Below are positions 1 through 49,629 of a stretch of 49,629 bases of DNA, piece by piece. Position numbers and translations under genes: made by a program. The notes beneath the pieces are model-generated. The model was not told the origin of the DNA. It did no database searches and saw only the letters and a list, made by a program, of their open reading frames with translations. Every line of letters begins with the position of its first letter. Within the stretch, counting starts at the first letter, position 1. This stretch comes from a virus. The DNA lies in the IMG/VR virus record IMGVR_UViG_3300005288_000005, positions 1 through 49,629 of that record. The stretch is one strand, 5' to 3'.

Positions 1-110
1 AAAAGACGAGTTCGAAGGCTACAGCCTGAACTCCGCTGATCAGGAGGCCAAATAATGGCTAACGTTATCTGGCGTGGTCCTGTGCATTTGGCACAGCCTG
101 ATTCGCGCAC
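1..110. repeat. Terminal overlap copy 1 (identical to 49520..49629)
   Basis: All 110 nt recur verbatim at the window end. The overlap cuts through the 3' end of the 441-aa head gene and the start of the next gene. Confidence 0.95.
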
Positions 111-492
111 TCTGAAGTTCACCGCTTCGACCTTGCCCGGCTTGGCTGTTTCGATTACTGCCGGCCAGTTCGTATTGGCTGCCACTTCGAAGGTTGACTT
201 CTTTATCACCCACAACCGCGCCTACATCGGCGAAACCGTGGATACCGCGATCCCTGCTGGCGAAACTGGTGAAGCATTCAAGCCGGTTCCTCAGTACGAA
301 TTCAACGTGCGCTTTGCTGCTGCCACCTACGCTCCAGGCGCAGTCCTGAGCATCGTTGCCGGCCAGTTCAAAGCAGCCGTAACCGGTGAAGTCGCTGTAG
401 CTGTGTTCGACGAAGCGGCCTCACGCGCAATCGCTGCGAACGGCCTCGGTGACATTCGCATTCTCGCTAACTCCTACGTGGTGCCTGCATAA
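55..492 (+). CDS. Small head protein between scaffold/protease and major capsid genes (decoration-like position)
   Basis: ATG preceded by AGGAGG. TAATG coupling to the capsid gene. 145 aa, Ala/Val-rich. Function assigned by position only. Confidence 0.6.
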   Translation: MANVIWRGPVHLAQPDSRTLKFTASTLPGLAVSITAGQFVLAATSKVDFFITHNRAYIGETVDTAIPAGETGEAFKPVPQYEFNVRFAAATYAPGAVLSIVAGQFKAAVTGEVAVAVFDEAASRAIAANGLGDIRILANSYVVPA

Positions 493-1499
493 TGCCTATT
501 TTGACTTTTAACAAAGAGCAGGAGGCTGCCGTAATTGGCAAGCGTCGTGCGCATAACGCCCGTCAAGAACGCCTCGCACGAGATAGCGAAGGCGAGATGA
601 TCGGTAACGCCTACACCATCCCTCGCGATGCTTGGGCGGAGTACGACAAAGACCTGATCACCTTGCAGCGTGCACAGCTTGGCGTGTTCAACGACCTGTC
701 CAGCCTGCAACGCAACGTGCCAATCGGTAAGGTGCTGCAATACTTCTCCAAGGTCAGCGACCAAGGCGAAGTAAACAGCTCTATTGATGGTCGTAGCCGT
801 GCGAAAGCAGACGCTCCAGTCATCGATTACGAAGGCACCCCGCTGCCGATCTACGACACCACCTTTACCTTCGGCTGGCGCGATGTAGAAGCTGCTCGTC
901 AAGACGGTGGCTGGCAGTATCTGGATGCGGCTACTCGCGACAACGGCAACCGCCGCATCGTTGAGAAGCTGGAAGACTTGGTAATCAACGGCGACACTAA
1001 GTACAACGTTGCCGGTAACCAGATCTACGGCCTGCGTACTGCCCCTGGTCGCGCCACTGGCCTGTTCGGTGCATTCGACCTCGTAACCGCTACCGGCGCT
1101 CAGTGGGTTTCGGCTATCACCAAAGTATTGCTCGGCCTGCAAGCGAACAACTACTACGGTGGCGCTACCATCTACCTGAACTACGGCGACTGGTTCGCTG
1201 CATCCGTAGCCGACTATGTGACTGCTGCGCCTCAGAACACCATCTTGGCTCGCCTGATGGCAATTCCTGGCGTAGTTGCAATCGTCCCATCCACCGCTGT
1301 TCCAGTAAACGAAATCCTCGCCGTTGTGAAAGAACGTCGTGTGGTTGAGATCCTGACCGCGATGCCTGTTACCACTATGCCGATTGAACGTAAAAACTTC
1401 ACCGACGAGTACAGCTTCCAGATCATGACCGCAGTAGCGCCACAGTTCAAGCGCGATTACTCGGGCAAGGGCGGGACCGCGCACTTCACCAAGGGCTAA
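492..1499 (+). CDS. Major capsid protein (HK97-fold, encapsulin/DUF2184-like by recollection)
   Basis: 335 aa. It follows the scaffold/protease and small head protein genes and is followed by a strong terminator. Family not verified by search. Confidence 0.8.
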   Translation: MPILTFNKEQEAAVIGKRRAHNARQERLARDSEGEMIGNAYTIPRDAWAEYDKDLITLQRAQLGVFNDLSSLQRNVPIGKVLQYFSKVSDQGEVNSSIDGRSRAKADAPVIDYEGTPLPIYDTTFTFGWRDVEAARQDGGWQYLDAATRDNGNRRIVEKLEDLVINGDTKYNVAGNQIYGLRTAPGRATGLFGAFDLVTATGAQWVSAITKVLLGLQANNYYGGATIYLNYGDWFAASVADYVTAAPQNTILARLMAIPGVVAIVPSTAVPVNEILAVVKERRVVEILTAMPVTTMPIERKNFTDEYSFQIMTAVAPQFKRDYSGKGGTAHFTKG

Positions 1500-1516
1500 T
1501 CCTTTGGTTTAAAATA

Positions 1517-1542
1517 GGGGCCTTAGCGGGCCCCTTTTTATT
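1517..1542 (+). terminator. Intrinsic terminator after the capsid gene
   Basis: GGGGCC-ttagcg-GGCCCC hairpin followed by TTTTTATT. Confidence 0.85.
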
Positions 1543-1553
1543 CAGGTGGAAAA

Positions 1554-1739
1554 ATGAAAGAGTTTCAGATTACGCAGCCCGGCGTTCTGATTGATGGCCT
1601 AGAGCTTGAGATTGGCACGCGAGTAAAGCATGAGTCTATGCCGCCAACGCTTGTTAACAAGGCCATTGAGGTAGAGCCTGAGAGGGTTTTAGAGGTCGCA
1701 ACCCCAAAGCGCGGGCCGGGTAGGCCGCCGAAGGAATGA
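1554..1739 (+). CDS. Hypothetical 61-aa protein with AT-hook-like C-terminus
   Basis: AGGTGG upstream of the ATG. C-terminal KRGPGRPPK. Bracketed by two terminators. Confidence 0.55.
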   Translation: MKEFQITQPGVLIDGLELEIGTRVKHESMPPTLVNKAIEVEPERVLEVATPKRGPGRPPKE

Positions 1740-1740
1740 A

Positions 1741-1770
1741 AAAAGGCCCCTAAATTGGGGCCTTTCTTTT
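1741..1770. terminator. Bidirectional intrinsic terminator
   Basis: AAAA-GGCCCC-taaatt-GGGGCC-TTTCTTTT. A-tract upstream and T-tract downstream. Confidence 0.8.
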
Positions 1771-1973
1771 AGATCAATACAAGCAGAACAATGAGCCATA
1801 ACATGTTCGTATCCTCGGCTGGTTGGTGGGCTTTACCGGTAAAACTGGATCGCAATATCGGCAAAGAACAAAGATATCGAAATTTGACTCTCCATCATTG
1901 TGCGACATACCGCATTTTGGACAGCTATACCTCAATTATTTCACCTGCTAATTAGTGATGGTTTTTTGGCTGA

Positions 1974-2120
1974 CTAAAGAAAGCTCAGGACTCGTTCGTA
2001 TTCGTCATTCAGGCGTTTTGCTTCTGCCTGAGCCTCGTCTTCATCATCAAAGCTGTCGATCAGCATCTTGTCGCTAACGATGTCGTATCGGCCTGATTGG
2101 TGTTTTACGGTGAAGTTCAT
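1974..2120 (-). CDS. Hypothetical acidic 48-aa protein
   Basis: ATG with AAGGAG 6 nt upstream. The 126-aa track ORF is an unlikely 5' extension of it. C-terminal half is rich in D/E. Confidence 0.6.
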   Translation of the reverse strand: MNFTVKHQSGRYDIVSDKMLIDSFDDEDEAQAEAKRLNDEYERVLSFL

Positions 2121-2131
2121 TTGTTGCTCCT

Positions 2132-2296
2132 TTAGAATGCGCCGAACCAGATGCCTACGCCGTGAACTACTGCCACTGGGAAGAAGATTGCGCCGGCAAT
2201 CAGGAAGCCCCAGCTTGCTGCTTTCAGGCATACGATGATATGCGTAAACCATGAAGCGATCATTACCAGAACTACGATGGCTGCTGTGAATTGCAT
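2132..2296 (-). CDS. Small membrane protein, 54 aa, two predicted TM helices (absent from the ORF track)
   Basis: My hand translation gives MQFTAAIVVLVMIASWFTHIIVCLKAASWGFLIAGAIFFPVAVVHGVGIWFGAF. AAGGA-type SD. The stop lies 11 nt before the next ATG. Confidence 0.6.
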   Translation of the reverse strand: MQFTAAIVVLVMIASWFTHIIVCLKAASWGFLIAGAIFFPVAVVHGVGIWFGAF

Positions 2297-2370
2297 TTCC
2301 GTTTCCTTTCTGTTGGTTTGCCTTGCCTGAAATGAACTCTAGCCTCGGATCCAATCTAATGCAAGCATGA

Positions 2371-2379
2371 TGTTAAAAT
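2371..2379 (+). promoter_or_regulatory. Candidate extended -10 promoter TGtTAAAAT (late class)
   Basis: Intergenic, 31 nt upstream of the 2410 start. The same 9-mer pattern occurs at 3583 and 6476. Confidence 0.5.
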
Positions 2380-2409
2380 AATTCCTACATTTAAGCGAGC
2401 GCCCGACGA

Positions 2410-3273
2410 ATGGCAATGATCTACGAAATGCAGCGCGGAGTCTTGGAATCCGTGCTGATGAGCCTTGACTATGACTCGGGACTGGCCTCGATTCAGTATT
2501 ATGACGCTGGCGGGGTAGAGATTACGCCGACCGGTGTTGCGACGATTAGTGTTAGCCCGACGTTGACTGGCGAGAACTTTAAGGTGGTCTATCAGTCCGC
2601 GAGCGGGCAATGGTCATTCGATGGGCCGTGTGGTCGCCTGCGTGTGTCGCTAGCTGGCACGAACGCGGTTACTGCTCGTGTGGTTATCTGGCGTGGCGAT
2701 GATGCGCGCTCTGGCATTCCTTCCGGGGCGTTCTCTGGTCTGCGTGCGATCACCGTCCAGCCGTATACCGAGGCAAACGTAAAGAACGGTGTTCAGTACA
2801 ACATTCGCGCCGTCTGGCCTCTTCTTGATCTGATCCCCACCGGCACAGCTCGTAAGCTATGGTTCAAGACGAACGCAAAGCCTGTATTGGCCAAGCTTCG
2901 TCAGTTCCAATACCTGGCTGAAGAGATGAAGATTGAGTTGTTCGTCGCGCCTACCGGCGTTACTGGCGGCACAGATTTGATTGTTCACAACTACAACGGT
3001 GTCAATCCCGTAGCCACCACCGTGCAGGCCAAGAAGAACGTGACTACCACCACCAACGGAACGCAGTTTGACCACGGTGATCCAGAGCATTTCTTCGGTG
3101 GCGCTAATGATCCGCAGCGACAGAACGTTGACTCGATTCCGCTTGGTCGCGAGCGCGTACTTCCGGCTAACTCTGAATTCCTTGTGGTCATCACGAACAC
3201 TGGCACAGGTAACGCTAGGGCGCAATACTTCCTTGATTTTTATGAGGGTGGGACAGACCTGCCGCTTGCTTAA
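2410..3273 (+). CDS. Hypothetical 287-aa protein in its own late transcription unit (possible virion accessory)
   Basis: Long ORF with its own promoter and terminator. Beta-rich composition. No family recognised. Confidence 0.7.
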   Translation: MAMIYEMQRGVLESVLMSLDYDSGLASIQYYDAGGVEITPTGVATISVSPTLTGENFKVVYQSASGQWSFDGPCGRLRVSLAGTNAVTARVVIWRGDDARSGIPSGAFSGLRAITVQPYTEANVKNGVQYNIRAVWPLLDLIPTGTARKLWFKTNAKPVLAKLRQFQYLAEEMKIELFVAPTGVTGGTDLIVHNYNGVNPVATTVQAKKNVTTTTNGTQFDHGDPEHFFGGANDPQRQNVDSIPLGRERVLPANSEFLVVITNTGTGNARAQYFLDFYEGGTDLPLA

Positions 3274-3284
3274 ATCGTAGGCGT

Positions 3285-3316
3285 AAAAAAGCCCTCACTT
3301 GGAGGGCTTTGTTTTA
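3285..3316. terminator. Bidirectional intrinsic terminator
   Basis: AAAAAA-GCCCTC-acttg-GAGGGC-TTTGTTTT, between convergent genes. Confidence 0.8.
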
Positions 3317-3517
3317 CTGCTGGGCTCGCGTTTCGCTCTGAGCTACGATGCAGCGCTCTTCAGAATCGTAGACATGCCACCAGTCTACCGTGAAGGCTTC
3401 GGCCATCCGCTTAGCTTCGCTTTCGGCCTCTGCGATAGTATCGAACGGCTTATCGAAGTCAAAAGCACCACCAGCTGCGTAATACGTCTGGCCTGAGAAA
3501 AGCAAAAATCGTTTCAT
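3314..3517 (-). CDS. Hypothetical 67-aa protein (opposite-strand insert)
   Basis: GGAG SD 9 nt upstream. MKRFLLFSGQTYYAAGGAFDF pattern is common in small phage proteins (from memory). Confidence 0.7.
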   Translation of the reverse strand: MKRFLLFSGQTYYAAGGAFDFDKPFDTIAEAESEAKRMAEAFTVDWWHVYDSEERCIVAQSETRAQQ

Positions 3518-3582
3518 TTGTTATGCTCCGGAATTGTCACAAGCAAGTATTATCCTGCTGCACCTATGCCGTCAACCCCTCA

Positions 3583-3591
3583 TGCTAAAAT
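3583..3591 (+). promoter_or_regulatory. Candidate extended -10 promoter TGcTAAAAT (late class)
   Basis: Intergenic, about 28 nt upstream of the connector gene start. Confidence 0.5.
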
Positions 3592-3618
3592 AGGCCAAAC
3601 TATTTTCAGGTGGCGAAA

Positions 3619-4008
3619 ATGCCGACGTTAGAGCAGCTTAAGGAATTCCTGACCTCCATTGGCGTACCCTTGCCACCGGACTTCGTCCTTATCGCCTGGA
3701 TGGATATCGTAGCCGTGATTCAACCGTGCCTTGATGGCGCAGGCTACCCTGCATCCGTTCAGATGCTGATCTATCTCTACCTGCTAAGCCTGTACGGCAT
3801 CGTGGCCGGAGACAAGTACATCTCAAGCCAAACCGCACCGTCCGGCGCATCTCAGTCCTTCCGCTACAATAATCTGCAAGACAAGTATCGCGGGATGCTG
3901 AATGCGCTGAACCTGCTGGACACTTCCGGCTGTACTGATTCCGTGGTACCTGCAATGCCTGGACCGACTGCCGGCCTTTGGGTATCCACTGGCGGGAAGT
4001 GCTGCTGA
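3619..4008 (+). CDS. Head-tail connector/adaptor protein (DUF4054-like)
   Basis: ATG with AGGTGG 5 nt upstream. The track starts at GTG 3610. First gene of the connector block. Confidence 0.6.
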   Translation: MPTLEQLKEFLTSIGVPLPPDFVLIAWMDIVAVIQPCLDGAGYPASVQMLIYLYLLSLYGIVAGDKYISSQTAPSGASQSFRYNNLQDKYRGMLNALNLLDTSGCTDSVVPAMPGPTAGLWVSTGGKCC

Positions 4009-4220
4009 TGGCTAGTAATCGTGAATGCAGGCGCTGGAGTCGAATTGGCATTGCTGGCCGCGTCAAAGCTTTGCGCAAGGCTGATTTCGGTAATCTCGGT
4101 TGGTTTCCAGAGGCTAGACAAGCTAGATGGATGCCGCACCAAGATAGCCAGTGGAATAAAGACTTAACGCTATACGGCTGGCCTGATGCCAATCCGTATT
4201 ACATGATGATGGAGTCGTAA
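4008..4220 (+). CDS. Hypothetical 70-aa protein in the connector block
   Basis: TGATG coupling to the upstream gene. Internal ATG of the 80-aa track ORF. Confidence 0.5.
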   Translation: MASNRECRRWSRIGIAGRVKALRKADFGNLGWFPEARQARWMPHQDSQWNKDLTLYGWPDANPYYMMMES

Positions 4221-4221
4221 T

Positions 4222-4566
4222 ATGGCCTTCATGTCAGCGTGGTACATGATCGACACCGCGACTATCTACCCAAGGCTCGCAGAAGGCGACTGGGGCGGCG
4301 GCGTCACATATGGAACCCCCTACACAATCCTTTGCGGTCACGAAGGCGTATCGCGGCAATCACGGGACAAGGAAGGCGCTGAATTCGTGACTCGTGACGT
4401 GTATTACACGGGCGACACTCGACCCGCTTACTTGGACCGCATCGCATACGGAGATACAACCGCTCAAGCATGGGATGCCGTATCAGCCGCAGAGATCCGC
4501 AAGATTGCTCGTCATGGCATGTCGGCGTTTGGGTATGAGGATGAGTATGATTTGGAGACTGTTTGA
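4222..4566 (+). CDS. Head closure / head-tail joining protein (by position)
   Basis: 114 aa, tightly packed within the connector block. Confidence 0.5.
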   Translation: MAFMSAWYMIDTATIYPRLAEGDWGGGVTYGTPYTILCGHEGVSRQSRDKEGAEFVTRDVYYTGDTRPAYLDRIAYGDTTAQAWDAVSAAEIRKIARHGMSAFGYEDEYDLETV

Positions 4567-4979
4567 TGCCGGTTAAGGGGTTGAAGGAGGTAAGGCAGCA
4601 GCTTAAAAAGGAGCTGGCCAATATTAGCGGGACTCTTACAGAGAGAGCGCTGCTTGAGGTTCTTATCGTCGCGTCTGGATTCGCCGCCACCATGACGCCA
4701 ATCGATACCGGTAATTTGATCGGCAGTCAGTTCCGTAGAGTAGAAACATCCGGAACAAAGGTTAAGGGAATCATGGGATATACAGCGGCCTATGCAGCAG
4801 CAGTTCATGACAAGCCTGGTACGCTTCTCGGGACAAGCACGCCACGCTCTAAATCAGATCCTTCACGCGGTAACGTTTGGGATCCGGATGCTGAGCCAGA
4901 ATTCTTGCGTAGAGCATTTGAAGATCCAGATGCTCGCGCCGACATTGATGCTGTAATCAAAAGGCGCATGAAAATCTAA
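4566..4979 (+). CDS. Tail completion protein, HK97 gp10-like
   Basis: TGATG coupling. A DTGNL motif is typical of the gp10 family. Confidence 0.65.
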   Translation: MPVKGLKEVRQQLKKELANISGTLTERALLEVLIVASGFAATMTPIDTGNLIGSQFRRVETSGTKVKGIMGYTAAYAAAVHDKPGTLLGTSTPRSKSDPSRGNVWDPDAEPEFLRRAFEDPDARADIDAVIKRRMKI

Positions 4980-5365
4980 TGAGCCACACACCAATCAATC
5001 TATTCCGCGACTGGCTAGAGGCTTACGTTTCGACTGCCGGCTACAAGTTAAGCAAGGGGATGTGGGAAGAGGCCAACAATGCTGGTAATAAGTTCGTAGC
5101 CGTCTGGTCGAACTCTGGCCGCTCGCCAAATGGTGACGTTGAGTATCCAGCTATCCGCGTAATCGTGACCGGCAGAGCTAATGGTAGAGCGCTTGGAGAC
5201 GTAGAACCGACTGAACTGTTCGCTCAGTTGCTTATCGATACTGCTATCGAACACTTCTCAACTAGCTGCATGTTCAATATTCGCCCGCTGGGAAGTATTC
5301 AAGGGCCGTACTACACAGAAACCAACAGACCGTGGCTAGAAATTAACTTCGAGCTGGCATGTTAA
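4979..5365 (+). CDS. Tail terminator-like protein (by position)
   Basis: TAATG coupling. 128 aa, immediately upstream of the tube protein gene. Confidence 0.5.
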   Translation: MSHTPINLFRDWLEAYVSTAGYKLSKGMWEEANNAGNKFVAVWSNSGRSPNGDVEYPAIRVIVTGRANGRALGDVEPTELFAQLLIDTAIEHFSTSCMFNIRPLGSIQGPYYTETNRPWLEINFELAC

Positions 5366-5421
5366 ACTATCCGTATCTGCTCGTTTTGGGCGGTACTTTC
5401 AAACTTTAACGGAGGTGCCTT

Positions 5422-6153
5422 GTGGCCCTTAATTGCGCAAGTTCAAAATTCGTAGGTAAGAGCGTCCTTGCGGAATTCGCTCTCGCTTGCGGCGATGTAG
5501 ATCCGATGTCGCTTACATGGTTGCCGCTGGGCGCTGCACGCAACAAGTCGCTGACTATGAGCGCTGACACTGTTGACGCAACCGCTGACGATTCGGCTGG
5601 CAGCTTCCGCGACACCCTGATCACCTACAAAACCTTCGAAGTGGCTATCGACGGCGTAACTGCTCGCGATGACGGCACCACTGTTAACCAGCAGCTTCTC
5701 TTTAACCATTTCGTCACCGACCCGCAGCCGTATGTGTGGATTCGTCTGACCGGCCCGATCAACACCGTTATCGGCTTCTGCGTGCTGACCGAGTTCAGCC
5801 AAGAATTTCCGTATGACGACGTGGCTACCTACTCCATGACTGCAAGCGCAACTGCTCGTCCTGGCGGCTTGGATAGCGTGCTGGTTGAAGATACCCCGAT
5901 CCCCGTAACCGCCGTCAACGTTACTCCTGCGACTGCAACGGTTCAGATTGGCAACGTTACCAACCTGCTCGCGACTGTGGCTCCCGCTGCTGCTGTGCAG
6001 GCCGTAACATGGTCTAGCGCTACTCCTGCGACTGCAACTGTTAGCTCTACTGGTGTTGTTACTGGCGTGGCTGCTGGTAGTGTCGTAATCACCGCGACGT
6101 CGGTTAGCGATCCAAGCAAGACCGATACCTCGACAGTTACCGTTACCGTGTAA
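5422..6153 (+). CDS. Major tail tube protein with C-terminal Ig-like (Big_2-type) domain
   Basis: GTG with GGAGG SD. The C-terminal ~80 aa read VTAVNVTPATATVQIG...VITATSVSD. It precedes the chaperone and tape measure genes. Confidence 0.8.
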   Translation: MALNCASSKFVGKSVLAEFALACGDVDPMSLTWLPLGAARNKSLTMSADTVDATADDSAGSFRDTLITYKTFEVAIDGVTARDDGTTVNQQLLFNHFVTDPQPYVWIRLTGPINTVIGFCVLTEFSQEFPYDDVATYSMTASATARPGGLDSVLVEDTPIPVTAVNVTPATATVQIGNVTNLLATVAPAAAVQAVTWSSATPATATVSSTGVVTGVAAGSVVITATSVSDPSKTDTSTVTVTV

Positions 6154-6164
6154 CATCGCTACAA

Positions 6165-6195
6165 ATAAAGAAGCTCCGAAAGGGGCTTTTTTATT
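6165..6195. terminator. Bidirectional intrinsic terminator
   Basis: AAGCTCC-gaaa-GGGGCTT followed by TTTTATT. A-rich upstream. Confidence 0.75.
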
Positions 6196-6198
6196 GCC

Positions 6199-6408
6199 TT
6201 AGATTTCTTTCTTTGCCAGAGCGAAATACTTGGCAGGCTCCAGGCAGGCAAAGCGCGGATCTTCTCCAATCGAACGATTGTAATTGTTGTACGCCTCGGC
6301 TTTCTCGAAGCAATCACGGTCGCTAACCACTGATTCGCGACTAGTCAGATCGATGTAATCGCATCCAACGTCAGAGCAAAGGCCAAGCACGAGCATCAAG
6401 GTAAGCAT
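6199..6408 (-). CDS. Small secreted / lipoprotein-like Cys-containing protein (69 aa)
   Basis: ATG at 6408 with an AAGGA SD. Hydrophobic N-terminus MLTLMLVLGLCSDVGC. On the opposite strand inside the tail operon. Confidence 0.65.
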   Translation of the reverse strand: MLTLMLVLGLCSDVGCDYIDLTSRESVVSDRDCFEKAEAYNNYNRSIGEDPRFACLEPAKYFALAKKEI

Positions 6409-6440
6409 TGTCAATCCTTAAATTCGTTTGAGTTAGGCCG

Positions 6441-6468
6441 AGTATATCTGTGCAACATGGCGCGTCAA
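6441..6468 (-). promoter_or_regulatory. Sigma70-like promoter TTGACG-N16-TATACT
   Basis: Read on the minus strand, about 30 nt upstream of the 6408 start. Confidence 0.6.
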
Positions 6469-6475
6469 GGCCTCG

Positions 6476-6484
6476 TGTTAAAAT
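6476..6484 (+). promoter_or_regulatory. Candidate extended -10 promoter TGtTAAAAT (late class)
   Basis: Intergenic, 27 nt upstream of the 6511 start. Divergent from the 6441..6468 promoter. Confidence 0.5.
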
Positions 6485-6510
6485 AATTCAATTATTCTTG
6501 GGCGCAAACC

Positions 6511-7137
6511 ATGCGAGCGATAACATCTGTCGGTGAAATAGGGTGCAGCTTGGGCGACCAAGATTACCTGTTTCGGCCCTCTTTGTCCGCAATAGACTCT
6601 CTCGGCTCTCCTGCCGAAATCGTCAACAAATTCGCAATCCTTTTCTCTGCGCCAAAGCTCAACCCTATATGGCCTAAAAGCTCGTACAGGGCATGGGAGC
6701 GAGAACTCATGGCTACAGCATATGACGTGCTTGTGGCTTGCTGTGCGGATGATGTGACGCCGCTTCTTGGTCATATGGGTAGCAAGTGGGGATCGTTCGT
6801 TCCTGGCGCCATCCCTGCACAGGACATGGTGCATCTAGCTCGCTCCCTTATGCGACACGGCGTCGTCGGGCTAAAGCCTGAAGGTCGACCAATCAAAGGC
6901 CAGAAGAAGGAAGAGTATTCCAAAGAATTCAACGCTCGTGAATTTGTCGCGCAAGCAACTGCTCATCTCGGTCTGTCCAGTGCCGAAGCGTGGCAGATGA
7001 CCATGACCGAGTTTTCTGGCGCCATGCAATCGAAGTTCGGCAAGCCAGAAACTCTTCCGCCAGCAGAAGAGCATGACGAAGCAATGTTGCGCCTCGCAGA
7101 AATTAACAGATTGCGTCAGTATCAGGTGAAGAAATGA
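6511..7137 (+). CDS. Tail assembly chaperone
   Basis: 208 aa, between the tube and tape measure genes. ATGA overlap with the tape measure gene. No frameshifted extension noticed. Confidence 0.65.
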   Translation: MRAITSVGEIGCSLGDQDYLFRPSLSAIDSLGSPAEIVNKFAILFSAPKLNPIWPKSSYRAWERELMATAYDVLVACCADDVTPLLGHMGSKWGSFVPGAIPAQDMVHLARSLMRHGVVGLKPEGRPIKGQKKEEYSKEFNAREFVAQATAHLGLSSAEAWQMTMTEFSGAMQSKFGKPETLPPAEEHDEAMLRLAEINRLRQYQVKK

Positions 7138-9641
7138 CTATCAACGCGGGCGCCATCCAATACCAGGTTGAGATCGAAACGGCAGATGTATTAACCGGAT
7201 CACAGCAGGTCAACAAGAGTCTTGACGGCTTGCAGTCGGGATTCAATAAGACTGACAAGGCCGCTGCCGGTTCATCAAAGAGCATGGGCACTCTCGGCAA
7301 GAGCATGTCTACCGCGAGTGGTGAGGCGTCCAAGTTTGGCACTGCGCTGACTCCGTTGGCTGGCGCCATCGCCGGGATAATCTCGGTTCAAGCGCTGATG
7401 AATCTGCAAAAGCTCAGCGAGCAATTCACTCTGCTTGAGTCTCGGGTTAAGCGCCTGTCCGCAAGTGCGGCAGATGCCAAAACAAACTATGCGGCACTAA
7501 TCCAAATCTCGTCCGCTGGTGGATCAGACTTAACGACCACCATTAAGCTGTGGGAAAGCCTGACGGCTTCGCTGACTAGCCTGGGCGTTACTCGAGATCA
7601 AGTACTGAGCCTGACCGACACGCTCCAGAAGATCGGCAAGATTGGCGGGTCTAGCGCTGAAGAGATCAGTTCGGCATTGCGTCAGTTCTCTCAGGCTGTG
7701 GCAGGCGGCACGCTTCGAGCCGAAGAGTTCAACAGCATCATTGAGCAGATGCCAGAGCTTGGGCGAAAGATTGCTGACGGCCTTGGCATTCCGTTTAACG
7801 AGCTTCGTCAGCAGATGCTTGACGGGAAGCTGACGATTGATCGCGTTCTTGTAGCGATTCAGGAACAGACCGGCAAGGTTAACGCTGAGTTCAAGAATGT
7901 TCCGCGTTCTGCGGCAGACGCAGGAAACTCAATTGTCAATGCTATGGGCGTGGCAATATCCAAGATTGACCAGGCAACTGGCGCGTCTGTGGCGCTCGCC
8001 AAGGCTCTGGATGCTGTGGCTAAAGGTATTCGACTGTCGTCTGGGCAGCTTGATGACCAGCAGCAACTCGCAAAGCTTGTTACTGAGCGCGCAGCAGCTG
8101 AGCAGCAATATGCCACCCAGGTTAAATTCGGACTGAAAGAAACTGCCGCTGCCACACAAAAACGCATTGACGGCTACAACGCCGAGATCAAGGCGATTCA
8201 AGATCGAAAGGTCGCCCAGCAGAAGGCTGAGAGCGACAAACTAAAGATCACGGCGCCAGAAAACGCACCGCAATCAGACTCACAGAAAGCCCTCGACAAA
8301 CTCAAAGAGGAAGCCGAGCTAACGCGCCTTGTCGGTGTAGAGCGAGCAAAGGCAGCAGCCGCAGCAAAGCTCGGCCCTGGCGCAAAACCAGAAGAGATCG
8401 CAGAGGCGCAGAAGCTCGCAGCGGAAATCTACAACCTCGAAAACGCACGCAAGCAGGAAGGCGCGACCAACAAGAAGATAACGACCGAAAACGAGAAGCT
8501 TGCCAAGAAGGCAGCATCCGAAGAACAGCGCGGCATCGAACAAAACATCGAGGTCTACACAAAGCTTGGCGCCGAACTGGCAGCGGTCGGACAGAGTGCT
8601 CGCGATGTGGAAATGCAGCGCGCAGAGCTAAGTCTTAACGAGTTCGCCACGCCAGAGCAGATCCAGCAAGTTCGCGAGATGGCTGGCGCGCTGTATGACT
8701 TGAATCAGGCCGAGGCTAACAAAGCGCTGCTTGGGCAGGTGGATCCAGCGGCAGGCGCACAGCAAAGTCTTGAGCAACAACTAAAAGACCTGGATACGCT
8801 CAAGCAAGCCAAGATGCTTAGCGACCAAGACTATCTAATGTTCAAGGAGCAGGCTGAGACTGCATATAACGAGCGAATGCTACAGATTGAAACTGAGAGA
8901 TTCGCTGCTCAGTCTGCGCAGAATCAGGCGCTTATTGATGGACTTGACGCGCTTGGGATGGCAGGAACCCAGGCTCTAGCAGGACTTCTGTCTGGCACCA
9001 TGAGCCTACAGGAGGCGCTCGGCAATATCGCAAACACCGTACTCAATGCCGTAATCGGTTCTTTCGTACAGGCTGGCGTTGAGTGGGTTAAGCAGCAGAT
9101 CGTGATGGCGTCTGTTGGCCAGGCAACTGCTGCTGCTGCCACTGCCGCAACTGTCGCACAGGCTTCTGTAGCTTCCGCTGCATGGGCGCCTGCTGCTGCA
9201 TTCGCATCCCTAGCTTCGTTTGGCGCTAACGCCGCCCCAGCTGCCGCCGCTCTCAGCACGACTACCGCTCTCGCCTCCGGTCTATCTATTGCTGGCGGTC
9301 GAGCACTAGGCGGTCCAGTCCAAGCAAACGGCATGTACCGAGTAAACGAAACCGGTGCGCCTGAGATTTTCAACGCTGCAAATGGTCGTCAGTACATGAT
9401 GCCGAACGCACGCGGCGAAGTTGTTAGCAACAAAGATGCTACTTCTGGCGGCGGCGGTGCAGGCGCGGCTCCAATCGTCAACGTGAACAACTATGGCAAC
9501 GACTCAGCGAAAGCCTCGGCTAAGTTCAGCGAGGCAGACCGCCGCTGGGTGATCGACGTTATTGTTGGTGACGGAATGGGCGACGGTAAGACGGGTAGAA
9601 TGATTAACCAACTTAGCGGCACTCGGAGACAAGGAACTTGA
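7134..9641 (+). CDS. Tape measure protein
   Basis: 835 aa. Ala/Gln/Lys-rich coiled-coil centre, hydrophobic Ala-rich segment near the C-terminus, canonical position. Confidence 0.9.
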   Translation: MTINAGAIQYQVEIETADVLTGSQQVNKSLDGLQSGFNKTDKAAAGSSKSMGTLGKSMSTASGEASKFGTALTPLAGAIAGIISVQALMNLQKLSEQFTLLESRVKRLSASAADAKTNYAALIQISSAGGSDLTTTIKLWESLTASLTSLGVTRDQVLSLTDTLQKIGKIGGSSAEEISSALRQFSQAVAGGTLRAEEFNSIIEQMPELGRKIADGLGIPFNELRQQMLDGKLTIDRVLVAIQEQTGKVNAEFKNVPRSAADAGNSIVNAMGVAISKIDQATGASVALAKALDAVAKGIRLSSGQLDDQQQLAKLVTERAAAEQQYATQVKFGLKETAAATQKRIDGYNAEIKAIQDRKVAQQKAESDKLKITAPENAPQSDSQKALDKLKEEAELTRLVGVERAKAAAAAKLGPGAKPEEIAEAQKLAAEIYNLENARKQEGATNKKITTENEKLAKKAASEEQRGIEQNIEVYTKLGAELAAVGQSARDVEMQRAELSLNEFATPEQIQQVREMAGALYDLNQAEANKALLGQVDPAAGAQQSLEQQLKDLDTLKQAKMLSDQDYLMFKEQAETAYNERMLQIETERFAAQSAQNQALIDGLDALGMAGTQALAGLLSGTMSLQEALGNIANTVLNAVIGSFVQAGVEWVKQQIVMASVGQATAAAATAATVAQASVASAAWAPAAAFASLASFGANAAPAAAALSTTTALASGLSIAGGRALGGPVQANGMYRVNETGAPEIFNAANGRQYMMPNARGEVVSNKDATSGGGGAGAAPIVNVNNYGNDSAKASAKFSEADRRWVIDVIVGDGMGDGKTGRMINQLSGTRRQGT

Positions 9642-10126
9642 GTACTCTAATCGAGCGAGTATACGCATCGGCAGGTCCAGAAGTAATCATTGACACTATC
9701 GAACTCGCCTGCTCTGCGTGGGCTGAGTCAATCTACATTGTCAAAGGTTACGAAGACATGACATTGGGGCTTGATGGTGTCGTATACAAGGCATTCATGG
9801 CGGCCCCTATTGCCATTGCGCTACCGAAGAAAAGCAACCAGGGCAGTCAGTCGCTTAACTTCGCGATTGATAACGTAACGGGGCAGGCTCAGCGGTTGAT
9901 TGATACCGCTATTGAAAGTGAGCAGCGTATTAGGTTGACTTTCCGGCGTTACTTGGATACCGATCTTTCCGCGCCATCCGAGAATCCGTTTTATGCTACG
10001 GTGTTGGGCGGTAATGTTACAGGGACTACTGTGCAGATTGAGGCGGGGTTTGTGGACGCCTTGAACTATGCGTGGCCGCGAAAATTGTACACGACTGACT
10101 TTGCGCCAGGATTACGCTACTTATGA
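9638..10126 (+). CDS. Minor tail protein (DUF1833-like)
   Basis: TTG start overlapping the tape measure stop. 162 aa, first gene after the tape measure. Confidence 0.6.
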   Translation: MSTLIERVYASAGPEVIIDTIELACSAWAESIYIVKGYEDMTLGLDGVVYKAFMAAPIAIALPKKSNQGSQSLNFAIDNVTGQAQRLIDTAIESEQRIRLTFRRYLDTDLSAPSENPFYATVLGGNVTGTTVQIEAGFVDALNYAWPRKLYTTDFAPGLRYL

Positions 10127-10518
10127 GTGCATGGATTTCGCATTACCTGTCAGCTACCTACGAAGACGGCGCAAGAGGTCCAGACAGGTACGATTGCTAT
10201 GGTCTTTGCCGCGAAGTCCGCCACTACCATTGCGGCAAACGCCTACTCCCATCATTCGGCGCAATCCGCAACACACAACCAAAAGAGTTCACCCGCGCCT
10301 ATCAGCAAGAATCAGCCGCAATGGAAGAGTGCGCTCCTGAAGATGGCGCAATCGCCGCCGTCTTCCGTGGTCCATTATGCATCCACGTCGCTGTTATAAT
10401 TGAACTAGAAAATGGACTGCATGCGCTTGAGATAAATCCGAAAAAAGGTGCGCGCCTGCTGAGAGTTCACGACTTTGAATCCCAATACCTAAGAGTGATT
10501 TATTACCGTGACCGTTAG
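10123..10518 (+). CDS. Tail-associated NlpC/P60 (C40) peptidase-like protein
   Basis: A DRYDCYGLCREV segment resembles the catalytic-Cys motif and IHVAVI supplies a His. Its position matches lambda K. Confidence 0.6.
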   Translation: MSAWISHYLSATYEDGARGPDRYDCYGLCREVRHYHCGKRLLPSFGAIRNTQPKEFTRAYQQESAAMEECAPEDGAIAAVFRGPLCIHVAVIIELENGLHALEINPKKGARLLRVHDFESQYLRVIYYRDR

Positions 10519-13150
10519 AGTATTCGGATCAAAGCTAAATGACGAGCCGTGCGAAGAATATTCGGTTGGCGGAATGTCTGTGCGTGATTGGCTTGCAGAG
10601 AATGTTCCAAGCTATTCTGATATGGATGTTCATCCGATTAGCATTGCACTGAATGGCTGGCTTCTGCCGCCAGAAGAGTGGGCGCTGACTGTATTTACTG
10701 CGCTTGATGTAGTTGATATTACAATCGAGCCAAAAGGCACAGAACTGTTCTTCGTAGCGCTGTTTCTGGTCGCCATCAAGACCCTTACCCCGAAGATCCC
10801 AAAGGTTAACGCCACTGCACAGAATGGCGAAGATCTTAACGAAGCGTTAATTAAGGGCAACAAGGTAAAGATCAACTCGCCAGTGCGAGAGATTGCAGGC
10901 CGACGCAAGGTTTATCCTGATTACCTTCTGCCGCCGCGCCGATACTTTGCAGCGCCTCGCGAGCAACGCGTAGAGATGCTGTTATGCGTCGGCGTCGGCA
11001 ACCATGAGATTCTTGCCGAAGACGTGCTGATTGGCGACACTCCGGCTATTTCGCTGGGCGGCGATGTCACCTACAACATCTACGACTCTGGCGCTGACTT
11101 GTCTGCTGATGTCGCGCATCTGTGGTGGAATGATGTAACAGAAGTAGGCTCAAGCTCCAACGGTGCATCAGGTCTAGAGCTGACCATTGCCAATGCACTG
11201 ACGCCTAGCTTTGTCGCCGCATCCATGCAGTTCAACGCCTTCAATATCAACATCCCGCTAGGTCAGGGTGAATTCCCGTCAGATTGGACTGACAACCTGA
11301 TCATTAGAGGCATCATCCCATATCAGTACGAGTTCGTTGATGGTGGCGGATCTCGCGACATTATTCGCGGGTTTAACCTTGAAATGCTTGCTCCTACTCC
11401 TGGCGACAACATCGAGATCGCCGGAGTCAATGGCGGCCTGTATGTGGTCAACAGCTACACTCCAGCAGTCGGCCCTACACCGCCTGAGATGACGCTAGAC
11501 TTCGTTGGCGGAACTCCTGTTACGGCGCTAACGCTAGGCACAATCGCAACCTGTATCGGTCCTGTAGGTCTTCGCTATCGGATTACGGTATTCAGCGCGC
11601 AGCAGTTGACGGTTGAGCGGCTTACATCTTCTGGATCTACTGATGCCGGATTTCCTGGCTTCACCTTTCTTTCAACTACTGCTGCGACTATCGAGCTTGA
11701 TCAGTCAAGCCTTCAGGGCGGATATCGCGGCCCATTTGCAGTATGCCCGTCCGGCGAAGTTGCCACTGCTATCGAGTGGGACGTTTTCTTCCCCGGCGGC
11801 CTGGTTGGCCTCGGAGCGAAAAATGGCGAGCGCTATGCAATCCCAGCCACTCACTATTTCGAATATCGCGACATGGATATCGCTGGTGCATGGACCGTGG
11901 AGTCTCGCGGCGTAACTGCTGCATCTTTGGATGCCGTCGGATACACGTTCCGCATTGACCTACCATATCCGATGCGCGCAGAGGCCCGCATTCGTCGCAG
12001 CCCTATTGTTTCTGGTGAGTGGCAAGACTCGGCGGTCTGGTACGGTTGTCGGTCCCTATTGTCGTCACCTACTAGCTACCAAGGCGTGACAGTTATGTCG
12101 ATGAATGCCCGTGGCGGCGACAGGCTCTCGGCGCAGTCTGAGTCTATGGTTTCAGTCGAAGCCACGCGCAAACTTCCAATCCGGTCTGGCGGCCTATGGT
12201 TTCCTGAGCAAGCAACACGAGATATTGCGCCTTTCTTTGTCTATGTCGCAAAGTCGGTCGGTTACACGGATTCCGAGATTGACTACTCTGAACTTGATCG
12301 TCTTGATGCTATCTGGCAGTCACGCGGCGACCACTACGACCAGTCAACCAACTCGAATGGCACAGCTAAAGGCGTTATAAACGATGCCCTTGGCTGTGGA
12401 TTCTCTGAGCTTACCGTTGATCGTGGATTGCTTCGTCCGGCCCGTGACGAGCCGCGTATCGCCTTCGAGAGCATGTATACGCCGCAGAACATGACCGAAT
12501 CACTAGAGCGCACATTTACCGCTGTTCGCCCTGATGATTATGACGGTGTTGACGTTGAATACACTGACGGCGTGTCTTGGCAGGTTGAGACGGTTGAATG
12601 TCGCTTGCCGGGTGATGCGGCAACACGAGTCCAAAAGGTCAAAGCTGAAGGCTGCACTAATCGCACAAAGGCATGGCAGATAGGCATGCGCCAACGTCGT
12701 GCCTTGAAGTATCGCCGCTGGGAATATAACTGGTCTACCGAACTTGATGCGCTGAATAGCCGCTATCTGAGTTACGTCCAAGTGGCCGATGACGTTCCTG
12801 GCTATGCGCAATCCGCCTATATGGTTTCGTATGATGCGGGAGTTGTTGAGTCATCTGAGGCTTTCGACTGGTCAGATTCTGGGCCTCACTACTTGTACGT
12901 TCGTCGCCAAGACGGGTCTAGTGCTGGTCCATATGTAGCAACGAGAATTGACGACTTCCATCTGTCTATCTCGGGATTGGATTTCCCGCCCGATACTTCG
13001 CTTGATCGCGAGCCGCCACACTTGCTATTTGGTATTGGCTACAAAGTGCTGATTACGTCGATCTCACCAAATGGAACCGACTCCGCTAGCGTTGAGGCTA
13101 TGGCGTATAATGAGTTGGTATACGCAGACGATAACGGAACGCCTCCATGA
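10508..13150 (+). CDS. Tail tip / host-specificity protein (J-like)
   Basis: 880 aa, follows the L/K-like genes. GTG start with a weak SD. Confidence 0.75.
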   Translation: MTVRVFGSKLNDEPCEEYSVGGMSVRDWLAENVPSYSDMDVHPISIALNGWLLPPEEWALTVFTALDVVDITIEPKGTELFFVALFLVAIKTLTPKIPKVNATAQNGEDLNEALIKGNKVKINSPVREIAGRRKVYPDYLLPPRRYFAAPREQRVEMLLCVGVGNHEILAEDVLIGDTPAISLGGDVTYNIYDSGADLSADVAHLWWNDVTEVGSSSNGASGLELTIANALTPSFVAASMQFNAFNINIPLGQGEFPSDWTDNLIIRGIIPYQYEFVDGGGSRDIIRGFNLEMLAPTPGDNIEIAGVNGGLYVVNSYTPAVGPTPPEMTLDFVGGTPVTALTLGTIATCIGPVGLRYRITVFSAQQLTVERLTSSGSTDAGFPGFTFLSTTAATIELDQSSLQGGYRGPFAVCPSGEVATAIEWDVFFPGGLVGLGAKNGERYAIPATHYFEYRDMDIAGAWTVESRGVTAASLDAVGYTFRIDLPYPMRAEARIRRSPIVSGEWQDSAVWYGCRSLLSSPTSYQGVTVMSMNARGGDRLSAQSESMVSVEATRKLPIRSGGLWFPEQATRDIAPFFVYVAKSVGYTDSEIDYSELDRLDAIWQSRGDHYDQSTNSNGTAKGVINDALGCGFSELTVDRGLLRPARDEPRIAFESMYTPQNMTESLERTFTAVRPDDYDGVDVEYTDGVSWQVETVECRLPGDAATRVQKVKAEGCTNRTKAWQIGMRQRRALKYRRWEYNWSTELDALNSRYLSYVQVADDVPGYAQSAYMVSYDAGVVESSEAFDWSDSGPHYLYVRRQDGSSAGPYVATRIDDFHLSISGLDFPPDTSLDREPPHLLFGIGYKVLITSISPNGTDSASVEAMAYNELVYADDNGTPP

Positions 13151-13686
13151 TCTTGTATCCAGAAGGATTGCCACGAGGCCTTCAAAACGGAAGAACATAT
13201 CAAACAGTTAGCCCGCTAAAGCGATCAGAACTCGCTAGCGGGCGCGCTCGTCAGCGTCGTAACTTCACCAGTGTTCCAACTATGGCTCAGGTTAGCTGGT
13301 TATTCAATAGCCAGCAATGCCGCCTGTTTGAAATCTGGTGGCGCGACGATCTAATTGACGGTTCGCAATGGTTCGAGGCGCCACTTGCCACTCCATTGGC
13401 GTACATGGAGTACACCGCAAGATTCACTGATATCTATTCTGGTCCTTCGCGAGTCGGCCCAAATCTTTGGAGCATTACGGCGGAACTTGAGCTAAGAGAG
13501 CGCCCACTGCTGCCTATCGGATGGTCGATCCTGCCAAGCTTTATACTTAACCCTGAGATTTTCGACTACGCAATGAACCGCGAGTGGCCTTTGTTCGATC
13601 AAGGTTCCGTGATTCAAATGCAACTTGAGGACGGCACGCCAATGCTTCTCGAGGATGGCACACCTTTTTATCTGGAGAACTCGTAA
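13147..13686 (+). CDS. Distal tail protein, hypothetical
   Basis: ATGA coupling. 179 aa. C-terminal LEDGTPMLLEDGTPFYLEN repeat. Confidence 0.6.
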   Translation: MILYPEGLPRGLQNGRTYQTVSPLKRSELASGRARQRRNFTSVPTMAQVSWLFNSQQCRLFEIWWRDDLIDGSQWFEAPLATPLAYMEYTARFTDIYSGPSRVGPNLWSITAELELRERPLLPIGWSILPSFILNPEIFDYAMNREWPLFDQGSVIQMQLEDGTPMLLEDGTPFYLENS

Positions 13687-14591
13687 TGGCCGGAAAATTA
13701 ACAGAACAGCCGGCAGCGGCAGCGGGCGCGGAGGACGATCTTTATTTGGTCGTGCAGGCAGTGCAAAGCCGCAAGCAGACTAGGACTCAGCTCAGGACGG
13801 CGATCCTCAGCGCGTGGCAGACGTTCATCCGCAACTTCCTCGGATCGGCGACACCGGCTATTGCGCGCACCAATCTAGGCGTTGCAATCGGCACCGATGT
13901 TCAGGCGTATGACGGCGATCTATCAGCGCTTGCTGGAGTCGGCACAGCCGGTCTTCTTGCTCGAACCGGTGCGGGCACGGCTGCTGCTCGAACGCTTACC
14001 GGTACCGCGAACAAAATAACCGTGACCGGTGGAGACGGCGTATCTGGGAACCCAACTTTTACACTTCCCGATGCCCTGACCCTCGTTACGCCGACCATAA
14101 CCGGGCTTATGGACTTACCGGGTGGGCAGATCAAGTTTCCGGCTACACAAGTTCCGTCGGCGGACCCGAATACACTGGACGACTATGAGGAAGGCTCATG
14201 GACTATGGGGCTTACGTTCGCCACGCCAGGCGATCTTAACGTCGTCTATAGCGCTCAAACCGGTCGATACACAAAAGCAGGTCGTGCATTCCTGTACGAC
14301 GGCACGGTTACAACAACCACTTTTACCTATACGACCGGAACAGGTACTTTGCGAGTAACCGGGCTGCCAATTGCTTCCGGCGGAGGAACCCCAGCAGTGT
14401 CGCTAGGTCGCTGGACAGGGGTCGTCAGCGCGGTGGCTACGCCACAAATCGTAGGGCTGGTCAGCTCTCCGAATATTCAGTTTGAAGTCATGAACGTGGC
14501 CGCAGGCACAACCGCGACACTCACACAGGCGAATGCCGCGAGCGGTGTTCAAAAAAGCATAATTCTCAGCGGCCAATACGCAACCGCTTAA
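13686..14591 (+). CDS. Tail fibre protein
   Basis: N-terminal DDLYLV..S.K.T..QL pattern and Gly/Thr-rich shaft. Confidence 0.7.
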   Translation: MAGKLTEQPAAAAGAEDDLYLVVQAVQSRKQTRTQLRTAILSAWQTFIRNFLGSATPAIARTNLGVAIGTDVQAYDGDLSALAGVGTAGLLARTGAGTAAARTLTGTANKITVTGGDGVSGNPTFTLPDALTLVTPTITGLMDLPGGQIKFPATQVPSADPNTLDDYEEGSWTMGLTFATPGDLNVVYSAQTGRYTKAGRAFLYDGTVTTTTFTYTTGTGTLRVTGLPIASGGGTPAVSLGRWTGVVSAVATPQIVGLVSSPNIQFEVMNVAAGTTATLTQANAASGVQKSIILSGQYATA

Positions 14592-14601
14592 GGAGCGACC
14601 A

Positions 14602-14874
14602 ATGATTTATAGAAAAACAGTTTTGGACCAGCCTGAGTTGCATCGCTCCGGCCTTCTTCAGATTCGGCTTGCGTTCCTGCTTATGGAGGACGATGCCGAA
14701 CTTTCTTGTGCGTGGCACCGCGCGGCCATCGAGCTTGATGGCGACGTACAGGCGCAGATGGACTTTGTAAACGAGCACCTTGCCATTATGGAGCCTCCAA
14801 TGCCGCCGCTGCCGCAAGAAGATATCGACTTCATTAAGGCATGCCACGATCTAATGAAGGAACGATTCCAATGA
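14602..14874 (+). CDS. Hypothetical 90-aa protein (possible fibre/spike accessory)
   Basis: AAGGAG SD. ATGA overlap with the tailspike gene. Confidence 0.55.
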   Translation: MIYRKTVLDQPELHRSGLLQIRLAFLLMEDDAELSCAWHRAAIELDGDVQAQMDFVNEHLAIMEPPMPPLPQEDIDFIKACHDLMKERFQ

Positions 14875-16904
14875 CAACCTACAACACCGGCAATCCTATT
14901 GGATCTACTGAAGTAAAGGATCTTTACGATAACGCCGAGAACCTAGACTACGCTGTAAACGGTACGCCGGTTACTTGGGTTGACCGATTCGGCGTGGTTC
15001 GCAAGTCGTGGGCTGGCATCGAACTTGATTTCGAGAACTTCCTACTGGCTAGCGGGTATGAGTTCCTTGGCGACTATGATGACGTTGGCGAGCTTACCTT
15101 TACCCGCCCGAACCAGATCATGTCTAAGGACGGCGAATACTGGCGCCCCGGTCCATCTCTCGCACTGCCGTACACGACCGTAAATAATTGGGTAATCGAT
15201 CAGCCGAAGTTTGTATCGACCGGCGATGCCTCGTTGCGTCAAGCGCTTGCGGCGTCTGATGGCACGACCATTATTGGGTTTGGTGATCGAACTCTTTTCC
15301 AAAAGCTCACAGACGAGATGGTTAGCGTAAAAGACGCTCCATTTAACGCGGTTGGTGACGGCGTAGCGGATGATACTGCGGCCATTCAGGCGCTCGCGGA
15401 CTACATCGCCGCGCAGACGCAGTTCGGGCTTACCACTTCCGGTTCTCTTAGCGCTGCGTACTCTGGCACGTCTCCAATTGCGCATTTCCCTCCTGGGACA
15501 TACCGAACTACGGCTGTCGTTACTTGGGGTTCGTACCTCGAAATCGTAGGCGACTCAGCGATCATCAAACAGGACGACCCTGACGCCGATATTTTCGACA
15601 TTGATCTATATCAGTTCAAAATGTCTGGCATGCAGTTCGTTGGCGGTCGTCACCACTTGCGCGTCCATAACGCGAACATCAACTCTTCGATGTTCGAGAT
15701 CGACCACTGCCAGTTCTTCTTGTCGCGCAGCTATGCCATCAAGACTCTGGCAACGGGTGGCGTATGGACGCATATGTCTGCAAACGGCACAATGAGCAAC
15801 TGCCGCTGGATTTCCTGCCGTCGGATTCTAGATAACTGCTTTGACAGCATGGTTGTCAGCGATCCATGGTTGCAGCCTGACTCTACGAACCTTGACGCCA
15901 GTGCTGCATCGATCAACAACCGTGGCGCAACTCCGACAGACCCTGGCGCACAGACTCGCCTGTTTATTCAGCGCGGCTTTGGCATTCCTGCCGTGGGCGC
16001 ATACGGCGTTGATCGCCCCGCCAACATCCGATGGGTGGATAACTGGGGCAGCTTCATATCCGAAGACGTTCGATGGGGTGGTGAATTCGGCGGCATGCGG
16101 ATTGTTGATCACTTGGCCGTACCTGACGCATCATTTCCGTGGAACAAAACAGAGGTTAGCGTTACTGGCGGACTGGCGTTCTGCGGGCCTAGCGATGACC
16201 CTAATGCCTGCATCATGGGAATCCAGGGCCAAGTTCCGAACAGCATGACTTTCGGTGATTACGCAGGGCAAGTAAGCAGCCCGCTGATCCGAAACATTTC
16301 CTCAACTGATTTGACAGCGTACTTCGCAAACTTCCAAGCGACAACGGGCAAGCTGGCGTCTGAGTATTTCAAACTTGATGCGCGAAACATCATTACAGAT
16401 CTGCGCGCCTACACACCGATGCGTCCATTCATGCCGGATGGATTGTATCCGTATCTTATAAATGGCCGCAACACTCGGATAATCAAAACCACACAAAGCC
16501 TTGCAAATGCTAGCGCTAACAACATTGTCTCTTTCAGTCTTGCGCCTGAATACGACTTGGTTGCCGGAGCTTTCGTTCCAGCGAACCCTACACGCATTAA
16601 TATGCCTAACGGCTGCTCAAAGATGCGCGTAGAAGTAGATATTGTTATTGATGCCAGCGACAACTTGGCAAAAGCAATTTCTGCGCAAATCCAGAACTCT
16701 GCTGGCGTTCGCTGGAAAGGAATAAGTGCGGTATACGGATTCGACGGAAAAGCAAACCCATACGGAGACAACATTCACTTTACTACGGATGTTTATGGCG
16801 CTCCCGGCACATACTGGGAGCTAAACATTAAGCATAACGGAACTACCGCTAGAAACATGATCAGTTGTCAAGTTGTAATGACGCCACTCGACATGATCAT
16901 CTAA
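14871..16904 (+). CDS. Tailspike / depolymerase with pectate-lyase-like right-handed beta-helix
   Basis: N-terminus MTTYNTGNPIGSTEVKDLYDNAENLDYAVNG and a VKDAPFNAVGDGVADDTAAIQA motif. Confidence 0.75.
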   Translation: MTTYNTGNPIGSTEVKDLYDNAENLDYAVNGTPVTWVDRFGVVRKSWAGIELDFENFLLASGYEFLGDYDDVGELTFTRPNQIMSKDGEYWRPGPSLALPYTTVNNWVIDQPKFVSTGDASLRQALAASDGTTIIGFGDRTLFQKLTDEMVSVKDAPFNAVGDGVADDTAAIQALADYIAAQTQFGLTTSGSLSAAYSGTSPIAHFPPGTYRTTAVVTWGSYLEIVGDSAIIKQDDPDADIFDIDLYQFKMSGMQFVGGRHHLRVHNANINSSMFEIDHCQFFLSRSYAIKTLATGGVWTHMSANGTMSNCRWISCRRILDNCFDSMVVSDPWLQPDSTNLDASAASINNRGATPTDPGAQTRLFIQRGFGIPAVGAYGVDRPANIRWVDNWGSFISEDVRWGGEFGGMRIVDHLAVPDASFPWNKTEVSVTGGLAFCGPSDDPNACIMGIQGQVPNSMTFGDYAGQVSSPLIRNISSTDLTAYFANFQATTGKLASEYFKLDARNIITDLRAYTPMRPFMPDGLYPYLINGRNTRIIKTTQSLANASANNIVSFSLAPEYDLVAGAFVPANPTRINMPNGCSKMRVEVDIVIDASDNLAKAISAQIQNSAGVRWKGISAVYGFDGKANPYGDNIHFTTDVYGAPGTYWELNIKHNGTTARNMISCQVVMTPLDMII

Positions 16905-16938
16905 ATAAAAACCCCGCTCACAAGGCGGGGTTTGTTTT
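16904..16938. terminator. Bidirectional intrinsic terminator
   Basis: AATAAAA-ACCCCGC-tcacaag-GCGGGGT-TTGTTTT, between convergent operons. Confidence 0.85.
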
Positions 16939-17131
16939 AGTGGATGGTTGGCCCGTCAGGAAGTAACGCAGGCGTGTCACCCTCATACAAAAGTTCAGCA
17001 ATCATTACATAGTGATCGGTGTCTTTGCATGGCTCCATTTGGATGTTGAATCCTTGCATGGCTAGATCCGATACAAGATCAGAAATCATGTCTGGCTCAG
17101 GGAAGAAGGTTAGTTTTATGCGTTGGCTCAT
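16937..17131 (-). CDS. Hypothetical 64-aa protein
   Basis: Internal ATG with an AGGA SD. The track ORF extends to 17167. Confidence 0.55.
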   Translation of the reverse strand: MSQRIKLTFFPEPDMISDLVSDLAMQGFNIQMEPCKDTDHYVMIAELLYEGDTPALLPDGPTIH

Positions 17132-17212
17132 TTGATTGGTTTCCTGATCGGCTGGGTTCCGGTGCATTCATTGCAATAAAGAATTCCAAGGCTCTGAAAA
17201 AATACAGCCCCA

Positions 17213-17401
17213 CTACCGCTGATTTCGTGCTTGCATTCGCAAACTTTCTCCGAGAACTCTAAGCTCTTCGCGCATTTCAACAACTCCAGCGAGGAACATG
17301 TTTTTCTCTGGTCCGTTTTGATAGGGTGATTCACTCTTTCCCTCCAAGAAGGCGACCTTGCCTTCTAGATAATATTTGTTGGATAGCGCGCTGTGTTGCA
17401 T
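17213..17401 (-). CDS. Small protein weakly resembling the Rmf/CrpP fold
   Basis: TAAcATG coupling to the upstream gene. YYLEGKVAFLEGKSESPYQNGPEKNMFLAGVVE. Preferred over the overlapping 17128..17334 frame. Confidence 0.5.
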   Translation of the reverse strand: MQHSALSNKYYLEGKVAFLEGKSESPYQNGPEKNMFLAGVVEMREELRVLGESLRMQARNQR

Positions 17402-17402
17402 G

Positions 17403-17618
17403 TTATTTCCCCATCGAGAGCAATGCTTCGTCTAGCCTTGTGGATAGCCATCTAGCACTCTGAGCCGCAGCAATCAACTCTAGCAATGCTGCCCGATTTG
17501 CAGCGTGACGAATTTTGTTCTGTTCGCTGTGGCACTTGATGCAGGCCCTGTTCGGCAAGTAGCGACGGCCAGCAATCTCTGGATGCTTTGCGCACTCATC
17601 GCCGTAGAAGGATCTCAT
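17403..17618 (-). CDS. Hypothetical 71-aa zinc-ribbon-like protein
   Basis: C..H ... C..C spacing (DECAKHPE...RACIKCHS). Confidence 0.6.
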   Translation of the reverse strand: MRSFYGDECAKHPEIAGRRYLPNRACIKCHSEQNKIRHAANRAALLELIAAAQSARWLSTRLDEALLSMGK

Positions 17619-18007
17619 TGATTCAGCTCCTTGACCTTGTCGATTGCGCGATTAAACCCGACGGCCTGTTCGCTTTGATCGTTCTGAAAGCAGTCCTCGC
17701 ATTCACGCTCCGGCAACACCACCACCCCTGCGCCACCCGAATGGTCGGGCGATAGCGGGGGTAGAGTCGCTGCTTTATTTTTATCAACAAGTGCGCGAAG
17801 GCCGTGATGGACTGGGCACATTGCAGCAGCGCAGATGCCTGTATGACCTTTCGGCGGGCAGCAGCATCCAGATTGGCGCGGCGCTTCCGGGGCTTCTAGA
17901 ACAGTTTGAATCATGCTCGAAACAGTCTCCGGAAGTCCGTTGCGCAGCATCACCATCCAATATTCCAATTGCTGGCGTGATACTTGGATCATCAGTTTAC
18001 TCGTCAT
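17615..18007 (-). CDS. Hypothetical 130-aa Cys-rich protein
   Basis: ATGA coupling downstream. A GCCCPPKGHTGICAAAMCPVHH cluster. Confidence 0.65.
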   Translation of the reverse strand: MTSKLMIQVSRQQLEYWMVMLRNGLPETVSSMIQTVLEAPEAPRQSGCCCPPKGHTGICAAAMCPVHHGLRALVDKNKAATLPPLSPDHSGGAGVVVLPERECEDCFQNDQSEQAVGFNRAIDKVKELNQ

Positions 18008-18479
18008 GGCTTGCGGCCTCTGGATTGGGGTTGAGGGCTGCGATCAGCGCGACTGCTTCAGCGTAATCCTGATCCTCGTGAACTTCTGGATCGCCGGTTG
18101 ATCCCGCGTATCTCCATGCGTTGTTGACGTCAGCCAGAAGCCCATCCGCATATTCAACAAGGCCTGCGATCATTTTCAAATGGACCGAATTCCGCCGCTC
18201 GGCGTCCGCAAGGCTCACGCGCAGCTTCCTGCACTGAACAAACTTGGCGTCGTGCACAGACTGGATGCGATCAATTTCCGCCATATCGCTTTCAAGGCCA
18301 TTCCTAAGTTTGTCACGCTCACTAGCTACCTTCGCCAGCTCTTCCCGCAAAGCAGCGAGCTGGGATTGGGTTTCTTCATAGCGTACAAACTTATCATCTT
18401 GATCGCCAGCTTCATCTATTTCTTTACAGAATAAAGAGGCGCCATAGTCGTAATCTCTATCAAATATGAAAATATTCAT
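17997..18479 (-). CDS. Hypothetical 160-aa coiled-coil protein
   Basis: ATG at 18479 overlaps the upstream stop (ATGA). Confidence 0.65.
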   Translation of the reverse strand: MNIFIFDRDYDYGASLFCKEIDEAGDQDDKFVRYEETQSQLAALREELAKVASERDKLRNGLESDMAEIDRIQSVHDAKFVQCRKLRVSLADAERRNSVHLKMIAGLVEYADGLLADVNNAWRYAGSTGDPEVHEDQDYAEAVALIAALNPNPEAASHDE

Positions 18480-18664
18480 TTCATCGCACCATTGCAAACC
18501 CGCTCAAAGTAATGATCGACGTTCGGCCAGACTCCTTCCTCTATCATCTGGCACTTCCAAGCCTGATCATCCAACCCATCCTGATAACTCATGCGATTAG
18601 AAACAACGAAACCGATAGACAGTAGGACGATGATTGTTGCGACAGTGATTCCTTGGATGTTCAT
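18476..18664 (-). CDS. Hypothetical 62-aa membrane-anchored protein
   Basis: N-terminal TM helix ITVATIIVLLSIGFVV. ATGA coupling on both sides. Confidence 0.65.
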   Translation of the reverse strand: MNIQGITVATIIVLLSIGFVVSNRMSYQDGLDDQAWKCQMIEEGVWPNVDHYFERVCNGAMK

Positions 18665-19053
18665 TGTGCGTCCTCGTAACGATAGACTGCGTAGTTAAGG
18701 CCCGTCCCGTCAGCTACTGAGAAGGTGGAATTCTGAGAGCCAAGATATTTATCTAAGATCCAGCCCTCTTCTTGGCAGTTGTCTTTCAGCCAAGACTCAA
18801 GAAATTTCCGGTCATACGAGTTGATTGGACAGATAACCCTGCGAGACTCTCTAACCTTTGTCTTGCCAACAACATCAAGGCCGCGAACCCTGCATGGAGC
18901 CTTAACACCGTGAAGGCCTGTAATCAGTTGCGCGAAATCATAAGGATCGATCTCTGCAACAACAAGCGTGATTCCAGATGCCTCATCAGAAATCTCAATG
19001 CAGATCTTGTCATCACTGCGACGACTAATGCCGAGCGCTCCATTGATTACCAT
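18661..19053 (-). CDS. Hypothetical 130-aa protein
   Basis: ATG at 19053 with GGAGGA 6 nt upstream. The track starts at TTG 19059. Confidence 0.65.
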   Translation of the reverse strand: MVINGALGISRRSDDKICIEISDEASGITLVVAEIDPYDFAQLITGLHGVKAPCRVRGLDVVGKTKVRESRRVICPINSYDRKFLESWLKDNCQEEGWILDKYLGSQNSTFSVADGTGLNYAVYRYEDAQ

Positions 19054-19055
19054 AA

Positions 19056-19307
19056 TCAATCCTCCATATCCAATTCAGCCTGCTCAGGGTCTTCCATGTC
19101 TACCGCGTCAGAGTCGAACTTGCATTCCCATACGTGGCGATACAAGGAAGAGTACATTTCGTATGGCAGGCCCATCAGAAGCGCGCCACGGAGCATGCCG
19201 AAGATGTGCTTGTACTCGCTGGTGCGTGAACGCTGGAATTTGTCGTCGGCGTAGGAAATGGCTTTGTGAATGGTCTTAACGAATTCTGCTTGTGCCTTGC
19301 TGTGCAT
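19056..19307 (-). CDS. Hypothetical 83-aa protein with acidic C-terminus
   Basis: ATG at 19307 with AAGGAG 8 nt upstream. First gene of the leftward small-gene operon. Confidence 0.6.
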   Translation of the reverse strand: MHSKAQAEFVKTIHKAISYADDKFQRSRTSEYKHIFGMLRGALLMGLPYEMYSSLYRHVWECKFDSDAVDMEDPEQAELDMED

Positions 19308-19409
19308 TTTTACACTCCTTTTGGCTTGGGTAGAAGTGTATTCCCTAGCGGGCGATTCGTGCAACATTTTTCTTGATAAACTGTGGATATATTTTCAATC
19401 GGTGATGTC

Positions 19410-19856
19410 ATGAAAACCTCTCAGGCCGGTATCGACCTAATCCATAGCTTCGAGACGCTTAGGCTCAAGGCTTATCCAGATCCAGGCAGTAAGGACGGGA
19501 AGCCGATTACGTGCGGCTGGGGATCGACTGGGGCTGACATTACGCTAAATACCGTGTGGACAATGGAATACGCGGATCAGCGATTTGCTGCCGGGCTTTC
19601 GAAGGCTGAGCAAGCCGTCTCTTTGTTGGTCAAGGTGCCGCTGACTCAGAACCAATTCGACGCGCTCGTGTCATTCACCTATAACCTCGGCATCGGTAAC
19701 CTGAAAAGCTCTACGCTGCTCAAGATGCTGAACGAAGGGTTTTACGCGAATGCTGGGCTTCAGCTATTGCGCTGGACGAAGAATGACGGGGTTGAAATGG
19801 CTGGACTTGTTCGCCGTCGCAAGGCTGAGCTGAAACTGTTCTCTGGAGAACACTAA
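19410..19856 (+). CDS. Endolysin, GH24-type lysozyme
   Basis: MKTSQAGIDLIHSFETLRLKAYPD... matches the T4/lambda-type lysozyme N-terminus. No signal-anchor. Confidence 0.85.
   Translation: MKTSQAGIDLIHSFETLRLKAYPDPGSKDGKPITCGWGSTGADITLNTVWTMEYADQRFAAGLSKAEQAVSLLVKVPLTQNQFDALVSFTYNLGIGNLKSSTLLKMLNEGFYANAGLQLLRWTKNDGVEMAGLVRRRKAELKLFSGEH
19838..19851. repeat. 14-bp palindrome family copy (GTTCTCTGGAGAAC)
   Basis: One mismatch to GTTCTCCGGAGAAC. Ends 2 nt before the endolysin stop codon. Confidence 0.8.
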
Positions 19857-20224
19857 TGCCATGGTTATCCGCTATACCATGGCGCTTCCTCTCAGGCCTC
19901 GCTGTTGGCGCGTTCGTAGTTTGGCTTTGGCATGATGCTGCGTCGTCTCGCGTGGAGACTGAGCGCGTACAGGAACGGCTTGAGTCGGCATTCTCGGTCA
20001 TTGCAGCGAACAAGCATGACGAATCAATAGCTATGGCGTGGGAAGTGCGTCTATCGGAGCTTCGAGCAAATGAAAGCACTATCATCCGTGAGCGCGAAAA
20101 GATTGTTGAGCTGCCTGTCTATCGCAATATTTGCCTCGACGCTGACGGCGTGCAGCTCGCAAACGACGCAAAGAACGGGCGTATCGCAAGCAAGCCTGTT
20201 GACGCCTTGCCGGATACCAAGTGA
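19856..20224 (+). CDS. Rz: i-spanin (Rz-like)
   Basis: TAATG coupling to the endolysin gene. N-terminal TM helix then a coiled coil. Confidence 0.8.
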   Translation: MPWLSAIPWRFLSGLAVGAFVVWLWHDAASSRVETERVQERLESAFSVIAANKHDESIAMAWEVRLSELRANESTIIREREKIVELPVYRNICLDADGVQLANDAKNGRIASKPVDALPDTK

Positions 20225-20345
20225 TCTGGAAGGCGTAACAGGGAAGGATGCGCTGACTGCACTGACTGAGTGGGGTGCGGCGCTTAGAGAGTGCTCTGAG
20301 CGGCAGAAGGCCTTGGCTTCCGCTGTTTCCGGCTCAAATCAATAG
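20070..20345 (+). CDS. Rz1: o-spanin (Rz1-like lipoprotein), overlapped type
   Basis: Starts inside Rz in the +1 frame. Signal peptide with lipobox LTAC. Confidence 0.75.
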   Translation: MKALSSVSAKRLLSCLSIAIFASTLTACSSQTTQRTGVSQASLLTPCRIPSDLEGVTGKDALTALTEWGAALRECSERQKALASAVSGSNQ

Positions 20346-20841
20346 AACCCCAAGGATTATGCTTCGGAGGAACCGGCTTAACCCTCTTGAAGTCTACCGA
20401 GAATCCTCGAAGCTTCATCCACATACGCATGCACGTTACATTATTCCATCCGATGTGATGAGCAACCTGGGTTGCAGTATGCGAGCCTGCCATCGAGCGA
20501 ATCACATCAATAGCCTTGGAGCCGGTTCTTTTTTCATAAGCACCAGCCGCGCTATTGTCGTTCGCAATCTTGGCAATTGAAATGTTCTTCTTCGCTTCTT
20601 CTGTCTTGGCAGCGATTGCAACAAAGGCGCTGCTCGGATTGCATCTAGACCGATAAGCGCTGATATGCTCGATACAACGGATTGACACATCAAACTTTTC
20701 AGCGAGCGCAGCACAGCTAGCAATTGAGTTGATCCGCGCAATCTCTTCCTTTTTCCACTCAATCAGCTGCCTGATCTGCTCTACGTCTTCATCAGTAAGC
20801 TTTGCGTTTGGGTGATTCTCTCCTCGGGCGCGACTAACCAT
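20284..20841 (-). CDS. Multi-HTH DNA-binding protein (185 aa)
   Basis: TAATG coupling. The N-terminal 55 aa are paralogous to the 61-aa protein upstream. A second HTH-like segment lies near the C-terminus. Confidence 0.65.
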   Translation of the reverse strand: MVSRARGENHPNAKLTDEDVEQIRQLIEWKKEEIARINSIASCAALAEKFDVSIRCIEHISAYRSRCNPSSAFVAIAAKTEEAKKNISIAKIANDNSAAGAYEKRTGSKAIDVIRSMAGSHTATQVAHHIGWNNVTCMRMWMKLRGFSVDFKRVKPVPPKHNPWGSIDLSRKQRKPRPSAAQSTL

Positions 20842-21026
20842 TACCAAGTCCTATAGTTGACGACGTGAGAGATGCAAGTAACGGATACGCCGAATTTCTC
20901 AGCTAGCGCCTTATTCCCCGCAATCGAATGAATTCGCTCAATCTCCGCCTTCTTCCACTCGTAAAGCTCGCGGATCTGCTCGGCGTCTTCGTGCGTGATT
21001 TTTGCGTTGTGGTTTAGTTTTCTCAT
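20841..21026 (-). CDS. Small HTH DNA-binding protein (61 aa)
   Basis: GGAGG SD. NAKITHEDAEQIRELYEWKK...ALAEKFGVSVTCISHVVNYRTW. Confidence 0.7.
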   Translation of the reverse strand: MRKLNHNAKITHEDAEQIRELYEWKKAEIERIHSIAGNKALAEKFGVSVTCISHVVNYRTW

Positions 21027-21028
21027 GA

Positions 21029-22249
21029 TTAAACCTCCATATCCTTAATGTTCCACTCTGCGCGACGGCGCTTCATAAGTTCGCAATACTTCTGGTAGGC
21101 TGCGCTCTTTGTCGGACTGAACCCAAGGCCCTTGCACCAGTAGTCGTTCTTCAGGAACGTCTTAACCACCTTGCGCCAGGTCGGAACCTTGCCGCGACTC
21201 TCAAGCGACTTATCCGCCAGATCCGGAATGCCATCAGGATAGCCGCGCTTACTCCACCACTTGAGGTAAACAGATAGTTTGTTGCGGTAATGCTCAGCAG
21301 TCGGGCGCGGCATAGTGCGCAGAATATGCTTAGCAAAACTCTCGAACGTGTGACCTTCAGGCAATGCAATGCTGTGATTGCCCATCACTGCGCCTTTCTC
21401 CTGGCTGTACATCTTGCCAGTGTTGGCCCCAGCGCATCGCAATACAACCTTTGCCCACATTGCAGGATCAACGATCTGATACAGCCACAGGCCTTTGCGC
21501 GCCTCATCACCGAACGGCTCGCAAATACGCATCTGGCTAATCTTCATGCCGGCCTGGTGCATGCGGTCATAAAGACGGTTGTAGTCGAGTCCGGTTTTGC
21601 CATGGAAGCGCCAAATGTCTTTGGTCTTCCAGTCGTAGATTGGGTAGATATTCCAGGCGATACCTTCGACTTGCGTTGTCCATTGCTTGCCTTGAAAGGT
21701 CGGTTTGTCGTCACGAGCGATGGCACGGAACCGGTTAAGGCTCTCGTCGGCGCGGATACCAACGAAGCAGGCGCAGGACTTGCCTTGTGCGTACCACTGT
21801 GCGAATGCAGGTGTGAATTCCTCGAACGGCATACCGGTGTAGTAGAACGGGAAATAGGATTCGTCGGTAATGCTCATCTTTTCAGGCTGACGAACCCAAA
21901 GTTCCGTCTTTGCTGGATCCCAGGCAGTCCACTCTGGTTCGATCTGGCTGCAAGCGTTCCAAGTTTTCATGGGAAGCGCTACCCAATACGGATCAATCAC
22001 GTCCGAGTACATCTCGAACATCTTTTTAGCGAAGTCGATAGTCAGGCCGATTTGGCATTCCCAATCGATCATCAGGACGCCAATCCGAACACCTCGAGCG
22101 CGAGCCTCTTGAGCAACCATGTGTAGCATCACTGTCGAGTCTTTGCCGGCGCTGAATGACAGATAGATGCGCTCAAAGTTATCGAACGTGAACGCAATCC
22201 TTTCCTTTGCGGCCTCGAATACGTCTAGACCTAATCCTCTTTTTGGCAT
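21029..22249 (-). CDS. PAPS-reductase-family PP-loop ATP pyrophosphatase with long C-terminal extension (IbrA-like)
   Basis: SFSAGKDS PP-loop motif near the N-terminus. 406 aa. Neighbours a ParB-like gene. Confidence 0.8.
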   Translation of the reverse strand: MPKRGLGLDVFEAAKERIAFTFDNFERIYLSFSAGKDSTVMLHMVAQEARARGVRIGVLMIDWECQIGLTIDFAKKMFEMYSDVIDPYWVALPMKTWNACSQIEPEWTAWDPAKTELWVRQPEKMSITDESYFPFYYTGMPFEEFTPAFAQWYAQGKSCACFVGIRADESLNRFRAIARDDKPTFQGKQWTTQVEGIAWNIYPIYDWKTKDIWRFHGKTGLDYNRLYDRMHQAGMKISQMRICEPFGDEARKGLWLYQIVDPAMWAKVVLRCAGANTGKMYSQEKGAVMGNHSIALPEGHTFESFAKHILRTMPRPTAEHYRNKLSVYLKWWSKRGYPDGIPDLADKSLESRGKVPTWRKVVKTFLKNDYWCKGLGFSPTKSAAYQKYCELMKRRRAEWNIKDMEV

Positions 22250-22626
22250 TTCAGTTCCACCCTCGTGAAATTCTTAGTCTTGCTTTTGATGGTGAAGCCT
22301 AGCGCCAGGAAAGCGCCAAGGCTTGCAGGTGTGCAGTTTGCCTTTAAGGCGGAGGGCTTGGCAAGCAGAATTCGCGCAAGCAATGCGGAAAATATGCCGT
22401 CTCTGCGCCACGCCGTTTTAACGTAGCAATCTGAAACAACGTTTCCGCGCAATGAGGCGAACCCGACCAAGGCGCCACAGACGTATGCAGCAAACCACTC
22501 CTTATCATCGTCGTCGTAAATGTGAATACCAACCTCCTGCGCGACATGGCGCGAACCGAAGTAAGGCCCCATCAGCCGATAGAAGTCCTTATTTTCGCGA
22601 GACAAGCTTAGGATTTGCACGTTCAA
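22231..22626 (-). CDS. GNAT-like acetyltransferase (131 aa)
   Basis: TTG start with GGAGGG 6 nt upstream. WRRDGIFSALL resembles GNAT motif A. Confidence 0.6.
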   Translation of the reverse strand: MNVQILSLSRENKDFYRLMGPYFGSRHVAQEVGIHIYDDDDKEWFAAYVCGALVGFASLRGNVVSDCYVKTAWRRDGIFSALLARILLAKPSALKANCTPASLGAFLALGFTIKSKTKNFTRVELKCQKED

Positions 22627-22996
22627 AGCGATCCCTCCATTCGATGATTGCGATGTCTGCCGCCAGATTCGCTAACTCTTGCTGTTCTTCAGCCATCATC
22701 CGCCAGCCTAGCCGCGTCAGATCCTCGCTAGCGCCGTGATTCAAGTAGCAGGCAGCGTGCCCTATCCATGCCTGGTGATTAATCACTGTGGCGCTTAGGT
22801 TTACGTCGCAGCTATTCGGCCATTCGTCCAGCACAAGCAGGCACGACGACAGGAAGGCTTCGTAGTCGATCATCAGGTTAGCCGAGGCTTCTGGCATTCC
22901 CGTCCGATCTGCTGGCGGAAGAACCTTCCACATCATCCCTTCGTATTCCTCGCACTCAAGGTAGTGCCGGTAGACGCGCTTAAACCTTCGATTCAT
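22589..22996 (-). CDS. Hypothetical 135-aa protein inside the ParB/PAPS-reductase cassette
   Basis: ATG with GGAG 7 nt upstream. Overlaps both neighbouring genes. No family recognised. Confidence 0.65.
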   Translation of the reverse strand: MNRRFKRVYRHYLECEEYEGMMWKVLPPADRTGMPEASANLMIDYEAFLSSCLLVLDEWPNSCDVNLSATVINHQAWIGHAACYLNHGASEDLTRLGWRMMAEEQQELANLAADIAIIEWRDRFERANPKLVSRK

Positions 22997-23624
22997 CAAT
23001 CAGCTCCAACTCATCTGCTTCGTCAAACGATACGGCTTCCCATGCCTCGCTGAAATCCTCATCGCCAAACAGGCCGGCAAGGCCAGTCACTTGCTGCAAA
23101 CGCAGAACCTCGTCAGCGTCCATGCCCAATTCAGTAGAGATACGATCATCAGTCCAGAAGCGGCGCTTAAGCTCTACAACGATCTCAGACATGCTTTCGA
23201 CCTTGTGCGCACCACGAGCCCGGTTGTGGCGAATCGTCGCTGCCATGCGGTCGTTACGGTCTTGCTGGTCGGCTTTAAGCTCAACGATGGGTAGGTAGCC
23301 ATGCACGCGAGCGCTGATGGATGGCGATTCCTTGCCTACGCGGTGACGGTGGAATCCATCGATTACTTCAATGCCTTCGTTCGGCCAAGTAACAATCGGC
23401 TGCGTGTAGCCGTCCGACATAATCGAATGCTCTAGCAGCTTCATTTCTGGAGGCGCTACCGAGTTGGGGTTGTAGTCGTTTGCGTGAACGATGGTATTCG
23501 GAACCCAGCGAACGAAGTCTACTGGCTCGCTTGCGAACGGGCTGTGCTTGTGGATCTCGGCGCGAAGGCGATTGATTTCCTCTACGCGCTCTGCAAGCGG
23601 TAGTTCTGATAGGTAGTCGAACAT
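22980..23624 (-). CDS. ParB/Srx-fold N-terminal-domain protein (IbrB-like)
   Basis: IDGFHRHRV (DGxHR motif). AAGGAAG SD. 214 aa. Confidence 0.8.
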   Translation of the reverse strand: MFDYLSELPLAERVEEINRLRAEIHKHSPFASEPVDFVRWVPNTIVHANDYNPNSVAPPEMKLLEHSIMSDGYTQPIVTWPNEGIEVIDGFHRHRVGKESPSISARVHGYLPIVELKADQQDRNDRMAATIRHNRARGAHKVESMSEIVVELKRRFWTDDRISTELGMDADEVLRLQQVTGLAGLFGDEDFSEAWEAVSFDEADELELIDESKV

Positions 23625-23679
23625 TGATTCTTCCTTGTTGTGCGGGGGAGTAGCCCCTGGTTAGAGGGGCTTTTCTTGA

Positions 23680-24153
23680 TTAGGCGCCTAGCAGGTAGTG
23701 CGCAGGGGCAAACGGAATGTCATCCGAGAAGTTGTCTGGTGGAGCGGCTTGCTGACTAGGTTGCTGGCGCTGCTGTTGAGGCTTAGGCTGCGAGCTACCG
23801 CCGTCAGCAGGTTTGCCACCCAACAACTGCATAGTGCCCTGCATGTCAACCTTGATCTCAGTCGTATAGCGCTTAACTCCATCTTTCTCCCACTCACGAG
23901 TCTCAAGCTTGCCTTCGATGTAAATCTGAGAGCCCTTTCGGCAATACTCGCCAGCGATCTCGGCAACCTTGCCGAACATGACAACACGATGCCACTCTGT
24001 CTTCTCTTTCTTCTCGCCGGTCTGCTTGTCCTTCCATTGCTCACTAGTGGCGAGACTCAGGTTACACACTGCATTGCCATTAGTGAGATATTTCACTTCG
24101 GGATCTTGGCCCAAAGTGCCTACGAGGATTACTTTGTTTACGCCGCGAGCCAT
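23680..24153 (-). CDS. ssb: Single-stranded DNA-binding protein
   Basis: [22 protein letters not shown]... OB fold, Gln/Pro-rich linker, acidic tip DDIPF. Confidence 0.95.
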
Positions 24154-24716
24154 TATTGTGCCGCCTCTTGTGGATTTTTGATTTGTGCTTTCTGTTCGTC
24201 GGTCAATTTACCAGACTGCTCAACCTTTGCAATGATTTTTTCTGCTGTTGCTTTACCTTCTGCAATCAGCGCCAGCCATGCTGCCAGATTGTCGGCGAAT
24301 TTCTGCGCGTCGTAGTAAGCAATCTCCAGCTTCGAAAACCGATGCGCCTTACGCTTTCCGCGAGTCACGGTAAGCATCAGCTCGAAATCCTCTTGGATGT
24401 CGCTGAAGTGGCTGATGCGGATGCCGCCTACCTTCACACCACCGTAAACAACCTCCGGATCGCGGTATAGGGTAAGCGAGCGACCAACCCACGGATCTGG
24501 ATACTCGCCCCAAGCCGAGATGATTGCGCGGCGCATAGACAAGCAGGGCTTGTACGGACGACCTTCAAAGCCATCAGTATAGATGAATACCGGGTTTTCC
24601 TTGTTGCCGCGTGTCACCTGAGTAACCTTGACCGTGCGCGGACATGAGATCAGGTCGTCCGCATTCGCTTGATCGGTCTTAGGAATGATTGTGTTTGCGA
24701 AACTTTCACCGCTCAT
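24153..24716 (-). CDS. Hypothetical 187-aa protein of the recombination module
   Basis: TAATG/ATGA coupling between the exonuclease and SSB genes. No family recognised with confidence. Confidence 0.65.
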
Positions 24717-25621
24717 TGTGCATCTCCAAAATTAACTTCGCCTTCTTCTTCATCGTCCTGCTCGAACGCGTAATTCGGAATCTCAATCTCATCATCCGTT
24801 TCATCGTCGTCAGGATACGCAGGAAAATCTCCACGATCAAGACAAATTGCAAGTGTTGTCAGCGCCTCACGAAATAAAGCCTCGCCCTTCTTTCGCGACT
24901 CAGGACCGAGACGCCAGCGGTTCGAGGCGTGCGGCTTCTGTTCCTCCACGGCGCCAAAGTAGAACTCCTGCAAATCCTCGCCCGTCGCGCACTTGAAGAC
25001 GTGGCGATAGAACGCGTCCTGCATGTGATACATGTACGTGTTGATAGATCCGGAGAACTTATGGCGGCGTGCGTCCTGGGTCTTCTTGATGTCCAAAGAG
25101 ATGTTGCAGTGAGTCAGCCAGTCGAATTTGCACTTGATCGTCAGGCCGGTATCAGGGTCAACCGCGAAATACGCAACCTCTGCCTTGCCTGGTAGCGTGA
25201 TGATGCTGCTGAGCTTGCGATTCTTGTAGACGCCCGCAGTCATACCCTTGACCGTCTCAGCCTCTCCCAAGGTAAGCACTTGAGCGGATGGATGATCCTT
25301 GCACGCCTGCTTGTACAGAGTCGACGTGCGGGCGTCACACTCGACGATCCGATAGTCACGCTTGAACAGGTCAGGCTCCAAGGTGCTGCTGTGGAACGCG
25401 GAACCGATCTCCATGTTGCGTGTTGACTTCCACTTGCCGCGAGCTGTAGCGTGCGCAGGAGAGCGCAGGACGGCAGTTAGGAAGCTGTTGCTGTAGCCTT
25501 CGCTGGAATGGTAGCGGTCATTATCAATATTTTCATGACGGCCTACTGCGAACTTTTCGCGGGCTGGTTTTGCTGGATCAGCCTGCTGTTGAATCCAATC
25601 TTCCTGAATAGCTGCCGTCAC
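24713..25621 (-). CDS. PD-(D/E)XK exonuclease, RecE/DUF3799-like
   Basis: RYHSSEGYSNSFLTAVLRSPAHA and SLDIKKT motifs. GTG start overlapping the upstream stop. Confidence 0.7.
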   Translation of the reverse strand: MTAAIQEDWIQQQADPAKPAREKFAVGRHENIDNDRYHSSEGYSNSFLTAVLRSPAHATARGKWKSTRNMEIGSAFHSSTLEPDLFKRDYRIVECDARTSTLYKQACKDHPSAQVLTLGEAETVKGMTAGVYKNRKLSSIITLPGKAEVAYFAVDPDTGLTIKCKFDWLTHCNISLDIKKTQDARRHKFSGSINTYMYHMQDAFYRHVFKCATGEDLQEFYFGAVEEQKPHASNRWRLGPESRKKGEALFREALTTLAICLDRGDFPAYPDDDETDDEIEIPNYAFEQDDEEEGEVNFGDAQ

Positions 25622-25956
25622 TTCGAAACCCCTTCCTGCATGATGTGGCTCAGATGTTCACGCGCAACACTTCTGATTGCCTCGCGCCGCTCAGTAACAG
25701 ACAGCAACTGCTTGATGTCGGTCGCAAGCTCGGCGGCCATGTGGTTGACAATCCGATCAGCAAGCTCAGACTCGATACGATCAGCCATCTTGCGCTTCAA
25801 ACCGTCAATGTCGACCATCGCCCACACTTCAGCAAGCATCTCGGTCGGCAGCTTGAAGCGGCTTGCGTAATCGGATGCTATCCAGTTTCCGTCGCTGATA
25901 ATTTTCAGAACAGAATTCTGAGCTGCTTGTGCTATTGCTTTTTCGAACTCGCTCAT
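25618..25956 (-). CDS. Hypothetical 112-aa early protein
   Basis: Translationally coupled on both sides. Confidence 0.7.
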   Translation of the reverse strand: MSEFEKAIAQAAQNSVLKIISDGNWIASDYASRFKLPTEMLAEVWAMVDIDGLKRKMADRIESELADRIVNHMAAELATDIKQLLSVTERREAIRSVAREHLSHIMQEGVSK

Positions 25957-26093
25957 TTCGTCGCCCTCGACCAGTAAACCGTTAGTTTCATGTATTTCTT
26001 CCGCTTAGCCTTTGTAATCCGATGCCCAAACTTATCAGCCTCGCCGATTATTGCTGTCCAGATGGCGTCGCGGTAGGTCATGTGCAGCTCCAT
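25953..26093 (-). CDS. Hypothetical basic 46-aa protein (absent from the ORF track)
   Basis: My hand translation gives MELHMTYRDAIWTAIIGEADKFGHRITKAKRKKYMKLTVYWSRATK. TAATG and ATGA coupling. Confidence 0.5.
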   Translation of the reverse strand: MELHMTYRDAIWTAIIGEADKFGHRITKAKRKKYMKLTVYWSRATK

Positions 26094-26356
26094 TAGACTT
26101 CCTGTACTTCACCAGACTCAATGCGCGCATTACAGATATCGTTCCCGCGCTGCTGATCTTCCTCGTCCTTGCCGATAAACATGAATCCTTCTTCTGGCAC
26201 TTCTTGAAACTGAGCGTAAAGACCTGCACCGCTATGGGCTTTAGCGTCGTCTTCAACAAGGATCAGATAGAGATCGTCAGTGCACTCTGGATCACCAGAG
26301 CTTTCGGACAGATCCAGCAGTTCTTTGATTTGGTAGTGAGTCAGTGCGATTTTCAT
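26093..26356 (-). CDS. Strongly acidic 87-aa early protein
   Basis: AGAGGGA SD. About 21 D/E versus about 6 K/R by my count. First gene behind the 26384..26412 promoter. Confidence 0.7.
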   Translation of the reverse strand: MKIALTHYQIKELLDLSESSGDPECTDDLYLILVEDDAKAHSGAGLYAQFQEVPEEGFMFIGKDEEDQQRGNDICNARIESGEVQEV

Positions 26357-26383
26357 TTTGTGTCCCTCTGTTTGTGTTCGATC

Positions 26384-26412
26384 ACTCTAGCCTCCCACTT
26401 AATCGCCGTCAA
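26384..26412 (-). promoter_or_regulatory. Sigma70-like promoter TTGACG-N17-TAGAGT
   Basis: Read on the minus strand, directly downstream of the terminator T-tract. Confidence 0.55.
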
Positions 26413-26444
26413 CAAAAAAGGCCGAATCTTTTTAGGATTCGGCC
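26411..26444 (-). terminator. Intrinsic terminator after the first leftward early gene
   Basis: GGCCGAATC-N7-GATTCGGCC 9-bp stem. On the minus strand it is followed by TTTTTTGTT. Confidence 0.8.
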
Positions 26445-26449
26445 TTTCT

Positions 26450-26463
26450 GTTCTGCGGAGAAC
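26450..26463. repeat. 14-bp palindrome family copy (GTTCTGCGGAGAAC)
   Basis: One mismatch to the consensus. Lies 2 nt beyond the stop of the 26466..27023 gene. Confidence 0.75.
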
Positions 26464-26465
26464 TG

Positions 26466-27023
26466 TTAAGCGGCTTTCGGCTTCCTGATCTCTTTCGGGA
26501 CCTTGGACTGGAAACGCATCACGAGCTTGCGTAGACGCTGCTCGAATTCGTCACGATCGTCGTCATTCAGGTGCTCGATAACCACAATCGCGTCATGCCA
26601 CAGGGCGCCGTTCATGTGGTTGCCGGCTTTGACTAGAACACCTTTAAGTTCAGGATCGCGGATAACCTCTGGCGGCTTAGCCATTTCCTTGCGCTTCTCA
26701 GCCACCGCGTCAACCATCTGCCGCACCGAGTCGAACTCAGTAACCTTCATTTCATACTTGAAGGCTGCCCGGAACATCGAGGCGTACTGCTTGACGGCTC
26801 TAGGTGCCGGAATCAGTGTCGAGCCAGGAACCGGACGACCAATCACGTTCGACCAGCCGTTCTCTTCATAGCCGATCATCATCCACGGGTTGAATTTCTC
26901 CAGTGTGTCTATGTTTTCTTCCTTGACTAGCTTCATGAAAGCGCCTGCTACGTTGTCCAGCTTGTCGCCTTGCTCGGCGATCTGCTGAAGAACCAGTGCT
27001 TGCTTGCTTTTTTGAGTAGTCAT
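26466..27023 (-). CDS. Hypothetical 185-aa protein, first leftward early gene
   Basis: AAGAGG SD. Followed by its own terminator. Confidence 0.75.
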   Translation of the reverse strand: MTTQKSKQALVLQQIAEQGDKLDNVAGAFMKLVKEENIDTLEKFNPWMMIGYEENGWSNVIGRPVPGSTLIPAPRAVKQYASMFRAAFKYEMKVTEFDSVRQMVDAVAEKRKEMAKPPEVIRDPELKGVLVKAGNHMNGALWHDAIVVIEHLNDDDRDEFEQRLRKLVMRFQSKVPKEIRKPKAA

Positions 27024-27116
27024 GTCGGTCGAGCCTCTTTATCGTATCGCTAATCCTTTGCAGTAATTCTCAGTGTAGGGGGCGCCGCTAGTGGCGTTTG
27101 CCCCTGCCTGTTTGTA

Positions 27117-27144
27117 AGGCTAGCTCAGTAACATCCTGTGTCAA
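27117..27144 (-). promoter_or_regulatory. Candidate leftward early promoter TTGACA-N16-TAGCCT
   Basis: Read on the minus strand. The -35 element overlaps copy 1 of the 11-bp repeat. Confidence 0.4.
27133..27143 (+). promoter_or_regulatory. Operator-like 11-bp direct repeat, copy 1 (ATCCTGTGTCA)
   Basis: Identical 11-mer at 27227..27237. Confidence 0.5.
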
Positions 27145-27195
27145 AGACGATTTGGGTATAAGTCGACGACTGGTTATGCAGGATAAAAACTAAGT

Positions 27196-27209
27196 GTTTT
27201 CCGGAAAAC
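27196..27209. promoter_or_regulatory. Perfect 14-bp palindrome GTTTTCCGGAAAAC at the -35 position of the rightward promoter
   Basis: Self-complementary. Related to the GTTCTCCGGAGAAC family. Confidence 0.5.
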
Positions 27210-27222
27210 TATTTTCTATTTA

Positions 27223-27231
27223 TGGTATCCT
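27223..27231 (+). promoter_or_regulatory. Candidate extended -10 promoter TGgTATCCT (early class)
   Basis: 31 nt upstream of the Cro-like start. The same pattern occurs at 39471 and 40061. Confidence 0.5.
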
Positions 27232-27237
27232 GTGTCA
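27227..27237 (+). promoter_or_regulatory. Operator-like 11-bp direct repeat, copy 2 (ATCCTGTGTCA)
   Basis: Overlaps the -10 element of the rightward promoter. Confidence 0.5.
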
Positions 27238-27255
27238 CCCAAACCAAACGAGGGT

Positions 27256-27286
27256 TGTCAAATGCTGACACTTCCTGACATTGTCA
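27256..27286. promoter_or_regulatory. Cluster of inverted TGTCA/TGACA half-sites spanning the Cro-like start codon
   Basis: TGTCAaatgcTGACA at 27256..27270 and TGACAtTGTCA at 27276..27286. Confidence 0.4.
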
Positions 27287-27435
27287 GACAGCTACAAGAT
27301 CTGAATTACGCAGCAGTCTCCCGCGCAACCGGCATCAGCAGGCAGAAAATATGGGCAATCGCAACTGGCGCAACAGCAAACCCTGGAATCCTGACCGCGC
27401 AAAAGATCTCGGATTATCTGGAGGCGCGCAAATGA
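27262..27435 (+). CDS. Cro/CI-type HTH regulator (57 aa)
   Basis: ATG with a GAGGG SD. NYAAVSRATGISRQKIWAIATG helix-turn-helix. Confidence 0.7.
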   Translation: MLTLPDIVRQLQDLNYAAVSRATGISRQKIWAIATGATANPGILTAQKISDYLEARK

Positions 27436-28046
27436 AGGTAGCTCCAATCGAGACTGTGTATCAAGGCTACAAATTCAGGAGCAAGCTTGAGGCGCGATGG
27501 GCTCTCTTCTTTGATCTGGTCAAGGTTGCATGGGATTACGAGCCTGATGGCTACGACCTTGGCGACCTCGGTTGGTATCTGCCGGATTTTTACCTGGCGG
27601 ACTTCAATGCCTTTATTGAGATCAAGCCTAAAAATGGTGACAAGGATAGAGTCCGCGCTCAGCTAATGCGATTGACAGAGTTAACCGAATCGCACGCGTG
27701 GGGATTATTCGGCGATCCTTATGACCATACATGGATGTCTCTTTGGTTATCCGATGGCGTGACGCCGGGCATAGCCTGCCAGGTACTTGAGAAGGGATGG
27801 CACGAAAAATGGAGCAATAACCAAATCAGCTTTATTCCAGGCCCCGAAGGAAGAATGATTACGATGCCGTCAAATGGAACAGAGCCAGTCTGGTCGAAGC
27901 TTGGAAACACTCAAGCAAAAAAGGATGCAAGGCAGGCGCGATTTGACCATGGTCAGACACCAAAGAAATGGAAAGCTATGAGCCTCAGGCAGCGAGAGAT
28001 TGCGGCAGAGAATCTTGTCAGTCTTCGTGAAATGCTTAAGCGCTAA
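27432..28046 (+). CDS. PD-(D/E)XK nuclease-fold protein (204 aa)
   Basis: ATGA coupling. FRSKLEARWALFFD...YLPDFYL...FIEIKPK matches an E / PD / ExK arrangement. Confidence 0.65.
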   Translation: MKVAPIETVYQGYKFRSKLEARWALFFDLVKVAWDYEPDGYDLGDLGWYLPDFYLADFNAFIEIKPKNGDKDRVRAQLMRLTELTESHAWGLFGDPYDHTWMSLWLSDGVTPGIACQVLEKGWHEKWSNNQISFIPGPEGRMITMPSNGTEPVWSKLGNTQAKKDARQARFDHGQTPKKWKAMSLRQREIAAENLVSLREMLKR

Positions 28047-28055
28047 GGAGGCCGA

Positions 28056-28865
28056 ATGGCTGGCGACTGGATTAAGTTTGAGCTGTCTACGTTTGAGAAG
28101 ACAGAGGTTTATCAGGTGGCAGACCTGGCGGGCATTGATGAGGACGCCGCAATAGGGAAACTGCTGCGAGTATGGGCGTGGTTTGACCAGCAAACAGAGA
28201 ATGGTAACGCTCCGAGCGTTAGTAAAAGGTTAGTTGATCGTTTGTGCGGCGTTAATGGCTTTTGCGATTGCATGATAAAAGCAGGGTGGATGATCGAATA
28301 TTCGGAGGGTGATCTGCCTTTTGTGGCTCTTCCAAACTTCGATAGGCACAACGGAAAGACCGCCAAGAATCGTGCGCTGACCGCCAAGCGCGTGGCTTTG
28401 CACAAGGTTAACGCTTCGCTAACGCAAGGTGCGTTACCTAAAGAAGAGAAGAGAATATTAGAATCAAAAGCACTTGTCGCCGACGAGTCGGCAACTGGCG
28501 ATGGTGATTTGTTCTCTGATGAGCCGCCAGCACCGATCAAATCGAAAGCAAGAGCCAAGCCGGTCGTTGACTACGACGAGATCATGAGCGCCTACAACGA
28601 ACTTTGCTCCGGCAAGGGAAAGCTGATCGGGTGCGACACCGTTAACGACGCACGAAAGCGCTTGATTGACAAAGCTCTGGACATTAAGATCGGCGGCGAA
28701 AAGCCATTTCGTGAATACGGCATTGAATACTGGAGAGCGTATTTCTCTATTTGCCCGAACGATCCGCACTGGTGCGGCATGAGCGTTGGTGGATGGAGGG
28801 CGAATTTCGATTTCGTCCTCAAGGAAAAAAACATAATCGCGGCACTGGAGAAGAATAATGGTTGA
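28056..28865 (+). CDS. Replication initiation / replisome organiser protein
   Basis: N-terminal DWIKFELSTFEK...LLRVWAWFDQQT and C-terminal WRANFDFVLKEKNI patterns. Immediately upstream of dnaB. Confidence 0.7.
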   Translation: MAGDWIKFELSTFEKTEVYQVADLAGIDEDAAIGKLLRVWAWFDQQTENGNAPSVSKRLVDRLCGVNGFCDCMIKAGWMIEYSEGDLPFVALPNFDRHNGKTAKNRALTAKRVALHKVNASLTQGALPKEEKRILESKALVADESATGDGDLFSDEPPAPIKSKARAKPVVDYDEIMSAYNELCSGKGKLIGCDTVNDARKRLIDKALDIKIGGEKPFREYGIEYWRAYFSICPNDPHWCGMSVGGWRANFDFVLKEKNIIAALEKNNG

Positions 28866-30252
28866 GCGGGAACTTTATTCGCAAGAGGCTGAGCATGGCG
28901 TATTGGGCGCGCTCATGATCAAGCCTGAGCTGTGCGAAGAGATTGGCGCATTCCTCGGCCCTCAGGATTTCGCCTACGAGGACAACAGCACCCTTTACTC
29001 CATGATTCTTGGCTGCCACTCGAAACGGATCAATCCTGACCCTGTCACGCTGATGGATATCCGCCAGGATTTGCCAAGCGGCGAGATGACCATCGTCTAT
29101 GCTGCCGACATCATGCGCAACGTGCCGAGCGCGGCAAACGGCGCAAACTATGCGCGCATTGTTCTGGAGCGTTCGACGGCAAGGAAGCTGCAAGCGCTGG
29201 CAATGCAGATATCTGAGATTGCTCAGTCGAAAGGCAAGATCGCTGATCAGGTAGCACAGGCTCAAGCGCTGATCATGGGGCTGAACGTCGGAGAAGATAC
29301 GCCGGACTTCATGTCCATTGCTGACGGGCTAGATCAGGTGCTTGATCGAATCGAAAGGCGCCGCAGCGGAACTGAAGAGATGGGCCTTGACTTCGGGCTT
29401 GAGGATCTTGACAGGATCATTCGAGGTATCCGCCGGCAACACCTGATTATCATTGCTGGCCGCCCAGGTACAGGCAAAACCGTTCTAGGCATGGGGCTTG
29501 CTGAGCGCGCATCTCTGTTCCATGGAATGAAAAGCATTGTGTTCTCCCTGGAGATGTCGGGGGCAGACCTTAGTCAGCGCTCGCTTGCTTCCGTTTCTGG
29601 CGTAAAGCTGGAAAGGATCGAGAGCGGTGATTCTATGGATGATGGCGAGGAATCCACAAAGATCATGGCTGCCGCATTCAAGATGAAGAATGCCAACCTG
29701 CACATCTGCGAGAAGCCAGCGCTTATGTTTAGCCGGCTGTGCAATATGGCGCGCTTTCAGCATCGAGCAGGCAAGCTTGACCTGATAGTCATTGACTATA
29801 TCGGCCTGATTGTCGGAGATCCATCAAAGAGCATTCAGAACCGAAACCAAGAGCTTGGCGCCATCAGTCGTGGGCTCAAGGCGCTGGCAAAGGAGTTGAA
29901 CGTGCCTGTGGTCGCGCTGGCTCAGCTTAACCGTGGCATTGAAGGCCGTACTGACCCTAAGCCGAAGATGAGCGACCTTCGCGACTCCGGCGAGATTGAG
30001 CAAGATGCCGACGTTATTATCATGGCGCACAGGGATATGCAGTCTGAGCGCGGAAAGAACGGTATCACTGAGGTAGAGGCGGTAAAGGTTCGCCATGCCA
30101 AACCAGGCTTCTGCTTGCTTCAGTTCCAAGGCGATAAGGCACGCTTCGTTAATGTCGTTCAATCCGATTACGACGACAGAGAGGAAGAGCGAGCAGCCAA
30201 GCCAAAGAATCCTAAGGACTTTAAGAAGAAAACGATGGAGCCGAATTTCTAA
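28858..30252 (+). CDS. dnaB: Replicative DNA helicase DnaB
   Basis: N-terminal SQEAEHGVLGALM, Walker A GRPGTGKT, and the QLNR and DADVI motifs. Confidence 0.95.
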   Translation: MVERELYSQEAEHGVLGALMIKPELCEEIGAFLGPQDFAYEDNSTLYSMILGCHSKRINPDPVTLMDIRQDLPSGEMTIVYAADIMRNVPSAANGANYARIVLERSTARKLQALAMQISEIAQSKGKIADQVAQAQALIMGLNVGEDTPDFMSIADGLDQVLDRIERRRSGTEEMGLDFGLEDLDRIIRGIRRQHLIIIAGRPGTGKTVLGMGLAERASLFHGMKSIVFSLEMSGADLSQRSLASVSGVKLERIESGDSMDDGEESTKIMAAAFKMKNANLHICEKPALMFSRLCNMARFQHRAGKLDLIVIDYIGLIVGDPSKSIQNRNQELGAISRGLKALAKELNVPVVALAQLNRGIEGRTDPKPKMSDLRDSGEIEQDADVIIMAHRDMQSERGKNGITEVEAVKVRHAKPGFCLLQFQGDKARFVNVVQSDYDDREEERAAKPKNPKDFKKKTMEPNF

Positions 30253-30264
30253 TGGAGCCGGATA

Positions 30265-30519
30265 ATGACTATATCTGCCACACCTGCTGGATCGCTCAAC
30301 TTAGCAACCCTTTCGACTGCCGAACGCCAGATCATCGACAGCCACAAGGAGGAATGTCTCCAGAGATGGAAGGCAGCCAGGGATCTGTCCAGTACGATCT
30401 ATGTTGGCCTGAAGTCGGGCAAGACGCGCCTGTGGGCTGAGATCCAATTGAAAGATAATCCAAAGATCGAAGCCGAAACCCGGCGCCAACTGAATTTATT
30501 GCTGAAGGTGAAGAAATGA
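30265..30519 (+). CDS. Hypothetical 84-aa protein
   Basis: GGAG SD. Preferred over the overlapping 30252..30440 frame. Confidence 0.65.
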   Translation: MTISATPAGSLNLATLSTAERQIIDSHKEECLQRWKAARDLSSTIYVGLKSGKTRLWAEIQLKDNPKIEAETRRQLNLLLKVKK

Positions 30520-30749
30520 CAACATTTTGCAATGGTCTTAACAAGGCCGGGATCTTTGACTGTGACGAAAACGCCGGGCAATGCAAGGATTGCTATATCG
30601 AAGATCTTGAGCTATGCGTGCCGGATGCCTTGCGCTATAGGTTCCTGCGCAACGTTGCTGATCCGTCAGACTGGGAATATCTGAGCTATCAAGACGAAGA
30701 TGTGATGGACAAACAGATCGATTGGGAAATTGAGCAGAGAACCGAATGA
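30516..30749 (+). CDS. Hypothetical 77-aa Cys-rich acidic protein
   Basis: ATGA coupling on both sides. Confidence 0.65.
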   Translation: MTTFCNGLNKAGIFDCDENAGQCKDCYIEDLELCVPDALRYRFLRNVADPSDWEYLSYQDEDVMDKQIDWEIEQRTE

Positions 30750-31099
30750 TTGAGCTAACCGTACCGTATCCGCCAAAAGAGCTGAACCCGAACGCAAAGA
30801 CTCACTGGGCAACCAAGGCTAGATGGGTAAAACTCTACAGAGGTCTGTGCCGCGATATAGCGCTACTTAACACCGAGCCAGTACCATCGGGAGACTTGGT
30901 GTACGACATGACCTTCTACCCGCCTGATAGGCGCCGTAGAGACGACGATAATATGGTGGCTAGCGGAAAATCCGGCCGAGATGGCATTGCAGAGGCATTA
31001 GGCATTGACGACGTTCGATTTCAGCTTCGGGTGCGTGTTAAAGATCCGTTCCCAGGCGGAAAAGTAACCATAAAAATCTACGAAGACCTCGAAGAATAG
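30746..31099 (+). CDS. rusA: RusA-family Holliday junction resolvase
   Basis: PPKELNPNAKTHW...DDDNMVASGKSGRDGIAEALGIDD. Confidence 0.85.
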   Translation: MIELTVPYPPKELNPNAKTHWATKARWVKLYRGLCRDIALLNTEPVPSGDLVYDMTFYPPDRRRRDDDNMVASGKSGRDGIAEALGIDDVRFQLRVRVKDPFPGGKVTIKIYEDLEE

Positions 31100-31100
31100 C

Positions 31101-31128
31101 TTGACTCTCCCAACACCTAAGCCATAAT
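31101..31128 (+). promoter_or_regulatory. Sigma70-like promoter TTGACT-N16-CATAAT
   Basis: Intergenic, directly after the rusA stop. Confidence 0.5.
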
Positions 31129-31155
31129 CAGCAGACATTTACGGAGGGCTACAAA

Positions 31156-31551
31156 ATGCAAATCGAATTCAAAGACGGCAAGATCAGCTTCGACGCTTAC
31201 GACCTGCTTAGCGAAATGAGTGACGAGCAGAAGCTTGACCTTGTTGAACGGCTTAGCTGCGAAGAGATCGTGATCAAGCACGTTGCTGAGCAGATTTTTG
31301 ACGGGCTGACTGAGAATTGCCATTCCGGTGCATTTTCTACTGGCTCGCCTATCCATACTACGGCCTTGATGGATGCACAGCGCAGAATTGCAAACGAGTC
31401 TGGTGAAGTGGCCGAGCGAGAAATTTCGTTGCTGCAATCGCGCTACGAACACGCTCACGCGCAATCCGAGAAATACGCCGACGCCTACTTCGAACTGCTG
31501 CACTACGCAGAAAACAAATTCGGCTTCGGCTCTGTTCCGCGCAAGATTTGA
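31156..31551 (+). CDS. Hypothetical 131-aa protein
   Basis: ACGGAGGG SD inside the 15-nt repeat gacatttacggaggg. Confidence 0.7.
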   Translation: MQIEFKDGKISFDAYDLLSEMSDEQKLDLVERLSCEEIVIKHVAEQIFDGLTENCHSGAFSTGSPIHTTALMDAQRRIANESGEVAEREISLLQSRYEHAHAQSEKYADAYFELLHYAENKFGFGSVPRKI

Positions 31552-31570
31552 CATTTACGGAGGGTGGGAA

Positions 31571-31789
31571 ATGAGTATCGATTGGAGAAGTGCCCCAGAT
31601 GGAGCAACTCACTACGCACCAGCTTTTGGAGCTTTCAAAGCTCTATGGGCAAGGAAAAATTCAATGATGTGGGAATACCATTGCGGGTCTTCTCGCGGAG
31701 GTTGGTATGAAGGGGTTCAGCCGCTTGACGGCGAAGAATTTATTTCTCGTCAAGATACCGCAAACAATAGTTCTCCAGAGAACAGTTAA
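31571..31789 (+). CDS. Hypothetical 72-aa Trp-rich protein (distant member of the W-rich family)
   Basis: Same 15-nt SD repeat upstream. MSIDWRSAPDGATHY... Ends in SSPENS. Confidence 0.65.
   Translation: MSIDWRSAPDGATHYAPAFGAFKALWARKNSMMWEYHCGSSRGGWYEGVQPLDGEEFISRQDTANNSSPENS
31770..31783. repeat. 14-bp palindrome family copy (GTTCTCCAGAGAAC)
   Basis: One mismatch to the consensus. Ends 3 nt before the stop. Followed by the tandem AGTTAAC AGTTAAC at 31784..31797. Confidence 0.75.
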
Positions 31790-31824
31790 CAGTTAACCTT
31801 TAACGTTATTGGGTGGAGGGGTTT

Positions 31825-32193
31825 ATGGATACCGTAGAAGTGAAGACGAGTGAATTGATTGGTGCTGCTTTGGATTGGGCGGTTGCTCAGGCTGAAGGTG
31901 TTTCGATTCGAATTCTTTCAAAGGACAATATTGAAGAGAAATGGCAGATCCAAATGCGCTGGAGATTTCAGGGTCCGTTCTGGCCATCTCAGGATTGGCG
32001 TCAGTGCGGGCCACTGATTGAAAAATACAATATTGGTTTTGGGCTTTACGATGATTGCATTCTTGCGATAACAGGGCACAATGAATTTGCCGGCAGCGCT
32101 TATGGGTCAACTCATCTAATCGCAGCATGTCGCTCAATCGTGGCGGCAAAACTAGGCGACACCGTATCCATTCCTTCCGAGCTTATGCAATGA
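31825..32193 (+). CDS. DUF2591 / NinX-like protein
   Basis: ATG with a GGTGGAGGGG SD. ELIGAALDWAVAQAEG...WPSQDWRQCGPLIEKYNI. Confidence 0.7.
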   Translation: MDTVEVKTSELIGAALDWAVAQAEGVSIRILSKDNIEEKWQIQMRWRFQGPFWPSQDWRQCGPLIEKYNIGFGLYDDCILAITGHNEFAGSAYGSTHLIAACRSIVAAKLGDTVSIPSELMQ

Positions 32194-32363
32194 CCCTAAC
32201 CGACCTACTCCCAATCCTCCTGGCAGCCTACGAGGAGCATGGGGATCTGCCGCTGGCTACAGGCTTCGACGACCACCGCCAAATCCTCGGTGTGCTCATC
32301 TCGCCAATCGAGAAAGATTGCGAGGTGGGGAAGAAGGGGGAATTGTTTGTTGACTTTTACTGA
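32190..32363 (+). CDS. Hypothetical 57-aa protein
   Basis: ATGA coupling. Internal start of the 78-aa track ORF. Confidence 0.55.
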   Translation: MTLTDLLPILLAAYEEHGDLPLATGFDDHRQILGVLISPIEKDCEVGKKGELFVDFY

Positions 32364-32370
32364 GGGATAT

Positions 32371-32544
32371 ATGATGAAAAAGTACATTTGGATTATTCGC
32401 GCCTACTTTTACATGCGCAGTCGTTGCGGATGGGCTAGCTGGGGCATGGTAAGTTCGCTTTATGAAGCCTACGTCGAGGAAGATCCTGAGTCAGAATGCT
32501 CGCCTTCTGATGCTGTTGACGAAGATATGAGCTATTGGGATTGA
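32371..32544 (+). CDS. Hypothetical 57-aa protein
   Basis: GAGGG SD. Internal start of the 101-aa track ORF. Confidence 0.55.
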   Translation: MMKKYIWIIRAYFYMRSRCGWASWGMVSSLYEAYVEEDPESECSPSDAVDEDMSYWD

Positions 32545-32548
32545 TGCA

Positions 32549-32854
32549 ATGACAAATAGAATCGAGACGATCTCAAAGCTCCGGATGGCCCAAGTGTCTT
32601 CCTGCTCCTGTCTAACCAAAACGCCTGATGCAGACTGGCATAAAGAGGATTGTCTTTACCGTGTACTGACTGAGGCAATTGCAGCGGTGGCGGTCTCTCA
32701 TGATTTGCTTGAGTCAGCTCAGGCTCTAAGTGAGGCATGGGCGAAATTCATTGACTCGTTCGATTACGTTCCTGGTATTGGTGATCGCGCAGAAGACATT
32801 GAGTTTAGGGAGATGGCACGACTCCGCATGGCAATCGCCAAAGCATTGGCGTAA
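32549..32854 (+). CDS. Hypothetical 101-aa protein
   Basis: Co-oriented, tightly packed ORF. Confidence 0.65.
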   Translation: MTNRIETISKLRMAQVSSCSCLTKTPDADWHKEDCLYRVLTEAIAAVAVSHDLLESAQALSEAWAKFIDSFDYVPGIGDRAEDIEFREMARLRMAIAKALA

Positions 32855-32879
32855 CTAATTCTTTACTGTAGGTGATGAG

Positions 32880-33146
32880 ATGAGCCGCGACACAATGCCA
32901 GTCATGAGCAGCAAGCGCCTAACTAGTATGCCGATGGCAATGCTCAACGAACAACAGGCCAAAAGGAATCACGGACAAACGCTTGATCGTCTTGCTGAGC
33001 GTGGTGGCATTTGTCCCGCTGAAGCCTTGGCAATCATGGACGGTCATGCGTGGGGAGTTGTAAAAGTCTGCGATGAGAATGATCTTTTGCTATTCCGTCG
33101 CGCTGAACAATTCAACAATAAATCAACAACTTGTATACAATCCTGA
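32880..33146 (+). CDS. Hypothetical 88-aa protein
   Basis: AGGTGA SD. Confidence 0.65.
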   Translation: MSRDTMPVMSSKRLTSMPMAMLNEQQAKRNHGQTLDRLAERGGICPAEALAIMDGHAWGVVKVCDENDLLLFRRAEQFNNKSTTCIQS

Positions 33147-33155
33147 CTTTATTAT

Positions 33156-33184
33156 CTCCATAATCCCATATATCGGGATTGGAG
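33156..33184 (+). other. Hairpin sequestering the SD of the 33191 gene
   Basis: CTCC..AATCCC-atatatc-GGGATTGGAG. The GGAG in the 3' arm lies 6 nt before the ATG. No T-tract. Confidence 0.4.
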
Positions 33185-33190
33185 TATTAG

Positions 33191-33481
33191 ATGAACGACA
33201 TTCGCGCAAGATTCGAGGAAATTTGGCCGGTGCCTGAGGGTGTGTGCTGGGCTGAAGGTTATGGAGAATACATGCCGATGAACAGGCACAGCATTAAACA
33301 TTCCGAGCTTGCCTGCGAATGGGACGCACGCCTCGACACCTTCACCCGCTGCCAGGAGACGACTGAGCCAGTAATGTCGCTGATTCAGGAGCTTGTATGG
33401 GCATTGGAGGCTGAGTCATACTACGACCACAAGCGCGATCTCATTGTTAGCGCCAAACAAATCATGGAGAAGAAGAAATGA
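33191..33481 (+). CDS. Hypothetical 96-aa protein
   Basis: GGAG SD. ATGA coupling downstream. Confidence 0.7.
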   Translation: MNDIRARFEEIWPVPEGVCWAEGYGEYMPMNRHSIKHSELACEWDARLDTFTRCQETTEPVMSLIQELVWALEAESYYDHKRDLIVSAKQIMEKKK

Positions 33482-33750
33482 ATGTCGATTGTGGAGATTG
33501 TCCAAATGTCACATCAGGATGCATGGAGCAATGCATGAAAGCTAATCGCACGTATAAACCACTGCCGGGACAGCTAGAGCTAGCGACTGTCATCGCTCAT
33601 AAGCGCGAGTACGTCGAGAACATTTCCGCTGTCGATGCCCACAAGCCCTCTGGAGTACGCTTAGCCAAGATGCTAACCCAGTACGACGACTCGCCTTCAT
33701 CGCAGCTCTGGAGCGAGATACAGCGGTTGGCGCGAGAAATACTGAAATGA
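33478..33750 (+). CDS. Hypothetical 90-aa Cys-containing protein
   Basis: ATGA coupling. Confidence 0.65.
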   Translation: MNVDCGDCPNVTSGCMEQCMKANRTYKPLPGQLELATVIAHKREYVENISAVDAHKPSGVRLAKMLTQYDDSPSSQLWSEIQRLAREILK

Positions 33751-33857
33751 TGAGTCTAGAGTTCGCTGTATTCACAGCATCAATGACCATCGTCTCCTAT
33801 CCATTCTTTGGCGCAATTCTGTACGGAGACCCTTGGCGCTGGATATTCAAGAAATAG
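33747..33857 (+). CDS. Possible 36-aa hydrophobic peptide (absent from the ORF track)
   Basis: ATGA overlap with the upstream stop. My hand translation gives MMSLEFAVFTASMTIVSYPFFGAILYGDPWRWIFKK. Confidence 0.35.
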   Translation: MMSLEFAVFTASMTIVSYPFFGAILYGDPWRWIFKK

Positions 33858-33860
33858 TGA

Positions 33861-33889
33861 TTGACTCTCGATAAAAAGGCTCCTAATGT
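33861..33889 (+). promoter_or_regulatory. Sigma70-like promoter TTGACT-N17-TAATGT overlapping a terminator hairpin
   Basis: The -10 element lies in the loop of the 33877..33895 hairpin. Confidence 0.45.
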
Positions 33890-33903
33890 GAGCCTTTCTT
33901 TTT
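33872..33903 (+). terminator. Intrinsic terminator
   Basis: AAAA-AGGCTC-ctaatgt-GAGCCT-TTCTTTTT. Confidence 0.7.
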
Positions 33904-33923
33904 GCGGTGAATTTGGAGGGTGT

Positions 33924-34184
33924 ATGAAATACATAAATATCGAATGTGATCGGTTTTCGTGTGCTAGCAGCTCGCACTATCGAGAAGATCATCACATTGA
34001 GCTTGTTGTAGAGGTCGATCAAGGCGAGGTAATCAATCAGTTTACAGCCAAAGAAATCATATCTTCTTTCGATATAGGTTCCTTGCTCGATGAGATCGGC
34101 ATTTCGATTGCTCTTGAGCATTATGCCGGGCCTGGGAATATCACGATGGAAGACTTCCGCAATATTCTGGAGCGTGCGAAATGA
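33924..34184 (+). CDS. Hypothetical 86-aa protein
   Basis: ATG with a TGGAGGG SD. Internal start of the 107-aa track ORF. Confidence 0.65.
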   Translation: MKYINIECDRFSCASSSHYREDHHIELVVEVDQGEVINQFTAKEIISSFDIGSLLDEIGISIALEHYAGPGNITMEDFRNILERAK

Positions 34185-34507
34185 CCACCACCACCACAAC
34201 CCTAAAAAACGCAGCCTTCGCGATTGAGCATGACCTTTTCACGGATCCAGATGGCGCGAACTATCTGGTTAAGGATGGGGCTATATTGCGGAGGTGGGAG
34301 CCGTTAGCGAATCCTGCCGATGCGTTCGAGCTTATGGTTTCTCTGCGCCTGGATGTGAATTACTTTCCTGGCTTCGGTGAGGTTCACGCTAGCGACGAGG
34401 GCGGATACAATTGCCGGATGTGTAGCTACTCAGGCGATCTAAGTTCGGACACTAGACGCGCTATCACTGAATGCGCTGCGATCATTGGTGAATCGCTATG
34501 GGCATGA
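34181..34507 (+). CDS. Hypothetical 108-aa protein (weak DUF2591/ABA-sandwich-like pattern)
   Basis: ATGA coupling. WEPLANPADAFELMVSLRLDV. Confidence 0.6.
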   Translation: MTTTTTTLKNAAFAIEHDLFTDPDGANYLVKDGAILRRWEPLANPADAFELMVSLRLDVNYFPGFGEVHASDEGGYNCRMCSYSGDLSSDTRRAITECAAIIGESLWA

Positions 34508-34580
34508 TCGCCTTGACATGGTTCACCTGGACCTATCTACTACCGCGACCTAAGACGAAAATTAGTTATTGGAGGGGTGT

Positions 34581-34853
34581 ATGAGTGATGTTAAGCGTTA
34601 CAAAGGCATGACGATTGGCAGTCTTAGCGATTGCGTTTTGGCGGAGGACTACGACAAGCTAAAGGCCGAAAACGAATCTCTGCGCAAGGATGCTGAGCGG
34701 TATCGTCGTATCCGCTTAGGATATTTGCTTGATGGTGAGATCTACATGCTTGATAGGCGCGGGTGCATGTACGAAGAAGAGGCGTGTCTTCTGGAGGGCG
34801 AAGAGCTGGACAGTGCTATCGACGCCGCTATCAGTTCTCCGGAGAACCATTAA
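34581..34853 (+). CDS. Hypothetical 90-aa protein with ERYRRIR motif. Ends in SSPENH.
   Basis: ATG with a GGAGGGG SD. Confidence 0.65.
   Translation: MSDVKRYKGMTIGSLSDCVLAEDYDKLKAENESLRKDAERYRRIRLGYLLDGEIYMLDRRGCMYEEEACLLEGEELDSAIDAAISSPENH
34834..34847. repeat. 14-bp perfect palindrome GTTCTCCGGAGAAC (family consensus)
   Basis: Ends 3 nt before the TAATG stop/start junction. Confidence 0.85.
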
Positions 34854-35077
34854 TGCCAACGCTGAGCATCCTAGGGCTCACTTTGGAGGCCGATATCCAG
34901 TATGCCCACACACACCCGGCAACCGAGCACGCAAACGGCCACAGCGAGCTTGAGTGGACTCTCTCCAGCGGCACAGACGAAATAGGCGAAACAATTTCGC
35001 GAAAAGGCCTTGACTTCATCGCCGATAAGTTTTTAGATGACATCGAACGCGCTATTTGGGCGCAGATAGGGAGATAG
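34853..35077 (+). CDS. Hypothetical 74-aa protein
   Basis: TAATG coupling. The GGAG of the palindrome lies 8 nt upstream. Confidence 0.6.
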   Translation: MPTLSILGLTLEADIQYAHTHPATEHANGHSELEWTLSSGTDEIGETISRKGLDFIADKFLDDIERAIWAQIGR

Positions 35078-35081
35078 GGAA

Positions 35082-35300
35082 ATGAGTAAGCCGGACTGGA
35101 ATGAGGCGCCAGAATGGGCGCAATGGTTGGGACAAGATGAGGTTGGCGAGCATCGAGATCACTATTGGGTTTGGTTTGAAAACGAGCCGTCGCAAATGTC
35201 AAATGGTTGGATCGACAGATCAGCAGATGGTCGCTGCCTAGAAACTCGGGATGTCGCTACACAACAAGAATGGCGCAAAACACTGGAGCAAAGACCATGA
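35082..35300 (+). CDS. W-rich family protein, copy A (72 aa)
   Basis: KPDWNEAPEWAQWLGQD...EWRKTLEQRP. Paralogous to 38496..38717 and to the C-terminus of 35977..36429. Confidence 0.75.
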   Translation: MSKPDWNEAPEWAQWLGQDEVGEHRDHYWVWFENEPSQMSNGWIDRSADGRCLETRDVATQQEWRKTLEQRP

Positions 35301-35527
35301 GCACAATCACAGTCACCCAAGCACGCATCGCACTCGAGGCCGCACACATGGCATACGTGCAGGCAGATATCGAGCACCCGACCGCTACACACATTGCAAA
35401 AGAAGCGCTGACCAATGCGCGCCACGAATACTGGAATGCGTGCGCTGCGTTCTGCACTAAGCTGGAGTTCGCCACTGATCTTGGCGAGGTTCACGAGAAC
35501 CTGATTGCGCAGGGGCTTTGGACATGA
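35297..35527 (+). CDS. Hypothetical 76-aa protein
   Basis: ATGA coupling on both sides. Confidence 0.6.
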   Translation: MSTITVTQARIALEAAHMAYVQADIEHPTATHIAKEALTNARHEYWNACAAFCTKLEFATDLGEVHENLIAQGLWT

Positions 35528-35802
35528 GCGAGTTGCAGCCTGGGATGTTGGCGTTGGCTCACGGACTTGCGATCAATACAGAGCTGAACGGACTGATGGT
35601 AGAGTTGGTTTGCCAGCCAGAAGACTCCGGTTATGAGAACTTTGAGTTTGATGGCTGGAAACCGGGCGACTGGATTTGCAGCCACCCATCATTCTCAGAA
35701 GAGGACGGCGGAGTTGGTCTGTTTGATCGGAAGAACCTGCTACCAATCAAACCAGAATCAGACCCGCTCGACGTGACCCATAAGGAAGAACTGTATGCAT
35801 GA
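35524..35802 (+). CDS. Hypothetical 92-aa protein
   Basis: ATGA coupling. Confidence 0.65.
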   Translation: MSELQPGMLALAHGLAINTELNGLMVELVCQPEDSGYENFEFDGWKPGDWICSHPSFSEEDGGVGLFDRKNLLPIKPESDPLDVTHKEELYA

Positions 35803-35980
35803 AATTATCAAGGAGATGCAGGCTAGAGGATGGTCTCTGGCGCTGATCGCCGCAAGAAGCGGTGTAAGCCAGAACAGGCTTGAGCGCGGAGTGTTTGGCG
35901 TGAGGGAAGAAAGGGCTCTGTTGCGTTTGGCCGAGGAAGAATGTCACATCGATTTGGATAGCATGGGGATTGAAGAATGA
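35795..35980 (+). CDS. Small HTH-like protein (61 aa)
   Basis: WSLALIAARSGVSQNRLERG resembles a helix-turn-helix. Confidence 0.55.
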   Translation: MHEIIKEMQARGWSLALIAARSGVSQNRLERGVFGVREERALLRLAEEECHIDLDSMGIEE

Positions 35981-36429
35981 GCCGCAGCGACGGAAGCACA
36001 GCAGACTATTACGTACTCCCTGAAGGCGCTACACAGCTTCAGGACTTGATCAGCCATCGCGATATGAATTCGCAAATCGGTGAAATCTTCCGCGCTTGCT
36101 ATCGGTATGGGATCGTCAGCCATAGCGATAAGATGCGCGACGCTAAGAAAATCCGCTTCTATGCTCAGGCTGAGGTTGAACGGTTGGAGAAGCTTGAATT
36201 AGAGTCAATGCCGATTATTGCCATTAAGCCGAGCTGGGATGCCGCCCCTAAGTGGGCTAATTATCTTGCTCAAGACAGTGGCGTATGCGGATGCTGGGTA
36301 TTTTATGAGAACACACCTGTTATCACAGTTGACGGGTGGGTTCAAAGTACAGGCCAATGGGAAAACACTGGAATACACTCTAATAATCCCGAATGGCGCA
36401 ACACTTTGGAAGCAAGGGCAGCCAAATGA
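35977..36429 (+). CDS. DUF3310-like domain fused to a W-rich family domain (copy C)
   Basis: N-terminus ADYYVLPEGATQLQDLI...GEIFRACYRYG. C-terminus KPSWDAAPKWANYLAQD...EWRNTLEARA. Confidence 0.7.
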   Translation: MSRSDGSTADYYVLPEGATQLQDLISHRDMNSQIGEIFRACYRYGIVSHSDKMRDAKKIRFYAQAEVERLEKLELESMPIIAIKPSWDAAPKWANYLAQDSGVCGCWVFYENTPVITVDGWVQSTGQWENTGIHSNNPEWRNTLEARAAK

Positions 36430-36462
36430 CCGAATACAACGAGCATCGATAAAAATTCAACC

Positions 36463-36488
36463 AAGGCCCGAATTCAGGGCCTTTTTAT
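36463..36488 (+). terminator. Intrinsic terminator
   Basis: AAGGCCC-gaattca-GGGCCTT-TTTATT. Confidence 0.75.
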
Positions 36489-36525
36489 TGCATAATGGAT
36501 TTTCAAAGATCTTCGAGGGAAGGGT

Positions 36526-38007
36526 ATGCAAGAGCTTCAGTGGTGCATTAGCCAGGGATATACGAACCAGCAAGCAGCTGACCACCTTGGAATTAACGAG
36601 CGCACCGTTCGGCGCTGGAAGGAAAGGCTGAAGGCTGATCCGGTGCAGGTGAGCGCAAACGACGACGGCCAATACGATACGTTCGTCATTACGTCGGCAG
36701 TCAATGCAACAAAGGCACATAACGGCTTTCTAGCCTCGCTGCACACCTACTGCGCGCATAACAACGCCAAGCTGATCGTTCTGCCTATGCGCTATCGCAA
36801 CCCTACGCGCAAGGAAGAAACGCCGGATGATTGGTGGGACTCTCGACTCACTCCGCATATAGTTAACCAGCGCACCAAGCTGTGCCGTGACGTTGTATTG
36901 CTGGCAGACATCAAGGTTCAGCCCACCGCTATCAACCCACTGCAAGGCTGGCTGACGGTATCAGGCACAGACTCAGCGATCCTGGCTCACACGAAGGTCG
37001 CACTTCAATCCGTGCCGACTATGGTTGGTGATGACGCTAAGCTCGTGATGACTACTGGCGCCTGCACTGTACCGCAGTACTCAGACACCAATGCCGGCAA
37101 GAAAGGTGAATTTCATCACACGTTAGGCGCCGTGATTGTCGAGGTTGACCGCAAAGGCACGCATCTTCGCCACGTATTGGGCGAGAGAGACGGCTCATTC
37201 ATTGATCTGACCGCCAAGTACTCGCGTCACGGCGTTGAGGCTGCTCCTGATGCGTCTGTGCTGGTCTTGGGCGATCTACACGCTAGACAGGTAGACAGCA
37301 AGGCGCTTGACGCCACAGAGCGTCTTGCAGTGGCTCTCAAGCCTAAGTCAGTATGCCTGCATGATGCACTAGACTTCTCGTCGGCCTCGCACCATTCAGG
37401 CTACTTCGAGCGCTTCAAGCTGCACGTCACCAAGCAGAACAGCATTCTCAAGGAGCTTGAGGTTACAGCTAAGATCCTAGACCGCATCTCAATGTGGGCG
37501 CCTGAGATTGTCATGGTCGGCTCGAACCATAACGAACACTTCACGCAATACCTATCGAAGTACGAGAACGCGCTAGATCTTGAGAACGCACTGGTTTATC
37601 ACGAGACAAAGGCCGCGATGCTCCGTTCAATTCACGAGGGATCTTACCTTGACCCGTTCAAGTACTGGGTTGACAAGCTGGCATCGACTCCTGATGCGAT
37701 CCACTGGCTTCGACCTGGCGAATCGTTCTCACGCCACGGTATCGAACTCGGATTTCATGGCCATCGAGGTCCGAACGGCGCACGAGGTAGTACGAAAGGG
37801 TTTAGCAACATCGGGGCGCGCACTGTAACCGGCCATAGCCACTCGCCAGCCATCATTGATGGCGCGTATTGCGTAGGTACGACCAGCAAGCTCAAGATGG
37901 GCTACAACGAGGATTCGCCGTCATCCTGGCACCATACGCATTGTATTGTGTACGCAAACGGTAAAAGAGCCCTTTTGCATTGCATTTCAGGCAAGTTTTT
38001 TCGATAA
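36526..38007 (+). CDS. N-terminal HTH fused to a calcineurin-like metallophosphoesterase (493 aa)
   Basis: HTH GYTNQQAADHLGINERTVRRWKERL. Ordered MPE motifs GDLHA, GSNHNEH, FHGHRG, TGHSHSP. Confidence 0.7.
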   Translation: MQELQWCISQGYTNQQAADHLGINERTVRRWKERLKADPVQVSANDDGQYDTFVITSAVNATKAHNGFLASLHTYCAHNNAKLIVLPMRYRNPTRKEETPDDWWDSRLTPHIVNQRTKLCRDVVLLADIKVQPTAINPLQGWLTVSGTDSAILAHTKVALQSVPTMVGDDAKLVMTTGACTVPQYSDTNAGKKGEFHHTLGAVIVEVDRKGTHLRHVLGERDGSFIDLTAKYSRHGVEAAPDASVLVLGDLHARQVDSKALDATERLAVALKPKSVCLHDALDFSSASHHSGYFERFKLHVTKQNSILKELEVTAKILDRISMWAPEIVMVGSNHNEHFTQYLSKYENALDLENALVYHETKAAMLRSIHEGSYLDPFKYWVDKLASTPDAIHWLRPGESFSRHGIELGFHGHRGPNGARGSTKGFSNIGARTVTGHSHSPAIIDGAYCVGTTSKLKMGYNEDSPSSWHHTHCIVYANGKRALLHCISGKFFR

Positions 38008-38015
38008 ATAATTGG

Positions 38016-38044
38016 TTGACCTGCTGAAAATGCAGGTCTAATCT
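38016..38044 (+). promoter_or_regulatory. Sigma70-like promoter TTGACC-N17-TAATCT with a 7-bp inverted repeat in the spacer
   Basis: GACCTGC-tgaaaat-GCAGGTC occupies 38018..38038. Confidence 0.55.
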
Positions 38045-38071
38045 TGCTGAAATTAACGAGTGGAGGTGGTT

Positions 38072-38284
38072 ATGGAGTTGTCTATCGGCGATGCTACATT
38101 TCAGAAAAGCTTTGCAAAGGTCGGATTCGACGGAATTAATCGAGTAACTGGAACGTTTAAGGCACCAAAAGGCCGACAGTTCGTAACTCTTCTGATTGGC
38201 GATATCGATGCCAAGGCTACAGATTGCGATCCTGAGAAATTGCTAAACGAACTTGGATTCTTCTACCGGGAGCAACCAGAATGA
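38072..38284 (+). CDS. Hypothetical 70-aa protein
   Basis: ATG with a GGAGGTGG SD. Confidence 0.65.
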   Translation: MELSIGDATFQKSFAKVGFDGINRVTGTFKAPKGRQFVTLLIGDIDAKATDCDPEKLLNELGFFYREQPE

Positions 38285-38499
38285 TCAACGTAATCCCGCG
38301 CTGGACCATGGGATCGCCGACCCGCCTACAAGCCGGCCAATTCATCGTCTACGAATCCGGCGAGTACCAGCTAATCGGCAGTCATACGGCGCTAACCAGT
38401 ACGCAGAAGATCCTCAAGCACACTACGCTGATTGAGGCGCATGAGTTGGAGTGGTTGCAGTCGATGGCAGTTCAGCGTTCGTTGGGGGTGTTGAAATGA
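38281..38499 (+). CDS. Hypothetical 72-aa protein
   Basis: ATGA coupling on both sides. Confidence 0.65.
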   Translation: MINVIPRWTMGSPTRLQAGQFIVYESGEYQLIGSHTALTSTQKILKHTTLIEAHELEWLQSMAVQRSLGVLK

Positions 38500-38717
38500 G
38501 CAAGAGCAAGCCAGAGTGGAGAGATGCGCCTGAATGGGCTCAGTGGTTGGCGCAAGATAAAGACGGATGGTATAGCTGGTGGAATATTGAGCCGGTAGCC
38601 TGCGACAAAGCTGAATGCTGGAATCAAGGCAAACCGATGGAAGAGTGGGAATATCTGGACGTTTCGGTTGGCGCTCTAGCCGAAGACTGGCGTAAAGCAC
38701 TGGAACCTCGCCCATGA
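38496..38717 (+). CDS. W-rich family protein, copy B (73 aa)
   Basis: KPEWRDAPEWAQWLAQD...DWRKALEPRP. Confidence 0.75.
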   Translation: MSKSKPEWRDAPEWAQWLAQDKDGWYSWWNIEPVACDKAECWNQGKPMEEWEYLDVSVGALAEDWRKALEPRP

Positions 38718-38899
38718 CAACCCTAATCGCAATCTGGCTAGCAGTAGGCTTCTTCAGCTACTGGCCGCTGGTGTGGCACTACAAGATCGCTGAGCAAGGC
38801 AAGTGGTACGAATGGCTATGCGCATGGGCAGTCTGGTCCGTATGCTGGCCGTACCGCTACACAATGGACGCTTGGTATTGGTGGAGGGCGAAGAAGTGA
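38714..38899 (+). CDS. Hypothetical 61-aa Trp-rich membrane protein
   Basis: N-terminal TM helix LIAIWLAVGFFSYWPLVW. ATGA coupling. Confidence 0.65.
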   Translation: MTTLIAIWLAVGFFSYWPLVWHYKIAEQGKWYEWLCAWAVWSVCWPYRYTMDAWYWWRAKK

Positions 38900-39114
38900 T
38901 TAAATGGCTAAAATGTTGGTGGAGAGGTCATCACACGTACTTCCCTTCTTACATGGAGCGGCACATAGTAAGATCAGGCCGTCATGCAAAACATATAGGG
39001 AAAGAATTCCAGTACACATGCCAAACGTGCCGCGCTAAGACCGGATGGATTCGTAAAGCCAAACAGCTACAATGGGAGCTGGAACATAATCCTAGCTGGA
39101 GCAATGAGCCATGA
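38896..39114 (+). CDS. Hypothetical 72-aa basic protein with C..C / HH zinc-finger-like residues
   Basis: GTG overlapping the upstream stop, with a GGAGGG SD. CWWRGHH...CQTCRAKTGW. Confidence 0.5.
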   Translation: MIKWLKCWWRGHHTYFPSYMERHIVRSGRHAKHIGKEFQYTCQTCRAKTGWIRKAKQLQWELEHNPSWSNEP

Positions 39115-39338
39115 CCACAATCAACGACCTAGAACAAATCAACACCATGGCGATGATGACCATGTGCGAGCTTGGGTATGCGCGGTATGAGCGGTTTCGT
39201 GCAGGGCTGAAGATGGATGAAGAGGCGTGCGACAAGCTTCGTCAGTTCGTTTATTCGAATTCAGACATGGAGCACGAGTTGGAGCTTCGAATAAAAGTGG
39301 CCCCGATGTACAAAAAGAGTGTACAATTGCATCACTAA
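39111..39338 (+). CDS. Hypothetical 75-aa protein, last gene of the rightward early/middle block
   Basis: ATGA coupling. Followed by a strong terminator. Confidence 0.65.
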   Translation: MTTINDLEQINTMAMMTMCELGYARYERFRAGLKMDEEACDKLRQFVYSNSDMEHELELRIKVAPMYKKSVQLHH

Positions 39339-39374
39339 CCGAATCGCAGCGTCCCCCTCCGTAGCGATACCTTA

Positions 39375-39403
39375 AGACCCGTGAACCGTCCGGGTCTTTT
39401 TTT
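39375..39403 (+). terminator. Intrinsic terminator ending the early/middle block
   Basis: GACCCG-tgaaccgtc-CGGGTC followed by seven T. Confidence 0.85.
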
Positions 39404-39470
39404 GCCTGCGATTCCAGTTAAACAGCACTTTTCGCACAAATCAGCCAGAATATTAGCGTTTTCGCGCTCG

Positions 39471-39479
39471 TGGTATCAT
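39471..39479 (+). promoter_or_regulatory. Candidate extended -10 promoter TGgTATCAT (early class)
   Basis: Lies in an ORF-free region. Predicted start near 39486. Confidence 0.45.
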
Positions 39480-39485
39480 TCTCCC

Positions 39486-39729
39486 GCCTAGTTCCAATGC
39501 AGGCCGTCCTAGCCACTCGTTATTAGGGCTCGATTTGCGGCTCGTAAGTCGCAACCATCCAGCGACAATGCCAGCGCAGAACCTGAAATTCTGTTAGCTT
39601 CTGGATAAGACCGAGAAAGCATGGTGAGTCTAGAGAAGTTCACCCGTCGCAGCCCGCACACGCGGATCAACACACGCCCCAAGCCTATGACCAGAAATGG
39701 TTATGCTCAAATCGGGGCGTTTTTATTTT
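39486..39729 (+). ncRNA. Candidate ~245-nt untranslated transcript (late leader or ncRNA)
   Basis: Bounded by a promoter and a terminator. The longest ORF is a 36-aa Arg-rich frame (39621..39731) with a poor SD. Ends not mapped. Confidence 0.4.
39674..39729 (+). terminator. Compound intrinsic terminator
   Basis: Outer stem ACGCCCC/GGGGCGT encloses an inner 7-bp hairpin with a GAAA loop, followed by TTTTTATTTT. Confidence 0.7.
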
Positions 39730-39740
39730 AGCGAAAGGTG

Positions 39741-39769
39741 TTGACGCGCAATCCTGGCAGGCGTAGATT
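39741..39769 (+). promoter_or_regulatory. Sigma70-like promoter TTGACG-N17-TAGATT
   Basis: 12 nt after the terminator and 35 nt before the 39804 start. Confidence 0.6.
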
Positions 39770-39803
39770 TGGCTCATCGGAACGAACAACGGAGCAAGAC
39801 GAG

Positions 39804-39974
39804 ATGAATAAATACAGTTTGCGTGTCAAGTACGCTGGTGGTGTCGCATACCACAAATTCAGCTACCAGGCGCCTGACATGGAATTTGCGGTTAAGAGCG
39901 GTTACGAATTCGCAAAAGCTCAAAACCCAGGAATTCCGATTGTCCAGTTCATAGTTGAATCCCGCGACCGCTAA
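39804..39974 (+). CDS. Hypothetical 56-aa protein in a single-gene unit
   Basis: ATG with a GGAG SD. The track ORF start at 39738 lies inside the promoter. Confidence 0.6.
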   Translation: MNKYSLRVKYAGGVAYHKFSYQAPDMEFAVKSGYEFAKAQNPGIPIVQFIVESRDR

Positions 39975-39991
39975 CCAACCCAGCCCACCTC

Positions 39992-40019
39992 AAGCCCTCT
40001 TAACCGAGGGCTTTTTATT
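39992..40019 (+). terminator. Intrinsic terminator
   Basis: AAGCCCTC-ttaacc-GAGGGCTT-TTTATT. Confidence 0.8.
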
Positions 40020-40060
40020 GCCCGCCAAAAAGTGATATCAAAAAGCTACCGAACCAAAAA

Positions 40061-40069
40061 TGATATCCT
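40061..40069 (+). promoter_or_regulatory. Candidate extended -10 promoter TGaTATCCT (early class)
   Basis: A second TGATATC lies 28 nt upstream, at 40033. Confidence 0.4.
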
Positions 40070-40106
40070 TGTTCCAATGTTTACATTCCTTAAACCCCAG
40101 ACTCTC

Positions 40107-40427
40107 ATGAAGCCAAATAAAATGCCTGACTCCCCTAACGGCTGGTTTAACCTGCTGTCGAACATGCCAGGACCACTTCAGGCATTCGGCGCAGCTATCA
40201 TTACTGCGGTTCTCCGCGTCTACTATGACAAATCAGAGACGAGCTGGCAGCGTGTAGGCCTAGAGGGTGCATTGTGTGCCTGCCTAGCTACCGGGCTGTC
40301 TATGGTCAGCGCCTACTTCGGTCTGCCCGAAAACTCAGGCGTGTTCATCGGCACATTCGTTGGTTTCATTGGCGTCATTAAGTTCCGTGAGTACATGGGA
40401 AGGTTGCTGGATAAGCGGACTGACTGA
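40107..40427 (+). CDS. Holin, three TM helices, possible dual-start (MKPNKM)
   Basis: Three hydrophobic segments and a charged C-terminus KFREYMGRLLDKRTD. In-frame Met codons at 40107 and 40122. The upstream alternatives at 40032 and 40077 lack an SD. Confidence 0.6.
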   Translation: MKPNKMPDSPNGWFNLLSNMPGPLQAFGAAIITAVLRVYYDKSETSWQRVGLEGALCACLATGLSMVSAYFGLPENSGVFIGTFVGFIGVIKFREYMGRLLDKRTD

Positions 40428-40443
40428 TCCTCCGTGGTAAGAT

Positions 40444-40467
40444 AGCCTCCTATATGGAGGCTTTTTT
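40444..40467 (+). terminator. Intrinsic terminator whose 3' arm carries the terS SD
   Basis: AGCCTCC-tatat-GGAGGCT-TTTTT, then ATG at 40468. Confidence 0.7.
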
Positions 40468-40962
40468 ATGGCAAACAGACCCATGGTTCACACTGGCGAT
40501 AAGGTCACAGGGAAAGGGCGCTCAAGGACTTTTGAGACGCCTGAAGATCTGATGGTAGCGTGTGAAGAGTACCTAGAGTGGAACGAGGCTAACCCTCTTC
40601 TCGCTGCTCAGCCGTTCCACTTTCAAGGCACGATCATCATGGCCGAGGTGCCTAAACCTCGCGCTCCGTCGATTGTGAGTCTCTGTACGCATCTTGGTAT
40701 TCATCGCCACACGTGGCAAAACTACCGCAAGTCCGAAGAATTCGATCTTGTGTGCATCGAGATCGAAGGCCGGATGAGCGAATACAAATTCCAGAACGCT
40801 GCTGCTGGCTTGATGAATTCGACGATTATCATTCGTGACCTCGGGCTCACTGACAAATCAGAAGTCAACAGCACAGGCACCGTAACCCACGTCAACTACT
40901 CCCCCGCAGACTACAAGCAGGCCGAACTAGAGCTAGGGAACAAGCTCGATGACCTCGACTAA
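40468..40962 (+). CDS. terS: Terminase small subunit
   Basis: RSRTFETPEDLMVACEEYLEWNEANP pattern. Overlaps terL. Confidence 0.75.
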   Translation: MANRPMVHTGDKVTGKGRSRTFETPEDLMVACEEYLEWNEANPLLAAQPFHFQGTIIMAEVPKPRAPSIVSLCTHLGIHRHTWQNYRKSEEFDLVCIEIEGRMSEYKFQNAAAGLMNSTIIIRDLGLTDKSEVNSTGTVTHVNYSPADYKQAELELGNKLDDLD

Positions 40963-42604
40963 TAAGCTGCTCGACTGGGAGGATATGAATTTCGCTGACC
41001 GCCTGATACTCAAGCAGAAGTCAGAGAAGTCATTCCTTAACTTCACTCGCATCTGGTTTGAGCTGCTACAAGGCGATCGACTGCTTGTGAACTGGCATCA
41101 CAAGATGATGGCAGCGTCGATTGATGACCTGATCAACGGCAAGCTCAAGCCTGGAAACCTTATCGTCAACATTCCACCGGGCGGCACGAAGACAGAGTTT
41201 TTCTCTATCCACTTGCCGGCCTACATCAACACAAAGGTTCAGTCCAAGAAGCTGCGCAGATTCCGAAACCTGAACGTTTCCTACGCTGACTCGCTCGTTC
41301 GTCGTAACTCCAGACGCACACGGGACATTATTGCGTCTAAGGAATATCAGGAGTTGTGGCCGTCTGTCTTTGGTGTTAACCAGGCGGAAGAGTGGGAGCT
41401 GATCGACGACAAAGGGCGCTCAGTAGGGCAGACCATTAGCAAGTCCGCTGGTGGTCAGATCACGGGCGGTCGTGCTGGCTACTTCGGGCCGGAGTTCTCT
41501 GGCTGCCTGCTCTTTGATGATTTGAATAAGCCTGACGACATGCTCTCGAATACGAAGCGTGACGCCAGCAATGCGCGACTGACTGGCACGTTCCGGTCTC
41601 GTCGTGGTGACAAGTCGAAAGAACACCCTACGCCTATCGTCTCCATCCAGCAGCGGCTGCATACGTTCGACGCTACCGGCTTCATGATGGCTGGCGGCAT
41701 GGGTGTCGAGTTCAAGAATATAGCCATCCCCGCGCTGGTTACAGAGGACTACATCGCCACTCTGCCTGAGCCCTATCGGCAAATGTGCTGGGATACGGTA
41801 AAGGATACTGATTCAGTCGAGAAGGGAGGCGTTCGTTACTGGTCATATTGGCCGGAAATGGAACACGTCAACGACCTCATGTCGCTTTGGGAGCGAGATG
41901 AGTACACGTTCATGTCTCAGTACATGCAGAGACCTCAAGCGCTTACTGGCGGCCTGCTGGACTCGGCATGGCTGCAACGATACGAGCAGTTGCCGCAAAT
42001 GCAGTGGCGAGCCGTGTACGCGGATACGGCTCAGAAGAAAGGCGAGCAGAACGACTATTCGGTGTTTGAGCTGTGGGGGCTTGGCGTCGATAACAACGCC
42101 TACCTGATCGACGTTAGGCGCGGCAAGTGGGATGCCGACGAACTGATCACGACTGCTCAGAACGCATGGGCTGAATGGTCGTCGTGGGATCTTGCGCATA
42201 TCAGGCACATGGCTATTGAGGACAAGGCTAGCGGCACCGGCCTGATTCAAACGCTGACCAACAAGAAGCATATCCCGATCAAGGCTATCCCTCGCGGGCC
42301 TGACAACAACAAGGTATCGCGATGCCTGGATATTCAGAGTTACGTCAAGAATGGGCGTGTGTTCGTTCCGGCCATCTTGAATGAAGAAGGCTATCCGATC
42401 TTGCGCACTACGGATCACACTGGGAAGCAGATAGCCAAGACTGATTGGGTGCTGCCTTTCCTGGCAGAAGTGGCCGATTTCAGCGCTGATGACTCGCACA
42501 AGCACGATGACCAACTCGATCCCCTCTTTGATGCTGTAGCGGAAATGCTGATTGAGCAACAGGCTACAGGCGGCATTCTCCTGCCTCGCAGACTCAGGAG
42601 GTAA
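40949..42604 (+). CDS. terL: Terminase large subunit
   Basis: 551 aa. Walker A-like PPGGTKT and Walker B-like CLLFDD. C-terminal nuclease-sized domain. Confidence 0.85.
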   Translation: MTSTNKLLDWEDMNFADRLILKQKSEKSFLNFTRIWFELLQGDRLLVNWHHKMMAASIDDLINGKLKPGNLIVNIPPGGTKTEFFSIHLPAYINTKVQSKKLRRFRNLNVSYADSLVRRNSRRTRDIIASKEYQELWPSVFGVNQAEEWELIDDKGRSVGQTISKSAGGQITGGRAGYFGPEFSGCLLFDDLNKPDDMLSNTKRDASNARLTGTFRSRRGDKSKEHPTPIVSIQQRLHTFDATGFMMAGGMGVEFKNIAIPALVTEDYIATLPEPYRQMCWDTVKDTDSVEKGGVRYWSYWPEMEHVNDLMSLWERDEYTFMSQYMQRPQALTGGLLDSAWLQRYEQLPQMQWRAVYADTAQKKGEQNDYSVFELWGLGVDNNAYLIDVRRGKWDADELITTAQNAWAEWSSWDLAHIRHMAIEDKASGTGLIQTLTNKKHIPIKAIPRGPDNNKVSRCLDIQSYVKNGRVFVPAILNEEGYPILRTTDHTGKQIAKTDWVLPFLAEVADFSADDSHKHDDQLDPLFDAVAEMLIEQQATGGILLPRRLRR

Positions 42605-42606
42605 CG

Positions 42607-42620
42607 ATTCTCCGGAGAAC
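42607..42620. repeat. 14-bp palindrome family copy (ATTCTCCGGAGAAC)
   Basis: Starts 3 nt after the terL stop. 16 of 17 nt are identical to 19839..19855. Confidence 0.75.
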
Positions 42621-42629
42621 ACTAGACAT

Positions 42630-42657
42630 GAGCCGAATCCCGCGCTATATTCGGCTC
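42630..42657 (+). other. Stable 9-bp hairpin without a T-tract
   Basis: GAGCCGAAT-N10-ATTCGGCTC. Confidence 0.45.
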
Positions 42658-42680
42658 ACAACTGAAACGGAGGGTGGAAA

Positions 42681-42971
42681 GTGGCTACTGAAAAAGAGAA
42701 GGCGCTGGTGAATGAGATCGCGAGCCTAGCAATGGAAATTGGTGACGGCGACTACAATGTATGCGTTGACTATCACGGCCATATTCACGCCGTTGACGTT
42801 CGGATTGCGCTGAAAGGTTCAAGTGACTGGGTTTACTACGCCGACACTTGCTACCTAAGCGGGCGGTGCGATGTGTTCACGGAGAAGAAATCAATTCCTG
42901 AGCTCAAGAAAATGCTGGCTCAGGTAAAGAAGCACCACAAATCATTCGACGCGGACGGGGTTAAGTTATGA
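42681..42971 (+). CDS. Hypothetical 96-aa protein
   Basis: GTG with a GGAGGGTGG SD. Confidence 0.65.
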   Translation: MATEKEKALVNEIASLAMEIGDGDYNVCVDYHGHIHAVDVRIALKGSSDWVYYADTCYLSGRCDVFTEKKSIPELKKMLAQVKKHHKSFDADGVKL

Positions 42972-43471
42972 GAATCATTCCGGAGGGCGCAACGCATCAA
43001 TGGTCTGCCAATGGCTTATTTGCTAAGCAATGCCCTGGCGAAACTTGGGCTATCTGGCAGAACAACCAATGGCTTTGGATTGGCGACGATTTCAGTGGCG
43101 AAATGATCGAGCGCCAAAAACAGCCGAAAGCGTGGTCAGGCCCGGAAGATGGGTTGCCGCCGGTTGGAATGACTGTGCAAGTGTGGGATAAAGAGCCGCA
43201 CAAGTTTTACGCTAAGCACGTAGGCAAGAGTGTATCAATCCTTGCTCACAGGATTGGCAGCTACGGTGAAGAGGTGGCTGTTTATTGCGTAAAGGCTGAC
43301 GATGGCACTGACGAATATCATGCACTGGTTGAAAACTGCTTCCGTCCAATCCAGTCCGAGCCTGACGCACGCGAAACCGCCATCCGCGAACTAATGGACA
43401 TCGCACAAGTAGATTGCCGCGTGACTGCTGCTCGGTTGGTTGATGCTGGGTTTAAGCGGGAGGGGGTGTGA
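42968..43471 (+). CDS. Hypothetical 167-aa protein (N-terminal PEGATH / Trp-rich segment)
   Basis: ATGA coupling. Confidence 0.65.
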   Translation: MRIIPEGATHQWSANGLFAKQCPGETWAIWQNNQWLWIGDDFSGEMIERQKQPKAWSGPEDGLPPVGMTVQVWDKEPHKFYAKHVGKSVSILAHRIGSYGEEVAVYCVKADDGTDEYHALVENCFRPIQSEPDARETAIRELMDIAQVDCRVTAARLVDAGFKREGV

Positions 43472-43824
43472 TGGGTATTTATCTGAATGACTGGGCTGAA
43501 AGCGGTATTGAAGGAATGATGGCTGACTTCAATATCAGCGAATCAGATCTCGAAGGCGCGGAAATCCTGCTTGCTGATTACACATACGAGGATTACGAAG
43601 GTAGCGCGTTCGTTCTATTTGTGCGAGACGGCAAGCTGTACGAGGTAAATGCCGGTCATTGCTCGTGCTACGGTCTTTCCGAGCAAGATTACAGTGGAGA
43701 TACAACTACACAATTCCAGCCAGAAGAAACAACTAAGGAAGCGATCATTAAGCGTATAGGCCATTACTATTTTGATGGGTGCCGCGATGAACTGATCAAG
43801 ACTCTTGATTCTCTATCCTCATAA
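43471..43824 (+). CDS. Hypothetical acidic 117-aa protein
   Basis: ATG right after GTG 43468, with a GGGAGGGGG SD. DGKLYEVNAGHCSCYG motif. Confidence 0.65.
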   Translation: MGIYLNDWAESGIEGMMADFNISESDLEGAEILLADYTYEDYEGSAFVLFVRDGKLYEVNAGHCSCYGLSEQDYSGDTTTQFQPEETTKEAIIKRIGHYYFDGCRDELIKTLDSLSS

Positions 43825-43834
43825 GCAGTAAAAC

Positions 43835-43867
43835 AAAAGGCCCTCTAAACAAGGGCCTTTCTTTTTG
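43835..43867. terminator. Bidirectional intrinsic terminator
   Basis: AAGGCCCT-ctaaaca-AGGGCCTT-TCTTTTT, with an A-rich 5' flank. Confidence 0.8.
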
Positions 43868-43903
43868 TGCTAGAGAGTGTCCTTTGTCCTGGGACTAGGG
43901 ACG

Positions 43904-44806
43904 CTAGCCTAGCTTTCTCTTGGCTCGCTCTATGATTGCTGGCGAAAGTGGATTGCCTTTCTCATCAACCAATATTTCCACGGTCGAGCACTTGCAGTTG
44001 ATCATGTTCGGCGTAATTGCCCACCAGTCTCTCTCTTCCTGAATACTGTAAATCTTTGAGTGCCGTGCTCGATGGCTGGGACGGGTCGAGGGTGACAGTG
44101 CAGAAATATGCATTAAGCGCGAGTTAATCCCCAAGCTAGTCTGCGCATCTTGCGCCTCATCCATGCGTGCCTGTCGAAACGCATTCGTAACTTCAGTCCG
44201 CGCAATCCTCTCAGCGCGAGACTTATTCACCCCTGTACGCGCCTGAATATCCTTTGCGATCACTCGTGGATTCTGGCCGGCGATCATTCCTCGCGTTAAC
44301 GTCTGCGCAAGATCCGATTTTAGCGTGCCGGCAAATCCCTGCATTAGCTCGAACTCGCGAGCAGCTAGCAGACTGATCCGCTTGCGATACGGCGGACTGA
44401 ATATGATCGCGTCAAGACTCGGCCTGCTCAATGCATACAGCTCGCTTTGAACTGTCAGGTTGGCTGCCGTCATAGCCGTACCCTGAACATAGGATGGCTC
44501 CACGTACGAGCGGAGGCTCCAAAGTTCTTGCTCCCCACCCTCCAGAATGATCAGATTAATGATCCTCTCAATCTCGGAACTAATGCCAGCCAGGATCGCC
44601 TGGTCAAGCTCGAATTGATACGTTGTAGCATTTACCTCAAGCGCATTCAGAGTCACTACCGTGTAATTCTGTTCGCCGAGGATGCGCAGGACTTCTTTGC
44701 CAATCGCAGTGACTCGGCGGTCGAAGTCTTTCATGAATTTTCTTTCGCGTGCGTCTTGGCCGGTCGGGTCTGAAAGAGAGCGGGGAAGCACGGGCGAGCC
44801 GGCCAT
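43904..44806 (-). CDS. Head morphogenesis protein, Mu F / SPP1 gp7-like
   Basis: ATG at 44806 with an AAGGA SD (the track uses TTG 44854). C-terminal RPSHRARHSKIY...NCKCS motif. Confidence 0.75.
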   Translation of the reverse strand: MAGSPVLPRSLSDPTGQDARERKFMKDFDRRVTAIGKEVLRILGEQNYTVVTLNALEVNATTYQFELDQAILAGISSEIERIINLIILEGGEQELWSLRSYVEPSYVQGTAMTAANLTVQSELYALSRPSLDAIIFSPPYRKRISLLAAREFELMQGFAGTLKSDLAQTLTRGMIAGQNPRVIAKDIQARTGVNKSRAERIARTEVTNAFRQARMDEAQDAQTSLGINSRLMHISALSPSTRPSHRARHSKIYSIQEERDWWAITPNMINCKCSTVEILVDEKGNPLSPAIIERAKRKLG

Positions 44807-44815
44807 AAATAATCC

Positions 44816-44845
44816 TTGCGCTATTCGTTGGGCTTGGGGTAGATT
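44816..44845 (+). promoter_or_regulatory. Candidate promoter TTGCGC-N18-TAGATT
   Basis: Lies in the 62-bp gap between divergent genes. Confidence 0.35.
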
Positions 44846-44868
44846 GTACGCCAAACAGGAGGGATGAA

Positions 44869-45276
44869 ATGCTTAAAGATCGGCTCAGAAAGCAGGTAAT
44901 GGAGTGGTGCGATAAGGCGTATCCGAAGAAGCTGGAGATATTCCGAGATGATCGGTTCAGGCCATTATTCAATAATCGCTGTCAGATGAATTCGTCGGCA
45001 CTGGTCGCGCAAGGTGATAGTGTCGCCATTGTCGAATGCGTGATCATCAATGATGACGACTGCACGCTTCACTATATAAATCTTGACGATCAAGGCCGGT
45101 ACTTCGACGCAACGCTCGGGCATGAATATCTGAAATGCGATTATCGGCTGATCAGGATTTATAGAGAGCTGCCGATGTTCTCAGGCGACCACTTGACAGC
45201 AGAGAAGAGGCGCATCTGTCTTGAGGCACTAGGAAAATGGAAGTACAAGCTGAATGATCCGCTAGACATGCTGTAA
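44869..45276 (+). CDS. Hypothetical 135-aa protein between the MuF-like and portal genes
   Basis: AGGAGGG SD. Followed by a bidirectional terminator. Confidence 0.7.
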   Translation: MLKDRLRKQVMEWCDKAYPKKLEIFRDDRFRPLFNNRCQMNSSALVAQGDSVAIVECVIINDDDCTLHYINLDDQGRYFDATLGHEYLKCDYRLIRIYRELPMFSGDHLTAEKRRICLEALGKWKYKLNDPLDML

Positions 45277-45308
45277 AAACAAAGCCCCAATCAAGGGGCT
45301 TTTTTTAT
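45277..45308. terminator. Bidirectional intrinsic terminator
   Basis: AAAGCCCC-aatcaa-GGGGCTTT-TTTTATT. Confidence 0.85.
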
Positions 45309-46675
45309 TGCGCTGGATTCGCCGGATCAGGTGGCGGCGCCACATCAGGCAGCGGCGGCAACTCTACATCGTTGTCATAGCCACCAACCTCGCGCATCTC
45401 TTCAGCAGTAAACACTGGCTGACCACTAGACAGCATTTTCGCGTTCACGTCAGCCATCTTCTGGACAATCGACATCTTCTCATCCTTGCTAGCCTCAGTC
45501 AGATCATCCCAGCAAACCGAGAACTCGACAGTCAGCAGGACACCCAGGCGCATCAGATGATCAACGAAAGTCTCGATATCCGAAGACAGCACGCTAACCC
45601 GGCGACCTTGGCAGCGCTTGTTAAACGTCTTCTGGTCCTCAGTCGATGCACGTTCTCCAGTTTGATTGCCAACAATGATCTTGGAGGGAATACGGATAGA
45701 GGCGCAGAAGGATTGCAGCGATACATCGAAGGCCGGCACTGGATCAGGAACATTCGCCACCAAAGGAGTTACAGACGCGCCCTTAGTGATTACCGTCTGG
45801 TCCTGCCCACGGTTCATGCCGCGTGTTACTTCGTCAAAGATCTCCTGAAGCTCTCCAGTGGCTACCCCGTGTGCGCGGGCGATGGCGTCTAGATCCACTT
45901 CCTTGTCGAAGTTGATCGCCAATTGACGGCTGGCATTCTTCAGGAACGATTCGCCAGAGCCACCTAGAACCTTCTCCATGTTCACGCAGTCATTGAAGCC
46001 TGCCTTCAGGAATGGAATGCCGTTGCGCATGTCGCCGATTACGACAACTCGATCAGGGTGGACGGTAACAATTCGGCCGGGTTCAGCGGTGAAGTTGTCA
46101 TTCAGGGCATTTTCGGAGTAGATGAACTCCTTTGGCTGCCCAAAGTTTGCGGCTAGCGGATCATCGAACCATGCCGAAACGCGAATTTGCGCTTCCCATG
46201 CAGGAATAAGATTAATCAACTGCTGCTCGGAGGCGCGAACAACCGGCTGATCCCACTGCTTAGAATCCTTGAATTGCAGCAGAATGCACGAATAACGCCC
46301 AACCAAGCGGCGCATATCGGCATCGCGGAACTTCTCCCACAGTTTCAGGCGCTTGGCTAGCTTCTTGAATTGTTTCTCCCAAGGAGTCGGAGCTTCTGCC
46401 CGATCTTCTTCGTCGCCCTCGATGACTTCGGGATCACTGGACCAGCAATGCTCGTTAAGCGTCATCACTGCGCCGTGAGCAATGCCGCCGCGCTCGAACA
46501 GGCGATAGTAGTCATTGAAGCACAGAGCGTCCTTGTAGCCGTAGCTGCACCAGGCATCAGGCCGCTTGTTATCAATCCCACCACTCAGCAGCGACTGGCG
46601 ACTTGCAACAGCCTGCCGCTCGCTCAGTGCCGAGTTAAGCGCCAAATCTAAAGCAGGCGTGCGTTTCACAGTCAT
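45305..46675 (-). CDS. Portal protein (DUF1073-like)
   Basis: About 456 aa. ATG at 46675 with GGAG 8 nt upstream (alternative ATG at 46702). Pro-rich C-terminus. Neighbours the MuF-like gene. Confidence 0.7.
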   Translation of the reverse strand: MTVKRTPALDLALNSALSERQAVASRQSLLSGGIDNKRPDAWCSYGYKDALCFNDYYRLFERGGIAHGAVMTLNEHCWSSDPEVIEGDEEDRAEAPTPWEKQFKKLAKRLKLWEKFRDADMRRLVGRYSCILLQFKDSKQWDQPVVRASEQQLINLIPAWEAQIRVSAWFDDPLAANFGQPKEFIYSENALNDNFTAEPGRIVTVHPDRVVVIGDMRNGIPFLKAGFNDCVNMEKVLGGSGESFLKNASRQLAINFDKEVDLDAIARAHGVATGELQEIFDEVTRGMNRGQDQTVITKGASVTPLVANVPDPVPAFDVSLQSFCASIRIPSKIIVGNQTGERASTEDQKTFNKRCQGRRVSVLSSDIETFVDHLMRLGVLLTVEFSVCWDDLTEASKDEKMSIVQKMADVNAKMLSSGQPVFTAEEMREVGGYDNDVELPPLPDVAPPPDPANPAQ

Positions 46676-46709
46676 AAAATGGACTCCATAAATTATTTCC
46701 ATTATACCC

Positions 46710-46738
46710 TTGCTTGTGCGGTGCGGTTGGGCTAAGGT
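46710..46738 (+). promoter_or_regulatory. Candidate promoter TTGCTT-N17-TAAGGT
   Basis: Lies in the divergent gap. A minus-strand TATAAT sits at 46701..46706. Confidence 0.35.
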
Positions 46739-46767
46739 TTGTGGACTTTAAATGGGGGTAAGCAGCA

Positions 46768-47109
46768 ATGAATCTAAAGATGAGTGGCGGCAAGATTACG
46801 ATTGATGGTCGCGATTTCGTTGGTCGCAGCATTTCGATCAATGGCAATAAGGTTGTGGTTGATGGCGTGACTCAGGACGGCGAGCTTGTCGGAGACATAT
46901 CCATTGTTGTGCATGGCTCTTGTGAGTCGCTGGAAAACACTAGCGGCGACGTAACCATTAACGGCACATGCGGAAATGCCAAGACTGTCAGCGGCAGCAT
47001 TCACTGCCTAGACGTAACTGGTTCTGCACAGACAGTCTCTGGCGATATCAAGTGCGGCGCTATTGGTGGCAGCGTTAAAACTGTTTCTGGCGACATCAAG
47101 CATCGCTGA
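46768..47109 (+). CDS. Beta-helix repeat protein, bactofilin-like (113 aa)
   Basis: A roughly 16-aa unit xKTVSGxIxCxxxxGS is repeated three times at the C-terminus. Confidence 0.6.
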   Translation: MNLKMSGGKITIDGRDFVGRSISINGNKVVVDGVTQDGELVGDISIVVHGSCESLENTSGDVTINGTCGNAKTVSGSIHCLDVTGSAQTVSGDIKCGAIGGSVKTVSGDIKHR

Positions 47110-47137
47110 TTCTTACTTTAAATTGAGGGTGGTTAGG

Positions 47138-48082
47138 ATGAAATTGGTTGAATTGTTGGCGACTGAGATTGCCGAATGGCATGAAAAATCGAAATATGCT
47201 ATGCAGGACGCTGACGGAAATATTTATTTTGTTAAAGCCGGCGAGCCAAAATGGAAAGAAGAATGGGGCCAGTGGGCTATCGGTGCAGCATCAATCTCTA
47301 TGAATTATGATCAGGCGCGATATGGCGAGAATCTCAGCGTATCGGATGACTTCAAGGAAACAAAAGTTACCCGCGCCCAATGGCAAGCCGAACGCGACCG
47401 TCAGAAGGGTGGCGAGTGGAAGCGGCATCGAGGGGGCAAGCAGCCGGTAGCGGATGATGTGCGCGTAGAGGTAAAGTTGCGCGATGGAGACACCCAAGAA
47501 GCAAAGGCGTGCGCATTCTTGTGGAATCATTCTGACTGCGACACCTACGCCAACATCATGCAATACCGAGTAATCAGCCAGCCACAAGCGGAGGAGGTAG
47601 AGTATCGCGGGCCATTTCCTTGCGCGCCAATTGGTGAGGCTGTAAACGCAATCGAATACGACATCGAATTCCCATCAGGAGTATTTACCTTGGAAGCCAA
47701 GACCGACCAAATCGACGGCCCGATCAAGTGGCGGGATACAATCAACGAACTAGACGCCTACATCGAGGAATTCACCCGTGAGCGTGAGGCGCTGATTAAC
47801 CGTCTTGCTATGGAAGGGTTTGCGCTGCTTCCGGCTATAGCTGCGGTTATGGGTATTTCTGATGTGCGCGTGGTAGGCGTTGAAGACTATCGCAAGTGGG
47901 AGTCAGGCGATCTTGTTACGTGCAAGGTCGACTATAATCGGCAATTTACAAAAGTTCGCCAATATACAGTGACTTCTGTAGGCGAGACCCTTGGTTGCGG
48001 TCGAGTCAGTGTCTTATTTGACGATAAAGGCGCCGCAAACGGCTGGCTTGCTAATCAGTTCGAATTCCACAGCCGCCCATAA
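47138..48082 (+). CDS. Hypothetical 314-aa protein
   Basis: ATG with a GAGGGTGG SD. Internal start of the 339-aa track ORF. Confidence 0.7.
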   Translation: MKLVELLATEIAEWHEKSKYAMQDADGNIYFVKAGEPKWKEEWGQWAIGAASISMNYDQARYGENLSVSDDFKETKVTRAQWQAERDRQKGGEWKRHRGGKQPVADDVRVEVKLRDGDTQEAKACAFLWNHSDCDTYANIMQYRVISQPQAEEVEYRGPFPCAPIGEAVNAIEYDIEFPSGVFTLEAKTDQIDGPIKWRDTINELDAYIEEFTREREALINRLAMEGFALLPAIAAVMGISDVRVVGVEDYRKWESGDLVTCKVDYNRQFTKVRQYTVTSVGETLGCGRVSVLFDDKGAANGWLANQFEFHSRP

Positions 48083-48099
48083 CCCATCCATCCACACAA

Positions 48100-48128
48100 A
48101 AGACCCTGCTTCGGCGGGGTTTCTTTTG
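48100..48128 (+). terminator. Intrinsic terminator
   Basis: ACCCTGC-ttcg-GCGGGGT-TTCTTTT. Confidence 0.8.
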
Positions 48129-48132
48129 CCCG

Positions 48133-48141
48133 TGATAAACT
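48133..48141 (+). promoter_or_regulatory. Candidate extended -10 promoter TGaTAAACT (late-class variant)
   Basis: Directly after the terminator and upstream of the head protease/scaffold unit. Confidence 0.4.
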
Positions 48142-48167
48142 ATCGGCTATCTATTGGAGGCTTGCAT

Positions 48168-48248
48168 ATGCTTGAAGAATACGAAGGCTTTATTATCGGT
48201 GTCGGCGAAGGCATCGGCGCTGAAGAAATTAGCGTCGAGACTATCTAA
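48168..48248 (+). CDS. Possible 26-aa acidic peptide
   Basis: TGGAGG SD. The stop abuts the ATG at 48249. Very short. Confidence 0.3.
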   Translation: MLEEYEGFIIGVGEGIGAEEISVETI

Positions 48249-49574
48249 ATGAAAAAGACTCGTGTAAATATCCTGTCGGCGGTTAACGCTGACTCGATCA
48301 AGATTGAGCGCACGGAGGTGGCCGGAGAGAAGTACGCGGTTATCAAGAATGTGCTGTGGATGAAGGACAACATTGTTTTAAACGATGGCCTGTACTCTTC
48401 GTCTGAGAATGCCAAGGGTTATGCCTCAATGGATGGCCGCGTCATGCCATTCGGTCATCCGGAAGTCAACGGCCAATACGTCGCTATCAGCTCGCTAGAC
48501 AGCGCGGATGTTGCTGTAGCACTAGGAAAGCACTACGGTGGCGTACACGCTCAGAACGTGCGACAGGCTGGCGAAGAGTACTTCGCTGACGTGATGATCA
48601 ACGAGCGAGTTGCCAAGTCCCATCCAGATGGCGAAATGCTGCTTAACTGGGTTGGAAAGGCTGAGGATTATCAGGTTAACGGTGCAGCTAAGCCAGATCC
48701 GGTGCATATGTCTACCGGCCTGATGACTGCTCGCGTCAATGCTAAAGGCGAGTCTCGCGGCAAGTCGTATAGCTGGATCGCCACTCAGCAGTCCTATGAC
48801 CACCTGGCAATCCTGTTCCACGAGCAAGGCGCTGGAGGTGATGAGGTTGCAATCGCGGTTAACTGCGAGTCGGTGATTAACTCTGTGCTGCCAACCGTCA
48901 ACGAAGACGCCCTAGACGACTCATACGGCGAGAAACTTGCCATCTTGAGCGAGGCAGTAAAAGAGCGATTCGCAACATCTGACTCTTACGCATACGTGCA
49001 AGACTTCGATGATCGAGCGCTTGTGTACTGCACTCCAGAAGGCATGTATTCAATCGACTACCACTTTGAAGGCGACAATCCGATTCTAACTGGCGAGGCT
49101 CGTACAGTAGTTGCGGAAACGTCTTATAAGGTGAAAACCAATACGCTCATGGCCAACTTAAAGGCCATGGTACAATTGTTCAGTACCAAACCTAAACCGC
49201 CTGTACAGGCAAATGTAATTGAGGAAGTAGATATGACTCCTGAAGCAGTTCAGGCCATCGTAGACAAAGCGCTTGAGGCTACTAATGCTTCCCTCGCTAC
49301 TGTGCAGGCCGAAAACGTAAAACTCAAGGCAGATGTGTTGGCTGCAAATGCCGCCATTACTGCCAATGCCGAAGCCGGCCTGAAAGACAAGCGCGCCGCA
49401 GTAGCCAAAGTGCATGGCGAAGTAGTTGCTAATGCGCTGAATGGCGAAGCTCTGGAAGCAATGTTCGCTAGCGTTCAAACCGCTGCCGGCCTCGTATCTG
49501 GCGCACCAGCAACCAACGTAAAAGACGAGTTCGAAGGCTACAGCCTGAACTCCGCTGATCAGGAGGCCAAATAA
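48249..49574 (+). CDS. Prohead protease/scaffold-like protein (DUF2213-like by recollection)
   Basis: 441 aa. Ala-rich coiled-coil C-terminal third. Immediately upstream of the small head protein and capsid genes across the junction. Confidence 0.6.
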   Translation: MKKTRVNILSAVNADSIKIERTEVAGEKYAVIKNVLWMKDNIVLNDGLYSSSENAKGYASMDGRVMPFGHPEVNGQYVAISSLDSADVAVALGKHYGGVHAQNVRQAGEEYFADVMINERVAKSHPDGEMLLNWVGKAEDYQVNGAAKPDPVHMSTGLMTARVNAKGESRGKSYSWIATQQSYDHLAILFHEQGAGGDEVAIAVNCESVINSVLPTVNEDALDDSYGEKLAILSEAVKERFATSDSYAYVQDFDDRALVYCTPEGMYSIDYHFEGDNPILTGEARTVVAETSYKVKTNTLMANLKAMVQLFSTKPKPPVQANVIEEVDMTPEAVQAIVDKALEATNASLATVQAENVKLKADVLAANAAITANAEAGLKDKRAAVAKVHGEVVANALNGEALEAMFASVQTAAGLVSGAPATNVKDEFEGYSLNSADQEAK

Positions 49575-49629
49575 TGGCTAACGTTATCTGGCGTGGTCCT
49601 GTGCATTTGGCACAGCCTGATTCGCGCAC
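49520..49629. repeat. Terminal overlap copy 2 (identical to 1..110)
   Basis: Verbatim repeat of the window start. Confidence 0.95.

Follow-up and report, generated by a model that had tools for sequence, protein, structure and literature searches.

A conserved palindrome at fixed gene junctions of an uncultured phage group, tentatively a multi-site operator

The window, a stretch of 49,629 nucleotides, is a complete circular phage genome (~49.5 kb) of a group of uncultured soil and plant phages, known from soil and rhizosphere metagenomes, whose members carry 6-7 copies of a short palindrome per genome and keep them at the same six or seven gene junctions while the adjoining genes are swapped. 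The slots common to the group are the endolysin/Rz junction (A), the 3' end of a gene for a 185-aa protein (B), the early divergent promoter region (C), two junctions of the early-right operon (E, F), and the position after TerL (G), as listed in Table 1. Our tentative reading, to which we give a little less than an even chance, is that the motif serves as a multi-site operator, bound by a dimeric protein of the phage.

An exhaustive search of the window for GTTCTCCGGAGAAC at up to two mismatches, as suggested in an earlier note that had scanned this DNA by eye, returns exactly six copies against 0.13 expected, and none of 100 shuffles of the window reaches this number. One copy (34834) is perfect and four (19838, 26450, 31770, 42607) carry one mismatch each, all five at the coordinates and with the mismatch counts first listed. 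Two further sites had been proposed as looser relatives: that at 27196, with two mismatches, is a sixth true copy, while that at 17246 (TTCTCCGAGAAC) is rejected: its score is -2.5 bits, and in relatives it diverges along with the surrounding coding sequence. The mismatch spectrum in the window shows a clear gap (one site with no mismatch, four with one, one with two, two with three, ten with four). In a 24-bp matrix trained on relatives only, with the window left out, the six copies score 28.5-33.8 bits, the next best site in the window 9.7, and the shuffle maxima 3.6-14.5; given this clean gap, the scan by eye overlooked no copy.

The five copies first listed, placed by the earlier note within about 20 nt of a stop codon, in fact lie at most 4 nt from one; the sixth, at 27196, is intergenic. 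The stop is located 3-4 nt 3' of the motif at 19838, 31770, and 34834, where the frames end in ...LKLFSGEH, ...NSSPENS, and ...ISSPENH, respectively; at 26450 a minus-strand stop is 3 nt off, and at 42607 the TerL stop is 2 nt before the motif. Whether it is read in one frame (FSGEH) or another (SSPEN), lies in non-coding DNA, or adjoins genes of either strand, the 14-mer stays the same, which bears out the earlier view that conservation is at the nucleotide level. An identical stop/start junction, TAATGCCA, is indeed present at 19838 and 34834.

Table 1. Motif copies in the window, with the genes and signals around them.
Feature	Position	Strand	Sequence	Context
Copy, slot A	19838..19851		GTTCTCTGGAGAAC	Last codons of endolysin (LFSGEH, stop); GGAG 7 nt before Rz ATG at 19856
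Endolysin and Rz-like spanin	19383-19856, 19856-20224	+		Gene pair joined by copy A
Copy, slot B	26450..26463		GTTCTGCGGAGAAC	2 nt past stop of minus-strand 185-aa gene; bidirectional intrinsic terminator next
Bidirectional intrinsic terminator hairpin	26417..26447		AAAGGCCGAATC / GATTCGGCCTTT	Inverted repeat I1, with A and T runs; adjoins slot B
185-aa protein	26466..27023	-		Novel all-helical fold; gene flanked by copies B and C; candidate binder
Copy, slot C	27196..27209		GTTTTCCGGAAAAC	Divergent region between 185-aa gene and Cro-like gene
Cro-like HTH_3 protein, 57 aa	27262..27435	+
Copy, slot E	31770..31783		GTTCTCCAGAGAAC	End of ORF 31373-31789 (SSPENS, stop); NinX-like gene 30 nt on
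Copy, slot F	34834..34847		GTTCTCCGGAGAAC	Perfect; SSPEN at end of ORF 34569-34853; GGAG 8 nt before ATG 34853 (TAATG overlap)
Gene pair joined by copy F	34569..35077	+		Hypervariable coiled-coil family (KAENESLRK motif), then conserved 74-aa protein
61-aa predicted helix-turn-helix protein	35795..35980	+		Candidate binder
Copy, slot G	42607..42620		ATTCTCCGGAGAAC	2 nt after TerL stop; sigma-70-like promoter directly downstream
Promoter-like site	42623..42651	+	TAGACA-17-TATATT	-35 begins 3 nt after copy G

The proposal that the positions track gene boundaries in related phages holds for slots defined by their neighbouring genes rather than by the motif. A is filled in 11/11 cases (upstream of every Rz homologue found, each time as a perfect match), B in 16/16, F in 25/27 (upstream of homologues of gene 34853-35077), G in 13/13 clade TerL contexts, and E in 10/11 clade contexts; C is optional, with a copy in 11-12 of 18 relatives and none in 6. 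The motif forms an island of 0.90-0.99 identity between flanks of 0.25-0.65, which fall to random similarity, at slot E beyond ~30 nt on both sides. In clade DNA there are 57 copies in 332 kb; more distant relatives have none in 1.87 Mb, and slot G is empty in all 75 contexts where the TerL relative is at most 80% identical; IMG/VR contigs with several copies are nearly all homologous to the window. Judged from these sequences, the motif is specific to one phage group.

At A, some relatives have another endolysin, which stops before the motif. At B, the order stop, motif, terminator is found in all 16 relatives with the 185-aa gene and also in the most divergent one, L253, with the terminator varying in sequence between relatives and the motif constant; none of the true intrinsic terminators elsewhere in the genome coincides with a copy. 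The genes upstream of F are hypervariable, yet all end in ...SPENP or ...SPENH. Slots G, H, and C lie just upstream of promoters. The promoter-like site after G, with 10/12 promoter matches the joint best in 19.5 kb, has an inverted repeat (GAGCCGAAT/ATTCGGCTC) across its spacer and -10, and its architecture is kept in relatives as TTGMCR-17-TAnAnT; copy C lies where a rightward promoter of the extended -10 type, TGgTATCCT (27223-27231), would have its -35; this promoter was read by eye and not found by the scanning tool.

The 14-bp core consists of two abutting half-sites, GTTYTCC and GGARAAC, and the dyad extends to ~22 bp (TAAnT-14-AnTTA), with flanks weaker than the core. T2, T3, T5, A12, and A13 are invariant, A10 nearly so, and the information content is symmetric, flanks included. 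Symmetric positions show no covariation (counts at 4/11: CG 33, TG 6, CA 5, TA 1), and positions -1/16 lack complementarity. The core hairpin is worth -2.2 kcal/mol and the real 30-mers average -2.5 to -6.4; on the sense strand, C.A and A.C mismatches are common, A1.C14 occurring in 11/46 unique sites and C4.A11 in the most frequent variant of slot G. With so weak a hairpin and no covariation, it is thus the sequence that is conserved and not the fold; base pairing is under no constraint.

Among the four roles offered in the earlier note, a site for a dimeric regulator fits best. A dimer of a protein of this phage group would recognise the two-fold symmetric DNA and would modulate initiation when bound at 27196, across the -35 region of the early rightward promoter; it may do the same at 42607, whose centre is ~44 bp upstream of the predicted start at the conserved promoter. 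At 19838, 31770, and 34834, inside operons, and at 26450, at the end of the 185-aa gene, it could act as a roadblock to RNA polymerase or as a tie between distant sites. The motif is written over gene ends because intergenic space in phages is minimal, and at 19838 and 34834 its right arm also provides the following gene with a Shine-Dalgarno sequence. The non-random count, the group specificity, the fixed filling of slots, the conserved island, and the symmetric information all speak for an operator, as do the two copies that abut promoters and the existence of plausible binders restricted to these phages. Against it, most copies are away from promoters, it is hard to see what a roadblock between endolysin and Rz would be for, and one third of relatives lack slot C, which is promoter-proximal.

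The candidate binders, the 61-aa predicted helix-turn-helix protein and the 185-aa protein of novel fold, weigh on both sides. The latter has no Pfam or PHROG match, and its model (pLDDT 90) has neither a PDB match nor a recognisable DNA-binding fold; its homologues in the clade (at least 61% identity) always co-occur with the motif, and remote homologues in other phages occur without it. The 61-aa protein, predicted as helix-turn-helix from weak matches and the source annotation, weakly matches PHROG 6831 ('transcriptional regulator'), and its database homologues, named XRE-family HTH regulators by JGI, are on contigs of 50.4 kb or less in 62/62 cases. Its gene is present in every clade locus covering the region and otherwise in one distant relative only, L252, whose homologue is 61% identical but whose 20 kb hold a single motif copy, which counts against an operator. 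The Cro-like protein was set aside as binder, since its recognition helix is SRQKIW or HPSMMW while the motif is unchanged.

The stop-codon positions and the use of GGAG as Shine-Dalgarno at two slots show that there is selection at the RNA level too, and the transcribed palindrome might be a small hairpin or a site for an RNA-binding protein between cistrons, which would mask the GGAG until the upstream ribosome arrives (coupling) or have mRNA ends protected or processed; we consider this unlikely. Slots A and F, where GGAG is the sole plausible Shine-Dalgarno sequence for the downstream gene and a TAATG overlap follows, have a perfect palindrome most often (18/20 and 21/27) and keep the sense-strand GGAG in 20/20 and 26/27 contexts of relatives. 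It is lost, with the dyad still kept, where the gene that follows brings a Shine-Dalgarno of its own (21/21 contexts at E, whose NinX-like gene has a GGAGG, and 10/14 at G; H has it in 0/2), and this selective loss indicates that translation-level selection acts on the element. GGAG thus serves the downstream gene at 19838 and 34834, as had been claimed, and not as a general role. The copy at B, moreover, lies in a 3' UTR directly before the terminator. The suggested masking hairpin or processing site is nevertheless weak, given the folding energy, the lack of covariation, and the frequent pair-breaking variants; specific bases rather than pairs are conserved, three slots sit just upstream of promoters, and no Rfam family matches.

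It is quite improbable that the motif exists as a linker, providing 14-24 bp of homology for module swaps between co-infecting relatives and persisting through the mosaicism it creates. The phage does encode a recombination system (RecE-like exonuclease, adjacent candidate annealing protein, SSB, RusA), the motif marks the exact edges of homology between relatives (in seven of them, for example, BLAST alignments begin at 34818-34835) with flanks at random identity, and the gene families beside E and F vary widely, a few occurring at different slots. Any essential intergenic site, however, will resemble a breakpoint, and the comparable repeats of Cluster O mycobacteriophages are not involved in rearrangements, according to their authors (PMC4351075). 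Genes inserted beside the motif do not have a copy on each side (L005, L008, L084), and slot-specific variants are kept across divergent genomes (E GTTTTCCAGAGAAC 14/21, G GGAAAAC 9/14), so there is neither homogenisation nor exchange among slots. A genome with identical repeats at 6-7 places would be prone to deletions, and selection for evolvability is unlikely to keep 14 bp at 90-99% identity between saturated flanks. The module-boundary recombination sequence of the earlier note is not supported as a role: the motif does sit at mosaic joints, but recombination there looks like a consequence rather than a function.

A parS-like role is highly improbable; in it, palindromes of 16 bp scattered over the genome would load a condensing protein, of the ParB/Noc/KorB type or another, as happens in N15, a linear plasmid-prophage with dispersed centromere sites. 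For it, the 16-mer TGTTCTCCGGAGAACA presumably has the outer arms of chromosomal parS TGTTNCACGTGAAACA at equal spacing (TGTTC-N6-GAACA), and the 6-7 dispersed copies, partly inside genes, resemble parS sets, which are 16-bp perfect palindromes of the TGTT...AACA type in several dispersed copies per replicon, some in genes. The window also encodes a ParB-like protein (22980-23624), no integrase was found, and the contigs of the group are all about 50 kb or shorter. Against it, the ParB-like gene and its PAPS-reductase neighbour are in the window only, the other loci compared having the motif without either; no ParA was found, ParB is not conserved in the group, the central six bases are unlike parS, and an exact fit to gene junctions, as seen here, is not required of parS sites.

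Several known systems are close to an operator of this kind. The Cluster O mycobacteriophages also lack an integrase and carry dispersed, highly conserved short dyad repeats (17 bp, 5'-TGTTCGGNNNCCGAACA), part intergenic and part coding, mostly off promoters and not terminators, with identical outer arms TGTTC...GAACA (PMC4351075). The study predicts dimeric DNA-binding proteins for these repeats without assigning a function, and by analogy this prediction may count for an operator here (PMC4351075). Those phages infect another host phylum, have more than 30 copies per genome rather than 6-7, and show a 7-bp centre with a 3-bp spacer instead of abutting half-sites (PMC4351075); here, the copies occupy fixed slots a few nt from stop codons, and at two of these the motif also provides the Shine-Dalgarno sequence. 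In the stoperators of Cluster A mycobacteriophages (L5 gp71 and relatives), one phage protein likewise has many sites, one at the early promoter and the rest in tiny intergenic spaces genome-wide, where they overlap gene ends because this space is short (PMC9283540). Stoperators are, however, asymmetric 13-mers bound by monomers, oriented with transcription and silencing a prophage (PMC9283540), whereas the present site is symmetric, and thus without orientation, has few copies, and belongs to a group with no sign of lysogeny. The start-associated sequences (SAS) of Cluster K mycobacteriophages resemble slots A and F as ~13-bp conserved repeats that contain a ribosome-binding site, lie just before starts, and often overlap the upstream stop, but they lack symmetry and are invariably linked to translation starts (PMC3203893); here, 4/6 copies are not at a start, and two of those slots have lost GGAG in all or most genomes. 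Classical phage operators differ in being clustered at one or two promoters rather than dispersed among gene junctions. Dimers of helix-turn-helix repressors usually bind dyads of this size, 14-22 bp, and the window encodes two small proteins of this type. SinR, the helix-turn-helix repressor of B. subtilis, binds the heptamer GTTCTYT, which also works as inverted pairs (PMC3163267); the half-site GTTYTCY is nearly identical to it, a resemblance that counts for an operator.

A pattern search for the palindrome GTTCTCCGGAGAAC with up to two mismatches matches the window at six positions (copies A, B, C, E, F and G in the table), against 0.13 matches expected from dinucleotide-preserving shuffles, of which 0/100 reach six. 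There is a gap in the mismatch spectrum (one site with no mismatch, four with one, one with two, two with three and ten with four), and a 24-bp weight matrix trained on copies from relatives alone, with the window excluded, gives the six sites 28.5-33.8 bits, against 9.7 for the position ranked next and 3.6-14.5 for the maxima of shuffled sequences. The shuffle counts and the gap in matrix scores rule out a chance origin, and pattern search, mismatch gap and matrix scores together set the number of copies in the window at exactly six. The earlier note, made by eye, had overlooked none of them; the copy at 27196, which it had listed as a looser relative, is a full member of the motif, and the other such relative, at 17246, is excluded as a degenerate copy, since it scores -2.5 bits and drifts in four relatives like the coding sequence around it. 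Also borne out are the use of the motif in two reading frames, the endolysin ending in ...LKLFSGEH and the ORFs 31373-31789 and 34569-34853 in ...SSPENS and ...SSPENH, and the shared stop/start junction TAATGCCA, which follows the motif at both 19838 and 34834. The 24-bp form of the site is TAACTGTTCTCCGGAGAACAGTTA; a literature search for the motif sequence itself returns two matches, both unrelated.

Related loci were fetched via TerL and DnaB, and a clade was delimited as those loci whose TerL is 94-97% identical to that of the window, or which otherwise have many genes in common with it. This clade contains 57 motif copies in 332 kb, and the more distant relatives, phage ZF40 included, contain none in 1.87 Mb. 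When IMG/VR is scanned for the exact 14-mer, 2-4 copies are often found on contigs homologous to the window, and unrelated contigs carry a single chance copy each, with two weak exceptions. The copies fall into slots, which were defined by their flanking genes and not by the motif, to guard against circularity; occupancy is 11/11 at A, 16/16 at B, 25/27 at F, 13/13 at G, 10/11 at E and about 12/18 at C, and slot G is filled in 0/75 TerL relatives at 80% identity or less. Slot D is probably no true slot, being a chance near-match derived from a DLFSDE coding segment. Mean pairwise identity within slots is 0.90-0.99 for the 14-mer and 0.25-0.65 for its flanks, where 0.25 is random. At slot A there are two endolysin types, one of which ends within the motif while the other stops just ahead of it, and the genes upstream of slot F belong to a hypervariable coiled-coil family and at least one other family, all ending in ...SPEN[PH]; since the motif is kept across these differing endolysins and families, its conservation is at the nucleotide level, as had been claimed from the two reading frames. 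The motif is real; it is peculiar to this group of phages and is maintained by strong purifying selection.

What members of the coiled-coil family upstream of slot F (34569-34853 and its counterparts) share is a coiled-coil segment, LKAENESLRK, at the centre and the tail that the motif encodes, the rest being very diverse; to judge by these sequences, the gene looks like a rapidly diversifying locus.

Motif slots and other features, in window coordinates
Feature	Position	Strand	Setting
Slot A	19838		endolysin/Rz junction
Slot B	26450		2 nt past stop of 185-aa gene; intrinsic terminator always next
Slot C	27196		divergent region upstream of Cro-like gene
Slot D			inside replication gene of two close relatives (L081, L083)
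Slot E	31770		junction in early-right operon
Slot F	34834		junction in early-right operon
Slot G	42607		directly after TerL
Slot H			after 493-aa gene; few genomes only
Promoter-like TAGACA-17-TATATT	42623-42651		+3 after copy G; one of two best matches in 19.5 kb
Promoter-like TTGACC-17-TAATCT	38015-38043		slot H
Promoter-like TTGACG-17-TAGATT	39741-39769		about 220 nt ahead of a strong terminator
Terminators	33875; 36463; 39992-40013; 40444-40462; 43836-43860		
Direct repeat, exact, 110 bp	1-110; 49520-49629		ends of window
Head and tail genes	1-16.9 kb	+	
Small genes	16.9-19.4 kb	-	
Endolysin, Rz	19.4-20.2 kb	+	
PAPS-reductase-like, ParB-like, SSB, RecE-like exonuclease, 185-aa gene	20.3-27.0 kb	-	185-aa gene at head
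PAPS-reductase-like gene, 406 aa	21029-22249	-	
ParB-like gene, 214 aa	22980-23624	-	
185-aa gene	26466-27023	-	
GGGGGCGCCGCTAGTGGCGTTTGCCCCTGCC, G+C-rich element	27078-27110		upstream of 185-aa gene
Repeat (T)ATCCTGTGTCA / TATCCTGCAT	27133-27143; 27227-27237; 27172-27185 (reverse strand)		around copy C
Cro-like gene	27262-27435	+	
Cro-like, replication initiator, DnaB, RusA, many small genes, 493-aa metallophosphoesterase, holin, TerS, TerL	from 27.26 kb	+	
AGAAGAGAAGAGAATATTAGAA	28430-28460		inside replication initiator gene, 28056-28865
Tandem heptamers	31784-31806		directly after copy E
Paralogues of one DUF	35082-35300; 35977-36429 (C-terminal half); 38451-38717		PHROGs 20561, 21375, 1972
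61-aa gene	35795-35980	+	
MuF-like and portal genes	43.9-46.7 kb (43904-46702)	-	

Across 70 aligned instances, conservation extends past the 14-mer, with T-A-A-n-T on the left and A-n-T-T-A on the right, to a dyad of about 22-24 bp. This flank signal consists partly of stop codons, the left TAA being the actual stop at slots B, E and G; the flanks are also conserved where no gene ends, to the left of C and to the right of E. Within the core, T2, T3, T5, A12 and A13 are invariant and A10 nearly so, and variation is confined to positions 1/14, 4/11 and the central four bases; the half-site is GTTYTCY, and the information content of the dyad is symmetric.

A role of the motif at the RNA level is unlikely. 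Symmetric positions vary independently of each other: at 4/11, unique sites have CG 33 times, TG 6, CA 5 and TA once, with a double change in 1/46, about what independence predicts; positions 1/14 show 11 A.C pairs and no A-T, complementary pairs at -1/16 are below chance expectation, and the pair-breaking variants C.A and A.C are common. The folding energy is -2.2 kcal/mol for the 14-mer and averages -2.5 to -6.4 for the actual 30-mers, and Rfam has no match anywhere in the window. The missing covariation, the weak fold and the lack of an Rfam match argue for selection on the symmetric sequence, and not on a stem, which would be the signature of a site for a dimeric protein. A structured element, such as a coupling hairpin or processing site, is not supported, as compensatory or wobble changes do not maintain the pairing on the transcribed strand; an intrinsic terminator is rejected, given the weak core and the lack of a T run after the motif, the terminators in the scanned 25.5-45 kb all lying elsewhere. 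A restriction-modification target is likewise rejected, as the 13 occurrences of TCCGGA, most of them away from the motif, agree with the 13.1 expected.

The proposal that the GGAG of the motif serves as the downstream Shine-Dalgarno sequence holds at A and F and falls as a general role. At these slots the sense-strand GGAG is kept (20/20 at A, 26/27 at F) and stands 7-8 nt ahead of a start codon overlapping the stop of the preceding gene, with no other Shine-Dalgarno sequence there. It is lost at E (0/21 kept, with AGAG or GAAG instead), at H (0/2) and mostly at G (4/14 kept, usually GGAA), where the next start is 30-60 nt off and has its own Shine-Dalgarno sequence, GGAGG. The dyad thus persists without GGAG, and ribosome binding is not its common function; from the pattern of these changes, selection visibly strips the motif of its use in ribosome binding at E and H and at most G slots, whose next genes carry Shine-Dalgarno sequences of their own.

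The motif is best read, tentatively and with somewhat less than even confidence, as a multi-site dyad operator for a phage protein; two of its copies, A and F, have been co-opted as ribosome-binding sites. That it is instead a recombination linker is improbable: every slot retains a variant of its own even in divergent genomes, a pattern that speaks against exchange among slots, and cassette insertion via the motif is rejected, as no duplicate copies flank the cassettes. A parS-like role is very improbable. The parS consensus, TGTTNCACGTGAAACA, is a 16-bp palindrome with which the motif 16-mer agrees in arms and spacing, differing in the central 6 bp, but no ParB is conserved in the clade: the ParB-like gene of the window has no homologue in the other fetched loci, all of which keep the motif, and no ParA is found. 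The remaining probability belongs to something not yet imagined.

For an operator, the position of the copies relative to promoters differs between slots. Only G, H and C abut promoters, at differing distances, and a common promoter geometry for all slots is thus rejected; the remaining copies are not near promoters. In relatives the promoter-like site that follows copy G is conserved as TTGMCR-17-TAnAnT, and an inverted repeat runs through its spacer; the predicted start is about 44 bp downstream of the dyad centre. The layout recurs at slot H in relatives, and the window retains its promoter without the dyad. Copy C coincides with the expected -35 position of a rightward extended -10 promoter (this promoter, read by eye, is optional in the clade).

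The promoter-like sites of slots H and G have inverted repeats running across the spacer and the -35 or -10 (GACCTGC/GCAGGTC and GAGCCGAAT/ATTCGGCTC); the repeat sequences of the two stems differ, and they vary among relatives yet stay complementary, so that they may form a second regulatory layer. Directly after copy E stand the tandem heptamers CAGTTAA CAGTTAA CCTTTAA CGTTA. Several relatives also conserve the G+C-rich element that precedes the 185-aa gene; Rfam has no match to it, and it may be a site for a protein or a structure in the 5' leader.

As to the protein that would bind the dyad, the Cro-like protein is rejected, since its recognition helix is of two types (SRQKIW and HPSMMW) and the dyad is unchanged. 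The helix type tracks a different repeat, ATCCTGTGTCA, which is thus probably the true Cro operator; in the window this repeat brackets copy C and overlaps the -10 region. The ParB-like and PAPS-reductase-like pair is rejected as unique to the window genome; the two genes lie close to each other, occur together in no other fetched relative, and form a pairing that is often read as a DNA-modification module. Two candidate binders, suggested by gene content, are present throughout the clade, the 185-aa and the 61-aa protein.

The 185-aa gene is flanked by copies B and C. Its homologues at 61% identity or more occur in this clade only, with the motif always present; remote homologues, at about 40% or less, are found in other phages beside replication or recombination genes, and the three such neighbourhoods read contain no recurring palindromes. 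The second of two models, with a deep alignment, is all-helical with a pLDDT of 90; no PDB structure matches its fold, the BFVD matches are all uncharacterised phage proteins, and profile searches against PDB and Pfam return nothing. The 61-aa protein shows a helix-turn-helix pattern, an assignment made on weak sequence evidence, and is encoded in every clade locus that covers its region; none of the contigs with its 62 database homologues exceeds 50.4 kb, and the JGI annotation of these homologues is XRE-family regulator. One distant relative, L252, encodes a 61%-identical copy of it with a changed recognition-helix residue, apparently lacks the 185-aa gene, and has only the G copy in 20 kb, a content that mildly favors the 185-aa protein as the candidate.

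In a more specific form of the operator reading, which is rather unlikely, the 185-aa protein would be a new kind of sequence-specific DNA binder that occupies the two dyads flanking its own gene and four or five dyads at cistron junctions, forming, in a phage that infects Gram-negative soil bacteria without lysogeny, a symmetric, orientation-free counterpart of stoperators, a network that would partition operons through protein roadblocks or looping; protein tail, Shine-Dalgarno sequence and operator would then be three readings of one set of 14 bp. If true, this would define a new DNA-binding family, and a regulatory principle for lytic phages without classical repressor circuitry. Both short-listed candidates can be made from synthetic genes.

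The genome in which these sites lie has an exact direct repeat at its ends, and relatives are continuous across the end junction; the window is thus a circular assembly of a complete genome, with unique sequence of about 49.5 kb. None of 50,697 deposited phages matches it closely, and its large terminase shares 63% identity with its counterpart in Pectobacterium phage ZF40; near-identical DNA is found in soil, rhizosphere and plant metagenomes. No close prophage is found among 185,579 species-representative genomes, no integrase is found in the window, and no repressor is identified. The packaging and head module is split in an unusual layout, the MuF-like head protein and portal genes being on the minus strand and running towards the terminase operon, which they meet at a strong terminator that acts in both directions (43836-43860). 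Ahead of the holin gene, a promoter-like sequence is followed by a strong terminator, and a second one lies between the holin gene and TerS, a layout like the lambda PR'-tR' late antitermination unit; no Q-like protein is identified in the window. The block AGAAGAGAAGAGAATATTAGAA, kept between initiator alleles otherwise only 42-51% identical, may be a replication origin inside the initiator gene, as in lambda. Three paralogues of one DUF lie within 4 kb. The 2017 sequencing run X13, labelled as a single organism and matched against window 30000-49629, yields related-phage contigs with a depth of about 80-100x and may be a lead to a culturable host; the sole run flagged as RNA yields contigs of a related phage and no RNA ends.

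Among described systems, the motif half-site resembles the SinR heptamer, GTTCTYT (PMC3163267). Unlike the start-associated sequences of Cluster K (PMC3203893), the motif is start-adjacent and contains the ribosome-binding site only at slots A and F. Cluster A stoperators are asymmetric, orientation-dependent and bound by a monomer (PMC9283540); the motif is like them in that its copy at 27196 lies in the early divergent promoter region and the other five occupy gene junctions, but it is a dyad with symmetric information content and so has no orientation. Cluster O mycobacteriophages, which have no integrase, carry more than 30 copies of a 17-bp dyad repeat, TGTTCGGNNNCCGAACA, about a third of them in coding sequence and most away from promoters; its authors predicted dimeric DNA-binding proteins, with binding undemonstrated and the function left unexplained (PMC4351075). 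The motif has all the traits of this type, being a short invariant inverted repeat that is multicopy, group-specific, symmetrically conserved and not a terminator, and the Cluster O repeat is the nearest described phenomenon. To our knowledge, dispersed dyad repeats in phage genomes, of Cluster O and others, have been described and never explained. The motif is a smaller and cleaner case of them, with 6-7 copies in fixed slots recognisable across dozens of mosaic relatives, one 14-bp sequence carrying in overlap the code for the C-terminal ends of unrelated proteins, that for ribosome binding and that of a putative symmetric recognition site; it is a new instance, with differences, of a described yet unexplained feature of phage genomes.

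Follow-up and report, generated by a model that had tools for sequence, protein, structure and literature searches.

Gene layout and operon context

The complete phage genome IMGVR_UViG_3300005288_000005 (49,629 nucleotides; the window referred to below is this whole stretch) carries six consecutive minus-strand genes. We list them here in the order in which they would be transcribed, together with a hairpin upstream.

23652..23671, no strand assigned: GC-rich hairpin with a 7-bp stem; it falls within the 55 nt that separate ibrB from the SSB gene
22980-23624, minus strand: IbrB-like gene, 214 amino acids
22589-22999, minus strand: X gene, 136 amino acids, or 135 from an ATG one codon in
22231-22626, minus strand: GNAT gene, 131 amino acids
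21029-22249, minus strand: IbrA-like gene, 406 amino acids
20841-21026, minus strand: small HTH-like gene, 61 amino acids
20284-20847, minus strand: large HTH-like gene, 187 amino acids

The original prediction had named these six genes, and an open reading frame check places all of them at the coordinates given there; the motifs that it quoted (IDGFHRHRV, WRRDGIFSALL, and SFSAGKDS) are all found in the translations. It had also described the whole set as chained by overlaps of 1-38 nt. This is true of the first three junctions (ibrB/X, X/GNAT, and GNAT/ibrA overlap by 20 [or 17], 38, and 19 nt) and of the last, where the 61- and 187-amino acid genes meet in a TAATG with a 1-nt overlap (7 nt if a TTG start is used), but a 2-nt spacer separates ibrA from the 61-amino acid gene.

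Upstream of the cassette lie an exonuclease VIII-like gene (phrog_412), a phrog_11517 gene, and the SSB gene (phrog_44), and downstream are a convergent endolysin gene and an Rz-like spanin gene. The hairpin is not followed by a U-tract on the coding (minus) strand, the ribosome-binding site AAGGAAG is ibrB's own, and there is no sigma-70-like promoter within 20284-23680. We read the cassette as the distal portion of a leftward early operon. No repeated DNA site that might serve for IbrB loading was found near the cassette, and the phage has no tRNA genes.

The IbrA-like enzyme and its IbrB-like partner

At its N-terminus the IbrA-like protein has a PP-loop domain (SFSAGKDS) that belongs to the PAPS-reductase clade, and at its C-terminus a helical DUF3440 region with an invariant terminal KND module (Pfam: PAPS_reduct, 8.8e-16; DUF3440, 3.3e-35). 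It matches phrog_2302 at 1.4e-89 and the phrog_424 type, a PAPS domain fused to Dam, at 7e-18. The PP-loop residues S33, G35, K36, D37, and S38 are invariant in 151/151 homologs, as are D62, E64, E169, S170, R173, D206, and R241. None of the cysteines is invariant across these homologs, and C243 is conserved in only 76 of them. In a Foldseek search with the structural model, the DUF3440 part of which is of low confidence (pLDDT 30-80), the best match is CysH (6vpu, 2e-7), followed by APS reductase, CysD, and FMN adenylyltransferase; TtuA, NcsA, and TilS are among the weaker matches, and DndC is not in the top 50. The protein scores 14 bits against the DndC family model (cut-off 290) and 35 and 33 bits against the CysH models TIGR02057 (cut-off 254) and NF002537 (cut-off 154), and the catalytic ECGLH motif is not visible in its translation.

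The IbrB-like protein runs from a ParB/Srx N-terminal domain through an HTH-like segment (ELGM..DEVLRL.Q..GL) to an acidic tail, and its motifs DGFHR and RHNRARG are invariant. It matches phrog_2159 at 6e-68. As a single sequence it reaches 17.9 bits against Pfam ParB_N, under the 26.3 cut-off; a profile of 27 homologs matches Helicobacter pylori ParB (4umk) at 1e-4, with DGFHR aligned to GERR. Profile searches recovered the ParB/Srx, GNAT, and PP-loop folds first proposed for the cassette.

The closest known family is IbrA/IbrB of Escherichia coli (the IbrAB island, prophage copies such as that of Escherichia phage PhiR5_2, and the K-12 paralogs YbdN/YbdM), in which a PAPS_reduct plus DUF3440 protein is encoded beside a ParB_N plus HTH protein by adjacent, co-directional genes. 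Full-length identity to the annotated PhiR5_2 proteins is 50% for IbrA and 49% for IbrB, which, with the Pfam and PHROG matches, bears out the IbrB/IbrA architecture that had been proposed. The order is inverted in our phage, with ibrB first, and X and GNAT lie between the pair, whereas canonical E. coli-type loci (L002 and L003; 17/89 in the survey below) lack both. Databases name the family "co-activators of prophage gene expression," and the sole phenotype described for it, in E. coli, is reportedly that it activates the expression of eib genes. Full-text literature searches turned up no biochemical study of IbrAB, as the original prediction had supposed, and no experiment tying either protein to nucleic-acid modification.

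A kinship with the Dnd, Ssp, and BREX enzymes had also been proposed. Like DndB/DndC (and SspD, BrxP) in phosphorothioation, the cassette pairs a ParB/Srx-fold protein with a PP-loop enzyme of the PAPS-reductase clade, which in those systems acts on DNA. However, the IbrA-like protein lacks conserved cysteines with which to bind an Fe-S cluster or form a persulfide, its nearest structures are CysH and CysD, and the cassette has no DndA, DndD, or DndE partners. The analogy with phosphorothioation is weak because the protein falls below both the DndC and CysH cut-offs and has no invariant cysteine.

The IbrB-X-IbrA core moves as a unit between unrelated phage backbones

We surveyed 89 loci holding IbrA relatives. 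IbrB is present in 86 of them, X in 68, and GNAT in 16, so that the four-gene core first proposed shrinks to three: IbrB, X, and IbrA. The arrangement IbrB>X>IbrA occurs 42 times, IbrB>X>GNAT>IbrA 11 times, and X>IbrA>IbrB 10 times. IbrA/IbrB pairs without X, GNAT, or cupin (see below) make up 17/89 loci here and 35/80 in a second sample from IMG/VR, where X is found in 20 loci, GNAT in 11, and an EctC-like gene in 8. Two loci (L004 and L005) have the same cassette behind different replication modules. The genes around the cassettes encode SSB, exonucleases, helicases, DnaB, 5'-3' exonuclease and, once, Mom. The core is shown by this survey to move as a unit between unrelated backbones.

X (22589..22999) is an all-alpha protein of 135-136 amino acids with the core motif NHQAWIGHAAC..NHGA.EDLTR..WR....QQ..AN.AAD.AI..W. 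It has no match in Pfam, PHROGs, NCBIfam, or PADLOC. Its AF2 model (seven helices, pLDDT 96) has no Foldseek match in the PDB and a single unnamed homolog in BFVD. Among 1.84 billion representatives, the family comprises about 745 clusters at 50% identity. Its close clade is almost never seen in bacteria: in 185,579 species genomes, a search with narrow patterns found one MAG contig. X nearly always lies immediately upstream of ibrA; the GNAT gene intervenes in 11-12 loci and a small DUF3440-C open reading frame in some others. Distant members (P0107, P0196, and P0208) also adjoin PAPS_reduct+DUF3440 and ParB genes, and a copy of the C-terminal DUF3440 module is sometimes fused to X or follows it. 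By these gene neighborhoods, X is a previously unnamed, dedicated partner of IbrA/IbrB.

The GNAT protein has WRRDGIF as its R-x-x-G acyl-CoA motif and, in its N-terminal part, the family-specific motif FY..MGP.FGSR....E.G...YDD.DK.W. It reaches 24.6 bits against Pfam Acetyltransf_10 (cut-off 23.6; 2.6e-5), and its profile matches many solved GNATs, best 6wqb at 9e-8. These are generic small-molecule and protein N-acetyltransferases, so it could acetylate a protein. Although Mom of phage Mu, which hypermodifies phage DNA, is also of GNAT fold, there is no detectable sequence relationship (hhalign probability 0.2%), and EctA gives no match. The family is small (33 clusters), and every member with an examined contig sits in an IbrA cassette; within the 16 surveyed loci that have it, it takes four different positions. 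X and GNAT are fused in P0087, which was encountered on two contigs, these coming from two sequencing runs, and one IbrB>X::GNAT>IbrA cassette has a Mom-family gene at a distance of 1.5 kb. The co-occurrence of X and GNAT with the pair across many unrelated phage backbones, together with the fusion, shows that both are true functional companions, in line with the extended phage version first proposed. GNAT, a predicted GNAT-fold acyltransferase, would be an optional tailoring subunit.

The closest isolated phage, Pseudomonas phage Amjad_SA (OP917824, genes 62-60), shares the order IbrB-X-IbrA, with every gene labeled hypothetical and with 81% identity in IbrA and 52% in X. It differs in lacking GNAT and the HTH paralogs and in having an SF2 helicase-like gene after ibrA. 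IbrA, ParB, and X homologs are also clustered in Mycobacterium phage Gaia (gp103-gp107) and Pseudoalteromonas phage XCL1123, with X 33-35% identical. There, however, the accessory slot is filled by an ectoine-synthase-like cupin instead of GNAT, which in Gaia forms a single protein with ParB (gp104; Ectoine_synth, 1.3e-32), and X lies downstream, ahead of a C-terminal DUF3440 module that stands alone as a further copy. The EctC-like gene occurs in 5 of 50,697 isolated phage records and adjoins a PAPS-reductase gene in all four of these that are annotated. This shows at least two accessory enzymes, GNAT among them, to be interchangeable.

The two HTH-like genes had been counted as part of the system. 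Their paralogy holds (63% identity over 60 residues between the 61-amino acid protein and residues 8-67 of the 187-amino acid protein, E 2e-23), but the HTH fold is not confirmed for either: the best HTH match is HTH_32 at 0.055. The small protein weakly matches the HNH endonucleases of phrog_59, in their C-terminal region (3.8e-4). The large one adds a second, C-terminal module (..T..VA..IG......R.W.K.RG) to the shared N-terminal one and has no curated family match. Among the 89 loci, the small protein has homologs solely in L010, the closest relative, where the set is expanded to three small genes and one large. The large protein has homologs solely in L010, where they follow ibrA, and in L004/L005, where a distant one (E about 1e-5) is located upstream of ibrB. 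Both genes are lineage-specific and outside the conserved cassette.

A candidate DNA-modification complex and its alternatives

Judged by its sequences, the cassette is an extended IbrA/IbrB-family module of IbrB, X, GNAT, and IbrA. The gene content fits, without proving, an enzyme complex acting on DNA. We tentatively favor a modification complex that is ATP-dependent, targets DNA, and has swappable tailoring enzymes, a function that we infer from the family assignment, the mobility of the module, the gene fusions, the interchangeable enzymes, the invariant residues, the DNA-related neighbors, and the precedents, cited below, of a phage PAPS-reductase-domain protein that escapes host Dnd and of PAPS reductases in Aca-regulated operons. 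During early replication, IbrB would use its HTH segment and its nucleotide-binding ParB/Srx domain to load on phage DNA and would recruit IbrA, whose intact PP-loop would split ATP and adenylate a target oxygen, either in the carbonyl of a base or in a phosphate of the backbone. A nucleophile would then displace AMP; it would probably be an amine-bearing small molecule, since there is no conserved cysteine or Fe-S site for a sulfur relay. GNAT might N-acylate the installed group, which in other lineages the EctC-like cupin might dehydrate or cyclize instead. X could be a stoichiometric adaptor on the C-terminal KND module of DUF3440; this role is a guess, because X has no recognizable fold relative. 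The likely pay-off would be phage DNA marked or shielded from host restriction.

It is also conceivable, if unlikely, that the complex counters host defense and leaves phage DNA unmodified, by adenylating or acylating a defense protein, a signaling nucleotide, or the host phosphorothioation machinery and so blocking such systems as Dnd, Ssp, and type 4 BREX. Accessory and anti-defense genes typically sit where this cassette does, at the distal end of a leftward early operon; the cassette moves between backbones, the GNAT resembles protein and small-molecule acetyltransferases, and PAPS reductases are found within Aca-regulated anti-defense operons (PMC13551039). There is a precedent in the vibriophage PAPS-domain::Dam protein, also encoded in a variable early region, which has been demonstrated to defeat host Dnd (Piel et al., bioRxiv 10.1101/2021.05.05.442762). 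However, that protein belongs to another family (the phrog_424 type, which IbrA matches far less well than phrog_2302), is fused to a methyltransferase, and lacks DUF3440, ParB, X, and GNAT. That a ParB/HTH protein is an obligatory partner, and that the EctC-like enzyme can be fused to ParB, suggests DNA-tethered chemistry instead, and a PADLOC and anti-defense family search gave no match beyond weak similarity to DndC and BrxP.

A purely regulatory role, with IbrB as a DNA-binding NTP switch and IbrA as its cofactor in phage or host transcription control, would involve no covalent nucleic-acid chemistry. It would suit the database name of the family, the HTH-like segment of IbrB, the role of DndB, a ParB/Srx protein, as a transcriptional regulator, and the dedicated LysR repressor that controls E. 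coli ybdNM (PMC9068703). We regard it as rather improbable: a regulator would need neither a PP-loop active site kept unchanged by all 151 homologs nor recurrent accessory enzymes fused to its subunits.

Many PP-loop enzymes act on tRNA, and the target might be a host or phage RNA base, as for TilS, ThiI, and TtuA, with GNAT adding an acyl group. Acetylation of tRNA by GNAT enzymes is established, and tRNA enzymes are among the weaker structural matches of IbrA. Yet the nearest structures are not tRNA enzymes, the obligatory partner is a ParB/HTH protein predicted to bind DNA, tRNA genes are absent from the phage, and the neighbors are DNA replication and recombination genes, all of which leave an RNA target with little probability.

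Even less probable is an exclusion effector that attacks the DNA of competing phages, despite a 2026 preprint on candidate defense operons that combine a nucleoid-associated protein and a PAPS reductase with Arc and ParBc proteins (10.64898/2026.04.06.716658). PADLOC models are unmatched except for the weak DndC/BrxP similarity, the close X clade is nearly absent from the bacterial genomes searched with narrow patterns, and the cassette lies in an early lytic operon, as predicted from its context. Finally, a sulfur-assimilation gene (viral cysH), as the Pfam name and virome papers (PMC12323421) would have it, is scarcely credible given the sub-cut-off CysH scores, the missing ECGLH motif and invariant cysteine, the retained ATP-type PP-loop, and the pairing with ParB in nearly all surveyed loci.

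The cassette and its IbrA- and IbrB-like proteins

All six minus-strand open reading frames (ORFs) named in the original prediction were found where it had placed them:

22980-23624, minus strand, IbrB-like ORF, 214 aa
22589-22999, minus strand, ORF of the partner protein X, 136 aa
22231-22626, minus strand, GNAT ORF, 131 aa
21029-22249, minus strand, IbrA-like ORF, 406 aa
20841-21026, minus strand, small HTH-like ORF, 61 aa
20284-20847, minus strand, large HTH-like ORF, 187 aa

The genes had been described as a chain of overlaps. This holds for the first three junctions (20, 38 and 19 nt) and the last (TAATG), while ibrA and the gene for the 61-aa protein are separated by a 2-nt gap. The ibrB gene lies 731 nt upstream of ibrA, co-directional and in one operon. 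As predicted, the cassette is the distal part of a leftward early operon, with an exonuclease VIII-like gene (phrog_412, 1e-63), a phrog_11517 gene and an SSB gene (phrog_44, 4e-64) upstream of it.

The IbrA-like protein has a PAPS_reduct domain (PF01507, 8.8e-16; 58.8 bits against a cut-off of 22.5) followed by DUF3440 (PF11922, 3.3e-35; 121.9 bits against a cut-off of 25). It matches phrog_2302 (1.4e-89) and is 50% identical, over its full length, to the annotated IbrA of Escherichia phage PhiR5_2. The domain and phrog_2302 matches bear out the PP-loop, PAPS-reductase fold that had been read from the sequence, and with a ParB-like ibrB gene in the same operon the architecture is indeed IbrA/IbrB-like. 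In the AlphaFold model the N-domain is confident and the helical DUF3440 is poor. The nearest Foldseek matches of the N-domain are CysH, APS reductase, CysD and FMN adenylyltransferase; tRNA thiolases are weaker matches and DndC is not among the top 50. A PDB sequence search with IbrA, IbrB and GNAT gave no close solved structure. Relatives of IbrA fall into 7,713 or more clusters (90% identity) and occur on hundreds of viral contigs, and there are IbrA/IbrB paralogues in E. coli K-12. At L156 and L158 (3977-5278 and 6817-8026), one locus encodes a pair of full-length IbrA paralogues (433 and 402 aa), and X lies immediately in front of the second.

When 151 distinct homologues of IbrA are compared, the PP-loop S-x-G-K-D-S is invariant, as are D62, E64, E169, S170, R173, D206, R241, N368 and D369. 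No cysteine is invariant among these homologues, nor do cysteines form a cluster; 76 of the 151 retain C243 and 144 retain C372. A catalytic Cys243, by analogy with CysH, was ruled out, since half of the family has Ala or Asp there. The protein scores 35.1 bits against TIGR02057 (cut-off 254.2) and 32.9 against NF002537 (cut-off 154), both CysH models, and its sequence lacks the C-terminal ECGLH catalytic-cysteine motif of CysH. The original prediction had pointed to the related enzymes of phosphorothioation-type systems (DndC, SspD, BrxP), in which Fe-S or persulfide cysteines are expected, in contrast to IbrA. The window's IbrA scores 14 bits against the DndC model TIGR03183 (cut-off 290.4), and the PADLOC models of DndC and BrxP give 19 and 18 bits (E about 1e-4, partial matches only). 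DndA/IscS, DndD, DndE, SspB, SspC and the BREX core are absent from Pfam, NCBIfam and PADLOC scans of the six proteins, and PADLOC assigns the cassette to no defence system. Since cut-offs are missed, no cysteine is invariant and partner genes are lacking, this analogy now carries much less weight. The invariant PP-loop, together with the absence of an invariant cysteine and the missed DndC and CysH cut-offs, strongly implies that IbrA cleaves ATP between the alpha and beta phosphates, i.e., adenylation; it implies neither a DndC-like Fe-S/persulfide route nor a CysH-like thiosulfonate route.

As a single sequence, IbrB falls below the Pfam cut-off for the ParB N-domain (17.9 against 26.3 bits). 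Its match to phrog_2159 (6e-68) and the match of a 27-sequence IbrB profile to Helicobacter pylori ParB (4umk, 1e-4), in which DGFHR is aligned on GERR, confirm the proposed ParB/Srx fold. DGFHR is invariant in IbrB homologues and corresponds to the G-x-x-R (GERR / DGxHR) motif. We rejected a canonical partition ParB (TIGR00180, 14.1 bits against a cut-off of 58.45). No ParA family match was found among the neighboring genes scanned, and a search for parS-like repeats or palindromes around the cassette gave just short repeats at chance level. In Pseudomonas phage Amjad_SA (L001:4113-5003), a second, canonical-looking ParB-like protein is encoded directly upstream of the IbrB gene.

Protein X, the KND module and the interchangeable enzymes

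X has no match in Pfam, PHROG, NCBIfam or PADLOC. Its predicted structure is all-alpha and very confident (pLDDT 96); with this model, Foldseek found nothing in the PDB and one relative without a name in BFVD. A search of 1.84 billion representatives with an X profile gave 745 clusters, of which 575 reach E ≤ 1e-10, and three distant members, picked by length, each have PAPS_reduct+DUF3440 and ParB genes as neighbors. The close X profile, whose patterns are narrow, matched one MAG contig only in 185,579 species genomes. X is thus far a protein of no known fold, and it is the third subunit carried by many phage versions of IbrA/IbrB. Among isolated phages it is found in Amjad_SA, Gaia/Nebkiss and XCL1123.

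In a distant IbrA clade, a small ORF with homology to the final approximately 45 residues of DUF3440 comes next after X; we call this invariant segment the KND module (motif PSWK...LLKND...LG). This stand-alone ORF (79-124 aa) lies 3' of X in Gaia (gp107; L096:4744-4944) and in loci in the range L100-L178. The module is also found fused to X itself (profile member P0211), or as an N-terminal addition to a full-length IbrA (L102/L103). We considered P0211 as a deletion remnant and dropped the idea, as stand-alone and N-terminally fused copies of the module occur beside X at 20 other loci. Because of these fusions and neighbors, we conclude that X is a dedicated subunit, paired with IbrA's C-terminal module.

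How constant is the cassette? We sampled 80 IMG/VR loci with IbrA relatives at 54-96% identity (at least 470 exist), for 89 loci in all, and searched their six-frame ORFs with a profile of each cassette protein. IbrB is present in 86 of the 89 loci, X in 68 and GNAT in 16, so that of the proposed four-gene core IbrB, X and IbrA are the conserved part and GNAT is optional. The gene orders are IbrB>X>IbrA (42 loci), canonical IbrA>IbrB (17), IbrB>X>GNAT>IbrA (11) and X>IbrA>IbrB (10); in single cases GNAT follows ibrA, separates ibrA from ibrB, or precedes X. Throughout this set X is immediately 5' of ibrA, save where GNAT intervenes. A second sample, 80 loci of the distant clade, contains IbrB in 67, X in 20, GNAT in 11 and an EctC-like gene in 8. 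The nearest isolate by protein similarity, Amjad_SA, has IbrB, X and IbrA in the window's order (IbrA 81% and X 52% identical) without GNAT and without HTH genes. Two loci, L004 and L005, have the same cassette behind different replication modules; the cassette therefore moves as a module.

The GNAT fold had also been predicted, and it is supported by an Acetyltransf_10 score above the cut-off (PF13673, 24.6 against 23.6 bits) and by a profile that matches 137 PDB GNAT sequences. Of the acyl-CoA motif R/Q-x-x-G, R74 and G77 are conserved, and distant members have the canonical RNKGIG. The family is small (33 clusters); in the contigs examined it occurs only within such cassettes, and isolated phages have no homologue of it. 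P0087 is an X::GNAT fusion; two contigs, which stem from two sequencing runs, carry it with the gene order IbrB>X::GNAT>IbrA. Two assignments of this GNAT were tried and rejected: a relative of Mom (hhalign against Mu Mom, probability 0.2%) and EctA (0/30 family members match an EctA model; NCBIfam, E ≤ 0.1). Locus L098 (6613-7224 and 1021-1506) has a gene of the Mom family (PF25680) 1.5 kb beyond the 3' end of its IbrB>X::GNAT>IbrA cassette and a faint Nmad5 match upstream; several functions in DNA modification may thus coexist in this phage.

The accessory slot of Gaia and XCL1123 is occupied by an ectoine-synthase-family (EctC-like) cupin (PF06339, 1e-32 and 2e-35). Gaia gp104 (L096:3106-4005) is a fusion of this cupin with ParB; between them, gp104 and L097:3131-3523 show the cupin fused to the ParB-like protein of the cassette or encoded beside it. 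Only five of 50,697 phage records contain it (XCL1123, Nebkiss, two Gaia records and a gut contig); it adjoins a PAPS-reductase gene in all four annotated records, the gut contig having no annotation.

A fixed core combined with interchangeable, small-molecule-type enzymes, some of which are joined to core subunits by gene fusion, is typical of a pathway for biosynthesis or modification and not of a regulator. The X subunit, the swappable enzymes and the fusions together indicate that an enzyme complex is built around the IbrA/IbrB pair, and that the pair is more than a simple regulator. The IbrAB kind itself is known; we found no description of the extended variant with X and swappable tailoring enzymes.

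Possible functions of the complex

The IbrA/IbrB family is named for its activation of prophage (eib) gene expression. Such pairs are very common, yet we found no enzymatic function described. In agreement with the original prediction, a full-text literature search returned no biochemical study of IbrA, IbrB, YbdN, YbdM or DUF3440, and no paper on the mechanism of eib/prophage activation by IbrA/IbrB. Comparative-genomic papers on Dnd and BREX do not mention IbrAB, and a ParB-fold survey does not cover it. YbdO represses ybdNM (PMC9068703), and PAPS reductases sit in Aca-regulated operons (PMC13551039).

Starting from the observed family assignments, module composition, fusions and conserved active-site motifs, we propose the following mechanism, with DNA as the target because of the replication/recombination neighborhood and the ParB partner. 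IbrB would load on DNA and recruit IbrA, which would adenylate a target oxygen; an amine-type nucleophile would then be attached. X might bridge to the KND module of DUF3440, and GNAT would acylate the adduct, the cupin being an alternative tailoring step. As a whole, from IbrB loading to GNAT/cupin tailoring, we regard this as a plausible scheme that falls somewhat short of an even chance. It is tempting to go further and view IbrA-IbrB-X as a sulfur-free DNA hypermodification machine that joins an adenylated DNA site to an amine metabolite (amino acid or diamine), followed by lineage-specific tailoring: N-acylation by GNAT or, in Gaia, EctC-like cyclization. This version is speculative and rather unlikely; if true, it would define a family of previously unknown DNA adducts and account for what E. 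coli IbrAB and YbdNM do biochemically.

An anti-defense role, in which the complex acts on a host target, is possible, though we doubt it. There is a precedent in a PAPS::Dam fusion with anti-Dnd activity, although from a family other than that of IbrA (10.1101/2021.05.05.442762). A purely regulatory IbrA/IbrB pair is unlikely, as a fixed core with swappable and fused enzymes is unlike a regulator. RNA modification by the cassette seems improbable, an exclusion or defense effector slightly more so, and an auxiliary gene (AMG) of sulfur assimilation is scarcely credible.

A new DNA mark would bear on phage escape from restriction and on DNA-labeling tools, and would also affect the widespread sulfur-metabolism annotation of such genes in viromes. 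The X subunit, the interchangeable enzymes and the fusions make the question of function directly testable, and the isolated phages Amjad_SA, Gaia and XCL1123, with the three- and four-gene cassettes, provide concrete experimental material.

Neighboring genes and genome setting

The two HTH-like proteins, included in the predicted system, are better left out of it: within the 89 loci their homologues occur in L010 only, except that L004/L005 encode, upstream of ibrB, a protein distantly homologous to the large one. The two are paralogues of each other (63% identity), and their HTH matches are weak (HTH_32, 0.055; C-terminal region of phrog_59, 3.8e-4). In L010, whose IbrA is 96% identical and which is the closest relative, ibrA is followed by four HTH-like paralogues, three small and one large (L010:3966-5099), where the window has one small and one large. 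Copy number in this small gene family rises and falls quickly.

The two ends of the window (1-110 and 49520-49629) are an exact direct repeat of 110 nt, and the layout is lambdoid (O-like initiator, DnaB, terminase, portal, tape measure). These features identify the window as a complete siphovirus-type genome that assembled as a circle, with 49,519 unique bases; it comes from a JGI metagenome. Neither the cassette nor either half of the window has near-identical DNA in the 50,697 phage records (INPHARED), the sole exception being a 166-nt terminase fragment. No tRNA or tmRNA genes were found in the whole window (1-49629), and no Rfam family reached its gathering score in the whole genome. An endolysin and an Rz-like spanin are encoded downstream of the cassette, convergent with it. 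The phrog_11517 gene (24153-24716) encodes a 187-aa protein with no function assigned in PHROG; it lies between the exonuclease and SSB genes, the usual place of a single-strand annealing protein. A GC-rich hairpin with a 7-bp stem (23652-23671) separates the stop codon of the SSB gene from the ribosome-binding site of ibrB; it has no U-tract on the coding strand and could be an RNA-stability or processing element.

Follow-up and report, generated by a model that had tools for sequence, protein, structure and literature searches.

A phage RNA unit without a reading frame ends in a predicted abiF-type hairpin, a candidate orphan antitoxin mimic

Introduction

What does a phage do with a short transcript that holds no credible reading frame and appears to be made, and stopped, ahead of its lysis and packaging genes? 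The question is raised by an IMG/VR virus record (IMGVR_UViG_3300005288_000005), whose 49,629 nt were analysed as one stretch, here called the window. The unit lies between the nin-like region, recognised by NinX (Pfam), and the lysis and packaging genes. An initial annotation, made from the letters alone, mainly took it for a lambdoid late leader. In lambdoid phages, the PR'-tR' region (6S RNA) is itself a cargo slot for morons, holding tRNA genes and, in Stx phages, stx.

An alternative listed in that annotation, a regulatory or anti-defence non-coding RNA, is the reading that the evidence below favours. In bacteria, the abiF RNA acts as a type III antitoxin: it binds the dimer of AbiF (Abi_2), a HEPN RNase, and blocks its active site. 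AbiF is a widespread abortive-infection RNase, and little beyond one lactococcal hairpin is known of the routes by which phages escape it. Direct binding of the RNA neutralises AbiF in trans (PMC12373285; PMC12737573), and RCd22 requires two motifs (PMC12373285).

Results

Layout of the region and terminator T1

Four strong terminators stand upstream of terS: T1, the abiF-type hairpin, T3 and T4 (Table 1). All have T-runs and z values of −3.4 to −5.1, and each joins a stable G+C-rich hairpin to a U-tract, so that intrinsic (Rho-independent) termination is predicted. A crude terminator scan was not enriched, with 9 found against 6.3 ± 2.3 in shuffled sequences; the case for these terminators therefore depends on how strong the hairpins are and how well relatives conserve them. 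The observations of the initial annotation were confirmed, every element being in place, and its interpretation was supported in part. Its series of three further terminator-bounded units before terS holds for the 56-aa gene and the holin and fails for a separate terS leader, as T4 abuts the start codon of terS (GP3_package) at 40468.

Table 1. Features of the unit and its surroundings (window coordinates).
Feature	Position	Strand	Description
Hairpin 0, 3' end of the 75-aa gene's mRNA	39343..39368	+	C-rich conserved loop (UCCCCCUC); −8 kcal/mol, z −2.7
Terminator T1	39374..39403	+	8-bp stem (39374-81/39391-98), 9-nt loop UGAACCGUC, 7-T run to 39403; −13.2 kcal/mol, z −3.4
RNA-unit promoter (putative)	39442..39479	+	Upstream box CAGCCAGAATAT (39442-53); extended −10 TGGTATCAT (39471-39479), with TG (39471-2) and TATCAT (39474-9); no −35 match
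Module M75, three small hairpins at the RNA 5' end	39484..39552	+	−21.2 kcal/mol, z −1.3
Block A, armless tRNA-like element	39557..39606	+	Outer helix AUCCAG/CUGGAU; invariant internal strands CGACAAUGCC and UUA..U; inner 5-bp stem with 7-nt anticodon-loop-like loop CCUGAAA (39577-93)
Two small hairpins, linker from block A to the 3' hairpin	39619..39665	+	39619-50 and 39654-65; from folding
abiF-type hairpin	39675..39719	+	Outer stem CGCCCC/GGGGCG; bulged A 39681; AGC (39682-4) paired with GCU (39705-7); extended apical stem-loop; 3' internal loop CAAAUC (39708-13)
U-tract	39720..39729	+	UUUUUAUUUU; from sequence and terminator scan; makes the abiF-type hairpin a predicted intrinsic terminator
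Second, separate moron	39741..40018	+	Promoter (sigma-70-type, TTGACG-17-TAGATT, 39741-69), conserved 5' UTR, ORF and T3; from promoter scan and folding
56-aa ORF	39804-39974	+	No homologue in relatives
Terminator T3	39992-40013 + T-run	+	z −4.4
Holin-upstream conserved block	40027..40094	+	Palindrome TGATATCA (40033-40) and TGATATCC (40061-68), 28 nt apart; extended −10-like sequences (40033-40068)
Holin gene	40077-40427	+	PF05106 at 3e-19; phrog_126
Terminator T4	40444-62	+	−15.7 kcal/mol, z −5.1; 3' arm contains the terS Shine-Dalgarno

Relatives were found through the neighbouring 75-aa gene, independently of the RNA, which gave 42 loci for comparison. T1, the strong terminator annotated at 39375..39403, is present in 40 of them and would close the upstream (early/nin-like) operon. 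Its stem carries compensatory changes in 7 of 8 pairs across 15 distinct versions (covariation score 0.80 against 0.25 in shuffles, 0/500), and its loop and closing G-C pair are nearly invariant. Thus T1, rather than the compound terminator singled out in the initial annotation, bears the signature of a regulated hairpin: an invariant loop on a fully covarying stem. Just upstream, hairpin 0 retains its CCCCUCC loop in relatives while the stems diverge. Targets of this C-rich loop and of the T1 loop do not exceed chance in the window.

A factor-binding hairpin of this kind would suit a lambdoid-type late leader, in which a constitutive short RNA from a PR'-like promoter is halted at the 3' hairpin, the analogue of tR', until an antiterminator modifies RNA polymerase, which would then carry transcription past all four terminators as far as holin, terS and terL. 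The position between NinX and the lysis and packaging genes, the stacking of strong terminators ahead of essential genes and the occlusion of the terS ribosome-binding site by T4 all speak for such an arrangement. The antiterminator itself is harder to place. As the initial annotation had remarked, no Q-like gene is recognisable: no Q family was found for the upstream genes in Pfam or PHROGs, nor any Q-type family among the 25 of 27 Pfam families listed for 64 window ORFs. The 72-aa zinc-finger-like protein proposed in its stead has homologues in none of about 60 relative loci and was not called as a gene in L222, the same phage annotated independently. The conserved 75-aa neighbour was also set aside as a recognisable antiterminator, having no family match in Pfam or PHROGs and a simple predicted fold, a two-helix hairpin (pLDDT 74).

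Promoter and 5' part of the RNA

The extended −10 noted at 39471 is present. Its motif, TGnTAT(C/A)(A/G)T, recurs at the matching position in most of the 42 relatives, its position and that of the upstream box are conserved, and the distance from promoter to first RNA helix is constant there (6 nt). This conservation suggests an active promoter; the transcription start would lie near 39486. TGNTATCAT occurs once in the window against 1.25 expected by chance and is thus weak evidence taken alone; the idea of a recurrent phage promoter was rejected on that single occurrence. The RNA unit without a reading frame, put at about 245 nt by the initial annotation, is borne out as a predicted transcript of about 240 nt, and the gene call made independently on L222 leaves a gap there without any gene.

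The transcript would open with M75, an optional module found only in the window and in L044/L060, L059, L073 and L090. Two further ideas, that M75 contains a tmRNA-like stretch and that CUGANGA in the relatives' module E is hammerhead-like, were considered and dropped, neither being supported by Rfam or ARAGORN.

A polymorphic cassette between conserved genes

Comparison of the relatives shows that the unit is dispensable. It is missing from L092, a protein ORF takes its place in L083, and tRNA-Gly and tRNA-Met genes take its place in L086. About half of the relatives end the RNA with another terminator, an unrelated one in at least 13 loci, and about half lack an abiF-type hairpin. No RNA module is universal, and the modules that occur keep a constant order. 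The unit thus has the attributes of a moron: its own terminator and its own putative promoter, recognised by conservation, a location between conserved genes, and presence/absence polymorphism. A unit that relatives can lose, exchange or terminate differently is not what an obligatory late-control element would look like, which counts against the late leader. Furthermore, with block A 75 nt farther from the promoter in the window than in relatives, a pause or loading site close to the promoter is disfavoured.

Downstream, a second moron has a promoter and 5' UTR in common with L002, L005, L019, L049, L061, L073 and L075, each of which carries a different ORF behind them. The holin then follows a conserved block of its own, present in nearly all relatives immediately after whichever terminator closes the cassette. 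This block, with its extended −10-like sequences, is a candidate late promoter or operator; a holin so equipped likewise speaks against late expression by read-through from the RNA unit. Taken together, these observations make the late-leader interpretation quite unlikely.

Two further suggestions of the initial annotation, a cos/pac site and the 36-aa Arg-rich peptide (39621-39731), are very improbable. The unit is close to terS, and several metagenomic contigs end 130-210 nt past the hairpin, as might be expected near packaging termini. However, these ends are assembly breaks: they fall within the conserved block ahead of the holin, at the point of divergence between holin variants. Moreover, terS is of the P22 gp3 type. 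Headful packaging, with the pac site lying in the gene itself, is the mode associated with small terminase subunits of that type. The peptide frame begins with ATG and runs for 36 codons, but it lies in the indel-rich linker, a stretch variable or missing among relatives, is absent from them and received no gene call.

The phage group is known from metagenomes only, its protein clusters comprising metagenomic members alone. Its closest terL relatives, at about 60% identity, are Pectobacterium, Vibrio and Klebsiella phages. DNA of the gap and RNA has no similarity to deposited phages, E. coli genomes or plasmids, and a scan of genome contigs gave no prophage relative among the matches listed.

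A mobile tRNA-like element within the transcript

Block A combines a 6-7-bp acceptor-like helix with a 5-bp stem and 7-nt loop, and has neither D nor T arm. It is about 90-96% identical in relatives, exceeding the flanking genes, and covariation is seen at 4 of the 7 pairs of its outer helix (score 0.31 against 0.12 in shuffles, 0/500). A second lineage of phages, whose terL is only 27% identical, carries it too, with 91-96% identity over 46-53 nt; there it stands directly 3' of tRNA genes, within tRNA arrays. Neither ARAGORN nor Rfam (RF00005) calls block A a tRNA, and a tRNA/tmRNA search of the window returned nothing. Block A would be a second mobile RNA module within the transcript, and it may serve as a decoy or processing element for a tRNA-directed activity. 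The linker that follows it varies among relatives: it may be deleted, replaced, or enlarged with 290-360 nt of further RNA modules.

These properties raise the possibility that the whole unit is a processed stable-RNA cassette unrelated to AbiF, a degenerate tRNA-array-type locus that serves translation or counters tRNA-targeting nucleases, with the 3' hairpin as a mere terminator or a processing or stability element. The residence of block A in the tRNA arrays of another lineage fits this account, as do the tRNA-Gly and tRNA-Met genes at the same slot in L086 and the constant module order, which looks as if derived from one longer RNA. There is also a precedent, in that the T4 tRNA cluster encodes two stable RNAs without assigned function. 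The 3' hairpin is what makes this account unlikely.

The 3' hairpin is of abiF type

The compound terminator annotated at 39674..39729 is borne out as a 45-nt hairpin followed by its U-tract (together −21 kcal/mol, z −4.1). The minimum-energy fold of this hairpin is the structure of the abiF motif RF03085, and in the covariance-model alignment the conserved unpaired nucleotides are all matched. By Rfam, the match remains below threshold, at 28 bits (E 0.014 in 1.2 kb) against a gathering score of 37. Two swapped outer-stem base pairs and a CU-to-UA change account for the deficit; the binding specificity could consequently differ. None of 17 relatives reaches the RF03085 threshold either (L087, 28.2 bits). 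For comparison, AbiF-linked motifs whose apical stem is long reach 36.2-44.7 bits, and one genuine AbiF locus contains a second copy at 29.1 bits. At the gathering threshold, Rfam found nothing besides tRNAs in the window, the 17 relatives and 12 second-lineage loci; its permissive mode added the abiF match and noise only, with modules M75, block A, D, E, G, C and K matching no family.

A second model, R1, was trained only on motifs adjoining an Abi_2 gene. The window hairpin scores 43.4 bits (E 3e-10) and is its sole match in 49.6 kb, a score that is inflated because the training set was collected with a 19-nt pattern from the window's own RF03085 match. AbiF-linked bacterial motifs with an extended apical stem differ from the phage versions at 2 nt in 34, and the two share a 5' flank, ACAAUAC/ACACAC, that was not in the search pattern. 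On these sequence grounds, we assign the 3' hairpin to the abiF type.

Conservation in relatives follows the same signature. In the 17 variants compared, pairing holds in 98.8% of cells, with double changes at three pairs. In the relatives found via the neighbouring protein, outer and apical stems vary with compensation, whereas the A bulge, AGC/GCU and CAAAU are fixed. The covariation check that the initial annotation had proposed thus found compensatory stem changes in T1, the outer helix of block A and the abiF-type hairpin. A second lineage, fetched via block A, carries divergent abiF-like hairpins with the outer stem CCGAU/AUCGG (L240, 26.9 bits; L228, 22.4 bits). Signature nucleotides and structure are maintained in 18 distinct variants and reappear in that lineage, which points to ongoing selection. 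Furthermore, L069 has the hairpin without a U-tract, where it is not the terminator; the motif is therefore not retained merely for termination. Other phage orphan abiF motifs often lack the U-tract as well, and what is conserved is exactly the abiF signature, not the requirements of a terminator. A stable-RNA cassette in which this hairpin had nothing to do with AbiF would leave these observations unaccounted for.

The hairpin is an orphan

No Abi_2 or AbiF was found in the window by six-frame HMM search or PADLOC, and Abi_2 is not among the 25 of 27 Pfam families listed for the 64 window ORFs. The gene downstream of the hairpin is the 56-aa ORF or the holin, not an AbiF toxin gene. No copy in the window's phage group is AbiF-linked, and the phage modules have no similarity to the flanks of bacterial AbiF loci. 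In a wider survey, the stemmed motif was AbiF-linked in 48 of 71 bacterial loci compared with 3 of 23 unrelated viral contigs (Fisher p = 6e-6); pattern matches without the stem were AbiF-linked in none of 42. The viral orphans adjoin holin, terS, helicase-primase, gp32/UvsX and similar phage genes.

An orphan could also be a relic of an AbiF toxin-antitoxin module that phages once carried and that has lost its toxin gene, the hairpin now being neutral or only a terminator. AbiF systems do occur on prophages beside lysis genes, as with RCd22-abiF, which adjoins the holin of C. difficile prophage phi027 (PMC12373285), and a few viral contigs (L017, L046 and L001) do carry intact motif-AbiF pairs. 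The absence of the hairpin from half of the relatives is compatible with a neutral remnant, too. However, none of about 60 relative loci holds Abi_2 (PF07751) or any AbiF remnant, and neutrality sits poorly with a signature kept in 18 variants with compensatory stem changes and again in a second lineage. We regard a relic as distinctly unlikely.

Discussion

Since the phage encodes no AbiF, an orphan copy of its RNA partner is most likely a trans-acting antitoxin mimic. We consider it somewhat probable, on the strength of the motif and its conservation, that the hairpin RNA neutralises a host AbiF, the carriage of which is presumed. The unit would be a stand-alone accessory RNA gene, or moron, inserted where the early/nin-like operon ends and ahead of the lysis and packaging genes. 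Transcription would start at about 39486 from an extended −10 promoter that needs no −35 element, yielding an RNA of about 240 nt built as a chain of independent structured modules. At its 3' end, the abiF motif copy, with its U-tract, would double as the intrinsic terminator. Acting in trans, the orphan hairpin would hold host AbiF in check while infection proceeds and the host ceases to renew its own antitoxin RNA, and abortive infection would be prevented. The activity and timing of the promoter, the binding and neutralisation of AbiF and the role of block A are what we infer here from sequence. Against this reading stand the absence of the hairpin from about half of the relatives and the single abiF motif of the phage RNA, whereas RCd22 requires two.

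The bacterial abiF RNAs (RF03085; AbiFr, RCd22) provide the closest comparison. They share with the phage hairpin the outer stem, the bulged A, AGC/GCU and the CAAAUC internal loop, and in native loci a U-tract follows, so that the motif doubles as a terminator. Unlike those loci, the phage has no abiF gene downstream or elsewhere in its genome, and its hairpin is sub-threshold, with two outer-stem pairs swapped, and forms the single copy at the end of a longer mosaic RNA. The lambdoid PR'-tR' region resembles the locus in its position between nin and lysis genes, its short terminated RNA and its nature as a hot spot for promoter-cargo-terminator insertions, tRNA genes included. It differs in that neither a Q protein nor a qut-type element turned up here, the RNA unit is dispensable and the late genes seem to be governed by a separate block upstream of them.

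Phage-encoded antitoxin mimicry has a precedent. Pectobacterium phage TE escapes ToxIN by means of a pseudo-ToxI RNA (PMC3475682), likewise a phage non-coding RNA resembling a host type III antitoxin and neutralising an abortive-infection RNase in trans. Pseudo-ToxI concerns ToxN rather than the HEPN protein AbiF and is built of 36-nt repeats in tandem, not of one hairpin; its function was established by escape genetics, whereas that of the present hairpin is a proposed one. Phage sk1 carries, in its cos region, a hairpin that gives protection against lactococcal AbiF (Rince 2000; confirmed in 2025, as reported in PMC13064643 and PMC12184496). It too is a phage hairpin near packaging genes, and it counteracts AbiF, but it is reported as dissimilar to the AbiF ncRNA, which the hairpin described here resembles. 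Racrs, the solitary CRISPR-repeat mimics (PMC10651486), are also orphan copies of an immune effector's RNA partner, found in viruses that lack the effector itself. Cas13 is reported to descend from AbiF, with the AbiF ncRNA as forerunner of the crRNA repeat (PMC12737573, PMC12165695), which makes this analogy close. Racrs target Cas proteins, and the paper describing them (PMC10651486) mentions neither AbiF nor Cas13.

A broader and more tentative reading, possible but doubtful at present, is that the locus is an RNA anti-defence island, a promoter-to-terminator slot preceding the late genes for shuffled structured RNAs that mimic RNA partners or substrates of host immune nucleases, and that orphan abiF hairpins are widespread. 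The contents of the island would then be real tRNAs, the armless tRNA-like element, orphan AbiF antitoxin hairpins and several further modules. If this were true, orphan abiF hairpins would be to toxin-antitoxin systems what RNA anti-CRISPRs are to CRISPR, and their target would be the protein from which Cas13 is reported to descend.

For phage biology, the survey count of 20 of 23 unrelated viral motif loci without a nearby AbiF suggests that the trick may be common. The cassette slot would be a place to seek further RNA-based anti-defence elements, with the mobile tRNA-like element of about 50 nt as a candidate. For annotation, sub-threshold abiF matches without an adjacent abiF gene are worth keeping in phage genomes. 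Additionally, the tRNA-like element could bear on the extra small RNAs in phage tRNA clusters.

Gene gap, terminators and promoter

The sequence reads as a complete phage genome of ~49.6 kb, and its proteins occur in databases solely in metagenomes, such as those from compost. The RNA unit lies in a gap flanked by a conserved 75-aa gene and a 56-aa ORF, beyond which follow a lambda-S-type holin (PF05106), a P22-gp3-type terS and terL. The initial annotation had seen no credible ORF in this unit, and an independent gene call on L222, an identical metagenomic copy of the phage, likewise placed no gene in the gap. No similar region was found in deposited phages, and the 75-aa neighbour, a predicted two-helix hairpin, matched no family.

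Folding bore out the four terminators proposed initially, each being a stable hairpin followed by a T-run. The extended -10 is also present as TGGTATCAT; promoters of this type need no -35. The motif occurs once in the window, a number that chance alone would allow, and the promoter gains its credibility not from this occurrence but from recurrence in relatives, where TGnTAT(C/A)(A/G)T with an upstream box keeps the same place, 6 nt 5′ of the first helix of the following RNA.

Features of the gap and of other regions discussed
Feature	Position	Energy (kcal/mol)	z	Remark
493-aa protein	36526-38007			
Gap	39339-39803			between conserved 75-aa gene and 56-aa ORF
Hairpin 0 + T1	39343-39403			end of upstream operon
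T1	39374-39403	-13.2	-3.4	
Extended -10	39471-79			
Conserved block	39556-39612			~90-96%
Block A	39557-39606			fold; most conserved part of RNA
Conserved block	39668-39728			88-93%
Compound hairpin	39675-39729	-21.0	-4.1	
Promoter + 5′ UTR	39741-39803			with ribosome-binding site
T3	39992-40013	-13.6	-4.4	
Holin-upstream block	40027-40094			
T4	40444-62	-15.7	-5.1	between holin and terS
T4/terS arrangement	40444-40470			
Mu-F-like head protein	43904-44854			strand opposite to terS/terL
Portal	45305-46702			strand opposite to terS/terL

Hairpin 0 and T1 have conserved loops over fully covarying stems. The hairpin 0 loop is C-rich (CCCCUCC), and T1, with the loop UG(A/U)(A/U)CCGUC, has both sides changed in 7 of 8 stem pairs across 15 variants. 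Such a conserved loop over a covarying stem would be uncommon in a simple terminator; at the early/late boundary it suggests a hairpin that binds a factor or is regulated. No targets complementary to either loop were found in the window. In T4, the terS Shine-Dalgarno sequence GGAGG lies inside the 3′ arm and the hairpin ends 5 nt before the terS ATG, so that this hairpin may govern both the transcription that enters terS and the initiation of its translation; the arrangement is also kept in the relative L092. The holin-upstream block, conserved in almost all relatives, contains TGATATCA, a perfect palindrome that nearly recurs 28 nt further downstream; both sequences can also be read as an extended -10 like that of the RNA promoter, and the block is a candidate late promoter or operator.

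A swappable cassette

Relatives were collected from IMG/VR as 20 loci with the hairpin pattern and, independently of RNA features, as 43 loci (42 usable) anchored on the neighbouring 75-aa protein. Two blocks of the gap exceed the flanking genes in conservation, and the stretch between them is an indel hot spot. The module map of the 42 relatives has a fixed order: T1, promoter, optional modules (M75, A, D, E, G, C) and a terminator, followed by optional small-ORF morons and the conserved holin-upstream block. The abiF hairpin forms the RNA 3′ end in 22 of the 42, with unrelated terminators in others (L061/66/67/72/73/98; L068/81; L070; L089; L090), and L069 has a minimal abiF hairpin without U-tract, then another module and a terminator. 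The cassette slot holds a protein ORF in L083 and tRNA-Gly plus tRNA-Met in L086; in L092 the cassette is wholly absent. Judged by these comparisons, the RNA unit is a swappable cassette and not an obligatory leader.

The preferred reading of the initial annotation, a lambdoid late leader under antitermination, is consequently improbable: the unit is dispensable, being lost or replaced in three relatives with its terminators swapped among the 42, and no Q-type gene was found. The 72-aa ORF proposed as antiterminator is uncalled in L222 and has no homologue in ~60 relative loci. The "terminator cascade" is best read as tandem self-contained insertions plus resident T1 and T4. A cos/pac site or a small peptide, also raised initially, has very little probability, as the contig ends are assembly breaks inside the holin-upstream block and the 36-aa frame is not conserved among relatives.

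The second unit (promoter TTGACG-17-TAGATT, 56-aa ORF, T3) is likewise a moron. Seven relatives (L002, L005, L019, L049, L061, L073 and L075) share the promoter and 5′ UTR, each with a different small ORF behind them, and no homologue of the window's 56-aa ORF was found in relatives. The block resembles an expression cassette whose cargo can be exchanged, as is typical at accessory or anti-defence hot spots. Further RNA modules recur in the leaders of relatives (L003, L011, L059, L067, L072, L087), including module D (CCUGUCGCAG...GAGACGCAGGU), whose internal stem is compensatory (UACUC/GAGUA and CAUGC/GCAUG), and module E of ~140 nt; modules such as these matched no Rfam family.

The 3′ hairpin and abiF RNAs

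In a permissive Rfam scan of 39300-40500, the sole notable match was abiF RNA (RF03085) at 39675-39720, which reached 28 bits where the gathering score is 37 (E 0.014). The hairpin matches all conserved unpaired nucleotides of the family, has a longer apical loop, and takes the family structure as its minimum-energy fold. abiF RNA functions as the type III antitoxin to the HEPN RNase AbiF/Abi_2: it binds toxin dimers, acts in cis and in trans, and also serves as a terminator upstream of abiF (PMC12373285, PMC12737573, PMC13064643).

A gapped pattern of 19 conserved nucleotides, taken from the window's match, retrieved 58 matches in viral contigs, nearly all with a complementary outer stem, and at least 120 in bacterial genomes. 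Among the bacterial matches listed, 88 had the stem and 33 lacked it, and none of these 33 was AbiF-adjacent. Some AbiF-linked bacterial motifs have an extended apical stem, and these resemble the phage motifs remarkably closely: that of bacterial L181 differs from that of phage L049 at 2 of 34 positions, and both types share the 5′ flank ACAAUAC/ACACAC, which lies outside the search pattern. In Rfam these bacterial motifs score 36-45 bits and the phage motifs only 28, the deficit arising from two swapped outer-stem pairs and from UA in place of CU. A bacterial AbiF locus (L163:1769-1927) carries tandem motifs of 43.5 and 29.1 bits, an arrangement like that of RCd22 in C. difficile, so genuine AbiF systems do include second copies that score below the threshold. 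A covariance model trained only on 31 AbiF-linked motifs recovered the hairpin as its sole match in the window at 43.4 bits (E 3e-10), a score inflated because the training set was gathered with a pattern from the window's own match. Across 18 distinct phage variants, stem changes are compensated (98.8% of cells paired; double changes in three pairs), with no change in the bulged A, AGC/GCU or CAAAU. The 3′ hairpin is very probably homologous to abiF RNAs.

Block A in a second phage lineage

In the fold of block A, an outer helix encloses invariant unpaired strands (CGACAAUGCC 5′ and UUA..U 3′), an AGC/GCU step of 3 bp and a 5-bp stem with the 7-nt loop CCUGAAA (CUUGAAA in some relatives). It comprises an acceptor-like helix and an anticodon-arm-like hairpin, with D and T arms missing. 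Its core was found in 36 viral contigs, 11 of them from a different phage lineage with a terL 27% identical and no other DNA-level similarity. There (L227-L241), block A is 91-96% identical over 46-53 nt (for example L229:6411-6462, L235:5398-5443 and L240:3320-3371) and follows immediately on tRNA genes or tRNA-like sequences; here too it is just upstream of terS. The outer helix is CCACCAG/CUGGUGG in the second lineage versus AUCCGG/CCGGAU, so 4 of 7 outer pairs change on both sides; covariation reaches 0.31, attained by 0 of 500 shuffles, versus 0.12 in the shuffles. Divergent abiF-like hairpins, their outer stem different again, occur in two second-lineage loci, L240 and L228; as these loci were not found via the hairpin, they give an independent sighting of the two elements together. 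No Rfam family matched this mobile, ultra-conserved, armless tRNA-like block, and a decoy or processing role tied to tRNA-directed activities is a guess.

A stable-RNA or tRNA-type cassette unrelated to AbiF is unlikely, since it would leave the conservation of the abiF signature itself unexplained. It is also unlikely that the hairpin is a relic of a lost AbiF module, as the compensatory changes and the second lineage argue for ongoing selection.

Orphan motifs and a putative anti-AbiF decoy

No Abi_2/AbiF gene was found in the window by a six-frame HMM search or by PADLOC on 64 ORFs, Abi_2 is absent from the 25 listed of its 27 Pfam families, and none was found in any relative locus. Where a stemmed motif was followed by 1 kb or more of sequence, AbiF lay within 2.5 kb in 48 bacterial loci and not in 23 among the matches listed, compared with 3 and 20 in unrelated viral contigs and 0 and 13 in this phage group (Fisher p = 6e-6 for the listed bacterial versus viral linkage). 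The viral orphans neighbour holin, terS, helicase-primase, endonuclease VII, gp32/UvsX-like, Mu-type protease and terL genes, and several lack the U-tract. These canonical motifs without an AbiF gene come from many unrelated phages (among others L004/L051, L009, L038, L042, L053, L057 and L058), and orphan abiF RNAs seem to be a general trait of phages. An orphan match in cyanophage S-CREM1 has been annotated without interpretation (PMC9964418). The literature searched, which excluded the 2025 Cell AbiF paper, yielded no proposal of orphan abiF RNAs as anti-AbiF decoys.

Transcription would proceed from the conserved extended -10 promoter, the spacing suggesting a start near 39486. Folding and covariation show an RNA built as a chain of separate hairpin modules, the last being the abiF hairpin with its U-tract. 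This RNA might accumulate, its abiF hairpin occupying the RNA-binding groove of host AbiF dimers, and, taking the place of the host's labile antitoxin, the phage RNA would then avert abortive infection. We lean slightly towards such an anti-AbiF decoy. Parallels are the pseudo-ToxI of phage TE (PMC3475682), RNA anti-CRISPRs (PMC10651486) and the hairpin of phage sk1, reported to give protection from AbiF (PMC13064643, PMC12184496). The feature would thereby be of a kind already known, a phage RNA mimicking the RNA partner of an immune effector; a regulatory or anti-defence RNA, a secondary option in the initial annotation, is favoured over its main one. The decoy reading has weak points: the hairpin is missing from half of the relatives, the phage outer stem differs from that of the abiF family, which may affect binding, and the window RNA has one motif copy whereas RCd22 has two.

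Two further observations concern the rest of the genome. The 493-aa protein combines an N-terminal helix-turn-helix with a metallophosphoesterase core and is homologous to the phage T5 A1 "DNA transfer protein" (phrog_1745; 33-40% identity to T5-like and jumbo-phage A1), which is unexpected in a phage of ~50 kb whose nin and lysis genes are of lambdoid type. The Mu-F-like head protein and the portal also run opposite to their surrounding genes, an orientation that is unusual for a packaging/head module and is the same in the independent L222 gene calls.
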